A stretch of DNA of 62,948 nt, filler included, from Reclinomonas americana ATCC 50394 (Eukaryota), in the NCBI GenBank assembly GCA_048213135.1. It is 14 parts of 14 records of this genome, joined end to end, with 100 filler letters (N's around TTAATTAATTAA, not from the genome) between each part and the next. Parts side by side here need not be neighbours in the genome. Positions count along the whole stretch, not along the records: positions 1 to 9,887 come from AFZH01020541.1; positions 9,988 to 12,509 come from AFZH01020542.1; positions 12,610 to 15,612 come from AFZH01020543.1; positions 15,713 to 22,271 come from AFZH01020544.1; positions 22,372 to 29,479 come from AFZH01020545.1; positions 29,580 to 32,488 come from AFZH01020546.1; positions 32,589 to 36,680 come from AFZH01020547.1; positions 36,781 to 43,889 come from AFZH01020548.1; 6 more parts are not named here. One strand, written 5' to 3'. Shown here piece after piece: positions 1-62,948 of the stretch. Numbering within the stretch: the first letter of the stretch is position 1; each line of letters starts with the position of its first letter. The notes beneath the pieces were generated by a model. That model had not been told where the DNA came from and ran no database searches. It saw only the letters and a program-made list of their open reading frames with translations. The translations under genes and the position numbers were made by a program.

Positions 1-7
1 GTTAGTC

Positions 8-44
<37 letters not shown>

Positions 45-1026
45 CCTCTTCTTTCTGTCTCTCTCCAAGTCAGATTCACTTCTCAGTCACACGCTCTGCT
101 TCCCTTTTTCCTCCCTTCTCTCCTCAGTCTTCTGTCTTCCTTCCTCGCCTTAGTTATTTGTGAGTCTCTCTCTTCTCTCTCTCCCCCTTCCTCTCCCTCT
201 CCCCTCTCTCTCTCTCCTCTCTCGTTTTCCTCTTCTTTCTGTCTCACAATTCTCAGCATCTCCAAGCCTGGTTCACTTCCCAGCTTCTCTCTCGCTCTGT
301 TTCCCTTTCCCCTCCCTTCCCTCTCCCTCTCTCCTCAGTCTTCTGTCTTTCTCTTCTGAGCTGCCTTCGTCTCTTTCTCGCTCACTCTTTCTCAGACTCC
401 CTCATGCTCTGTTTCCCTTTTCCCTCCCTTTCCTCCATCTTTTCTCTTCCTTTCTCACCTTCGTCTATTCTCAGTCGTCTCCCTCTCTCTCTCTCCTTAA
501 TTTCTCTCAGTCTCGCTTCCTTCTGTCTCTCTCAATTCTCGGTCGCCTCTCTCTCTTGCACTTCTTCTCAAGCTCTGTTTCTCTCCCTTCTACCCTTCTC
601 TTTCCTCAGTCTCCTCTCTTCCCTCTCTTCTGAGTCATTTTCTGTCAGTCCTTCTGTTTTTGGTCGTCTCTTTCTCGCCCCCTCCTTCTCAGACTGCTCC
701 CTCATACTCTGTTTCCCTTTTCCCTCCCTTTCCTCCCCTCTATTTCCTCCATCTTTTCTCTTCCTTCCTCACATTCGTCTATTCTCAGTCGTCTCTCGTT
801 CCTCTCCCTCTTTAATTTCTCTCAGTTTCTCTTCCTTTTGTCTCTCTCAATTCTCGGTCGCCTCTCTCTCTCTCTCTCTCTCTCTTGCACTCTTTCTCAA
901 GCTCTGTCCCGTCCCTTCTTCCCAAAGTTTCTCTCTCCTCTCCCCTTCTCTCTCCTCAATCTTCTTTCTTCCTTCTCCAATAGTCTCTCTCTCCTCTCTC
1001 TCTCTCCTTGACATGCACCACCACAG
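1..1026 (+). repeat. CT-rich low-complexity region with a degenerate ~300-bp internal repeat; probably a long intron ending in CACAG at 1026
   Basis: Almost pure pyrimidine on the + strand. The block ctctgtttcccttttccctccctttcctcc recurs near 407 and 707, and ctcaattctcggtcgcctctctctc recurs near 531 and 847. Confidence 0.75.
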
Positions 1027-1224
1027 ATCCGCGACCACGTGCTCCAAATCGACGGCGAGCGCGGCCTGCGACCAAGACCACTGGCGTACGATCACTCGGA
1101 ACGATCCGTGGGCTGGTTCCGCAAGTGCTGTTACTACGTATTCTGCTGCTGCTGGTGCCGGCCAGACCGGCGCGCCGATCGCGATTTCGAGCCATTAACC
1201 CGCGGGCAGCCTTATGATGACTGA
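1027..1224 (+). CDS. Terminal exon of an upstream gene; Cys-cluster C-terminal tail
   Basis: Acceptor CCACAG at 1021-1026, then IRDHVLQIDGERG...WFRKCCYYVFCCCWCRPDRR...PYDD-TGA, followed by a T-rich 3' region. Confidence 0.55.
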   Translation: MRDHVLQIDGERGLRPRPLAYDHSERSVGWFRKCCYYVFCCCWCRPDRRADRDFEPLTRGQPYDD

Positions 1225-1368
1225 GGGGAGGGAGGGAGAGGAAGGAGAGAAAACATGAACGAATTGGTTGTTGATTTTTGTAAGGTTTTGGGTGGGTGTT
1301 TTGTACAATGTCCGTTGTGTGACTCACTCATTGCGGCGTGCCACTAATCAACCGCGCCCTTGCGCGTC

Positions 1369-4300
1369 ATGAACAAAGGTGCACATTAGCTGCTATCTCT
1401 CTCTCCCTCTCTGTCTGAGTGTCTGTCTGCGTGTGTGTGTGTGTGTGCGTGTGCGTGTGAGTGCAAGAACACTGATCCGGACACTTTGACACACACACAC
1501 AGCTCTAAAATCAAACAAGGAACGCCTGGCGTTTGTGCGCCAAGTGTTTGAGCAGTCGCAGGATGGTGAGAGAGCGTGTACATCTCTCTCTCTCTCTCTC
1601 CCTTTCACACACTCATCTCTCTCTCAGTGGACAAGCGATATCAGTTGATCAAGAGCCTGCCGCAATTGCTCAAGATCGCCTCCTGTGAGAGCGACAAGGT
1701 GTTGCGTGAGGTCGCTCGCGTCTTTTATGAGCTCTCGCGCATGGCCGGTGTGCTCGACAGCTCCGACTATCACATTGAGGTGTCGGGTGAGTGAGTCAGT
1801 AGGCTGCGATCACACTCACAGAGTCTTGCATCTCACTCGCCTGAGTGCACGCACAGCCAAGGCACTGGTCGAGCTGTGTCGCTCTTATGATCCAGAGACG
1901 CAGATCCTCACGGCGCAGGCACTCAGCAACCTCGTTGTTGATGGTTTGCTCACGTGCCGCCTGCTTGCGGTGATCGATCCTCTCTCGCGCGCTCATGTCT
2001 CCCTCCCGCTCGCAGAGAACTTTGTGGCGGAGCTGTTGGAGGCCGGTGGCTTTGTGCCTCTGATTGCACTCTTGCGCTCGGAGCACGACATTGTGCTGCA
2101 GGAGGCGTGTCGTGTGTTTATGAATATCAGTCTGAAGAGTTGCGCGCGCGACTCCCTCCTCCTCTCGCCACCTCCACTGTCGCTGCTTACGCTTCCTCTT
2201 TGCGGGTGCAGACGAGTCGGTGTTGCGTCTGACCATCATTTGGTGCGCCAGCCCGCTCACCAATCTGCTCGTGTCCGAGAACATGGATGTGGCGGTGGAG
2301 GCTGCGTATGCCATTGGCACGATGGCCGCGAACGAGAAGATGGCCGAGGAGTTTTACGATTTCGGCATCTTTGACAAGCTGAAGCCGCTGTTGCGCAGCT
2401 GGGATGTCAACTTGAGGCGCGCGTGCATGACGATTGTCGTCAGCCTGGTGAACCACACGTATGTGCGGGCGTACTTTTTCAAGGAGATCTTTGTCGACAA
2501 GCTCTTCCCGCTGTGTCGCGACGAGGAGTTGGAGATTCGCTCGGCGTTGGAACGCGTGTTGGAGAAGCTGGCCACCGAAGACAAGTTCCAGGATGTGCTG
2601 TCAACGCGTGGTGACACCGACATTTTCACATTCATCTTGACGAGTGGCATGTCGAACAACTTGAAACGGCAGTGTGTGGTGGCCGCCTTGCAGCAGAATG
2701 CTCTTCGTGGTGCGTGTGTATGTGCGTGTGTGCGCGTGTGCATGGTATTGCCGTCGGGTGCTCATGTTGCGAGTCGCACAGTTGGGCAAGAGTGGGTTGC
2801 CGCCGATCAAGCCATTCTCACCAGCATCACCACGCTGCTGCTCTCACGGGACCCCGAGATGCAAGCTCCTGCTTTGCGAGCAACGCATGCATGTTCATTC
2901 CACGGTGTGTGCTAGTGCGACGACGCACAGTGCATCTTGTTCTCTCCTCACATGTTTTCTTGTGGTTGGCAGTGGATCTGCGGCAGCGCATTGTACAGAA
3001 GCGAGTGACGCCGGTGCTACTGGAGTATGTGGTGAGCAAGGACGCCGAGCTGCGACTCGTGGCGCTAGAGACAGTATGTAGTCTCTGTCAGGATCGTTGC
3101 GTGCACCCCCATTTGCAACCTCCTTCCCCCCGTCGAGAGCTTACGATCGCCGGCTGCGTAGCTGTCAACGTGCCGAGTGTGTTTGACGACATTGGTGTGG
3201 ATCCACTCTTTGATGCCATGCTGCTCTCCGATCCACGCTTGGTGCGCCTGGCCAGCAAGACGCTGCGCATCTTTACGGAAAATGGTGCGCCATCCTGTTG
3301 GCGACATGGAGACTCGTAACATTACCCATCTGACTCTTCGTGTGTGTGTACGTGCAGCGGATCTGCGTGCCCGTTTTGTCACTCGCGGTGGTATGCGTCA
3401 TCTCATGGTGGGCATGAATGCCAAGGACGTTGTGGTCCACCGTCATGCCGCAGAGGCACTTTACAATCTGTCGCGCTCGAGTTGCGTGCAATCGCCTCAG
3501 TCGAGCACAGCAGTGTGTTGTCGCTCATGTGGCTTACGATCGACGACGCAGATGACTCGTTGGTAGCAATCTTGCGCGACGATTACCTGACGGAACTGTT
3601 GAGCTACGATGCACAAAAGTTGGCGGGCGTGGCAGAGGAGGAGATTTTGGTGTCGGAAGACTTTAGGCGGCCGCCTCTTGTGATTCGGCTCTCCGCTCCC
3701 GGTCCCAAAGACCTCAAGCTGCGCACTCGTCAAGCCGGCATGCAGCTGACGTCACGCACGGGTCAGCCGATCTTTTTGGACGCTGCAGCCGAAGTTCGAC
3801 TGCCCGTGGCTCCAGTTGCGAGGGGGATGGGGGAAATGACACAGGCACGGCTTGGTTTGCCAGTGACTCATTCATTCATTGCAGGATCATGCCTGGTCCG
3901 AGTGGTCTGCCGACGAGCGGCTCCAGATCGGACTGGTGGCTCTCAACACACTGCGTAACATGATTCGCTGCGGTTCGTTGTTTTTTTTTGTCGAATCGTC
4001 TCGTGTCTCACCGGCGCGCGCACTCATTTTTTCCCCGTGCCCCAACGACAGAGGCTCCCGGCATTCAACCGGCCAAGTGGACACGGCTTCGTGCGCGCCT
4101 GGTTACTGCTGTCTTTAATGTGCTGCACTTTACCGAGGTGCCGTTGCTGCGACTGCGCTGCCTGTCCATCATCGACAAGCTGTTGGAGACCAGTTGAGTG
4201 TCATCCCACGTGCTGTGGCCGATGTGGTATCTGACTTTTCAGCCGGTGAATGCGCAGTATCGGACGTGCTCCGCTCTGTTCTCATTGAGCAGCCGCGGTA

Positions 4301-6660
4301 TCCGCAGCGACTGATCGAACTGTTCATCATTCCACTGCACCTCTATATGGTCCGCGGGGAGCTGCAGCCGGTGGATCGACAGGTTGGAATCGTACGCCGC
4401 CGATGCAGTCACATGCATGAATGCACACACTTACGTGTGTGTGGCGCAGGACCCGGATTTCCGAGTTGACACTTCGATTGCTGACGTGCTGCAAAGACTA
4501 CTGAAGCACTTGACCGGGCAGGGTATGTTGGCGATCGTGCGCGCGGGAGCTGCGTATGCGGTGCACTCACTTCCATCGATTTTTGTGTGCACAGGACCGG
4601 CTTGGAACGCCATTGTCGATGGATTTGTGGCCAGCCAGCGTGGTCTTACACTGACTGCCGAAGGTACTCCATCTGTTGTGTTATTTAGCGAGCCTGATGT
4701 CCCTTCCACTCACGCCGCCGCGTACGCAGATGTTGTGCGCTTTGTCATGAGCGACACCACACCGCAACTGTCCTGTTGCGTCATGCTATCATTCTTGTGC
4801 TGACAGCCACTAGTCCTCACAACCCCGCACGCACACAGTGTCAAACATGAGCGACGAATACGTGTTGGTGTACAGTCGGCTGGTCTCCGCAGGTGTCGCC
4901 GCCTGGCTTACAGCCAACGCTGCCGCCACTCACGCAGCGCAAGATGCAAAGCGTGCACGCTCTGCGACCTCAACAGCCGCTGGCGGATCTTCTGTGCTCT
5001 CCTCTTCGACAACACGTGGTCATTTGACTCATGCGCTGGGACGGGGAAGTGTCGGGGCGGCGGGAGCGGCGGCGGCAGCGGCTGCGCATGGTGCGGGCGG
5101 TGTAGGGGCGCCGTTTGAACTGGAGGATCGACCGGAGGATCCGTATGAGAAGCGTGCGAGCTACTTGGCAAACGTGATTGATGAGCGTCGTGACCGAGCG
5201 CTGGCGTACCGGAAACGTCTGCGGTGGTTGTTTGAGGCGCCGACAGAGGCGGATTTGGAGCGTGTGCGACCGACTCGTGTGGAGAAACCGGAGCGCATTT
5301 TCCCGGATGAGAGACCGGTGTTGGACCAGCTGTTCCAGCGGACGGCCGAGTGGACAGGTGCGTTGCTGCAAGTGGCAGGTGTGCTGGAATCGTGGGTCTA
5401 ATTCCGAGACGTGCAGTGGCCACCGAGGCTCAGTTGAAAGCTGGCTCCAAGGGCAGTGTGCCCTCCTCGAAGATTGGTTTCGAGCATCTGTTTGCGTTGC
5501 GTGCGGTGACGCAGTGGGTTGAGGTCGCGAGCTTCTCACCGTAGAATTCAATGCACAGGAAGAAAGTCATTTCCACCCTCAGCATGTACACGAGAGCGTT
5601 GCGTTGTTGCCTGCATGAACCATGCGCACTGGTCACCCTGCTCACATACCATGTGCGATGCAGAACGTCACCCGCGGATGGCACGCAAAAGAGGCCAGCA
5701 AGTGCCACCGTACGACAGAGCTCGTCTTCCAGTCTCTCGCAACGGTACACCAGTCCACCAGCGCTGTCACAATGTCGACCTTGTCAATGACACACCTCTT
5801 CGCAGTGTTCGTCCGGCGTCGGCCCGAGTGATGGGTTCGTCGGGGGTGAATTCTTCTGTCGACACGTCTGCGGCCGGCAGTGGTCGTCCACCGAGTGCCA
5901 TGTCTGAACGAGGAGGATCGGCGCGCCGTGAGGTGCCTGCGCCGATTCGCAAGCGGCCTGTGTCAGCCACAGCAGCGAATGGCATTCAGCGTGTCGTACG
6001 AGCGGCTTCCACCACCAAGTGCGTTCATCTGTGTGCCTTTTTGCTTGCTCTGTGTCGTTTTCCACTTACATGTGACTTGTTCGTAGATTGCGACCAAGCT
6101 CCGCACCGTGCGTACCACGCTTTCGCAGCTGCAACCTGCTCGACGTGCTAACCTCTCTGTCTCCCTTTCCTTCACAGGAGTGGCGCCAAGCGACCGCAGT
6201 CTGCTCCACGGTTCGTTTTTTCTGCTGGTCTTGATGTGTTCCGTGCTGACTTGGTTGTCGCACAGCAATGCTGGAGCACCACGAAACAGCAGCCGCGACG
6301 CGTCGCACCAAATGTCGGCGTCGCCACGCGACTCGGTGCAGGAACTCCGTCGCCTGGCCGCCAGTGTGGCCGGCTCGACAACTGCCGACGGCGATACGTT
6401 GCGTCGGCTGCTGTTGTTCTTGTCTCATCAGTGTTCGTGGCTGTGTCGCTCACATCCACGGTGCGTTGCCTCCATGTCAGTGTACTACTGATGTCGTCGG
6501 CCCGCACACTCTCGTTGCGCATAGTCGTGCTGGGCGCATACCACCTTTTCGTCCATCTCTTCTCACTCGTTTTCTTTGTGTTGTAGTCGCTCGGATTCAC
6601 CGCAGTCTGGCAGGGCGCCGGCCAAGCGACCCATGTCGGCCACTATTCGATGATAGTTAA
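1369..6660 (+). CDS. Armadillo-repeat protein with a low-complexity RPxSA-rich C-terminus (multi-exon)
   Basis: Spliced start MNKALKSNKERLAFVRQVFEQSQDVDKRYQLIK. ARM-like segments include LLEAGGFVPLIALLRSEHDIVLQEACRVFMNIS, PLTNLLVSENMDVAVEAAYAIGTMA and GGMRHLMVGMNAKDVVVHRHAAEALYNLS. Over 20 GT-AG introns restore the frame; the 3' exons are less certain. Confidence 0.8.
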
Positions 6661-6790
6661 TGTACACTTGCATAGTGTTGGCGAGCTTGCATCAAAGGAG
6701 GAAAAGTGTGAAGTCGCGTCCTGCATCATATCACACGCCTTTCGATATTAGAGACAGAGACGGAGCGAGAGAAAGAGAGAGCGAGAGAGC

Positions 6791-8975
6791 ATGCTTGACA
6801 TATACAAGCTGCTCCTCTTCGTGTGGTGCGTGTGAATCTCTCATGTTTCCTTCAGCGGGGATCTCCCTCACAGTGTGAGCATGCACAGCGTGTTCATTGC
6901 TGCCACGTGGATCATCTCTGTTGCGCAACGACTCCTCTCCCTTTCTCTCTCCCCTCTCCCTCTCTCACACGTGCATTTCACAGGTGATCACACGTGTTAG
7001 TACGAATGTTCGATCAGTGTTGTCTCGCGCCAGTGTCGAGATCTCCGCCGGCAAGATCATTGTCTCCACCACGCGATTCAATCACTACTTTCATTCATGT
7101 GGTGCGACACACACACACACTTTCCCTCTCATGTTGCCAGTTCTCACCGTGCACGTGCAGGCTCCACGTGGACGCGGTTCTGGAGTCGATGGTTCTCTGT
7201 GGGCGCTCTGATTGGCTTTGCCTGTGCCATTGCCGGCTTTCTGTTCTTCTCACTCAATCTGCTGCGGTTACTGCTGGCGCTGTTCGTCCGCACCGATCAC
7301 GTGTCGGCGGCGGCAGCGGCGGCAGCGGTGGTGGCTGTCGATGGTGTCAGCGGTGCACCAGTGGCGGCGGAAGCAGCGAGTGTACTGATGGATGTCATGT
7401 CGGAGCCGCCGATTGTTGTGCAGCCGCTGGTGTGCATGCTGCTTGATGCATGCGGCCGCGAGGGGGAATTCTGACGCTTCGATGGTGATTTGGGCAGGTG
7501 CCTGGGATCAGCATTCCGCTCTCACACGCCGTGTACCTGTTGGCGGCCATGTTTTGTGGTGCCGTGGTGCACGAATTCGGTCATGCGGTGGCGGCTGCCA
7601 GGTGAGCGTATCGCGTCTGTTGATGCATGCTTGCGCATGCTTGCGATGCTCACTTACATGTGTGTTCAGTCACGGCGTGCCTGTGCGCAACTGTGGATTC
7701 TTCTCGTTCTTTGCGCTGCCGGGTGCGTTTGTGACCATGGACGATGCGTGGGTGCGCTTGCAGCCTTCACAAAGGTGCGTAGGCTGTTGTGCTGTGCCTC
7801 CGGGCGTCCATGCTAACTGCCAGCAATCGAGTAGATTCAGCATCCTGTTCGCTGGCGCCTGGCACAACCTGCTTTTGAGTGCGGCCGCCCTCGGCATTGT
7901 GCTCATTCTCCCCAGTCTGCTGTCAGTGGCCTACGCAAGTGATCAGGGCCTTACCGTGCTCTCTGTCGATGCTGTTGCGTTGCTCGTTTACCTCCCTCGC
8001 TGACGCTTGCTAACCTCGGAACAGGACCACCTACGTGCGCACGTGCATCCGGGCGACTTGATTACCGCCGTCGGTCCCGACAACTGTCAAGTACGAAACC
8101 GAGCCGACTTGGCGCACTGTCTGACGAAACTCGCCGCAACCAAGGACCGCACCGGCTACTGTGTGGGCAGTCTGCTCGAGATGCCTGGCCAGACAGAGCG
8201 CAACACCGAGTGCTGCTACGACGGAGCAGCATCGTCGCAACTGTGCGTGTTGGATCCACTCGGCGATGACGGCTGCGTGCCAGGCCGATCGATTCGCGAT
8301 GCCACCGAGTGCTCGTACGGAGTCGACGAAGACGATTGCGCGGAGCACGGGCCGTGTGTGCGGCCAAAGTTGGCGAGCAGCGAGTACCTGTACAGATTTG
8401 AGGTCACGGATGCCGTCGGGGTGCCGCGAAAACTGGCGGCCATTGGCGCTCTCGCCGATCTCGCCGACCACGGTTTGTCTTTTCTCCCCAGTCGTTCAGC
8501 GCACGGCGATATGATGTTCAACGGGGGCGATGTTGCGCTGTGCAGTGTTGACGAGCGAGTACCTCTTCCGTCTGTCGGATTTCGGTCGATCGTCGGCCTT
8601 GTTGCGCGAGTTTCCGCTGCTGCTGGAGCGCTTCCTCAGGTGCGGCGATGGTTGTTTGTGGAAGCCCGGCTTCACCTCGGTTTCCTCACTTGCTGTCGGC
8701 AGATACCTCTTTGTTGTCAACATTGCTCTGTTCCTCTTCAATTGCCTGCCGGTGGTATCACTGGACGGAGAGAAAGGTGATGCCGTGCGGAGCACCCTGG
8801 TCTTACATCTTCTTGACTGCGATCTCACCGGGTTGGGGAAACGAACACAGTTCTCGGCATCATCACGAGCAGACTATTCCCGCGACATCCGTCCGTACAT
8901 CGGTGGATCGTGTTGCTGTGCACCAGCGTCCTCGTCCTCAACGTTGCGCTCGGTATCTGGGTGTCGAGCGTGTAA
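6791..8975 (+). CDS. MBTPS2: Site-2 protease (M50 intramembrane zinc metalloprotease), MBTPS2-like
   Basis: HEFGH zinc motif near 7570, AGAWHN, a Cys-rich PDZ-like lumenal insert, the FNCLPVVSLDG motif near 8737-8769 and hydrophobic segments. The start codon is inferred. Confidence 0.88.
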
Positions 8976-9235
8976 ACTACCACAAATGCGAAATGTTAAT
9001 GTAAAGCGAGAGAGAGAAATATAGCCAGCACCGTCACCCGCAGCTTTATTCACATACAACACACACACGCACGCGCACACACACATACACACAAAACGTG
9101 CACGCAGTCGCACTCTGTTTGGCGACCACGAGCAGTGCCAGTGGCGATGGCGAAGAGGACAAGGAGGGAGAGAAAGAGAGCGAAGAGAGAAAGAAAAGTA
9201 CACAGAGGAGAGTCTACTGCGAGCGACTGGCTGGT

Positions 9236-9808
9236 TCACGAGTGCGCCGACACCGTCGTCGGCACGGGAGCAGCACCAGCAGAGGCTGCCGCGGCAACCG
9301 AACTCGGCGGCTCTGCTGGATGCGGATCGCTGCCGGAAGCCGTGCCGTCGTGCACCCCGGAACCCGAGGCACCGCCAGCAGCAGCGGCTGCAGCCATGAA
9401 TTCGGTGGGTGTGCACGTCACGTCGGTACCCACAGCCTGTATTGTGGAGCGTCCGGCGCGCGCCTCGGCCAGCAACTTGGTCTTGATCACGTCGTCCTGT
9501 GGTGGGGCGTGAGAAGGACGAGGAGAAGGAAGGGAACAGACGTGTGACGCGCACCTGCACTTTGCGCACATGCGCCATCCACGTCTCAATGTTGCGATCC
9601 AGCGCCTTATTTTGGTAGTCGTACATGTACCACGTCCGCGTCGGAGTCACCAGGCGCATACAGTTTGGATTGCCGACCTCCATGTCGGCGCGATCGACCT
9701 CGCAGTTGAAAATGTCGACGACGCCCAGCGGGCACGTCGCTTTTTCGTTCTTGAAGTAGTACAAGTGTGTGCCCAGCAGTGCAAACCACCTGGCAGCAGG
9801 GTGAGCAC

Positions 9809-9851
<43 letters not shown>

Positions 9852-10601
9852 GGAGGGGAGCAGTCGCGACCGAACCGGAACCGTACCNNNNNNNNNNNNN
9901 NNNNNNNNNNNNNNNNNNNNNNNNNNNNNNNTTAATTAATTAANNNNNNNNNNNNNNNNNNNNNNNNNNNNNNNNNNNNNNNNNNNNTGAGAAGAAGGAG
10001 AAGGAGGAAGAAGAACGCGAGTGAGCAGTGATGTAATAAACAACAAATACAAAAACACACAGACCTCTGTGGCCTCGTTCATGGCGCGCACCCAGTCTGT
10101 GACCAATAGCTGCGGATCGACCACACTCGTGTCGTCCGCGGCCACACCAATGATAAACACTCGTCGTACAGTCTCCTCCTCCGAGGGCGGACTGATGGTG
10201 AAACCGCAGCGAATGTGCGGATCTGCTGCCGCCACACTGACCTCGGCGCCCATCAGTGGAATCACACCCTTGGCGGCCTTCACCTGTAAGACACGCAGTG
10301 TGTGTGTGAGTGCGAGTGTGTGTGTGTACGTGTGCAGACACACACACGCAACATCCGAGTCTTTGTAGTAGAACACGAAGGCGCCAATGAGGCGGAACCA
10401 TCTGCGCTTCCATGAACCGACACGCTGACCTGTGTGCGCGTCAAACAGAAACACAGTGTGAGAGTGTGTGTGAGTGACACACAGAGAAAGAGAGAGAGTG
10501 AGTATGTCTGCGCATGCACACATACCCTTCTTGATAAACCATCCTCCGCGCTCGGCACTTCGGTACACTGGGTTGCGCAGGAGAGCAGCAACTTCAGTCA
10601 T
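9236..10601 (-). CDS. Tandem PH-domain protein (spans a gap)
   Basis: PH1: GWFIKKGQRVGSWKRRWFRLIGAFVFYYKDSD...KGVIPL...WVRAM. PH2: LYYFKNEKATCPLGVVDI...CMRLVTPTRTWYM...ETWMAHVRK. Confidence 0.8.
9888..9987. other. Artificial gap spacer, first of 13 (others start at 12510, 15613, 22272, 29480, 32489, 36681, 43890, 46896, 48757, 51166, 54280, 60312)
   Basis: Each is 44N + TTAATTAATTAA (stops in all six frames) + 44N. Confidence 0.97.
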
Positions 10602-10880
10602 TGCGTTGAGAAGAAAAGAGGGAAAGAAACAGACGGCGGAGGACACGACGTTGTGACACAATATCGCACACTCTTCTCCATTCCTCTCACTGCTCATCTC
10701 CCGACTTGTGACTGCGTGTGCATGCGTAGGCCTTTCCGGTGTTGCGCGCGCGCGGTGAAGCAGAAGGCGGTCGACGTTGTGTTGCAAACGTCGCGAGCTG
10801 TGAGAGGACAGCTCGGTCGCGTCGTGACGACGGACTGTACTGACCATTTTCTTTTCCGCGTCACAAGAGAGCGCAGTGCA

Positions 10881-13711
10881 ATGAGTGAGTCGCTGCTTCA
10901 TGAGATCCACCAGCTGGTGGTCGATGAAGTGGCACTCGCCGATGCACGACGTGGCATCCAGCGACGCGCGGAAGGTGCAGTCACAAAGTGAAAGTCACTT
11001 TGATGTGCCCGCGCTCACTCTCTCTCTCTCTCATACACAGAGGCATGCAGTAGCATGTGGTCTGTGCGACAGGAGTCTGTGACACCGGTGTTTCCCGGCA
11101 CCAATGAGCCCGTGCCACAATCCTTTGTCTCCAGCGAGGCTGTCATATCCGACACGCACAAGGAGGCCTTTCGCACCGAGTCAGCCGCCTATCAGGCTCT
11201 TCATGTGAACAAAGTGCTGCCACAGTTGCGTCTTTCCCCTGTCAGGCGTGCGTGTGTGATTCTCCTCCACTCACATGGTATCAATAGCATTCGACGTGTG
11301 GAGTCTACAGTGATTGCCTTGTATCGGCACCTGGATGCTCTGTTTGCTGCTGGCGAGTTCGAGGCGGTGCTGCGCGAGTTCGAGATCATTTGCGACGCGA
11401 TTCGTTGCGTCTTCCGTGTGCTTGTTTGAGTTGTCTGCGTGCTGATGATGACGGATTCTCCCCGCAGGATCGTGGACGGGCGCGACGCGATCGACGCATG
11501 CGTGTGGTGCGCTGGAGCGAGTGGCTGCGGTGGTGGCGCGGCGTCTGTGGCGCTGTGTGCAGGAATGGGAGCAGGTGCGCGATGGAGCGGAGACGGTGTC
11601 GGCGGTGTCGGAGGTGTCGATGGTCGCTTCGCCGGAGAAGGGCGCGCTGGATTTCTTCGATGAGGTGTTTGGCGCCGCCTCCGCCACCGCTCCGACGGCG
11701 GCTGCTGGTGGTGCTCCCACTGCGGCAGCGACACCCGGACCGCCGCCCTCTGCCGCAGCACCGACACACTTCAGCAGCAGCAGCAGCAGCTCACCCAATC
11801 GACACTCGCCGACTCGCGGCTTTCGGCTCTCGCCCGTGCTTCGTCTGACAGAGGCTGTGGTGAAGCGGATCCGCCAGCTGCTGGTAGAAGAGGCGCTGCA
11901 TGCGGCCACCGCAGCCATGACCTCGCAGACGTCGGCTCTGGGTGCGCGACAGGCCAGTGATGGTTCCGGAATTCTCCAGTCGGTTTGTGTGTATTGTCTG
12001 CCGTGCGCCTCCTTATTGTTGTTTTCCTCGTTATTCAAGCACGTGCGCAGTTGTCTGTGGTGGAGATTGCACAACTCGACATGCTTTCTCGCTTCGGCGA
12101 CATGGTGATGGATCGCTTCCGGACTCTTGCACGCGATGAGAGTGACCCAGCAGGTATGTTAAGAGGCCTCCTTGCGCTTTCTTCTCTCTCTCACACACAC
12201 CACGACTGTGGCGCAGTGCTGGTCGACAAACTGCGGGTGGCCGTGATGCGCTTCTTCACGGCACTCGAATGGAACCTGGCGGCGCCCGAGTTGCAGTCAC
12301 TGGATGCAGATGTGGTGCTTGCGTCGCTGTTCGCTCCGCTCCACCGCACCTTTGATTGGCTGTGCCGCATCAAGGGAGCGACCACGGTGGCCGCCTATGT
12401 CTTTGACAAAATGTCGAGTCTCGTCACAGTCTACCCGCAGGCACTGTTGCCGCAGCTGCTGCAGGCCGCACTGCAGGCCGAGTGGCCAGCTCGCATGTTT
12501 TGCTCTCCCNNNNNNNNNNNNNNNNNNNNNNNNNNNNNNNNNNNNNNNNNNNNTTAATTAATTAANNNNNNNNNNNNNNNNNNNNNNNNNNNNNNNNNNN
12601 NNNNNNNNNGTTGCATCACGATCCGAGCATGGTCGGCGTGATGATGGTAGAGTGGATGAATGCGTACGGCGAACTCGTGCAAGTACCGTGTTCGGCTGGT
12701 GAGTCGATGGCGCACCTTTGCTGGCTAGTTGCTCCTGCGCATGTGGAGTGACACGCTGCGGCCTCGTTGCAGGTGCTACACCGGCGCACTTGCTGCCACT
12801 GGAGGTGCTCACACGCGCAACTTGCGATGCATGGCGACTGGAGATGGCCGAAGTCGACTGGCTCTTCCAGCTCGCCACACAAGGACCGGCACCACGAGGT
12901 TCTTCGAGCTCGCCAACGTGATTGCGAGGGTGGCTGACTGACTGTCGTTCCGTACCTTCTGTGCACAGAGAAAAGCGCAGAGATTGCACTCGGTGTCATC
13001 TCGCGCATCTCGTGGCCGATGCAGACGAGCGAGATTCGCTTCCGAGTGTGCGACTGGATGTGTCGACGAGTCGCCAGCGCGCAGCCGCCAGTCATGCCCG
13101 TGGGTGCGAGTGGAGGCATGTACGGGAATGCGCTCCCTCGGCCCATGATGCCGCCGCCGGAGCTCGTCTCCAGCAACACCAACTCGCTGATGTATGGGTG
13201 CGGAGTGTGCGCACGCATTAATTGCACACGCACTGGTCGCTAACGACAAGCATGCATGCTGTAGCTACAACCCGTCCATTGATTTGTACGGCTCAGCGTC
13301 TGCCATTCCACTTCCGTCCACCACTGGACTCTACGCTCCGCCGCCATCCGCCGCGCCGCAGCCAAATGCACGATCGGGGCCGTCGCAGCGCACCGAGGAC
13401 GCTGCGCGTCAACTCACGCCACCCGAACGCTGGATTCGGCAGCTGGTGAATGGCGAGGTGGTGGGCTGCCAGATCTTTGAGGGGCCGTGGGAGCCCGAGT
13501 GCCTGCGACGCATCTTTTCGCACTTCTCCATGACCATGTCGGCAGTGTGGAACGAGCATATTGCGGCATTTGACTTGCTGTTGCGACTCGGAGCGGCCGC
13601 GCACGATTTCCTCGTGGCCACTCGTCGCTCCGAGGCGGAGCACTTGCCTGGCTTTGACAGTGAGACGGCCGCGGCAGCGCGAAAGTCCGAGGTTTGTTTG
13701 TGCTCTCTCTC

Positions 13712-13744
<33 letters not shown>

Positions 13745-16700
13745 CGGCTGACACTGTTGCGCAGTGCTTCCGCCGTGCACTGCACACGTGGAACGTCGCG
13801 CCGTGCCTATCTCGTGTGGCTGCCGAGTGGGAGCCGTCGCACACGCGAGTGTGGCTGAATGCTCTCCGCTCTCTGATGTTGACTGCCGAGCGACTTGAGG
13901 TGTGTGGAAGAAGAAGAGTGTTGTTCGACCGTCGAATTATGACTGACGTGAGGCAATGGATCAGGTGTCGCTGGACCGTGAGTGCATCACCACGCTGTCA
14001 ATCACGATCCCGTCGTACCTGCAATCGTATGCGGAGATCCAGCAAAATCTTCGTCAGCTCATCTTGCAGCAGTCGCAGCAGAGCCGTCGCTTGGCCTGTC
14101 TGTGGACGTCGCTCATTGGCAGTCAGGTGTGTGCACGTGCTCCGTCGTCCGTTCGTCTCACAGTGCTGCTGCATCGCTGATGTCGCGCGTGCGTGCAGTT
14201 GAGCGTGCACCCCATGTTTGAGGCTCTATTCAATGAGATTGTCGGGTGCGCCTGCACGTGTTACGGACTGGCGGTCGTCAACGAGCTGGCCGCCGTGCAG
14301 TGCGTCAATACCACCCACGGAAGCGTCAGCGAGTTCCTGATTGTCCACATGTTGGATAAGCAGAGTTGCGTGTGGCGTGTCAGTAGGCAGGTGGTTCCAC
14401 CCCCCGCTGCATACTCAAGTCTTCTCTCGATGCAGTGTACTGGACCACGTTCCTGTATGCCACGCTGAGCGTGCAGATGGGCACCGAGACACGCCTTGTG
14501 TGGAAGCGACTGTTCAATCGCGCGCTGATGGCCGTTCCCGAGGCCATGCAGCTGCCTGCCTTGTTGCCACTGTTGCATGGCATTTTGTCGTCGTCGTGCT
14601 TGCAAGGTGACACCTGACAATGTGTGTGTTTCTTTATGCCACACATTAACTTGCTCACCTCGTCTCGCGTGCCGCAGAGCTCCACGTGGAGGAGGCGCAG
14701 ATGCTGCGCGACCAGTTCCTCGCATTTTCACTCGGTGCTGTGGAGGCTGCAGATTTGTCGCAGCTGTGGGGTGCATGTGCGGCCGATCAGACTGCACTCG
14801 CCATGTTGCGTAGATGCAGCGTTCTTGCACTCCACAATGAGACCCGCCGCTGTGCTGAACCAACAGTGCCACATTAGTGAGCTGATTGACAGAATACTAA
14901 AGGACATGGCGCGAGAGCGCTACCCTGCACCACCTGCCGCGTCGGCAAGTCGCACTGCTGCTATTGCCGCTGGTGCCAGTCAGGTTCACACATGTGCAAG
15001 ATTGCTTTACCGCTGTGTCCGCTCACTGCCACATCCGTGCAGTCGGTATGGGAGGCACACGCTCTGCGTGCTCGCACGCTGCTGAACCGAAAGGGCGACA
15101 ATGCTGTTGCCGCACAACGTGCTTCTGCGGATGCGATTGAACTCACTCTCGACGAGCGGTACGTCTGTCTCTTTCCTGGTGGCGGTGCTGATGTTGCTCA
15201 TTTCCGTGCCTCGTGACAGACTCCATCACATTGAAAACTGGAAGCTGCTACTCGTGCAGGCGCTGGATCCGAGTTGCGATCGACCGTTCTCCATTGTGAT
15301 TCTGTATATTTCTTGCTGACGAGTATGCACACGTGCAGCGGTATTGGAAGCTGCCATGAGCAACGTTGTCATTTGCGAACTGCGCTATCAGCAGGATTTG
15401 CGCGAGCTGGCCGTTTCGTTTTTTGCTCTTTGTGTGCGTGTTTCCGTCTCCCCTCACACACGCCTCACGATGTTGCGCGGTAGGAACTCGATGCGCACTA
15501 CTTGGCCCTGTGCGTTCAACTGTTCCGTACTGAGCGCGTGACCTCGCAAAGTTCTGTCGCCTTCACTGCATCTCTCCAATGCGCGCACCACTTCCTGATT
15601 GCATTGTCCTTGNNNNNNNNNNNNNNNNNNNNNNNNNNNNNNNNNNNNNNNNNNNNTTAATTAATTAANNNNNNNNNNNNNNNNNNNNNNNNNNNNNNNN
15701 NNNNNNNNNNNNCGGCGTGGCCAATCATCAAGATGCACCGCACCGCATTCCCGAGAGTATCTTGCACAAGCTGCGTTTGTGCTGTGAACAGCTGGAGGCG
15801 GTCGGCTGCCGCGACTGGACCTCCCAGGAACAGTTTCGTTGCAGTGATCGTTGTCTGCGGATGATTTCTGCTGCTCAACATCATGATTCCTCGCAGTCTG
15901 CTGCGCGCCCTCCTGCTGGTTCCAGACAACGTGTTTGACGACGATCAAGGTAATGCCAGTGAGCTGTGTTCTTGCCTTTCATTTGTTGTTGCTTACCTGG
16001 TGCGCAGAGTGTGAGGGCCCTCTCACCACGCTGCTTGCTGCCTTTGCTCCGGCCGTCCTGGTGCATCAGCGCGCGGTCTCGGTGGACACATGCATCGCTG
16101 AAGGGTGCGTGCGCGTGTGTGCAGCAGCCTCTTGTCAATAATTACGTCTCTTATACCTGCCTCACAGATCGCTGTATCATCGTCTTCTGGTCGAGTGCGT
16201 CCGGTGGCTCCAACAGCAGGGCGCCGTCGGCAGCCGCAAAGGCGCCAAGCTGCTGCAAGCCTTTGACATTGCGCGTGTTGGTACAGCGTTGTTGGCAGTG
16301 GCCGCGCACGAAGTTGCGTGCCGCCTGTACTCGCTCTTGTACGACGCGTGACATCCTCCTCACCTTTGTCGGTCCTCCACCAGTCGGCGGTTCCACAAGT
16401 CGAACGCGTCGTGTTGCCGCTGGCCGAATTGGCACTGTCCGATGTGCACTTGTCGGCCGCGTCTCACGGCCTGTTCAAGGCCCTGCAGCAGGTATGCACG
16501 CACGCATTCTCCGTTTGGCATTTGCCTCGTAGGGCTGACTTTGTGCAATTGCAGCACGTGCCGCACCGGCTGATGAACCTCTTCCAGTCGTCTCTCGAGA
16601 GCCACTTGGCGGCATTGACGGCTGCCGCCGCTGCCGAGGGTCAGCAGCACCGAGCGTGGCCTCAGTTTGCTCCGCTGTTTGCCAGCCTCGACAACACACA

Positions 16701-19700
16701 GGTAGGGCGACGTGACAGATCCCATTGTGTCACCACCACCTTGACCGCTGATTTCCTGTGCGTCGTCACAGCTGCAAATTTGCATCCGCCTGGTCCGGCC
16801 ACAGGCGGCCACCTTGTCGTCACGCCCGCAGTCGTGTTGCCTGCTGGTGCTCCAGGTGCTGGTCGATTTGTTGTCAGGTGTGTTTGTGGATACGACTGTG
16901 TGCACATTCGTGGTGGTGTGTGTTCATGCGTGTGCGCGCGTAGTGATCGATGACTCGTCTGTCGGCGGCATGTACGCCGAAGTGGAATCGATGCTGCGAG
17001 ATGTGTTCAGAGCCGCTGCCGACCACGCGGTGGTGAGAGCGTACTGCTTGTCGTTGCAGGAGAGCGGGCTTTGACGATTGACTGAAATCGTGTGTTGTAC
17101 CGACAGGCTGAGTTCATGCAACATGTTGCTCCTGCGCGCTTCTGGGTGCGCCTTCTTCACGGTCTCCGCTCCATTGTGCAGCGGCTGGTCGACCACCACC
17201 CACAGCTCGTCAATCTGTTGCTGGTTGCCGTCTTCACTTCGCTGCTGCCGGCCATGGCGTCGATGGACAGCTACGGTTTGTTTTCTTGGGGTGCGAACAC
17301 GACGAGTCATGGTTGCTGACGCACGGAGATGTGTGCATGTTGGTGCAGAGCATCTGGAGCAAATGCGCCTTTTCGTGCTCTCACTGCCCATGGCATCCCG
17401 CGACATTCTGCTCCATGTGACACACGCTCCGCTCTTGCTCGGCTTCCTGAGACACTCCACCTCGCGCATGTCCAAGTTGAATGCACTGCTGCTGCAGACA
17501 GCAGCAATGGCCGACAGGTTCGTCACCTCTCTTTATATTGCCGCCGCATGCACCCTCAATCTTATCATATCATGCAACCCGCGCAGTGCGTCGGCGGCGG
17601 CACCAGCAGCAGCAGCACCGGCACCGGCACAACCGAGTGTAGCCCCGTACCCGCAGCTGACATATGTTCAATCGAACGCAAATTCGTCGGCTGCGCCAGC
17701 ACAATCGCAAGCACCACCGCCACCGCCGCCGCCACCACCACCCCCAGCGCCACCAGCGCCCTCTGCAGCATCCTCGCTGGCTCTTCTGCGGCAATTGGCC
17801 GAAGCGTGGCAGGAGTTGACGCTGGCCTGGGTGAATGTGTTCTCGTGGCGCCTGCTGTGCCAGAACTCCGACATGATGGCGCTGGCATTCGAGTACCTCA
17901 GCTGGGCGTTGCAGTGGGGTTTCCTCACTGGCTGCCCGGTGCCCGAGGCACTGCGCACGTTCTTTACACATGGTGCGTCGTGCTGGCTACCAATTCAACG
18001 CACTGAGACCTCACACCAACCGACTGTTCGTGTCACGCAGAAATCTCGTGGACAACTGCGTCGCCTGCACTCATTCAGTCGCGTCTGCCGAACACGATTC
18101 TCGCCCGCCTGATTCTCCGTTTCGTGTCGGACACCGGTGCTCTTCCTTCTTGGGTCCTTGCTGTGCGAGCTAATGGTTGCTGCAGTGCACGGACCGTCGA
18201 TCGGACATGAGGATCTCGGTGCGCGAGTCATTGGCTTCCTTCGGTTGCTGTACGACATGGCAAATGCGCCCGATGCGGTGCCACTGGCAGCTCTTGATGA
18301 AGTCGGGGTCGCGCTAGGCTCGTATCCGTCTCTGAGTGTGTCGTCGCCCTCGGCGTCCGCCGCTTCTGGGTCGGCGCCGTCACCATCGGCAGCATTGCTG
18401 ATGTCGCCTGATCGAGCACGCCTTGTTGGCGACGCTGATCGCCTGGAGTTTGTGGAAGAGAGTGGCACATCGGCTCTCGACTTCCGGCCCTCGGCGACCG
18501 AACGCCCCAATCCCTTGGCGCTGGTGTGCGCGCGAGAAGCACGATCTGTGCTGTTCTTCTTTGTCAGTGTCTCGGACAGCGCTCCTCGTTGCGTTTGTAT
18601 GTGTGCGCGCTGAGAACGCTGCTTGTTTGTCTCGATTGGTGCTCACGGAGTGGTCTGGTTGAAAAGAGTGCTGGTCGCTCACCGCCAAGGACCATGTAAC
18701 TATTGTAAATGATATCATTATCCCGCTGGCCGTGCACTTTGGCCACACCACGCCGGGAGTGTTGACGGCACTGACGACATGCTTGTCGGTGTGCAAGTCA
18801 CTTCAGCACATTGGTGAGTCCCGCTTTCTCTTTCTCCCCTGCCTTTCTCCTCTCGCTTTCTCATTTCTCGCGGTCGCAGGAGGGGCCGGTGCAATGCTCG
18901 ACCCGTCCGTCGGCAACGCATGGCTTCGGCGTGCCGGCGACTTTAGCCTGGTCTCGGAGGCCCTGGCGGCGTTCGAGGCTCCGGCTGTGGACTCGCAAGA
19001 CAGCCGCAACATCAAGGAAGTTGTCGAGTGCCTCAACTCTTTGTCGACGTCGCACCGGCCGGTGGTCTTGCGGTTCACCGAGTTCCCGGGAATCTCCACC
19101 CTTCTCAACATGCGTGTGTTGCGTTCCGCTTCACCCGTCATTTCTGCTATTCATTTCTCCTTGGCCGATTGCTCACCGACACGCACAACAGATATCCGTC
19201 GTTCTCGCATCCCTCCTGCATCGACATGCACAGCGGGTACGAACCCGAATGGGTGCGTCTGTGGGACCGCGTGGCGCATCTGGTTCTCTTTGCCTGCTCG
19301 CAGTGCCATCCTCCAGTCGCACTCGAGCTCGTGCGTGTGGCGCCCACGAGTTGCGTTCAGTTGTCCGTGCCCGTTACGTGCGAATGCTCACGATTTCGTG
19401 TTGCGCAGCCATGATGCCCACACCAGCAATGGCCCGTCTCCTGGAAGAGTCGTACTTTGCTTTCTACTCGCAAACTGGCGCAGCCACTGCACACACACAC
19501 GCGTCTGCCGCACTGACACTCCCGCCGGTGCCACTCGGCAAATTCCAGCAGGTTTGTGTTTTGCATGCACGAGCGTGAGTGTCGCATGCGCAGCTTATTT
19601 CTCACACTTGCGACACAGTTGTGCGTGGAGGCCTTTTGCCCACTGACGCTGTACACGCTGTGTCGCAAGTGCCTCGGTAGTGTGTGGATCGAGGCCGAGT

Positions 19701-20693
19701 CGTCTGCGTCGCTGGCAGGCGGCCCCATGCAGCACGTGTCGTTCCGCCACGCAAACTCCATCAACGGTGTCCCCGTCGGCGACGTCAGCTCGCGGCTGCG
19801 ATCATCCGAGCCCGCACTCACCTCCGAGATCGTGGAAGTGTGCAGTGCGGTCAACCGATTCCAGCCGTCACTGGTTCAGTCGCGACCGTTTGACGTGCTG
19901 CCTCTGTGGTTCCTGTTCCTGGAGCTGTGCGAGAGTGTAGCATTCGAGGGCGACGAGACAGCCCTGGCTGCACAGGTCTGCGTGTGCGTGCACGGTTGGC
20001 AAGAGTCTGCGCATATATGCTCACCTGTTGTTCTCCGTTGTTCCACAGTTGTCGGCCTTCCTAGAGCATCTCGATGCGGTTCGTCGCTCGCTGAAGGGCG
20101 AGTCGGAGAACACGGGAGTGTTGTCTCGCATGCGTCAGTGGCTGAGCAACACGCTGCATGGCCTCTCTCGGTCGGCCTCCTCGTCTGCGGCCGCGGGAGC
20201 AATCGCCTCTGCCCCGCTCCCGGCGGGCGAGTCGTCGCTGCAACCGCTGGCGCCCTCCGCTAGTCAGGCTGCCTCTCCGGCTCCTGCTCACGGTACGCCG
20301 GAGACGCCAGCCACGTACCACCGTCAGCACGTGTTGGCGATGGACTTGGCCATTCGGTTGGTGCAGATGTACACACAGCGGTCGTTGTACCGCAGTCGCA
20401 TGGCGCAGGCGCCGGCGCAAGCCACGAAGGATCTCGAGCGACTCGACGCTGACGTGCAGAAACTGCTGGCTCTCAGCACGAATCCAGACTACTTGCTTTG
20501 TGCGTCTTTGCGCCCAATCTGCACGTGTGCCTCGTGCGCTCACACAGCTTGTGCGCGTGTGTGTTCTCGAACAGATCAACGATTCCTGGTGCGGGCAGGC
20601 GATTTGACATCTTCGCTCTTCACTCTCGACAGCTTGCGGCAAGTACTTTGCGAAGGCCTATTCCCCTTCGCGCCGTACCTCGCCACCGTGTGA
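10881..20693 (+). CDS. EPG5: Very large alpha-solenoid protein, EPG5-like (autophagy tether); spans two gaps
   Basis: About 10 kb with over 30 introns. The C-terminal LKGESENTGVLS, QKLLALSTNPDY and LCEGLFPFAPYL resemble, from memory, the EPG5 segments LGEERAGSGLLG, ESMASSKQY and LVNCLYPEVHYL. No search was run. Confidence 0.55.
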
Positions 20694-20754
20694 CGTGTGG
20701 GCGGATTGTAAAATGAAAAAATGAAAACATATACAAGCATTTCTGTTGATGCTG

Positions 20755-23224
20755 TCACCGCCTGTCATGGTCGACTTCCTCTACGCGCCGTCTCCAGTCG
20801 GCCAGCATGAGTTGGTGGCGCGAATCAACAAACACCATACTAGCCATCACCGACCACACCAACGACGACCCTTCTTCCATGTCCAACGGGTCGGTCATCG
20901 GCTGCAGTACGTCAAGTGCCGCCTCGACGTCGGCCACCTCCTGCGCCATGATGCAAGCTGCATCGTGTTTCGGTCAGCATCTGACCTCTCGCACTCATCA
21001 AGTGAGTAGCATTAGGTCGCGTACCTTCGTGCAAGGTGTACACCATCAGGGCTCCGTCACCGTCGTACGACTCGGGCGCCAGTGCAATGGGACCAAGGCC
21101 GTCGCCAATGTCGGCCACCACGAGTGCTGTCAGGCCAGTGCTGGCCCCTCGGCACACATGCAAACACTGCAAGGGGTCGGCCGACCAGGTGCACACGGCG
21201 CCGTCGCTGCATGCCGTCACGAGAAATCTGTCGTCACCGACCATAAACTTGACACTGCAAGCGGCGAGAAGTGTGCGTGTGGGGTGAGTTTGATGATTTG
21301 TTGCTGTCATTGACAATCACCGCGTCGCACCTGGTTATTGAGGCGCGATATCGCTGAGCGGGACAGATGAGTCGGCCAGACTTGACACAAAAGACGCCCA
21401 ACAGCCACGGTTTCGGCTCGAGTCCGTAGGTGCCGGCGGCGAGCATGAGACCGTCGCTGCTGAAAGCGAGGCACGCAACGCTGGGACTTCGCTCGCCGCT
21501 CAGTGGGGCCACTGAGGCGGGGAAGCGAAGTGTACACGAGGTGCCCTTGTCCTTTGTTTCCTCCGTCTGCAGCCACGACGCCGTGTCCCACATGCGAATG
21601 GTGCCATCGTCGGAGCCGCTTGCCATCAACCCGTGCACGGGATCCATGGCCAGGGCGGTCACATACTGCGCGACAGAGAGAAAAAGAAAGAATAGCGAGT
21701 GTTGAGCTCGTCATCGCCACCCTGCACATCGATTCTCTCTCCGGTGCGCAGCGCACCGACAAGCCAACGCTGTGATCAAAAATTGCTCGACGGCCGCTGA
21801 CTGTGGGCGGTGCGCCAGCCTGCTCCGCCAATCTGATATCCATGGTGCGGATGCTACCGTCGAGGCGACCGGCCAGTAAAATGTCGCCCGCCGGTGAGAT
21901 GGCCAGGCTTCGCATCGGCATCGAGCCCGTGTGGCGCTGCAGAATGGTGCCACTGACGGTGTGGAATGAAAGTGAGTGCGATGCGCAGATTCTCGAGCGC
22001 GGCAACCGCTTGTATACCTTTTGGCATTGCACATGGCAACAGCGCAGTCCACAGACGCCGAAAAGATAATCGCCTTGTCGGTGGGGTGAGCCACAATCCC
22101 ATACTGTTTGTTTGTTGTTGACAAGAGTGGCCACAATCAGTCACGAGACGCAAATTTGTGTTTTTTTCGCGCACACACGTACCACATTGGCCTGGTGGGG
22201 CTGCATGAAGAAGCGGCGTCGCACACACAAGCTTTCGCGCTTACTAGCCGCATTGGTGCGTGCAGGATCTCNNNNNNNNNNNNNNNNNNNNNNNNNNNNN
22301 NNNNNNNNNNNNNNNTTAATTAATTAANNNNNNNNNNNNNNNNNNNNNNNNNNNNNNNNNNNNNNNNNNNNCGTGGTTGTCGTGATGGAAGTGTTGGTCG
22401 GCGCAGTTGCGGGCCGCGCAGTCGCGGCCGTTGGTTTGGGAGCTGGGTATGCAGTAGTGAGAAGGCACGAGTAAGTATAAGTAAGTCACACTTGCTCTAC
22501 GGCGCTGCGTACCGACATGCAGGCGAATCGGCGCGACACCCTGCCGTATCAGTGCTTGCCGTGGCTGTGGCGGCAATGGAGGGAACTCGGCCAGAAATGA
22601 GGCCTCTGCCGCAGCACGCGCCGCAAGTCGACTGGACGGGAACATGGCTGGAATTGGCGCACCGGCGACACGCGAGGCCGAGTTGGGTGCGGAGCGGGTC
22701 GAGCTGGCGCGTCCACCGGCCGACGACCGTGTAGACGACGCAGGAGAAGGGTCAGCCGACAGCACAGCCTCCAGTTCGGGCAGTGAGCACGCGGAGAGTG
22801 ACTCTCTCGCGGCTGTAGTAGCACACACTGTGTTGGCCACGCACGCACTCACAAAAACAACGGCAACAGAGATCTGAAACGAACCAGCGGCGGCTGCAGA
22901 TCCAGAAGCTCCCTCCGAAGGCGGATGGGGTTCCATGGTGTTTGCTGGTGTCACGAGCGTGTTGTTCTGCGGTGCAGTCAGCTTGAATGCCCCCATTCCT
23001 GCTGCGGCAGACCGTGGCAGTGAAAGTTGCAGGGGTGGTGGCGGAGGCAACAATTGTGCCACCAATGGTGGTCGATCCACGGCCATGCTTGTAACATGTG
23101 CGTTGTCACTGTCGACATGCGCGGCCCTCACATGTGACGCACCAACGTCGCTCTCACTCCCGTCGTGTTCCATGGCCACGGGCTCCATCACCCTGTGCTG
23201 TGCGTCATTGTGGATTTGATTCAT
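20755..23224 (-). CDS. WD40-repeat protein with a low-complexity N-terminus (spans a gap)
   Basis: Repeats VTALAMDPVHGLMASGSDDGTIRMWD, MRSLAISPAGDILLAGRLDGSIRTMD and VKFMVGDDRFLVTACSDGAVCTW. Joining the N-terminal ORF 22373-23224 across the gap is an inference. Confidence 0.75.
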
Positions 23225-23455
23225 CAGTCACCAGCACCAGTGTGTTTTTTAACTTGTGCGCGAGTGCTCACCGTGGACAGAGGCACCGCTGTGTGAGGGC
23301 GTGTGTGTTGAAAAACACAGTCACGCGGCAGTCACGCGCGCCAGACACCACTCACTCAGGAGCTCTTCTCTCGCGCGGGCGCGAAATCTCGCTGTAAATG
23401 TTTCTTGTCTGACTGCAACGGTCAAGAAAGCGTTTCTTCTTCGATATTTACTGTT

Positions 23456-25544
23456 TCATGACGGATCGTCGTCATCGTCATCGCCATTGACAACTAGTGA
23501 CGGACCGGGTGCGTACCGATCGCCTGCGGCACTCACTTCGGTCGCCGCAGCGCCGCCCGTGATGTGCAAGTGTGAACTCGATCCTGAGATGCCCAGTGCT
23601 CGGTCCACGAAACTGCTGCTGGTGGAGCGCAGCGGGTTCGGCAACCTGTACAGATCGCACAACGCATCGGCTAGATCGTAGCCGAGTCGCTTGTCTGCAC
23701 GGTGGAGAGTGAGGGGGAAAATGCAGCAAAAGAGTACACACAAAGGCTCCGGACGAAACAGGACGCTGGTGTAAATTGTATGGGCTTGCGGCGTCCGTCC
23801 AGGGCGCAGTAGAACGACACCTCGAATGTGTAGCAGTGCGGGCCGAGGAGCAGGAACTCACCGAGTGCGCTGTGCAGACGAAATGGGTGCGCGACACAAA
23901 CACAATCACGAATCGACTGTGCACTCACCGACGACCCGACGCCAGCTTGCCCGGGTCTTTGCAGTACTTGGACGACGACAGGGAGAACATGGACGACCGA
24001 ACGGCCATCAGTTTCGGCAGTAACATGGCCTGCGGGAGCGAAAAGAACACGTCATGATGCAGCAGCAGCAGCAGCGACAGGAGAGGCAGCGACGTGTGTG
24101 GGAACCTGGTTCGCATAGGGTTGATGGTCGGACCAGTTGACGTACATGAAGCCGGAGGTGGCGTTGGAGTGTGCATGAATGTCGACGAACAAGTCGACAC
24201 CCTCCGGTTGCTTCATGTACTCGATAATATGTCGTCGCGTGGCATCAATCGTGGGATGGAACACGGACGGACTGCGGCACGACGAATGAGTTGGCATGGA
24301 TCTGGGGCACGCACGCAAGGCACACGAAACTTGAGCCAGGTACGATTGAGATCGTAGCCTAGCGCGTTGCAGCGATAGTTCCCCAGGAAGACGCCGTCGG
24401 GATTCAGCATCGGCACCACCACAAAGACCACATGGTCACGCAGCACCTGCGCCGCCGGGTGCGAGCTGAGGATAAAGTCGATGAACCCTTCGCAGATGAA
24501 CGATGCCGGTGTCTCGCCGGGGTGCACGCGTGCCGTGATGAACACCACGCGCTGCAGTTGTTGTCGGTGAGATGGATCGATGACAGTGGACGATACGGGA
24601 TGGAATACAGGGGAAAGCAGACCTTGGAGCGACGAGAGTCGGGATTGGTGACTGTGAGGACGTCGAGTCGTCGCTCGTGCAACGTACGGGTGAGCAAGTC
24701 GCGCCGTAGGAACGGAAGACGCAGGCTCTCCAAGTTATGCAGGTACTTTTGGAGACGGGTGTACCTAGGAGGGTGAATATGTGCGAGTGAGACAACAGAC
24801 AAACCGGGCACATGAGTGCGCTCGCGGTACGCACGTGTAGGGGAAGCAGTAGGCGAACTGGTACACGTCGTCGGGATCGTCAAAGGCAAAGAGGAAGGAG
24901 ATGACGTAGGCCTTGCCGTACTTCTTCGGGTGCTTGTACACCAGCATGTCACGTTCGGGAATGCGATGCCAGTGTGAGCTTCGTGGCCCCGACGATGTGC
25001 GCACCAGCGGCGTCATTCCCAGTCGGTGGAGACCCTTGCCCTTCTGCTCATCCACCCACATACGCACACAGTCACCATCCAGAGAGGGAGAGAGAGAGAG
25101 CGAGAAGAGAGAGGAAGCGCAACTGACGAGTTGACAATGTGAAAGAGAACCACTTGATCGCGCATGGCATTGCGCACAGAAAAGTAGAACCAAAGGCGGT
25201 ACTTGGAGTTGTTGGTGTCGGGCTGGATGCTGAGCTCGTACTCGAACTCGTTGAGTCGCTCAGCGCGCGCCAAGTTACCCGACTCGTGATTCGCATCGAA
25301 AATGAGCTGTGCGAGAGAGAGAGAGAGAGAGAGAGTTGAAGAAAAGAGAAGAGCACACACGACAGAGAGTTGGGAGAGAGGAGGGTGCGCAGGAGAACAG
25401 GGAGAGAGTGAGAGTGTGTGAGAAAAATCGACAGATATCGATGTGACGCACCTCTCCTCGTGGTGGTACCGCTGGAGTGAGAAGCGATGTGAGCAATGTA
25501 CAAGTGAGGAGAGAGACGCGTCGCAAGACAACGCAACAATCCAT
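23456..25544 (-). CDS. AGBL4: Cytosolic carboxypeptidase 6 (tubulin deglutamylase, M14D)
   Basis: Spliced MDSVPPRGELIFDANHESGNL, plus WFYFSV, YQFAYCFPYTY, FITARVHPGETPASF, PMLNPDGVFLGNYR, DLNRTW, VDIHAHS and CYTFEVSFY, all collinear with CCP6. Confidence 0.9.
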
Positions 25545-25789
25545 GTTCTGAGTTGTCTTCTCTCGCTGTCAGACACAATTTGAACCCTTGAACGGACACA
25601 GTCGACGTTGGCCGCGCATAGATCATTCCTCGCGGGCGGGCGCGGTCGGCCAAGTGCGATGAGGGAATAGAAAAGGTCAACAACTGCTGCTCTGATGCAC
25701 GTCACAGCAAAGATACATCCGATATGGTCGATATCACGGACTCACGACGTTGACGGAGCTGCAAAACAACAACAACAGCATCCCTTCAC

Positions 25790-27131
25790 TCACATGACAG
25801 AGAGCACCAGTGCCATCACAGCAGACGAATCGCTGGCGTTGCTCACGGGTATATCACGGGAGCTGTCGAATGGCTGGTCCCAAGTCGCGCCAAACACCGC
25901 ATGCCCGGCGACGTGGCCACGAGCGACGTTCCAGATGGCACTCGCGCTGTTGGTGAGTACGCGGGCGTACTCGGCACGCGGTGAAACCTGGTGCAGCAGC
26001 TGCAGGTAGCGGTAGCCGATGCCCTTGAACTGCGGTGCGTCGGTGCCGGTGGGAGTGCCGTCGGTGAGCACGCCATCGGCCGTCACCTCCTTGCTGACCA
26101 TGAACGAGGCCATGTTGTGTGCTTGGTCGAGGTACGTCGCGTCGCCGGTGGCGCGGTACAGCTCCACGGCGGCACCAATGCCGACACCCTCTGTTGGCGA
26201 TATATACCGACTGTCAGCAACCCTGTTCACCTCGCACCCCCCTCTCTATTCTCTTCTCCTTCCCGCACACATACCGTTGTAGGTAAACTGCCATTCCACG
26301 GGCTCGCACTGCGGAATGGCCAAGTGATCGGCCACATGGTGGGTGGTGGGGTCGACCATGCGCTGATGCCAGAACGCATACACCTGCTTCGCAAACGCCA
26401 GTCGCTGCGGATCCACTGGCTTCTTCAGCATGGCCAAGCGCGCCGCCGTGATCACCACCGCAAAGTTGCTGGCGGTGGCCTTTTGCGTGTGCTTCGTATC
26501 CCACCACACACCACCACCGCACACATGCGTGTCCCAGTTCGGCACAATGTGCTGCTCGTAGATGGACTCGGCGGTGGCCAGCAGTTCAGCACGCGCCGAC
26601 AGACCGTACGCACGAAGGAGCGCCAGCACCATCCAGTTCATGTCGTCAATGTAGTCGCGGCCAAAGCCTGCGTGCATGTAGTGAGCAAAGAAGGCTTATC
26701 GGGCTTTTTCTCCAATGACAGACCTCGCGCCGACTGGCCCGCGTAGATGCTCATAAACACGGGCTCGTACACGGTGGCGTTGCCGGTGAGCGTCCACACG
26801 TCGACGATCGCTGAGCGCCCGCAGCGGGGTCAGTCATTCGTTTTTCATCATGGATCAGTTCCTTTTGTGTGTCGCTCTCACCATCCAAGCACTGCGCCAG
26901 ATTCCAGTACTCAGACGCATCTCTGCCGCGCCCCGACGCCTCCACGTACTTGAAGAACGTGCGGCCGTGGACATCATAAAACGCCGTCAGCATGTCATTC
27001 GCCGCACTGACGGCGTTGTCTGTGTTGTTGCTCCAGCGCACAGACAATGATTCTGCAGTGGCATGACCACTGCAGACAAGCACATACACGGCGAGAACGA
27101 GGCCGCAGACGGCGACAAAGGCAACGCGCAT
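25790..27131 (-). CDS. Secreted glycoside hydrolase family 76 (alpha-1,6-mannanase/glucanase-like)
   Basis: Signal peptide MRVAFVAVCGLVLAVYVLVCSGHATA, catalytic YIDDMNW, and GGGVWW, KATASN, FTYNEG and DAPQFKGI. Three introns. Confidence 0.85.
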
Positions 27132-27189
27132 TGTTGCAAAACACGACAAACGTGACAGGACGCACGCACTTTTCCTCTTCTTCGTCATC

Positions 27190-28568
27190 ATGGCCGCTCG
27201 CACTGCTCTCGTCACTGGTTTGCCTCTCTCTCTCTTGCTCACACACACACTCTTCACGCGCACACTGAGCTGTGCACATGACACAGGCGCCAACAAGGGA
27301 ATCGGGTACGAAATCGTGCGCGGACTTCTCGCGCAAGACCCGCACTTGCGCGTGGTGCGTGCTGTGTCTTGCTCTCGCTCTCTCACACACTCTCTGAGTA
27401 TCTGAATATGTGTGGCAATGAGTGCAGTACTTGGGTGCGCGTGACCGTGCGCTGGGAGAGGCGGCGGTGCGTGAGATTGTCGGAGCTGACGCGGAGGTCG
27501 TCGGAGACCGCCTTTCGTACTTGCATGTTGACCTCAATGACGAGGCCAGCATTGTGGAGGCGGCGCGACACATTGAGAGCACTGGTAAGTAGTGTCATGC
27601 ACGCTGGGTGCATGTGCATGATATGTGTGTGTCTTACTCTCTTGTGCATTGCAGGGCACGGACTCGACATTCTCGTGAACAACGCTGGCATGGCCTTCAA
27701 GGGAGATTCATTCGACGAGAACGTGTTCCGCACGACTCTTGGTGGGTGTTCCCACCTGTTGTGTTACTTGCGTATGTACTGTGTGCAAGCTCCTCACGCC
27801 GCGTGACGGGCAGCGGTGAACTATTTCGGGACCAAGGTGGTGACTCTTGCCATGCTTCCGCTGATGAACGACCACGGGCGCATCATCAATGTCACCTCGC
27901 AGGCGGTTCGTGCCTCGTGCATGCAGCTTCCCAAAGAATCCGACACTCACAAAGAACCGGTGCATGCAGGGTCTACTTAAGAATGTCCCCGGCCCCGAGC
28001 TCCGAGAGCGTTTCGTCCACGCCACCGAGGACGTCATGTTTGCGGAGGTGGAGACTCTGTGCGAAGAGTTTGCAGTGGCCATTCGCGACGGAACCTTCTT
28101 GGACAAGGGTTGGCCAAAGTTTTGTGGAAATGGTCGTTCCTGCCCAGCTGCACTGCACAGCGTACTGACCAGTGTCTATGTGTCTGGCAGGTCGGCGTAC
28201 TCAATCAGCAAGGTGGCCGAGAACGTGTTGGTTTGTGGCATATCAATCTTGCACCACGTTGCTTTCTGTGGACTCTGACTGCCCCCGCAGACGCGCATTT
28301 TCGCACACCACCCCTCCGTCGAGCAGAAGCATCTGATGGTTGCCGCGGTGTGCCCCGGTGAGCGACAGACTGCAGTGCAACGCGTTACGCGAAAACTTCG
28401 GCTCCTTCGCTGACACCACTCATAGGTTACTGCGCCACCGACATGAGCTCTCACCGTGGACCCCGATCGGCGGCCAAGGGCGCAGAGACGCCCGTGTGGC
28501 TTGCTCAGGCGGCCCCGGAGGATGTGCACGGACGCTTCTTCTTTGATCAGAGTGAGATTTCCTATTGA
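27190..28568 (+). CDS. Short-chain dehydrogenase, carbonyl reductase (CBR1)-like
   Basis: ALVTGANKGIGYEIVR, LDILVNNAG, VNYFGT, catalytic SAYSISK, VCPGYCATDMS and GAETPVWLA. Confidence 0.9.
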
Positions 28569-28752
28569 GCGGGGAATGCATGGGGCAGGAAGCGAGAACG
28601 GAGAATGAACCCGCTTGTTGTGCTCAGTTCGACAGAGTGAGGCGGATGTGGGCACGCGACAAAAAGTTGATGCATGCATGCCTGCATGATCAATGTGTCC
28701 TCGTCCGCCCCAACATTCTCGTCATCATATCACTCAACACCAAACAGTGAAG

Positions 28753-31700
28753 ATGGACGCGCAGCGACTTGCACGGCTCCAAGCTCTCCATGACATCATG
28801 GCTCAGATGCTGGAGGCAGACAACATGCGTGTGCGCGAGGCGGAGCAGGTGCGAGGCATCACGTCACTTGAGTTCGTTCGGTTCTGTGGACCCCTCACAT
28901 TGTGTGCATGCATGTTGTGTGTGTGTGTGTGTGCAGCAACTTGCCAATCTCGGCATCGGGGTGGTGCCGGATGCAGTGCACATCTGCTGCTTGGCAGTCG
29001 ACGTGCCTGTTGCCTCACGCCAGGTGCTCTCGCAAGTGTGTCCCCTCCCTCCTGCCTGCTGTGATGACTGACTGACAGAGCGTGTGTGGCGTGTGTGTGC
29101 AGATGGCCGGTTTACTGGCCAAGAACAAGCTGCGCGAGGGTCTCGGCGAGCTTGCCGCCGGTCAAGTTGATGAGATGTACCGGAATCTCTGTGTTGGGCT
29201 GGAGTCGGACCACCGCCCGATTCGTGCCACTGTCGCTTCGTGCATGCATGCATTGTTTGAGCACGGTATCACAGTGTGTGGTGTCGCCTGTTTGTCGAAG
29301 ATAACGATGGTTCTCACCGTTGTGTTGGCTTATGCTTAGGTGGCCGCAATCGATTCCCCGATCTCCTTCCGCTGCTGCTTGAATCCATCAGCTCTGGCGG
29401 AAACAACCTCCACATTGAGCGCGTTGATGGCGCCCTTCGCACGCTCATTCTGATATGCGAGCATCCCGAGGCGCTGGGANNNNNNNNNNNNNNNNNNNNN
29501 NNNNNNNNNNNNNNNNNNNNNNNTTAATTAATTAANNNNNNNNNNNNNNNNNNNNNNNNNNNNNNNNNNNNNNNNNNNNTTATTGCCTTCGTCTGCCACA
29601 TTATGCGAGATCAAGAGGACAACGACGCCGTTCTCGAGGCGTGCGAGGTGCTGGTTAGCATTACGGACTCTGGATTTTATGGCGAAGCTCTGGTAGAGTC
29701 AGGAGATGTGTGAGTGCGAAATGCCGCTGTTCGACACCTTGTGTTTCGATTCACACACACACTTACACTGCGCATTTGAGCGAATCAGGATTGTGCCTCT
29801 CTTGCTCAGGCGCATGACGTATATTGATGAATTCCTGGCGGCTGGAAACCAGGAGCTGGCTGTCCCGGAAAATATGGCCGAGGCGGACGGCGATGACTGT
29901 GCGTGTGCTGCGTTCTTGCATGTCCACCAGGTGCATTCGCTGAGAGCTGCGGTAATAGTGGACTACGAGGAGTGGACAGTGCGCAAGTGCGCCGCTTCGA
30001 CGCTCGACCTACTCTCCAGCTTGGATCATTTGGGGTATGTCACCGAATATAATGTTCACATCCCGCGGCATTCGTTTACCCGTTGTTTGCGCGCACAGCG
30101 CCAGCATTCTGCCGATTCTGATGCCCGAAGTGGAGCGACTGTTGGCGCCGGAGGGGTCGTGGGAGACACGGGAGAAGTTGTGTACTTGCCAACTGTGGTC
30201 GCGCACGTGTTGCAGCATGCGGGATTATAGTATCTCATGTTACATGCACTCGTAAAGGGCCATCTTGGCGATTGGCTGTGTTGCGGAGAACTTGAATGAC
30301 GAGCTTGGACCACATCTGGATGCGATTCTCCCCGTTCTGTTGCAGAGCACTCGTGATGCAGTGGTTTGTCAGTGGGGATCCGTTGTGAGATATGTGCAAA
30401 AACACACGCCCGCATTCTGACAGTTCGATGCTGTCAGTCGTTCGTGCGATCGATTTCTTGTTGGACACTGAGTCGAGTGGCGCCTTGGCTTGCACAATCT
30501 CGGCGCGCGGCGGACGCGGTGGCAGCCATTATTCTCTGCTTGCGAGACGTGAAACCGCGCGTTGCGTTCTGATTCGAGTTTGCACAACGCGAGAACGCGA
30601 AAACAACTAAAAATGCGTTGAACAGGTGGTCCAAGCTGCGGCTACTGCACTTGCCATGTATGCCGAGGAGGCGGAGCTTGATCTGGATCCATTCATGCGG
30701 CAGATTGTGGACGAGACCTTGGACGCTTACGAGAGGATTGGCGCGGGGGATGTGCGACTTACTTTGATCGACTGTATCGGCACGCTCGGCACCGACAGAC
30801 CAGCGTCGTTGGCAGAAGTGGCGGGTGACCGACTGGCTGGCGCATTCCTTCAGTGGGTCTGTTTGATGCTCGATATCACCATTGCTTGTCGATGTTTTTG
30901 GTGTGTCTCACCATTGTATTCGCATGAATCTGCAGTGGAGTGCTGCAGCTGACGACGATGAATCTTTTGTTCCACTTGTGGAGACCATCTCGTGTTTGGT
31001 CTCTCCGCTCAGCGAGTCGTTTGTGGCACACATTGCAGAGATCTGCACTCGTTGCTTGCGGGTTGCCGCCGATGCTGTCGAGCGAGAAGTTGCGCCGTCG
31101 CCTGTGCATGCTCTCACCGTGTTGGAACTTGCCGTGTAACGATTTCTGTTTGTCCTTGCACAGGGAAAACGTGAGAGAGACACTGTGGTAGCGTGCATTG
31201 ATCTCGTCTCTGCTGCAGTCGACAATGCTCTGCTGGCGGCCGCGATGCGTCCGGTGTTGCAGCGACCGACAACCCTGGCACTGATAGAGCGATGCATGCA
31301 GGTGAGAGAGTGCTCGGATGCACGATACGAGTGGACTCGTCGCCCTGCTCACTCACATTTCCATTCTGTGTTCGTCCCCTAGTCTGAAGAAGCTGCCATT
31401 CGACAGTCCTGCCACGCACTCGTCGGCAGCGTAGTGATGTCGGACCCACAAGTCCTGTTGCCGATTGTGCCGTCGTTGCTGCCACACATCTTGCGTGATG
31501 CTCAGCAAGTCATTTTCGTTAATGTTTGCAACAACGCGATCTGGGCATTCGGCAAGCTGGTTCTCCGCCTTCGTTGCGTGTTTTTGTCTCCGTAGTGTGC
31601 ATCTGCGTTTGCTCATTTGTCTCCCGTGGACGTGCTTGCGTTTTTTTCTGCAGCTGCGGGAGACTTCGACGCTGTTGTTCCCGCCATCCTTACCGCCTGC

Positions 31701-32190
31701 TCCAATACGTTGCTTTCGGACATTGTCGGGCGCGGCGTCAGAGAGACGTGTGCTGTGACCGCTGGTGAAATTGCCAGTCGATTCCCGGCTGTGGCGGCAC
31801 AGATGATGGCACTCGCCACGAGCACGTGGCTTCAATGTTTGAGAATATGTAAGTGGGGAGCCGACAAGGTGCAGGCGATATGCGGAGTGAGTGCGATGCT
31901 CGGCACCAGTTTGCCGCTTCTGGAGCAGCATCTGGTGCTCTTTGCACACTTGCTGCATTCTGTGGCGGATGAGTATGAGCCGGGAGCAGATGGTACTTTG
32001 CATCCACAAGTCCGATCGGTTCTGTCTCGTTGCGTGCGAGGAGTGTGTTGCCTGTCTCATGATCGCAACAACTGTGTATTCCAACGCGCATACACACACA
32101 GGTGTCGATGGTCTGGAAGAACGCTTACTGCAAGGTGAGATCGAGAGGGAGCAGTGGCAGTGGATACGGGAGACATTTGACCTGGAGTGA
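28753..32190 (+). CDS. Divergent transportin (karyopherin-beta2)-like HEAT protein, copy A
   Basis: QMAGLLAKN, EEWTVRKCAASTLDLLS (cf. WNLRKCSAAALDVLA), AILAIGCVAE, LIDCIGTL, IRQSCHALVG and VCNNAIWAFG. Confidence 0.8.
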
Positions 32191-32199
32191 GGACGTCGG

Positions 32200-32256
32200 T
32201 AGAGACGCCCGTGTGCACGTGGCTTGCTCAGAGGATGTGCACGGGCGCTTCTTCTT
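32200..32256 (+). pseudogene. Degenerate remnant of the SDR last exon at the duplication junction
   Basis: agagacgcccgtgtg..gcttgctca..gaggatgtgcacgg.cgcttctt matches 28484-28542 with indels. Confidence 0.75.
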
Positions 32257-32421
32257 GGAAGAATGCACGAGGCAGGAAGCGAGAACGGAGAATGAACCCG
32301 ATTGTTGTGCTCAGTACGGCAGAGTGAGGCGGATGGCAAAAAGTTGATGCATGCATGCATGATCAATGTGTCCTCGTCCGCCCCACTTCGTCATCATATC
32401 ACTCAACACCAAACAGTGAAG

Positions 32422-34218
32422 ATGGACGCGCAGCGACTTGCACGGCTCCAAGCTCTCCAGAACATCATAGCCCAGATGCTGCAGGCAGNNNNNNNNNNNN
32501 NNNNNNNNNNNNNNNNNNNNNNNNNNNNNNNNTTAATTAATTAANNNNNNNNNNNNNNNNNNNNNNNNNNNNNNNNNNNNNNNNNNNNGATTCGAGTTTG
32601 CACAACGCGAGAAAGCGAAAACAACTCAAAATGCATATGTGTTGAGCAGGTGGTCAAAGCCGCGGCTGTTGCACTTGCGATTTGTGTCGAGGAGGCGGAG
32701 CTTGATCTGGATGCATTCATGCAGCAGATTGTGGACGAGACCTTGGACGCTTACGAGAGGATTGGCGCGGGGGATGTGCGACTTACTTTGATCGACTGTA
32801 TCGGCGCACTCGGCACCGACAGACCAGCGTCGTTGGCAGAAGTGGCGGGTGACCGACTGGCTGGCGCATTCCTTCAGTGGGTCTGTTTGATGCTCGATGT
32901 CACCATTGCTTGTCGATGTTTTGGTGTGTCTCACCGGTACCATTGTATTTGGATGAATCTACAGTGGAGTGCTGCAGCTGACGACGATGAATCTTTTGTT
33001 CCACTTGTGGAGACCATCTCGTGTTTGGTCTCTCCGCTCAGCGAGTCGTTTGTGGCACACATTGCAGAGATCTGCAATCGCTGCTTGCGGGTTGCCGCCG
33101 ATGCTGTCGAGCGAGAAGTTGCGCCGTCGCCTGTGCATGCTCTCACCGTGTTGGAACTTGCCGTGTAACGATTTCTGTTTGTCCTTGCACAGGGAAAACG
33201 TGAGAGAGCCACTGTGGTGGCGTGCATTGATCTCGTCTCTGCTGCAGTCGACAATGCTCTGCTGGCGGCCGCGATGCGTCCGGTGTTGCAGCGACCGACA
33301 ACTCTTGCGCTGATAGAGCGATGCATGCAGGTGAGAGAGTGCTCGGATGCGCGATACGAGTGGACTCGTCGCCCTGCTCACTCACATTTCCATTCTGCGT
33401 TCGTCTTCTAGTCTGAAGAAGCTGCCATTCGACAGTCCTGCCACGCACTCGTCGGCAGCGTAGTGAACACGGACCCACAAGTCCTGTTGCCGATTGTGCC
33501 GTCGTTGCTGCCACACATCTTGCGTGATGCTCAGCAAGTCATTTTCATTAATGTTTGCAACAACGCGATCTGGGCATTCGGCAAGCTGTTTCTCCGCCTT
33601 CGTTGCGTTTCTCGTCTCCGTAGTGTGCATCTGCGTTTGCTCATTTGTCTCCCGTTGACGTGCTTGCGTTTTTTTCTGCAGCTGCGGGAGACTTCGACGC
33701 TATTGTTCCCACCATCCTTACCGCCTGCTCCAATACGTTGCTTTCGGACATTGTCGGGCGCGGCGTCAGAGAGACGTGTGCTGTGACCGCTGGTGAAATT
33801 GCCAGTCGATTCCCGGCTGTGGCGGCACAGATGATGGCACTCGCCACGAGCACGTGGCTTCAATGGTTGAGAGGATGTAAGTGGGGAGCCGACAAGGTGC
33901 AGGCGATATGCGGAGTGAGTGCGATGCTTGGCACCAGTTTGCCGCTTCTGGAGCAGCATCTGGTGCTCTTTGCACACTTGCTGCATTCTGTGGCGGATGA
34001 GTATGAGCCGGGAGCAGATGGTACTCTGCATCCACAAGTCCGAGCGGTTCTGTCTCGTTGCGTGCGAGGAGTGTGTTGCCTGTCTCATGATCGCAACAAC
34101 TGTGTATACCGAGGCACGTACACCCGCAGGTGTCGATGGTCTGGAAGAACGCTTGCTGCAAGGTGGGATCGAGAGGGAGCAGTGGCAGTGGATACGGGAG
34201 ACATTTGACCTGGAATGA
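32422..34218 (+). CDS. Transportin-like copy B (middle missing in the gap 32489-32588)
   Basis: Same start MDAQRLARLQAL. 32590-34218 is near-identical to about 30571-32190, with the same introns and the same stop. Confidence 0.75.
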
Positions 34219-34293
34219 GGACAATCTGCGACGGAGCTCGAGACTCGAAGTAATGAAGTGTTGGTCCCACCGAACTTACAAGTAACTGAACGA

Positions 34294-36680
34294 ATGCACG
34301 ACGAGGAGAAGCAATTGACTCCGCCCAGCGCATCGTATCTCGGCAATGTGCTGTCGCACTGCAACCTGCTGCTGTACAGCGATCATGCCGTGTACCAGCT
34401 GCAAGTCGACAGCGGGCACGCACCAAAAGCAGTCGTGCGCTCACCATCGCGACTGACAGCTCACGCAGTTGGTGCGCGAAGCTTGCTTGCAGTGGCTGAC
34501 ACGCAGCGCACTGTGCGCCTTCTCTCCCTTGATCGCGGAAGCGATGCGCCCCGCAGTGTGTGGTACACGCGGACACTGAGCGTGGTGTCGTGCATGGACT
34601 TGTGGGAGGATGCGGGCGGGCGAGAGTGGCGACTGGTGACGGGAGGGTTGAATGGCGTCGAGCTGTTTGCTGCTCGTGTGAGAGCAGAGGATGAGGAGGA
34701 GGAGGACGAGGAGAAGAAGAAGAAGGGAGAAGAGGTGTTCGAGCCTGCGCAGGTGGTGGTCGGTCATCGGCAGTATCAGATTGCATGCGTGCGTTGGTCA
34801 CACGATGCGCGACAGCTGGCGGTGGTACTTGTCTCTGTGTGACCGCGGCAACGTCAACTCCGTGGACTCATCGGTTGTGATGGCGCAGGCGTCCGTGGAT
34901 GGTCGACTTGCTGTGTGGAGGGCCGCCGACGCGGATGGCGTCATGGACTTGTATGGTGCTTTGCTTGTCGTGGTGTCGGGGTGCTTATTCGTGTTTGTGT
35001 ATGCGTGTGTGCTTCGCTGATGTCGACTACTCACACGTGTCTGGTTTGCGCGCGGCCAGAGTCGTGGTTGTGCGATGTTGATGGCGAGTGTGTGACCGCG
35101 ATGGAGTTTGGGCGCGCTGGCTCGCTGCTGAGTGTCGCCACGTGGAACGGACAGCTTACCGTGTACGGCAGGCGCGATGAGGTTAGATCGACAGCGCATC
35201 GATTCGTCCACCAGTGGCGCAGTGCGTCTGAATTGTGCACGTGCAGGTGGCGGATGGGCCATTCAGCTGGCAAGTCGTGTCGACCACGGGTGGTGGTGTG
35301 CTGTCCAGCGGCGGAGACACGGCGAGTTGGGGCGCGTCGTCTCCGCCAGCGCTGACCGTGTTCTCACCCACCGGGCGACATGTCATGTTGCGATCTTACG
35401 TGAACGCTTGTCGGGTCGAGTTGTTTTTTTTTTTTCACTTGATGATGTGCAGGTTCTCGTGTTGGTGGACACGCGGTGTGGCAATCGTCGACACGGACAG
35501 TGGTATGGTTGTGCAACGAGTTCCGTTCGAGTCACCGCTAAAGGGTCTTGCACGGTGCGCGCCACCAGCACCACCCCAACTGTGTACTTCTACGATGGCC
35601 TGTGTGTGTGGTGACACCCGTGCGTGATTTGTGCAGGTCAATGTACGAAGCAGTGGCTGCTGTGGACAGGCGACGATTGTTGCACACGTTGCAATGGCCT
35701 AGTGAGTGTGTGGCCGACGTCGCGCAGCCACGATGCATCTCCTGTCGCATGGCTGCAGTCCGCTTGCACCCCACACGAACCAGCGCACTGTGCGTGACGT
35801 GGCAGCGAGTGACTGTGGTGCGGCATGCGGATGCGGACGATCGGGTGCTGGAAGTGTGCGAGAGCGATCGTCAACACGTGGTGCCGTTTGTGGGCACCCG
35901 CTGGTTGCCACTCGATCATCTGCCTGCGTGCCACCGTGCGTCAAGAGTATCCGCCGCTGGTGTCAGTGAGTCGCGCCTGTTGGCTCTCGACTCGACGCAC
36001 TGCTACCTGGCGTGGAATCGTCTCATCTATGTCGGTCGACGAGCGACCGACTCGTGGACACACTGTCGTCTCGATGCGCCCGTGGTCGCCATGTGTGCCG
36101 GTCTGCAGTGTGCCGAGCAGCAGGATGCCGTGCTTGCAGTGCTCGCCAACTGGCGAGTGGCGGTGGTGACAGGGGCGGAGCATGAAGGGGCATCGCCCGC
36201 TGTGAGCCTGCTGGGAGACATTGGCGTGGACGACAGACACCCAAGAGTGGAAGTAGGCGGCGAGATGCATACGCACTGCGCTGTGGTGTGCTCGTGGATT
36301 GTGACGGATGAGCGAGCACGTGTGGTGCAAATGACGTGGGTCTTTTCGTCGGCGACAGTGGCAGATCAATGGCATGTGGTGCAAGAAATGTGTCGGTGCC
36401 CCGTCGATGAACAACTGCGTTTGGTCGGTTGCGTAAATGGAGTGCTGCCGCTCTTTGTCGCAGACGACGACCACGAGACGAGTGCAAGAGAGAAGACAAT
36501 GTGGTTGTATGTACCCGGTTCGTCGACAACTGCATCAATCGACTTCATTTTTCGTGTCGCTGACATACACGATGCCTGCAGGTTTCGATGTATGGAAACC
36601 GCTCCATGACTGGCCACTGCTGGACGACCAAGAAGGGACCGTGGCCGCCGAAGGCCTCACCAATCCCTTCTCCTTGCTCG
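34294..36680 (+). CDS. WD40/beta-propeller protein, 3' end lost in the gap
   Basis: IACVRWSHDARQLA...ASVDGRLAVW and VTAMEFGRAGSLLSVATWNGQLTVY; GT-AG introns. Confidence 0.65.
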
Positions 36681-37112
36681 NNNNNNNNNNNNNNNNNNNN
36701 NNNNNNNNNNNNNNNNNNNNNNNNTTAATTAATTAANNNNNNNNNNNNNNNNNNNNNNNNNNNNNNNNNNNNNNNNNNNNTCAAACAAACACACAAACAC
36801 GCGCACATACACTTTTTCTCTCTGGTGTGTCGTGCACATGCATCGAGTGCACAGACACAAGAGGATGGAGGGAGGGAGAGAGGGAGAAAAGAGAGCAGAG
36901 CAGAGCAGAGTGCTCACCTGATCTTTTTTGTGTCGCACCACACAGTCGTGCATGTTGTAATGCGCTTATCCTGCTTGCGGGCGTGTTGCCCATTTCGCGG
37001 TTTGTTAACGATGCATGCTCCGCGCACAAAACAAATGAGACAAATGTGGACAACTATGGCCCGCGAGCACCGCATTTCCCGCTTCGTTTTACATCTCATT
37101 CCCCCCTCCTTG

Positions 37113-40100
37113 TCACCTCGGTGGCTGCCTCAACTTCTCTCGCATCTCCCGTTCGAGTTCAGCGCGCGTTTGCTTGGTCTTGGTGACCACAACTGCGCGA
37201 CCGAGACCGCCGTCGTGCTCGATCACAGAGGTGGCCGAGGGCGACGACGATGACGACGAAGACGAGACGCTGTCGTGTGGCGATCCGCGCAGATGCATCT
37301 GCGTGACGCCGAGTGGGTGCAAATCGTCGTCACCATCATCGTCGTCGACGTCCTTGGCGTTGGAGGAGCCTCGCCGCGCCGTGACCTTTTCCTCAATGAT
37401 ACGCTGCCGCGTCTTGTCGGCCTTCTTGGTGGCCCGCTCGCGCTTCTTGCGGTCCTTTTCCAGCTGCTTGAATTCCACAGAGGAGAGCACTCGTGTCTCT
37501 GGAGGCGGCACCGACACCACATTCTCGGCCGAGAGCAGGGCGGCCTCCACGCCTGGCACCGCGGGTCCGGCCAGCCGTCCACCATACGTCTTTTCGTGCG
37601 CCATCGCTTCCTCCCACAGGTAGTGCACGAGACGCTTTTCTGTGGCTGTGGTGACCAGACTGCGCGCAGTGGGGGGTGAGCAGAGAGACATGCACAAAAG
37701 AAAGAGAGAGAGGAGGGGGGGGGGGGGTGACGCAACTAGAGACGGCAACATTTGTTGTGCAGCTCGAGCATCTTGCAGGCCACAAAGGAGTGGCCGTAAA
37801 GCTCCTCCAGGTTCCCCGACTGCGGTGCGCGGTGAGGCTATGAGCAGTAGCGCCAGGCAACAAGACAACACTGACAACGTACCTTGGAGAGGATGGACTC
37901 GATGAGCTTGTTCTTTTGAATCACTTGCTCCAAGTACTCTTCCTCGGTCTTCACGATGCGATTCTGCGTGCCGAGAACGAAATCAGAAGTGTGCGGGGGA
38001 AAAGACACAGGATCGCGCACGGCGAACTCACCAGGTCGCTTTCCGACTTCTTGTCGTAGTCGGCGTGAATCTGCTCGAGGCACTCCCACAGCATCTTGAT
38101 CTCGGTGGCCTCCTGCTGCCATCGGTTCGACTGCACCTCCAAGTCCTGCTCAAATAATAAGGGGCCGTGACTACAAGCTGCACTACATGGCTCTGCGCAC
38201 CGACGAGTGCTCCAGAATCCTGGCCAGTTGGTTCTCAAAGTGTGTGCGCATCGTCTTGATTTGCTCACTGCGCATCCAGCAGCAAAGGCATGAGTCAGTC
38301 GTCGGCCTTCGACCCAAACAAATGCATCCACACTACGCACCTCTCGGTGCCAACCAGTGTTGGTGTGGGCTCCACCAGTGCCGCAAGACCCGCTGTGTGT
38401 GCACGTCAAGCATGTCAGCATCGACCTTTCTTCTTCCCCCTTCACCGAAACAAGAGGATCGCAACTCTTTGGTGGTCCTGAACTCTCCACGGGTCGCATG
38501 GGGCTTCTTGAGAATGCCTGCTGTCGCACCGCTTGCAGTTCGTCGTCTCGTGCACGCAAATCGTCTTCCAGCGTGCGTATCCGAGCTTGTAATGAGCTGC
38601 AAAGATAAAAACCGCAAAATTATGAGCACGCGAGCCGTCGACAACTCCATGCACACACATACGTCCTCGACACGACGCAACTCGATCAGTTCAGTGTCCG
38701 GATCGAACTTCATGGCCGCCAACTCGTCCATGAGCGACGGTGCCTTGCCGAGATCGGTCGACACTGCGTGACGCCGTCTGCACACAAGAAACAAAGAGTC
38801 AGCTTGCCCGCCACTGTCAGCTGACAGAGTGTGGCGTGGATCGCAACTGTACTGCGCTGTCCATCAGCTGTCGTTCCAACTCGGCCACCTTGAACTTTAG
38901 GTCGCGCTCCTGATCCGAAGCCGTGCGCAGCGAGTCCTGCATGTCTTCCATATCCCGCTCGTATCGATCCTCGAGTTCCTTCCATTGCCGCTCCCGCTAC
39001 GATGGTGAAGAGCGTGCACACGCTATCGGTAAGCGGGGTGCGGTAATGGAAAGCGAGTCAAAACAAACACATGCCTCGCTCAGCTGCTCATCCGACTCGC
39101 GCAATCTCCGTTCCAGCACAGGAATCTTGCCAATGGTCGCCTGCAACTCTCGGACACGTGACTCGAGCTGCTCAATGTGTGCCTGCTTGTGGTTCTCGTA
39201 CGTCATGTGCATGACTGGCGGCGTTTGCAGATGAGTCGTGGACAGGGTCGAAAGTCAGCTAGCAGCAATAGAAAAATCGCAACTTTGCTGGCCCGTGAGC
39301 TCCTTCCGCACGTTCGCCAACTCGGCCTCCAGCTTGTCCTTGTCTTGCGCAACGTGTTGATACTCGTCCAACTCGTCTTCCAGCTGCACGACGGGCGAAC
39401 ATACACGTAAGTCACGCACGCAGCACACCCACCATGCGCGCGAGAGCCACTTGCCGTGCGAATGCGTTTCCGCAGACGGGAAGCGGCCTCCTGGTCGCTC
39501 TGCAGTCGCTCGTCTCGTTCCCTGATGCAGTCATTCAACTCGCGCATCTCCTCGTCCTTGCGCATCATGTTCAACTCGGCCGTGTGCACCAACGCCGACT
39601 TTTTCGTCAGCTCCTGCACACCGCAACAGTGGTCAGCTGGTGACCACCACCACAAGAAACATGACGCGCGCGTGTGTGTGTGTGTGTACGTTCGCACCCC
39701 ACGCAAGTCCGCCAGCTCCCGCTGCGCCTCCTCAACGCGCTCTTTCTGCAGGTTCAGATCCCGCGTCAGATCCTCGTTTTGCCGGTTCGCCTCCTCAAAC
39801 GCCGCAAGAATGTCATTCAGCTGTCGAGCGCCCCCCCAATGAGCAAGCGCAAAACAACATTAAAAAGAGACAAGCAATCGCCACCTCTCGCAGTCGCCGA
39901 TCACGCTCCGCCGTCATCGCCATCAACGCCGCCTGCACCTGGTTCAGCTGATCCACCAGCATCGCACCATGACCTATCATCATGATCAACAACAAACGCA
40001 AACAGCGCGAGCGACTCGCTCACTGCTGGATCCTCTCACACACACACTCTTCACTCACACACAGCAGGCACTCGTCGTCACTTCCGAAGTGCATCGGCAC

Positions 40101-40229
40101 GCGCACTCTCTCTCTCTCTCTCTCTCTCCCTCACATTCTCTCGCGGACTCACTCACCGACAGCCATTTGAAGATCATTCTCCAGCTCGCGGTTCTTGGCT
40201 TGCACCGCCTCCAGTGTCGGAAGCGACAT
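37113..40229 (-). CDS. Long coiled-coil protein; candidate dynein adaptor
   Basis: Heptad-rich exons (EQLESRVRELQATIGKIPVLERRLRESDEQL). Spliced N-terminus ...RELENDLQMAVGHGAMLVDQLNQ and an internal SLMDEL. Confidence 0.7.
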
Positions 40230-40801
40230 GAATGTGTGTGCTGAAGATCACTCGACGATGATGATATAAAAAGCGATTGCTGTGTGGCAGAGTGAGGTGT
40301 GAGTCATATCGCTGAACTCGCTGCTCCTTTGTGAACGAGAGAGAGGAAGGGAGAGAGGGGGAAGAAGAGAGGGAGGGAGCGAGGGCAGCGCGTGCCAGAG
40401 CATGCCGAGAAGTGCAGGTCGGACATTGTGAGAAACCACGCCTTTCGCCCAGACGCGCACGAGGAGCGGAGGATGACGCGGAGAGACAGAGAGACAGAGA
40501 GAGAGAGATGATTCTTTCTCCTGGTACACGAACCTCTTGAGTGCCGCGCGTGCGATTCGAGCGTGCAATAACAAACAGGACAATTTCAATTCATTGACTT
40601 ATAGACGAAACGTTTGCGTGCTTCCGAGCTGCGATAGCTCCGCGTGCTCCATCATACCCACTGGCGTGAATACAACCGACTGCGTTAAGGTGAAACGATG
40701 AGCGTTGACAAAAAAACCGTGCGCACGGAAAAATTCGAACACGCAACGTCGGGAGTCCATGGCGCGACGTGATCCGCTTTCTGTGGAGGTGGAGAGGCCG
40801 A

Positions 40802-42155
40802 TCAGCAGCGATAACAACAAGAGTCGACTGTTTGCAACATGAGTCTTACCGCCTGGTCGCAGTGGCCGTGCGCCCACCAGTCCTGCACCGTGGCGAACCA
40901 ATCGCCGGCATCGTCGTCCTCAAAACTCAGCCGCGTTGCGTGCTCGGCGCCATGTGTATCAGCCACTGTGCGGTCGACGGTGACGACAAAGCACATCTGG
41001 AGATGAGCATTGACGGAAGGAGTGCTGGCTTACCTTGTCGCAACAAGACCACACGGCGACGACCAGCAGCTCGCGGAACCAGCGACACAAAAACGACTGG
41101 CGAGACTCGCGGTGTGAACACCAAAGCAGCGACAACATAATAGAAAGTCAGAGCGTACCTCCTGTCGGCTGCAAGCTGCTCACAGAGAACGCAAACTGCG
41201 AATCGGCCATGCTGCGGTCAGCGAAACACACAGAACCCACAGTGCATAGAGAAGCCACGAAACATGTGCGTCGAGGTGGAACGACAGGCGGTCGGTGCAA
41301 ACGCGAACAAACACACGTTCCCACCACTCTTCATCGTCCACTTGCCGCCAGCCCCAGCCTGAGAGGAGGTATGAGATCGAGAAACGCTTGGAAGGAAAAA
41401 TACCGATCGCTTGAGTGCACCTTCTCGCACCCGATCCCCCCAGTCACCACTGCCGAGCGACAAACAACACAGATGAGCGCACAGAGAGGATACACGTGGC
41501 TCGGGTACACGCACCTCACAGCATCCATCAGCACCTGCACATTCGATCCGTGATCCAACCGCAGCGCCACAAGCCACCCGCGAATGAGCTCACACCACTC
41601 ATCTCGCTCCTCCGCCGACTCAAACGCAAAGTCGCGCAGTGCATAGCCGCGTTCCATCGCTACACAGTGTCACAAAAGAAGAGACAGAGAGAGAGAAACA
41701 GTGAGCGCACAACACACACCTGATTCCTCCGTGAACACCAGTCGCACAGCATGAGCATGCGGCGTCGCCGAGGACGAGTCAACGGCATCGCGAGCCACCA
41801 CATGCTGCACCTCGCGCCACTCCACAGAGCCTCTGACCTCCGCAGACTGCCACAAACAGCAATCATCAGTCACACACAGACACACACTCTCTCCCTTCTC
41901 ACACACCGAGTCATCCGCAAAGTACTGCAACCCGCGCTCCGCATGAATCGTCACCCACTTGCGCTTCCACACACGCCGCAGTGTGCTGTGCGCGGTGAAC
42001 TTCCACGCCCACGCACTGCGTCCGTGTTGCTCCTGCTGGTGAGGCGCGGGCTTCTCCCGCACGTGAGTCATCAGTGGCACCACGCACTTGGCCGGGCTGC
42101 TCATCGACGCAAACACGCGCAAGGCGGCTGTCTGCGACGCCGACGGTGATGACAT
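40802..42155 (-). CDS. PH-domain protein (3' end uncertain)
   Basis: AWKFTAHSTLRRVWKRKWVTIHAERGLQYFADDS...RGSVEW...DFAFESAEERDEWCELIRGW. Confidence 0.7.
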
Positions 42156-42218
42156 TGTGTGTGTGTGAAAGTTGTCGTAATCCGCCGGATTCCACTCGCG
42201 TTTGTTGAGTTGTCGCGA

Positions 42219-43195
42219 ATGAGCGCTCCTCTGCGTCTGCTGTCGCAAGCAGAGGCGGCACTGGTCGATCTGCGCCTCATGAGCGACGAGTTTGGCTTTT
42301 CTCTGCCGCAGCTCATGGAGCTGGCCGGTGAGTTGTCTCTCTCTGCGCCCTCCACTCTCTCTCTCACACACGGAGAGTGCAGGGTTGAGCTGTGCGGCGG
42401 CCATTCGGCACTGGCGATCACCAGTGGAGGAGGCCAATCGGCATCCACTCGTTGTGTGCGGACCCGGCAACAACGGAGGCGATGGACTGGTGGCCGCGCG
42501 ACACTTGGCGCTGTTTGGGTATCGGCCCACCGTTGTGTACCCAAAGCCCAACAAGTCGGAGCACTTTGCGGTGTGCATTCGTTGCTGTGTGCGTGTGTGA
42601 GGCTGGCGCTGATTGCCTCGCCTACAAGGGATTGATCAAGCAATGCTCGCACTTTGGGATTCCGGTGGTGGCCGAGTGGCCGCGCGAAGGCACCGTCTCC
42701 TTCATTGTGGACGCGGTGTTTGGCTTCAGCTTCAAGGGCGATGTGCGTGCTCCGTTTGACGGCATCCTTCGTGAGATGATCCGATTGCAAGCCAGTGTGC
42801 CGGTGCGTGTTTGCTGTCTCTCTCTCTCTCTCTTCTCTCCCTCGTACCGGTGGCATCATTCGCTCGGCAGGTGTTCTCCATCGACATTCCGTCGGGGTGG
42901 GACGTGGAGCAGGGCGATGTGGCGGGCACCGGGTTCCGGCCGCAGGCCGTCATCTCCCTGACCGCGCCCAAACTGTGCATGCGCGGCTACACTGGCACGC
43001 ACTACCTGGGCGGTCGCTTTGTGCCATTGTTGCGTGCCGTGCCGTGCTGCTTCTCCGTGCGTGTCTATATATGTGTGTGGGAGACTGACACAAGCTGCGC
43101 GCAGCTCGCTGGCCGAGGAGCTCGAACTTGCGCTCCCCGAGTACCCGGATGCCGATCAATTTGTGCTGCTCTCCGACGAGGCGGGGCGCCAGTGA
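42219..43195 (+). CDS. NAXE: NAD(P)HX epimerase (YjeF_N)
   Basis: [79 protein letters not shown] and HYLGGRFVP. Confidence 0.93.
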
Positions 43196-43225
43196 ATCGC
43201 TTGCAAAACAATAGTGATATATTCA

Positions 43226-46200
43226 TTATCTTGATGGCGGCTTGGCGACGAGCTGCGACGCGGCCATGGCCTTGTTGAGGCGCATGGTAGCAGTCAGTCG
43301 ACTCCGCATTCTGCCGAGGAGACCAAGTCAGTGACGACGCACCAAGGGCTGACAGACAGTGAACAACGCACTTCTTTTCCAGCATGAGATGCTTGAGGTC
43401 CTCGAGTCGTGGCGTGGATTCTGGCTTGACGCCTTCGACTTTCTCGTACAGTCCCACGCACTGGTCGTGCAGGGAGCGCTCCAGCACCTTGGCCTCGTGG
43501 AGAGGGATGGAACGGTCCTCAATCAGTCGGAATAGGGTCTCGACTGGAACTCGTGACTGCGCCAGTGTCGCCTGCAATCGTTGCACCTCGATCGCTGGCA
43601 ACTGCAGTGGTGGGGCGGGTGATTCGTCGCCCCCTCGAGAGGGCGGCGGTTGACTGTGGCTGCGAAGTCCTGCGCGCGACGGCTCTCCTAACCTCCGCGA
43701 CTCCAACGGTGGCGCCGGAGACAGGCGAGTGGGGTCGGGCAAGAACGACGATGACGGCACAGGAGCTGTGCCACGACAAGTTGTGTTGAGGCGAAGCACA
43801 TCGACACATGCAAACAAACAATGTCGTCAACGCAACGAGGCGGGGTGAGCAGGTGCTCCCGTTGCATCTCCACTTCGAGGGCGCGCATGNNNNNNNNNNN
43901 NNNNNNNNNNNNNNNNNNNNNNNNNNNNNNNNNTTAATTAATTAANNNNNNNNNNNNNNNNNNNNNNNNNNNNNNNNNNNNNNNNNNNNTACGCAAGCAA
44001 GCAAGCAAGAGAGTGGGAGAGGCAGAGGGAGGATGACAACGCACTCATCCAGGTCAGTTGTCTCGGTCCATGCTGCATTTATTTGCGTGTGCGTGCGTGA
44101 GCGATATAGGATTAACGGCAGGCGCGTGCAACCAACAACTACCACGCAACTGTCGACCAGTTCGAAGCTCGTCTCGAAGAACACGTTCCACGGCAATGCC
44201 TTGAGCTTATCGCCCACCGAGTCACGCACCCACTCGCCGGCCAGCATGCTGGCCACGTCTTTCTTGGTCATACCCGAACATAACTTGCCTAGCACCTTGG
44301 TGAAGAAGGTGACGTACTCGTCGCGCTCGACGGTGCCAGTGGCGTTTGAGTCGCACACTTTCCACCACTGCACAACCAGGAAAATGAGTGGTGCATGACC
44401 ATCCAGCCAAAGATGGAAAAAAGACACGTGCGCGGAGAAGACAGGCAAAAAACCGAACATTCGGTCTGAAAGGATTGTGCGGGGTTGGGGAAGCGTGCCC
44501 CCCAGCGGCGACTCACGACAGGGGAATGAAGAAGGGAGAGGTGGCGAAAGAGAGGGCACAAAAGGGCAGGTCGCCGCAAAGAGAATCGCACAACGGTCGA
44601 AAAGAAGAAAGACTGCGTCATCGTCCATCCGCCGCCACGCAACTCTTCTGATGGCCTCCTCCATCTTGCTGTGGTTCTTGACGGCCCGGCGCTTGGCAAT
44701 GGCCTCGTCGGTATACATGTCGAGATTGCCTTGCAAGTAGTACGGCACGGGTTGACTGCAATAGGCAGGCAGGCGCCGCAAGGCAGCATAAGTCCGCCGA
44801 GGGCAGTAACAAAGTAGGCAGGCAGGAGATGTACGCACTCGCCCGACAACTCAAACACAATGTTGGGGTCCTTGACCAGTTGAGCCACGTCGTTGCGCAC
44901 TGACCGCATGGGAATAAACAGAGGTCAGCACACGACGCGACCGCAAAAAAAGAAGCTCAACTCGCTTTCCGAAAGGACAGTCATCATGCGTGTCCAAAAC
45001 ACAGTCGGTTTTGCGCACAAGGAAAAAGGCGTCTTGGAGGCCCGCAACCATGCATACGCACGCACACACACACACACCCTTTCTCCCCCCGTAGGAATCA
45101 ATGGAAACCACCATCACGCAAAAGAGAGCGATCGACCGAACATGACAGACAAGTGCGTGTCAATCTCCCAGTCTAGCCCACCCCGCACGTGCTCTCCACC
45201 CAACGCAACATCGATCGAGCGGCTGCAGTGCCGGTGGTGCTGGTACTTCACCACTGACGACAGCACGCACGCGTTTCCAGTGGACTTCGCTGGCTTTTGG
45301 CTCTGCCGGCAAGTGCATTTTCATCATCACGCAAACACGCACACACACACACACGCACGCACGCACACACGTGCAAGCACACGCACCTGCTGACGGCGAG
45401 GACGGTAATGGTGGTGATGGTGGTGATGGTGCGGGACCAACAACGGGAGTCGGACCAATCGTCATTGCAGGAGTCACCGACACGGGCGTCAGCGAGGATC
45501 GCCGTTGGTGCGGACTGCCGGCCGACATTGGCGACCCCATGCCCGTGACAAACAGCGGCGATGACGGCGACTCGGTTGGCGCACGACTGAACGCAACAGC
45601 GGCCGCAGTCGGCGACGACGGCGGCGACTTGCCGACCAGCGACGAGATGGAGCCGACTGACGAGAATCGACGAAACATCTCCTGCATGCGACCCAGCACT
45701 TGCCCGCTCGTGGGCAAATCACCAGCCTGCGGAGGATGTTGCGGCGGTGACAGAGACGAAGACGCGTCGTCTGCGCTCACTGCAGGTTCGCGAACTGAAA
45801 ATCCCTCCAAAAGCACCTGTATGTTACACACACGAAAAAAACCCGAACACTCATGATAACGGCGAAGGTCGATTGGTGTGCACGGCGCAGGCAATCTCAC
45901 CTTCCAGGCCGGACGCCGTGAGATCATCGATCCACCGCCGCCCGTAACAGCAGCATTCGGAGGCGATGTAGGCGACGTGGCAGAGACCGTGCTGGTGCGC
46001 CTATGTTGTTGTTGCTGTTGTGATTGCTGCGCTTGTTGCGCATTTGTAATCAACAATCCACTCATTCGCTTGCCGGCAGTGGCATTCGGTGGCCGACCGA
46101 GTCCCGTGACTGAGGTAGGCGTGTCCGTGGCAAAACTCGCCACAGAGGACGAGTTGGCAGCCGAGGGCGGTCGCTCCAGTGGACTGAGCAGAACGCGGCC

Positions 46201-46587
46201 GCCCAACGTCGACAGCGGCTGCGGCGAAGGCAGTCGCTGCTGTTGCTGCTGGTGTGCCTGACTGCGCGCAGATGAGTTCCCCACAGAGATCGCCGCGGAG
46301 TGTGGGCGACTGGAGGGTGGCGGTGTGAGACTCGGCGACACTCGATCGCCCTCGGCCGCGGCAATCGCAAAGGCGGGATCGACTCCGCCCGCTGCTCCGA
46401 GAGCTCCGAGAGTCCGGTCGCCAGAGGATCGGGCGCTGCCGCCCGCAGCGCGGCGCATTGCGAGAGAGTGTGGGTGTGTGTTGAGAGTGATTGAAGGCAA
46501 CCGACCAGCGCGAGCAGGACGAGTTGATTGCATTGTCGACTTCGAGTTTTTGAGAGAGAGCGGCAGTGATGAGCTCGCTTGCAGCAT
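43226..46587 (-). CDS. Uncharacterised protein with a disordered N-terminus and an EF-hand-like motif (spans a gap)
   Basis: [20 protein letters not shown]...[22 protein letters not shown] (DxNxxGxVxxxE loop). Continuity across the gap at 43890 is inferred. Confidence 0.6.
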
Positions 46588-46668
46588 GTTGCGTAAGCCG
46601 CACTCTCTCTGAGTATGTGTGTGTGTGTGCGCGAGAGAGAGGGTTGCTGTTGTCCTCCGAGAGTGGCC

Positions 46669-46860
46669 ATGTCTTTGTTGTCTCTCGCACTCTCTTGTGC
46701 TCCTCTGTGTGCACTCAAGAGAGAGTGTATGCCTATGCGCTCCTCTCTCACTCACTCACTCTCTCGCTCGTCGTGCAGCATTTCGTCAGGCGCAGGAGCA
46801 ATATCGCGACTTGGAGAACTTGGAGGTGCCGAGTGGTTCTCCTGAGGTGCGCACATCGCA

Positions 46861-46895
<35 letters not shown>

Positions 46896-47286
46896 NNNNN
46901 NNNNNNNNNNNNNNNNNNNNNNNNNNNNNNNNNNNNNNNTTAATTAATTAANNNNNNNNNNNNNNNNNNNNNNNNNNNNNNNNNNNNNNNNNNNNGGGAA
47001 AGCGGGAAAGGGAATGGAGATTAGGGAGAGAGAGAGGGAGGGAGAGAGAGAGGGATGAGGGGGAGAGTGAAGAAGGCGCCTTCTGTAACGCCGAGAGTGG
47101 TGAGAGAAGCATGAAGAAGGATCAATGCTCGTGCAGGAGAGAAGAAGGCTCGTTCAGTGAGTGATGAGAGAAACAAGAGGCACGATCAGCGCACGCGCAG
47201 GATAGAGTGAAGCAGGAGACGAGGAAAAGCAGTCGTACGAGGCAGAGGGTGGTGTGAGAAATTTGAAGTTGGTTCAGTGCACGTGC

Positions 47287-47319
<33 letters not shown>

Positions 47320-48702
47320 CCACTCAGTCCCCTGCCCGCGCGCTAATCGACTTCTTTCTTCGCTCGTCGTTGTCTCCCTCTCTCTTGTTTCTCTCTCCAC
47401 TCTCGGCATCCTTTCCTGCATCTGTTCTGATCCATTTCTTCTTCTTCTTTTTCTTCTCTCTCTCTCTCTTTCTATGTGGCTTCTGACCATGCACTCAAAA
47501 GACAGCCAACGCTCTGGCGTGCACATGCTGTTCAGTCGACTGCGGCTCTTTTTTTCTTTGTCCCTCATCTGCACGTGCGCTGATCATACCTCTTGCTCCT
47601 CTCTCTCTCTCTCTCTCGCTCTCTCCCCCTCTCCCTCTCTCCCTCTTCTGTGCTGATCGTGTTTCTTCGTGTCGCAGGCATTCTTCAAAAAGTTTCTGCG
47701 ACAATGCAAGCAGTACTCACTGATCGACCCGCTGGACATGCGCATGCTCGCACCGTTCTTCGAGGCGGAGGAGGATGGAGCGTCGTCGAGTGACAGCGGT
47801 TTTGAGTTCCGTCGACCGTCGGTGGATGCACAGACGGAGCGTGCACTGAAGGTGCAGAGGTACAAGCGCGGGAAGGAACTCGAGGCGCGGATGAAGGAGC
47901 TGTCGGAGCGCGTGAGACAGTGGCGGCTACACGAGGGCGAGAGTGTGGAGTCGGACATGGAGGAGGCGGAGCGGAATTGTGTGATGGAGACGGCCAAGTA
48001 TTTTGTCAGCAAGTGTGTCGATGAGCTGCCGCTGTTGAGTGACGAGAAGCGGCTATTGCGACATCGGCATGAGTCGGTGGAGGTGGGCCGCGATCCGCGT
48101 GAACGGTTACCACATGAGCCGCCGGTGAGGAGGGAAGGAGTCTGTGAGAAAGGGAAAGTGCAGAGTCGGGGACGGAGAGATTCACGGCGACTTTCTATCT
48201 TGTGAGTGTCTGTCTGGCGTTAGAGGAGAGCGTGAGAATGGCGTGGGAATGTCTACGGTTGCCAGAAACGACATGTGTTTTCGGGTGGGAGGTATTTCGA
48301 CACTCATCTTCGCTGCACACAGACACAACCCATCAAGACCTTCACCATCCAGTCTCAGCGCGACGCCATTGTGAAGAGCATGTTTACGCCGAAGAATTTG
48401 CCGACCATGACCCCGGAGGAATGGGCCGACGAGCAGATTGCCCGCGGTTTGCTGTTGCGTCTCGCTGTCGATACCGGCGTGGTGCTTTACGGTATTTTCT
48501 TACATGCGATTGTAGGTCGTCAGCCGAAGTGGCCGCCAGGGAAGCCGGTGTGCCCTACACGAGAGAAAAGGACGGAGAGGAGGAGGAAGAGGACGAGGAA
48601 GGACTGGAGGATCCGGATGATGAGACTGAGCTGCGAAAGGCGCGCAAGTGGGACGATTGGAAGGACGAACATCAGCGTGGTGCCGGCAACCGTGGCCGCT
48701 AA
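46669..48702 (+). CDS. IGBP1: Tap42/alpha4 PP2A-family regulatory protein (spans a gap)
   Basis: RALKVQRYKRGKELE, NLPTMTPEEWADEQ and the C-terminal KARKWDDWKDEHQRGAGNR hallmark. The start is approximate. Confidence 0.88.
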
Positions 48703-49371
48703 GGCGCAACAATGGCGAGCGTCGTGGTGGTGGTGGTGGTGGTGCATCGAGTGATTNNNNNNNNNNNNNNNNNNNNNNNNNNNNNNNNNNNNNNNNNNNN
48801 TTAATTAATTAANNNNNNNNNNNNNNNNNNNNNNNNNNNNNNNNNNNNNNNNNNNNCAGAGAGGCGCATAGTGTATGTGTGTGTGTGAGACTCGAAGTCA
48901 CGCACCTGCCCTCGAAGCCAAGAGCCAACATCGCTCACGGAAACACACAGACAGAGACAGAGTGTCCTTCGGCAGTCCTGTGCTGTCTCTGTCTGTGTGC
49001 GCGCTGAATGACTGAGCCTTATTGGACAGTGAGTCGAGGTGTGGCGTGTCGATACGGCTGGCAGTGCCGCGAGTGTCGACAGACGATTGCCAAGGTCGGT
49101 GGTTGTCTCAATGATCGCAAGTAAAACAGTAAAGCTGCTCACATACATGTGTGTGAATAGGGCGATCCAGTGGTGTCTCGTGATGGTCGCAAGGTGTGGC
49201 ACATCGCAGTCGGAGAGGTGTGACCGCGAGTGGTGTTGCTGACTGATGATGATCACACGCAGATCCGATTGTTCTATCACGAAGCGGTTTGTGCACTCTC
49301 TCTTTCTCTCTTCTCTCCCCTCTCTCTCACACACACACATTCACTCTGTTGCGTTGCTGTCATCGCCGCAG

Positions 49372-49710
49372 TGCTTCTCGGGCGACGCTGATCCGCGAAC
49401 TCAAGGGAACTCCTCCTTCAACGTGTGGGAAGGCGTCTCTCGTGAGGCCGCTCCGCCGACCAAGGGCTACGGGAAGTGGTCGACGAGTTACGGGTATCAT
49501 CCATCGGCGGCGACGATTGTGGGTGCTTCTTCGCCGTCGTCTTCGTCATCAACGCGAGTGCGTTCTCGAGCTGGATCAGGGGCGACATCGTCGTCGACCA
49601 CGACGACAACGACAACGACAACGACAACGAAAGCAACGGCGGCAGCGGCGAGTGGTGGCTCGAGTTCGAGAAGCAGCAGATCTGCGAGTGCGCCGCGATC
49701 GCGCAGGTGA
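49372..49710 (+). CDS. Probable terminal exon of an unknown gene
   Basis: A CT/CA tract and CCGCAG acceptor precede CFSGDADPRTQGNSSFNVWEG...GYGKWSTSYGYH and an S/T-rich tail. Confidence 0.45.
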   Translation, partial: CFSGDADPRTQGNSSFNVWEGVSREAAPPTKGYGKWSTSYGYHPSAATIVGASSPSSSSSTRVRSRAGSGATSSSTTTTTTTTTTTKATAAAASGGSSSRSSRSASAPRSRR

Positions 49711-49978
49711 CGGCGCGGCTCGTGAGTGTGTTTATATGTACACAACTGGAACAGTGTTTATCGCCGACAAGCAGTGGTGTCGAGGCAGTTGTGGCGTACA
49801 AGTCTGTGCAAGCGCCATCAACAAGCAACAGCTGTCTTGATGACCAAGTCCAACCATATCCAAAACATCAACACAATACCAGTCTTGCAGGTTTCTTGTG
49901 TTTACTTATCTGCACTGTGCTGCTCTGCTGGGCGGACTGCAGTGGTCGGCAATGTTCTTCTTTTTCTTCATCACATGT

Positions 49979-50072
49979 GGGGGGTTTGGGGGGTGTTCAC
50001 CGGGGAGTAACGCAAGCTCGCGCTGCGTATCTCAACCCGGCGAACACCTGTCGCTCTGGTCGCCTTGCGGCG
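49979..50072 (-). other. Structured element: two GNRA-capped hairpins plus a C6A3C6 tract (ncRNA or mobile-element terminus)
   Basis: The minus strand reads CGCC-GCAA-GGCG, then GGTGTTCGCCGGG..ACGCAGC-GCGA-GCTTGCGT..CCCGGTGAACACC. Confidence 0.5.
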
Positions 50073-50741
50073 AAGAATCAAGGTCAAGCTTATGGAAGGT
50101 CCTGACTGTGCTAAATCAGCATGGTTGTTGTGTGAGTGTAACGAGTCGACACCGCGGCGGGTCATGCCAGCTCGCCCGGGGAGGAGAGTTGTGGGCTTGC
50201 CACTTCTGGACCAATTGCTTCGACCTGTCAAACTGGCGATCGACGACAGTGGATTTTTGCTGTATCGTCAGACATGGATCTGTATTCTGAGTTGATTCGT
50301 GTTTCGTATCAGCATGACGGTTGCAACTGGGAGCACGGTCTTTGTACGCTGCCGGCGAAAGGTCCGCGGATTTCGATCGCGAGTGCCAGCGATCTGAACA
50401 AATTCCAGCTGCAGATCGAGAATTCCGAGATCAAAGCCGCCCGTGCCCTCTCGTTCGCTGCATTCCACGGCCAGCTCCACTCACCGTCAGCCTGTACTCT
50501 GCGCGCCTCGTGTTCCGCCGACCGGATTTCCAACATTTCCCGCCTGCGAGCATCCCGCCATATTAGGCCATTTGCTCACGCGATCAAAGTGACAACGCGC
50601 GCGCAAGCACCACTGCGTTTGCTCTCGTCTCACGCACGCGCGCGTGCCAGTGTCTCCGCGTCTCTCTCTCTCTCTCTCTCTCTATCACACACACACTCCC
50701 TCTTTGTGAGTGAGCGTGAGTGAGTGAGTGAGTGAGTGGCG

Positions 50742-53700
50742 ATGTCGTCACCACCGCCTCACAACCTGCTGGACAAGCTGGACGATGAGGCGCTGATTGC
50801 GGCCTTTGCTGAGAGCATGCAGCAGCAGTTGTGGGACGAGCGGCGTCGCGCAGCTCGTCGTCGACAAGAGGCCGATCGCGCCGCCAAGTCACCTCAACAG
50901 ACGCGCAAGTCACCCTCGTCGCCCATGACACCATCGCCGACCTCCACTGCCACTGTGACCACTGCGGTTGGTGGTGGTGGTGTTGGTGGCAGTGGAGGAG
51001 GAAGCGCTGCTGTGAAGGCGCGAGTGGGTGAGATGAAAGTGCCAAAGACACCATCGCCTCCCTCGCCGCCCGGGCCCACCAGTGCCATGCGCCGTGCTCC
51101 GTCACCCGTGGTTTCGCGTGGTGAGTGCGCACACACGTACTCTCTCTCTCTCTCTCTCTCTCTCTNNNNNNNNNNNNNNNNNNNNNNNNNNNNNNNNNNN
51201 NNNNNNNNNTTAATTAATTAANNNNNNNNNNNNNNNNNNNNNNNNNNNNNNNNNNNNNNNNNNNNGAGTCTCACTGTCGCTTGTGTCTGATCCACTTGAT
51301 TGTTGTGCTGCAGTGGCGACGGGCCGTCGAACGGCAATGGCGTCGACAGGTGTGCTCTTGTGCGCGTCTTCTTTGTTTGTCGCACCGTCGCAGCTCACTG
51401 TGCGATGTGTCTTGTGTCTCAGTGCATCGAAACCTCTCAAAAAGTATGCTTCTCCCTCATCGTGTTTTTGTTGGTTTTGCTCACCCCGTTCGCAGTGCGT
51501 GGGCGATTCTCGGCAAGCGCCCGCCCACACCCGTCGACAACGGTCGGCTTGCCTCTGGCAAGAAGCGCAGTGTCTCGCCGGCCACCGTCGGAGCATCGCG
51601 AAAGAAGGAGGTGCCGATGGACGAGAGCGAAGTGAGCGCGCCGGCGACGAAGCGAGCAAAGAGGTGTGTGTGTGCATGCAGGGTTCTCCTACTGCCGCAT
51701 TGCTCCTCTTTGCGCTGACTGATGACCATGTCGGGCACTATTGAAGGGCTCACAAGCAGGCCGACGACGTGGCCAGCACGTTGCAAAAGTGCGTTCACAC
51801 CGACTTATTCATTCGTACTTGCTTCGCTCACCCCCCTCCCAGAGACGCAACACCCGCTCGAGGTGCCAAGGCCTCCAAAAAGTCGGCGAAGCGGTGCGCT
51901 GCACGCCAACCACGCTTCTCCTCGCGTTTCGCACTCATCTCCGCCATGCAGGAATACGACGAATTCACCAACCACCGCCACCGCAACCACCACCACCCCA
52001 GCGAGTGTGAGAAAACGCCGCACTTCCGCCTCGTCGCCGCAGCCACCGCGCTCGACCACGCCCACCGCAAGTGTAGGGCTGGATCTCTCCAAGTTTGGCT
52101 TTGCTGCTGGCCGACAAAAAGCACCCGAGCGTCCCATCACCCCACCACCCTCCACCGCCCCTGCGCCGCCAGCGACGACGGTACGTGTGTGTGTGTGTAT
52201 GTGCAAGTGTGGTTGCTTCCCCCTCGCTTCTCTGCTCACTATTCCTGCGAGAACAGAAACGTCGCAATGCACGTTCTCCGTCGATCGCTGCCGCTGTCAG
52301 TCGTAACTCGCCCGTGCGGCCGGTACTGTAACATGCTCCACCTGGCCCCACGCCCCACTATTTCACTTTCCCACCCCTGGTGTGTGCACAGACACGACCC
52401 CGGCCTCCATCTCCAGCGTCCGACCGTGGACTGTTTGTGGGCATTCAGAATCGCCGACCTCCCCGCCCACCGGTTGCGCTTGAACGAGTGCTCCTTCCTT
52501 TTGCATCCTTTGCTTACGCTCATCCTGCTTCTCCTGCTGCTTTGCAGTCGCCGGTGCTGCCGATGAATACAAACGCGATGGGGACGCAGACTGCTGCCGC
52601 CTCCGCCACCACCACTGTGACGACCACCGCCAAGGGTGGTACCGCTGCTGCTGCCGCCGCCGCTGCCGCCGCTGCCGCCGCCGCCGCTGCTTCGTCATCG
52701 TTGCCAGGCAGCCGTCCAGTCGTTGCTGCGCCCTCGAATCCTGCAGGTACACGCACCCGTGTTGTTGCTGTGGATGAATATCGTGGACTGAGTACTTGTG
52801 TTGCAGAGCCGAGCGGTGTGTGTCCAGCGCTGCCTACGCTTGACCTCTGTCTCCCACCTCACTTCTCATCTTTGCTCCTCTGCGCAGTGGATGAATTCGA
52901 CGATCTTGACGAGTGAGTGCATAATGTTTGTCATCCTCGTCTCTCCCGTTGCCGTCTCACACGCGCACGTGCACAGCGACCTCGACTGGCAGCGGGTCGA
53001 CAGTGTGCTCAGCACACGCGTGCTCTCGCAGGATCGACAGCAGGCACCACCTCCGCCTCCACCACCGCCTCCACCTCCACCACCACCTCCACCTCCACAA
53101 CAACATTCATATCTGGAGCCGTGGGATGTTCGTTCCCCCGTGCATGTCTTCCGTGCAACGCACGAGCACTCATCGCGAATGGTGGAATGCGCAGGAGTTG
53201 GAAGATGAGGAGTCGCTCACTGCACAAGAGTACGACATGCTGATGGCCAGCATTGCGCCACACAACTCGGTCGCCCCGAGCACGCCGTCGCGACACAGTC
53301 GCACCTCGGCCAAGGCGAATTCACCTGGACGGCTGTCGGGTGCCGTCGGTAAGCCGCTGGTGTTTTTCTTGTTTGCGTGTGACACTTTTATCGCTCATCG
53401 TGCCTCGCTGCAGTGGAATCACCGTTCTACAAGCGACGCGAGGCCATGGGTGAGTCGCAGCGTCAATTCTCCTTTTTTTCGCGAGTCTCCTTTTTCTGAA
53501 AAATAGCAACTGGCATCGACAGGCAACCAGCTCGATGAGCACCAGTGGCGCGCGGTGCTGGCTCCACTGGACAAGTCCATGATCATTTTCGCTTGTGCTG
53601 GTACGCAGTGTTTCTTCCTTGTTGCAAGATGAGAAGAGTGTTCAGCGCGCACTTGTTGCTGTGCTGTCAGGCTCTGGCAAAACCAAGACCATGTGTTGGC

Positions 53701-56700
53701 GCATTGCGCGGATGGTGGACGAGGGTATTGAGCCATCATCCATCCTGGCGGTCACGGTGCGCTCCTTCCATGGCCAGCCTCCTCGTCGGTGCTCACATTC
53801 TCTCACCTTTTGCACTTCGCGCATCGCACAGTTCTCCAAAAAGGCGGCAATGGAGATGCGTGAGCGCATCACTGGCGTGCTGGGCATCAGCAAGACGAAC
53901 GAGATCAGCATTTACACCTTTCACGCCTTTTGCTTGCGTGTCGTCATGGCGTACCCAGAGGTTGGTGGTGTGCACAGAACTGCTGCTGACAAGCACGTCT
54001 GTGTCTCATGTTGGTGCACAGGAGGCTGGCTTTGATGCAGTCCCCACTGTCATTGACCACCAGCGCCAGTTTGACATTGTCAAGGACGTGTTGACGAAGC
54101 ACGCCATGCTTCGGCAGGCCGCCAATCAAAACAGCAGTGCAGACGGCAAAGCAGATCCGTCGTCGTCGTCGTCGTCGAATGCGGCGACAGGTGTCGGCCA
54201 CGATCTTCCTCCCCGCTCAGCGGCCGCTCCCGACAGCGAGGGCAAGAAAATCGAGATCAAGAATCAGGACGTCGAGAGCNNNNNNNNNNNNNNNNNNNNN
54301 NNNNNNNNNNNNNNNNNNNNNNNTTAATTAATTAANNNNNNNNNNNNNNNNNNNNNNNNNNNNNNNNNNNNNNNNNNNNCAAGGAGAATCCCAAACTGCG
54401 TGAGCGGTATCAGCGCCGGTATCCCTTTATCCTGGTCGACGAGGTCTGTTGCAATTTGTCGTGCTTCAGTCCGTGCTGTCTCTCTCAACTCATGCACACC
54501 CACGACTGCAGTTTCAAGACACGTCGCCCGTGCAGTTTGAGTTGCTGAAGCTGTTGTATTCTCGTGCCGGGAGCATTGTTGGTGAGTTGGTGGAGACACT
54601 GTTGCCGTCGCGTCGTTTCGCCCGCCTGTGCTGATTTGTATGTTGCAGCCGTCGGTGATGTGAGTCACCTTTCCCCCCACGCCACCACAACTCTGCTGTT
54701 ATCTCTCGTGTCGTCGTCGCTCACACTTGCAGCACAAAGGACGATCAATCAATCTACTCGTTCCGCGGTACCAAGGCTGGCATCTTTCACGAGTTCAAAA
54801 CCGAGTTCCAGTCGGTGCAGCACAGCCTCACCACCAACTGTTGCGTTTTCCCTTGCGCCTGCTGTCCTGCACTTGCACTCGCTCATCCCTGTCCGATGAC
54901 ACAGATCGCAGCACGCACCGTATTGTGCAGCTGGCGCGTGAGATCATCAGCTTGAATCATTATCGCACCGAGAAGCCACTGCTGTTGCGTTTTGCTGTCC
55001 TCGTCGTGACCGATGAATGTGCAGCGCTCGCCTGACGTTGGTGCATCGCTCTCGCTCCCTTTTGCCGTTGCGGGTGAGCAGTGCGCACAGCGCCAATTCG
55101 GTTGGCGACAAGATCGAGCTGTTTGTGGGTGCCTCGGTCGAGAACGAGGTGCAGCAGGTGTTCAATCGCATCAACCAGCTGGTGCACGGCGATGGAGTGA
55201 GCCTGTGCGACAGTTGCGTCACGGGAGCCTGATCGCGCTGCGTGACTGTTGGTTTCGTCGAGCCACTTATTCTTCTGTGTACATCTCTGCTGTGTCGCAG
55301 TTGCGATTTTGAGTCGAGTAAGGAAGAATGTGTTGGTCGATTTTGAGCGTGAGGCCAAGCGGCGAGGACTGCCGATTGTGCGACGTACCAGTCGCGCCTT
55401 CTCGCAGATGGAGGTACGCAAGTGTGTTCCCCGTTTCTCGCACCACACGCGTTGGCTCATCTAAGCGCAGGCACAACACATTCTTGCATACCTGTCGCTG
55501 GTTGTCAACCCCGACGATCGCATCTCGTTTGAGCGCGTGATCAATGGTACGTACAGAGGGCGGAGTGTGTTGTCGCTGTTCGCGTGACCACACTGACGGA
55601 CGAGCTGTTGTGTATTGACAGTGCCGAGACGCAATCTCGGACCACAAGCCGTGCAGTACATCAAGCAACTTGCCCGACGAGAGAATGTTGCGTGCACGCG
55701 TAGTGTGTGTTGTCGAGTTGCAGAAGAATACTCATGGTGATATGTGGTACATACAGTTGGCCCTGGTCGGTGCCTGCCACTTTGCCGTTCAGTACGACGT
55801 GCCAGCCATCGAAGGCATTCGACGACCGGGACGACGTGGCATCGAGGAGTTTGTATCGCTCATGGATCATTTGAGTTCGCTGGCGGAGACCGGCACGCCA
55901 CTGGATCTCATTCGGTACGGCTCTGCCGGTGGAGTGCTTTGCTGTGCTTTGCTCATTTGTACGTGTGATATTGCCAGGGAGGTACTGGAGCGTACCACGT
56001 ACGCCGACGTGGCACGCAAGATACGCGACGAGAAGATGAAATCGTTGGACCGACTGCGGGCACTTGGCAAGGCTCACTCGGAGGCCTCGCGCGAGGATGA
56101 CGATGAGGACGATGCGGTCCGTATGCATGCATGCACTGCTGGCTGAAGGCGTCGTCTCACTCACTGTGTGTATGCGTGTGTGTGCAGGAGTCACAAGTGA
56201 AGAACAATCTCGAGCGGCTGCTGCAGGAGACGGAAAACGTGATGAACAACATGTGCCTGGAGCTGGTACGTCGATCCTGCTCACTGTATGAGTGTGTTAT
56301 CTGCTGGCGGAGTGACTGCGCCTTCTCTCCTTGCAGCCCGGCAACCGTGCTCCTGAGGACTTGCATGGCGTGGAGTTTCTGGCATCGTTCCTCGAAGAGG
56401 TGGCGGTCTTCACAGACGAGGTGGATGCTCCGGTGCAGCGTGAGAACGGCTTGTCGATCGAGACCATTCACCAGGCCAAGGGACTGCAGTGGAAATACGT
56501 GTTCCTCGTGCGCATGAACGAGGGCCTGTGTCCGCTGTTGTCCATGGAGACGGAGCATCCCATTCCCACCAAGGCCTCCGAGGATCACATGGAGGAGGAG
56601 CGGCGCATGGCCTACGTGGGCGTCACGCGTGCGCAGCACGCACTGGTGATCTCCACCGTGTGCCTCCCGCCCGGCGCATCCGCTGTCGACGCTTCTAGTC

Positions 56701-57174
56701 TGGACGAGTTTATCGACAGTATGCGCAACGGCAGCAGGGTGGATCGCCCATCGCGCTTCATCTGCGGCTCGCATCTCACGAGGGACTTGTGGAAGGTGCC
56801 ACGTGGTTGGGATCTGGCGCAGGGCTGTTGGTACGAGGTGCGTCTTTGCGATTGCTGTGTTCGTATTGTGTCATGCTCTATAGACTTTCCCATTCATGTA
56901 CGCTGGGGGTTGGCGACTGCAGGATCCGACCTCTCGCTCTCTCCGCGACATTATAGTCGCAGCAACAGCAACGTCGACGTTCCGGAGTGCCACATCGGCG
57001 CAAAAGGCCGCAACACCCAGCATCAAAACCGAGAAACCCAGCGGTGGCGGCGACCATGCAATGCGGTTCGCCGTCACTCGTCCCACTCCTCCTCCTCCTC
57101 CTCCTCCGCCACCACCACCACCACCACCACCTCGGTTACCGGCGCCAGGCGGGGAGGGGAGTGCCATGAAGTAA
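50742..57174 (+). CDS. UvrD/PcrA/Srs2-family SF1A DNA helicase with a long disordered N-terminus (spans two gaps)
   Basis: LDEHQ, ACAGSGKT, ILAVTFSKKAAMEMRERI, TFHAFC, ILVDEFQD, VGDDDQSIYSFRG, NYRST, TIHQAKGLQW and EERRMAYVGVTRA. Attachment of the N-terminal exons is inferred. Confidence 0.88.
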
Positions 57175-57250
57175 AACGCAAACGAATTTGCCATTTTTGT
57201 CAATACACACCTCTCCCTTTGCCGGTGCGCGCACACCCACCACCAGATAG

Positions 57251-60200
57251 ATGTCTGCGCCACGTCGCCCCTCCTCGTCGGCCTCTGGCACACGCCCTTC
57301 CTCGTCAGCCTCTGCCGCGCGCCCCTCGTCGTCGGCCTCCGCGGCTCGTCCCTCGTCGGCTGCGGCCGGCAGCGCACGACCCTCTTCCGCGGCCGCCGGC
57401 TCCAGTCGCCGCCCCGCCGGTTCCTTGTCGCCACCCTCTGCCGCCTCTGCTCCTCCACGCCGCAGTGTGGTGTCGGTCGCATCGCCGAGTGGCGTGACGA
57501 TCGATACACCACGCGCGCCCTTTGGCAGTGGCTTGCTGAATGCCGACGATGTAGCAGCGCTGTACAGAGCGCGTTGCAAAGTTGCGTATCCAAATGAGAG
57601 AGCGATGGGAAACTCTCTTGTGAGCGTGTGTGTGTGTCAATCAATCATCGCATCATTGATCCCGCGCAAAAATTTGTGGCGACAACTGTGACTGACCACG
57701 GTGGTGCTGCAGGATCAGAACCTGGATGTGCAGAGTGATCGCGAGGATCGATTCGTTACCGTCATTCAAGAGCTGTGCAAGGGCATGACACTCAGCCTGC
57801 GACAGCAAAACTTTGGTGCGATTGCAGACGCACTTTCTCTCTTTCCACTTGTGTCTTGTCTCACGTGTCCCTCACACATACACACATAGGGACGAACTGC
57901 GCCCGCGTCTTGTGCCGCATGCTCAAGGACGACAACTCGTTTGGCACCATCGATCTGCAGGGTTGCGTTTTGGTTGTATATGTGTGTGTGTGTGTGTGTG
58001 TGCTCGCAGTTCAACCGACACTGACTTGTGCCGGCACAGGCAATCGTTTCCGTGACGAGGGCGCCAAGTGTGCGTGCTGAGCTCTATTGTTTTGTTTCAC
58101 TCCGCTGCCTGCTGGCTGACACTGCTGCTGCTGCTGCTGCTGTTGTTGCAGACATTGGGGGCATTCTGCGGTTCAACACCACATGTGTGATGCTGGATCT
58201 GCGCTCCAATGATATTGGGCCGCAGGGTGCTACGGACTTGGTATGCGCTGCGTGTTCTTGTTGTTGCGCGCTATTGCGTGTATTTGACTTGCGCGCGTGC
58301 GCAGCTCGAGCCACTGGTGGAGGTCAATCGCACTCTCACCTCGCTCGACATGTCGGCCATTGCCGGTGTCAATCGCAATCACATTGGCAAAGAGGGCTCT
58401 CGCGTCATGGCCGAGGTCCTCCGATACAACGATGGTGCGCCTACAAACCGTGCACGTGCACGCACCCAGTGGGATATTCTTGCCTTTGTTCCCTCACCCA
58501 CAGATGCATTCGTGCAGTGCTGGTCGACTTGGCTCTCGGCTCCAACGGCATTGGCGCGGATGGCATTCTTCTGTTGTCGGCTGGTCTCGCCTGCAACCAC
58601 ACGCTGACCACGCTGGACCTCTCCTCCAATGCCATCACTGGCGAGGTGTGCCCGGCTCTGTTCACCGCGCTCATGTCGACGGCGGTGCACACGCTGAATC
58701 TCTCGCAAAATGTGCTCGGCGATCGCGGGTGGGTGATGTGCCGATCTCTCCCTCTCTCTACGGACACTATGTGGCTTCATGTGTGCCTAACAAAACTTGC
58801 CATCTGCAGTGCCGCGGCCATGGCCTTGTTCTTCGCCGACGAGACCGTGGCAACGAGCTCGTCGCTGACATCGCTGAATCTGGACTCGAATCGTCTGGGT
58901 GGTGCCGAGAACGAGGGAGTGCTGGCGTTTCTGCGTGCACTGAAAGGCTCTCAGCGTCTCAAGCACTTGGTGCTCGATAACAATCCCGTGGCGCCATTCG
59001 TCACGACACTGGCGACAACACTGCGTGAACATCGAAGTCTGGAGGTGTTGTCGCTCAACTCGGTCGGATTCGACAAGGTGTGCGCGCCTCTCGCACTCAA
59101 CAGAATAGGGGTGTTGTCAGCTGATGTGTGCTGTGAATTCGTCCACAGGATTCGGGCAGTGCACTGCTCAACTCACTGCTGACCAACAATGTGCTGCGCG
59201 AGTTGTATGTGTCGCAAAATTACCTCGAGGCGGCGGGCGCGGCGCCGTTGCAGACGTTGCTGGAGAAGAATCACACACTGCAAGTGATCGATGTCAGCAA
59301 CTGTCGTCTCGACGACTCAGGTGTGCTGTCTCACTCTGTGGCGCACTTGTAGAGCTCCCCCTTATTTCACTCACGCTTTTGTGTGCCTCTTCTCTCTCCC
59401 TCGCTCTCTAGCGGGCGAACGCATCGTGCAAGGCCTCGCTCGAAACCACGGCATTCGCAACTTCATCTGCCGTCACAACAATCTGCGAGTGGTCGGGCCG
59501 CAGCTCGCCGACATTGCAGCCGGTCGACTGGACATTATGCAGCTCGACGTCACCTTTAACGACATCAATTTCAAGTACCTCAAGTTGATCGAGGACGCAA
59601 CGAAAGAGAACGCCAAGCGCTTCAAGGTGCATTCGCAGTGCTCTGCCTGTGCGAGCTGATCGCTTTACCTATTGCCCTCGTCACAGGCCGGCGAATCCGA
59701 TCGCCTGCGCGAGCGCATCGATGCGCTGTACGAGGTGGCGACGCAGCTGCAGAACGCTCGTCGTGAGATTGTGCGCGAGGACGCGCAGATTGTTGAGAAC
59801 AGCAAGAGTTGCGATCCGCTCTTCACCTTCCTGTCCTTGCGCTCTCGTGTGTTTGACCGACTGCGCACAGTTGCTGAGGAGCGGCGCGAGGTGCTTGCTG
59901 AAGCCGAGGCCGACTCGCAGGCGCAGCTCGACAAGCTGCAGGCGAGGTACGAGGAGGTCAAGGCTCGCCGGTGGAAACTCGAGGAGAAACTGGATGAGAT
60001 CAAGAGCAAGTCCAGCGAGTTCCGCTCAGATGCCGAGTTGGAGTTGGCCACACTGGAGGAGCAGTCGGAGGCCGAGCGTGCACAGCGAGCACACATTGAC
60101 AAGCAGATGAAGGTGCGTTTGTGTGTGTTTCCAGGGAAAGAAAACAGGGAAAGGAAACAGTGAAAAGGCAAAGAGAGACGACAACACAGAGAGAGAGATG

Positions 60201-60522
60201 GCAGTAGAGAGAAGGCAAAGTGTGAGGGCAACGAGAGAAGGCAACAGAGTGGGAACAGGGTAACAGGGTGAATGCAACAGAGAAGAGGAAGACCAACTCG
60301 CGCACTCGCGTNNNNNNNNNNNNNNNNNNNNNNNNNNNNNNNNNNNNNNNNNNNNTTAATTAATTAANNNNNNNNNNNNNNNNNNNNNNNNNNNNNNNNN
60401 NNNNNNNNNNNCCCTCAGCCGCCAAGCGGCCCGCATCGGCCACTGGTCGGCCAGCGTCGGCGATCGGCGGGCGCGCCCCACCGGCGCCTGCCGGTCGCAC
60501 ACCGTCCGCCACCAGGAGATGA
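57251..60522 (+). CDS. RNI-like leucine-rich-repeat protein with a C-terminal coiled coil and RPxS-repeat tails
   Basis: LDLRSNDIGPQGA, LALGSNGIGADG, LTTLDLSSNAI and LNLDSNRLG. The post-gap exon PSAAKRPASATGRPASA...RR-TGA at 60412-60522 is inferred to be the last exon. Confidence 0.8.
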
Positions 60523-60693
60523 CACATTTTTGGGAGGTTGTTTTTGACCGTTGAAATCGATTGCTCTCTCGAACATTGTACCAATAGACGAGAGAAAGAG
60601 AGAAGACACAACCTCGCACACAGACACACACTCTCACGACAACGACAACGACAACGACAACGAGTGAGAGATAGAGAGAGAGAGAGAGAAAGG

Positions 60694-62892
60694 ATGGGTT
60701 GCACAGTGTCGGATGCGCGTGGTGCTCCGCGTGAGAGACCATACAGGTTGGAGAACGTGCAGCCGGCGTTTCACGGTCGGAACTCGGTGGCCGGCTCATG
60801 TGCAGGCAACGGAGGCCGCGCCTTCTCCCGTTCCACACGGTGTCCAGTGGACGACCTGGCACTCGCGCACCAGTTGGTAGCGGAGGTACGCGAGTGGGGA
60901 AAATGCTCCGCAGCACTCGATATCCACGCGTGCCCCCTAAAATAACATGTTGTTGTTGCACGCACGCAGAGTGGCACCGATTCCATCGGCACTTCCAACG
61001 CCTCGTCACGGCACGTGCGCTTCTACTCCTCTTCGGCAGTGACAGCAGCACATTTGACACAACCGAGCGACGGCGACTATGTGAGTGGCGAGTTTACGGC
61101 TCACACACCGGAGAGGGCGGCGGCGTTGCGCCAGCAGATGCTGCTGCAAAAGAGCCTCGGTGAGTTACCTGTGTGAAGGGAGGGAGAGGGAGAGAGAAGG
61201 AGTGTGTGTGGGAGGAAATGAGAGGTGAGCAGTTTCGGAGGTCGCTCGTCGCAGAGAGAGTGTGGCTAGGTCCGTTGTTGCCATGTATCCGTTTTGTTCG
61301 GAAATAGGGGACTTGTCGTGCGAGGTGGTTGACGTACTGACCCTCTCTATCTTCCCCCTCCGCTGTCAACAGAGATGGGTGCAGGAACGGCCGACGACGA
61401 GGCTGTTGCTGGTTTCCGACCAGTATCATCTGCCGGCGCAGCGGCTGTGGCCAAGTTGCGCAGCAGCGCTTACGGATCGTCGGAGGCGTCGTCAAACTCG
61501 TCGTACGAGCGGCTACGAGTGCGCACAGTGCAGGAGAACTTCCACCCACTGGCCTCACCCGAGGCCATGAAGATCCCTGTCGACGGCTTCCGTCGCCCCA
61601 TTGTGCAGCGATCGACCTCGCAGCCGACGTATGTGATGCCACGGCACACTGAATCGTCGGTGCTGGCCGCTATGCCGCCCATGGGTCAGACGCGCATCCG
61701 CCCCGGCTTCTGCATTCCCGACTTTGGCGACAGCTGCGACAATGTGGAGAATGTGATGCCCAGCGACAGCAACGCCAGCATCGACCACGTGCACCACCAC
61801 CACCAGCAGCAACAAAAGATGGCGGCTCATGCCTTTGGTCAGACCGAAGATGAGGCCGCCATGGCGGCTGCCGTGGCGGCTGCCACCGCTGCCTCGGTCG
61901 CCACCACCACCACGGCCACGACAATGACCACGATGATTGTCGACTCGTCGACGACGGCGAACATGTCGGCACCGGTGCAGCTGACGCACATTGAGATGCC
62001 GCAGCGCGTGCCAGTGGTGTTCTCCACCGAGCCACAACACATGCGAGAGCAGCTGGCGGCCATTCGTCGTGCGGAGAGCAAGATCTCGTCACCGGATCGA
62101 AGGGCATCGGGACCACTTCCGTTGCATGAGGGTTTGTTGTTTCTCCCTGTGTGTCCATAGGTGCGCTGCGGACTCACTCAACGTATTGGGATGCTCGTAG
62201 ATGGCACTGCACGTGTAGATCCAACGACGGCATTCACTCGTCTGGGCGAGTCACGAATGCTGCCGCTGAGCAACTCGAATGTGAAGATGTGGACGATGCT
62301 GACGGCTGGACAGAACGCACATATTCCACAACATCACCAGAATCATCTGGTGCGTGTGCAGCAAAGACTTTCCCCTCCTCCTGTTCTTTCATCTCACCAC
62401 AGACACACACAGGTCCGACACTGGCTGAACGAGACCATGGCGGAGACGTATCAGCTGCAAGTACGGCCGGTGCTCGGAGGCACCAACACGACTGGTGACA
62501 ACGCCGGTGGCACGGCGGCAGGGGCGACACCGACCACGGTGAAGAACATGACGCGACCGGGCACTCTGCCACCACTGCAAAAGATGCAGCGCTTTGTGGG
62601 ACCGGTTGCGGCCGCCGCACCACCACGGCTCTCGGTTGACGTGCCACCGACAGCCACGGTGCCGTGTGTCATCAGTCGGCCGAGCTCGCCAAGTAGCATG
62701 CCACAGTGTGCAGTCGACGACGGCGTCGTGGGAGACAACGACGGGTATCACCAGCAGCAGGGGACTGCCGGCATGCTGGGCGTGTCACCCCGCTCAGCCG
62801 TGACCTCGCTCTCTCGCGACGGTGCACTGACCATGGCCAGCGCCTTCCTGGACGCTTCGCCGAACCCATCACCTCGGAGTGACTTGGTATGA
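60694..62892 (+). CDS. Unknown, largely disordered protein with an MGC N-terminus
   Basis: Start MGCTVS, long open exons at 61375-62130 and 62160-62892, and GT-AG introns. Confidence 0.6.
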
Positions 62893-62948
62893 GCAGCAGC
62901 AGCCGCGTGGTAGGCTGGCTGGGTGCCCGGGCCGCGGAGTTTGTAATT

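Follow-up and report, generated by a model that had tools for sequence, protein, structure and literature searches.

Does Reclinomonas americana ATCC 50394 have a large second class of 5′ splice sites, beginning GTTGCG rather than with an ordinary G at +5, and if so how might such sites be read? A first-pass annotation of the window (the whole 63-kb stretch of DNA analysed here, from which every count below is drawn) had proposed 41 sites of this kind. All 41 coordinates do carry the hexamers claimed, GTTGCG at 39, GTTGAG at 4193 and GTTGTG at 30177, and each is preceded by A, C or T except 57962, again as described.

Size and reality of the donor class

Introns were predicted with a home-made, self-trained gene finder that demanded only GT..AG and had no donor model in its first rounds; since it permits nothing else, GT..AG at all 46 introns listed below is true by construction. 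The donor term of the final model covers intron positions +3 to +6 only, and exon position -1 was never used. Without a donor model, GTTGCG began 8 of 100 introns, and later 31 of 197, where it was the top donor hexamer. In the final model it begins 39 of 206 (about one intron in five, or ~19% of predicted donors), a class of the size first claimed, and it accounts for more than a third of the predicted donors that follow a non-G exon end. The ordinary donor words are GTGAG (25), GTGCG (23), GTGTG (17) and GTACG (10); a second, smaller type, GTTTCGT, is preceded by a base other than G in 6 of 6 cases. The final model leaves 48 of its 206 donors in no class, and there are probably errors among these.

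Banning GTTGCG as a donor word costs the model 89.9 nats, the highest value found, compared with 70.7 for GTGAG, 56.0 for GTGCG and 0 to 13.6 for five control donor words. Within predicted genes the sense strand has 74 copies of the hexamer and the antisense strand 23 (binomial p 2e-7). Of all 104 occurrences of the hexamer 39 are donors, as against 1 of 47 for GTTGCC and 0 of 65 for GTCGCG, control words of similar composition. Strand bias and control words thus agree on an excess of GTTGCG beyond chance within the window.

The final gene model recovers 31 of the 41 sites first proposed as donors; the others were tested locally for coding potential on both flanks. This supported 3096, 3481, 6398, 30177 and 37736, was weak for 5496 and 44150 (downstream flank not coding-like), and gave no support for 5598, 25537 and 44643. 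Nine further GTTGCG donors were absent from the earlier list (3815, 6514, 31089, 33118, 38465, 38681, 40747, 52473, and 55213). Because three of the 39 (33118, 33602, and 34057) are copies in a tandem duplication, 36 are independent. The sites are as follows (a slash marks the predicted cut; where no evidence is named, it is the predicted intron list; "new" means absent from the first-pass list):

2139..2211, +, intron, A/GTTGCGC, ARM-repeat gene; gene model, frame requires removal
3096..3161, +, intron, C/GTTGCGT, outside gene model; local test, both flanks coding-like, signal 5.8
3481..3551, +, intron, A/GTTGCGT, acceptor 3551 or 3566; local coding test
3815..3884, +, intron, A/GTTGCGA, new; gene model
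4193..4257, +, intron, A/GTTGAGT, sole GTTGAG case; predicted list and local coding test
4775..4838, +, intron, T/GTTGCGT; no other in-phase GT within 60 nt
6398..6480, +, intron, C/GTTGCGT; local coding test
6514..6586, +, intron, C/GTTGCGC, new
6920..6983, +, intron, T/GTTGCGC, M50 peptidase gene
7974..8024, +, intron, T/GTTGCGT, M50 peptidase gene
10284..10352, -, intron, T/GTTGCGT, PH-domain gene; predicted list and local coding test
11225..11467, +, two GTTGCGT introns, 11225-11287 and 11404-11467
14365..19408, +, long orphan gene, GTTGCG donors 14365, 14805, 15273, 16313, 18588, 19118, 19350 and GTTTCGT donors 15413, 15833, 18119
23695..23759, -, intron, T/GTTTCGT, CCP6 gene; rank 1 of 783 junction variants, CCP profile
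24272..24330, -, intron, A/GTTTCGT, CCP6 gene; sole in-frame GT-AG within 24 nt
25044..25123, -, intron, A/GTTGCGC, CCP6 gene (..IVNSS/KGK..); top score of 776 variants
30177..30257, +, intron, A/GTTGTGT, sole GTTGTG case; local coding test
30561..34129, +, GTTGCG donors 30561, 31089, 31573, 32029 and tandem-duplicate copies 33118, 33602, 34057; predicted list and intron comparison
35387..35452, +, intron, T/GTTGCGA
37660..37736, -, intron, A/GTTGCGT; local coding test
38393..39283, -, GTTGCG donors 38465, 38681, 38847, 39283
40680..41263, -, donors C/GTTGCGT at 40747 and T/GTTTCGT at 41263
43029..43104, +, intron, T/GTTGCGT, NAXE/YjeF_N gene (..GGRFVP tt/); mouse AIBP alignment (chain residue 235 of 265), 30 codons left after splicing
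48454..48515, +, intron, T/GTTGCGT, TAP42 gene; no other in-phase GT
52473..52547, +, intron, G/GTTGCGC, one of two with G at -1
54840..54904, +, intron, T/GTTGCGT, UvrD/PcrA-like helicase (..NYRST..); rank 1 of 787, 5 bits lost if cut one base later
54984..55090, +, intron, T/GTTGCGT, helicase; donor common to the three best GT-AG variants
55213..55300, +, intron, A/GTTGCGT, helicase, new; rank 1 of 701
55687..55756, +, intron, T/GTTGCGT, helicase; best GT-AG variant, 228.6 vs 224.4
57962..58009, +, short intron (48 nt), G/GTTGCGT, less certain
59808..59870, +, intron, A/GTTGCGA

Position of the cut and type of intron

In 33 of the 39 GTTGCG introns the frame stays open only if the intron is removed. 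Junctions were also scanned against protein profiles, PcrA (102 sequences) for the helicase and CCP (55 sequences) for CCP6, and each of the five GTTGCG junctions covered (one in CCP6, the others in the helicase) is cut exactly before the G. When all dinucleotides were allowed, GT-AG came first at 54840, 55213, and 25123. The conserved protein motifs on which the first-pass annotation had based its cut sites lead to the same positions: the junction that forms NYRST in the helicase ranks first, that at IVNSS/KGK in CCP6 has the top score (tied with one variant giving an identical peptide), and for GRFVPF/S in NAXE, the exon aligns to mouse AIBP through its last residue. Both CCP6 GTTTCG junctions are supported as well, 23759 by its rank and 24330 by its lack of in-frame competitors.

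GTTGCG and ordinary introns are alike in length (71 vs 70) and GC content (0.535 vs 0.539), and the CAG acceptor is common to both. A YTNAY branch-like motif is found in 31 of 39 GTTGCG introns and 98 of 117 +5G introns, compared with 27% at random AGs, and its median distance from the intron end is 20 nt in both groups. U12-type introns were considered and rejected: they too form a second donor class within the same genes, but the donor here is GTTGCG, with no RTATCCTT-like word, and branch motifs, branch distances and acceptors match those of ordinary introns. Reading frames and homology show that GTTGCG(T) introns belong to the ordinary short GT-AG type handled by the major spliceosome, and that the cut comes just before the G.

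The exon end and the displaced profile

G occupies exon position -1 at 2 of 39 GTTGCG donors and at 87 of 119 +5G donors (Fisher 1e-14); a strict subset of 102 introns gives 0 of 20 and 52 of 63 (1e-11). Viewed from the exon side, in the non-redundant set, GTTGCG or GTTTCG makes up 40 of the 104 donors after a non-G base but 2 of the 97 after G. The link to non-G exon ends drawn in the first-pass annotation therefore stands as far as the low frequency of -1 G is concerned, but not as a special depletion, since G precedes only 6 of 65 non-donor GTTGCG occurrences (and 16% of all non-donor GTT). Because G is scarce at such non-donor sites too, the -1 contrast is in part compositional, and GTTGCG donors are better described as lacking the ordinary enrichment of -1 G.

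The base composition at -1 of GTTGCG donors (A16 T12 C9 G2) resembles that at -2 of ordinary ones (A32 C24 T20 G11). A is enriched there (16 of 39 vs a 20% background, p 0.002), as expected because the slot normally holds -2. At the other end, T fills +7 in 25 of 39, much as it fills +6 in 68 of 119 ordinary donors. Sliding the alignment to the ordinary profile by one base improves the fit by 32 nats for exon positions, entirely through -1, and by 18 nats for intron positions, mainly through +7; positions -2 and -3 of the exon do not tell the two alignments apart. The original reading of the motif as an ordinary donor displaced by one base is thus borne out. A plain shift should, however, also yield GTTGAG, GTTGTG, and GTTACG donors, of which the window has one, at most one, and none, and the class is nearly restricted to GTT[G/T]CG(T). 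There is an extra requirement for C-G at +5 and +6, beyond what a simple shift explains.

Possible modes of recognition

Human 5′ splice sites read in a +1 shifted register were reportedly treated by Roca and Krainer in 2009, and bulged-nucleotide U1 registers are said to have been treated by Roca and colleagues in 2012. Tan et al. (2016; PMC4856993) describe +1 shifted human sites in which, as proposed below, every U1 pair moves over by one position, G+1 takes the place of exon -1 G, and the GU is still cut. Such sites are rare, while in the R. americana window a single motif fills ~19% of predicted donors; it is also GC-rich (GUUGCGU), with U+3 paired and a single mismatch left. According to the same source, validated non-canonical registers of the bulge and asymmetric-loop kinds account in total for 1.5% of 201,541 human sites.

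The best reading, and the one towards which we lean, is a +1 shifted U1 register in which the cut is set by the only GU available. The donor matches the usual signal of exon G plus GTGCGT except that its second letter is T in place of G, so that the sole GU lies one base further upstream. U1 snRNA would pair one base over, intron G+1 filling the usual place of exon G-1; U+2 would face the next U1 C as the single mismatch, U+3 would substitute for U+2, and G/U-C-G-U at +4 to +7 for +3 to +6. Cleavage would be positioned not by U1 but by the GU requirement when U6 and U5 take over, so that the subsequent contact with U6 would have one base looped out. The class would serve exons with non-G ends. 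When pairs are counted against the standard 5′ end of U1 (tabulated in PMC4856993) rather than R. americana's own, the +1 register gives more of them than the canonical one at 28 of 36 GTTGCG, 6 of 6 GTTTCG and 8 of 117 +5G donors.

A reading free of mismatches would be provided by a dedicated second U1, with introns partitioned between two U1 species, or by a single U1 altered opposite intron +2, in either case with a 5′ end fully complementary to GUUGCGU. A class so large (~20% of donors) and so sequence-specific (GTT[G/T]CG, usually with T at +7) is easier to reconcile with a matched RNA than with tolerated mispairing, and co-evolved U1 5′ ends are known: one preprint (bioRxiv 10.1101/2022.06.08.495308) gives ACAAAC with GUUUGU donors in Entamoeba and ACGUAC with GUACGU in Mastigamoeba, and Physarum is there said to carry both standard and modified variants. 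The first two share with R. americana an atypical, tightly conserved donor word, in their case matched to U1, but in them one consensus replaces the standard one, whereas here two registers coexist within the same genes. For Thecamonas, which prefers C at +4, the same preprint describes a standard U1, and in the Mamiellales alga Micromonas pusilla (GYGCGY donors) it finds no compensatory change of U1; this, and the lack of distinct 3′ signals in GTTGCG introns, makes a second or altered U1 unlikely. The first-pass annotation had put forward a variant U1 or U6, or altered U1C, LUC7 or SNRNP27, as possible causes; a search of the window for snRNA genes, with E up to 1 as well as at the gathering threshold, yielded none. 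Mamiellophyceae have AG/GTGCGT donors, the same ordinary word as in R. americana, and likewise a GC-rich genome, but their canonical introns are few, with an NCTGAC branch 43-52 nt upstream, and those of the outlier chromosome are AT-rich and lack signals (PMC3879977); in the part of that account available, no mention of a GTTGCG class was found.

It is quite unlikely that U1 keeps the canonical register with one bulged U (+2 or +3), G+1 and U+2 pairing normally and GCGU following the bulge. Registers with a bulge at +3 (or +2) are described at human sites (PMC4856993), and likewise place one additional nucleotide between GU and the conserved G further on; the intron-side gain of 18 nats would suit a bulge as well as a shift. 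With a bulge, however, -1 G should still be favoured, because exon -1 stays opposite the same U1 C, and this preference is not kept at GTTGCG donors, where the exon side favours the shifted profile. Recognition without U1 pairing (by a U1 or tri-snRNP protein, U6, or U5), or a compositional by-product at real donors, could account for the strict C-G at +5 and +6, which standard U1 pairing does not predict, but the displaced match at -1 and +7 is what RNA pairing does predict, and this explanation is very doubtful. Mis-assignment, with the true cuts at other GTs, might be suspected at six sites that have a canonical-looking, in-phase +5G donor 9-21 nt downstream; one of these is a tandem-duplicate copy, and at another, 55687, homology favours GTTGCG. 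Eight sites have no alternative in-phase GT within 60 nt, and calls made without a donor model concur with homology at five GTTGCG junctions, so that wholesale error seems very improbable. A mobile intron family (introners) with a conserved 5′ end is hardly credible: the shared seven-base start and narrow lengths (62-80 nt) would fit, but ordinary introns are of equal length, and all-against-all comparison of the 206 predicted introns found similarity only in tandem gene copies and microsatellites.

The shifted register preferred here would make a mode of pairing that is rare in humans a routine one in R. americana. A further possibility, tentative and on the unlikely side, is that normal gene expression uses two 5′ splice-site modes side by side: exons ending in G would use the ordinary register, and those ending in A, C or T mostly a dedicated GUU[G/U]CGU, read by a second U1 variant or in an obligatory shifted register. 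If so, exon-end identity and donor type would be coupled genome-wide, and U1 binding would be uncoupled from cleavage-site choice at thousands of introns. Gene predictors trained on just one donor matrix would place many R. americana exon ends wrongly. Shifted and bulged U1 registers have so far been rare human exceptions, relevant to the prediction of splice mutations; a genome with a shifted motif at about one-fifth of its introns would offer a large natural experiment on how the spliceosome separates site finding by U1 from the choice of phosphate by U6, U5, and Prp8, and would also test whether snRNAs and donor signals co-evolve.

GTTGCG as a donor in a self-trained gene model

The window has a GC content near 0.57 over its 62,948 bases of eukaryotic sequence, and short introns are very abundant in it. 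To avoid circularity, these were predicted with a self-training gene finder of our own, combining a three-periodic Markov coding score with introns defined only as GT..AG. Exon-by-exon arbitration between strands threw out true short exons, and regional strand masking was used instead; in the final model the donor table was restricted to +3 to +6, and the last exon base (-1) was never used. This model predicts about 39.5 kb of coding sequence and 206 introns, whose median length is close to 71 nt.

GTTGCG, with its conserved G at +6 rather than at +5 as in ordinary donors (+5G donors), was the top donor hexamer without any signal model (8 of 100 introns). It began 31 of 197 introns once only acceptor, branch and length models had been learned, and 39 of 206 in the final model, where the runners-up were GTGAGT (13) and GTGCGT (12). 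In a model without donor preferences, banning GTTGCG as a donor lowered the total score by 89.9 nats; the costs for GTGAG (70.7), GTGCG (56.0), GTGTG (54.6) and GTTTG (43.3) were all smaller, and control words cost 0 to 13.6 nats. For 33 of the 39 GTTGCG introns the frame stays open only if the intron is removed, and for 8 no second in-phase GT lies within 60 nt; at 6 of these donors an in-phase +5G donor lies 9-21 nt downstream, and these are possible alternative cuts. Three of the 39 are copies in a tandem duplication, leaving 36 independent. Separately, 48 of the 206 predicted donors fall outside both the +5G and the displaced classes (e.g., GTGCAA, GTTCAT, GTCAAT); these could be mistakes of the gene finder or additional, weak kinds of donor.

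The first-pass annotation had listed 41 displaced donors (GTTGCG at 39 positions, GTTGAG at 4193 and GTTGTG at 30177). The hexamer named is present at all 41; as donors, 31 appear in the final model and five more are supported by a local test of their flanks, while flank support is weak at 5496 and 44150 and absent at 5598, 25537 and 44643. The gene finder adds nine GTTGCG donors to that list. The observation is real, and the additional sites and the second displaced word make it a stronger one than was originally put.

The proposed link between GTTGCG and a non-G exon end is also borne out: G is found at -1 in 2 of 39 GTTGCG donors vs. 87 of 119 +5G donors (Fisher, 1e-14). In a strict subset the counts are 0 of 20 vs. 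52 of 63 (1e-11); the 102 introns in it are 50-110 nt long, with a branch motif and a coding-like exon on each side, their removal is needed, and duplicate copies are left out. G is also uncommon before non-donor GTTGCG (6 of 65 sites) and before any non-donor GTT (16%), so what sets the GTTGCG donors apart is the missing enrichment of -1G and not a marked depletion of their own (2 of 39 vs. the 16% background, p 0.04). A at -1 is raised (16 of 39 vs. 20%, p 0.002).

The second displaced word is H/GTTTCGT (H being A, C or T, and the slash marking the cut), the counterpart of G/GTTCGT. Of the 104 donors after a non-G base in the non-redundant set, 40 are displaced (34 GTTGCG and 6 GTTTCG); of the 97 after G, 2 are.

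H/GTTTCGT donors; on each strand, three of three follow a non-G base and have T at +7
15413, plus strand
15833, plus strand
18119, plus strand
23759, minus strand, confirmed by CCP6 homology
24330, minus strand, confirmed by CCP6 homology
41263, minus strand

Cut sites in genes with recognizable homologs

Few genes here are recognized by Pfam: ARM-repeat, M50 peptidase, PH-domain, WD40, GH76 hydrolase, CCP6 (cytosolic carboxypeptidase 6), NAXE/YjeF_N, TAP42, UvrD/PcrA-like helicase, and LRR. No Pfam match was found for 56 of the 67 scanned predicted exons of at least 50 residues. Helicase junctions (plus strand) were scored with a PcrA profile built from 102 PcrA-like proteins, and CCP6 junctions (minus strand) with a CCP profile from 55 proteins, covering every in-frame, stop-free variant up to 24 nt to each side and placing no limit on the dinucleotides.

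The helicase NYRST motif had been said to fix the cut at 54840, and it does: the H/GTTGCG...AG/ variant ranks first of 787, and a cut one base later loses 5 bits. The predicted junction at 55213 ranks first of 701; at 54984 the GTTGCG donor is used by all three best GT-AG variants, and at 55687 the GTTGCG junction is the best GT-AG variant (228.6 vs. 224.4). The cut claimed for CCP6 at 25123 is likewise at the top of 776 variants, the sole tie giving an identical peptide. Of the GTTTCG donors in the same gene, 23759 ranks first of 783 and 24330 is the sole GT-AG option. The NAXE junction, put forward on similar grounds, is consistent but not decisive: the exon aligns with mouse AIBP to its last residue (GGRFVP, ending at residue 235 of the 265 in the AIBP chain; after splicing, thirty codons of the gene follow), but the 29-residue last exon alone gave no usable match in a PDB search. 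Homology makes the cut sites secure at the junctions tested with it, and statistics make them secure for the class as a whole.

The helicase gene (53523-57174, plus strand) has at least ten introns, and its model is interrupted by the masked block 54280-54379; thirteen masked blocks, each of 44 N, 12 bases and 44 N, lie within 9888-60411. The proteins closest to it in the collection searched come from bacteria: over the last large exon, Chloroflexota-type PcrA sequences share 31-48% identity with it. A search with the helicase exon retrieved nothing but PcrA-like proteins of bacteria, none above 48% identical, plus metagenome loci, where identity reached 58% at most in matches no longer than 26 residues and 45% in longer ones. 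These bacterial nearest relatives suggest that the gene may derive from an old transfer or from an organelle. The best full-length CCP6 matches are 45-47% identical, and comprise a cluster including a sequence from the diplonemid Flectonema neradi, a further representative sequence (P0163), and the tunicate Ciona; protein-relative searches with the ARM and TAP42 exons found no match. A GH76 glycosyl hydrolase gene (25794-27131, minus strand) is the immediate upstream neighbor of CCP6, in the same orientation, and the gene finder merged the two. A multi-exon orphan gene is present in tandem duplicate (about 30857-32101 and 32881-34129, plus strand, offset about 2.03 kb), with introns 96-100% identical between copies, three GTTGCG introns among them. 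Several gaps, and the few long "introns" (e.g., near 10056 and 51125), are filled by extended runs of (CA)n and (GA)n.

Register of U1 pairing

For the 36 independent GTTGCG donors, the free flanks were scored on the +5G donor profile, in register and slid by one base. The slid alignment is better by 32 nats on the exon side, entirely from -1 (-2 and -3 are uninformative), and by 18 nats on the intron side, mainly from +7, where T occurs in 25 of 39 GTTGCG donors, resembling ordinary +6 (T in 68 of 119); the earlier reading of a displaced motif thus stands. Moving U1 by one base, so that intron G+1 takes the slot of exon G-1, gives more U1 pairs than the canonical register at 28 of 36 GTTGCG, 6 of 6 GTTTCG and 8 of 117 ordinary donors, counted with a standard U1 5' end (the string in PMC4856993) that may not be the host's. 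A bulged U would move the intron side only and retain the -1G preference, but at GTTGCG donors this preference is not retained and the exon side is displaced too.

GTTGCG and ordinary introns do not differ in branch motif, branch distance, CAG acceptor, length or GC, indicating that the same 3' machinery is at work and making a U12-like system unlikely. An introner family is ruled out, as the introns are alike in sequence only at the donor word. Nor do they resemble the outlier-chromosome introns of Mamiellophyceae, described as AT-rich and without signals (PMC3879977), being 53-54% GC with clear signals. A shifted U1 register is the best-supported reading of the donors in this one window, and a variant U1 its main rival. 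An Rfam scan of the window gave no match at the gathering threshold, and only two weak miRNA-like chance matches at E up to 1.

Known atypical donors, and C-G at +5 and +6

At rare human sites, U1 is known to pair in a shifted or a bulged register; of 201,541 human sites, 1.5% fall under validated non-canonical registers of the bulge and asymmetric-loop types (PMC4856993). U1 is reported to have co-evolved with an atypical donor in Entamoeba and Mastigamoeba; in Thecamonas, where C is preferred at +4, U1 is reported as standard, and for the Mamiellales alga Micromonas pusilla, with GYGCGY donors, the same preprint gives no compensatory U1 change (bioRxiv 10.1101/2022.06.08.495308). AG/GTGCGT is the donor of Mamiellophyceae (PMC3879977). 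A full-text search of the literature, covering few subscription journals, gave no account of a GTTGCG or GUUGCG donor class in any organism, of shifted registers in protists, or of one serving as a major class anywhere; matches to the bare word were primers and unrelated sequences.

Ordinary donors in the window are varied, with GTGAG (25), GTGCG (23), GTGTG (17), GTTTG (13) and GTACG (10) all common. The displaced class is nearly all GTTGCG (39) and GTTTCG (6), with a single GTTGAG donor and, at just one site with local support, a GTTGTG donor. Because the class is so restricted despite this variety, the displaced register seems to need C-G at +5 and +6, beyond a plain shift. Such a need could arise if the strongest possible downstream pairs offset the single mismatch at +2; alternatively, the host's U1, or a second U1, may depart from the standard. 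The preference for T (42) and C (41) over A (30) at +4 in ordinary donors hints in the same direction.
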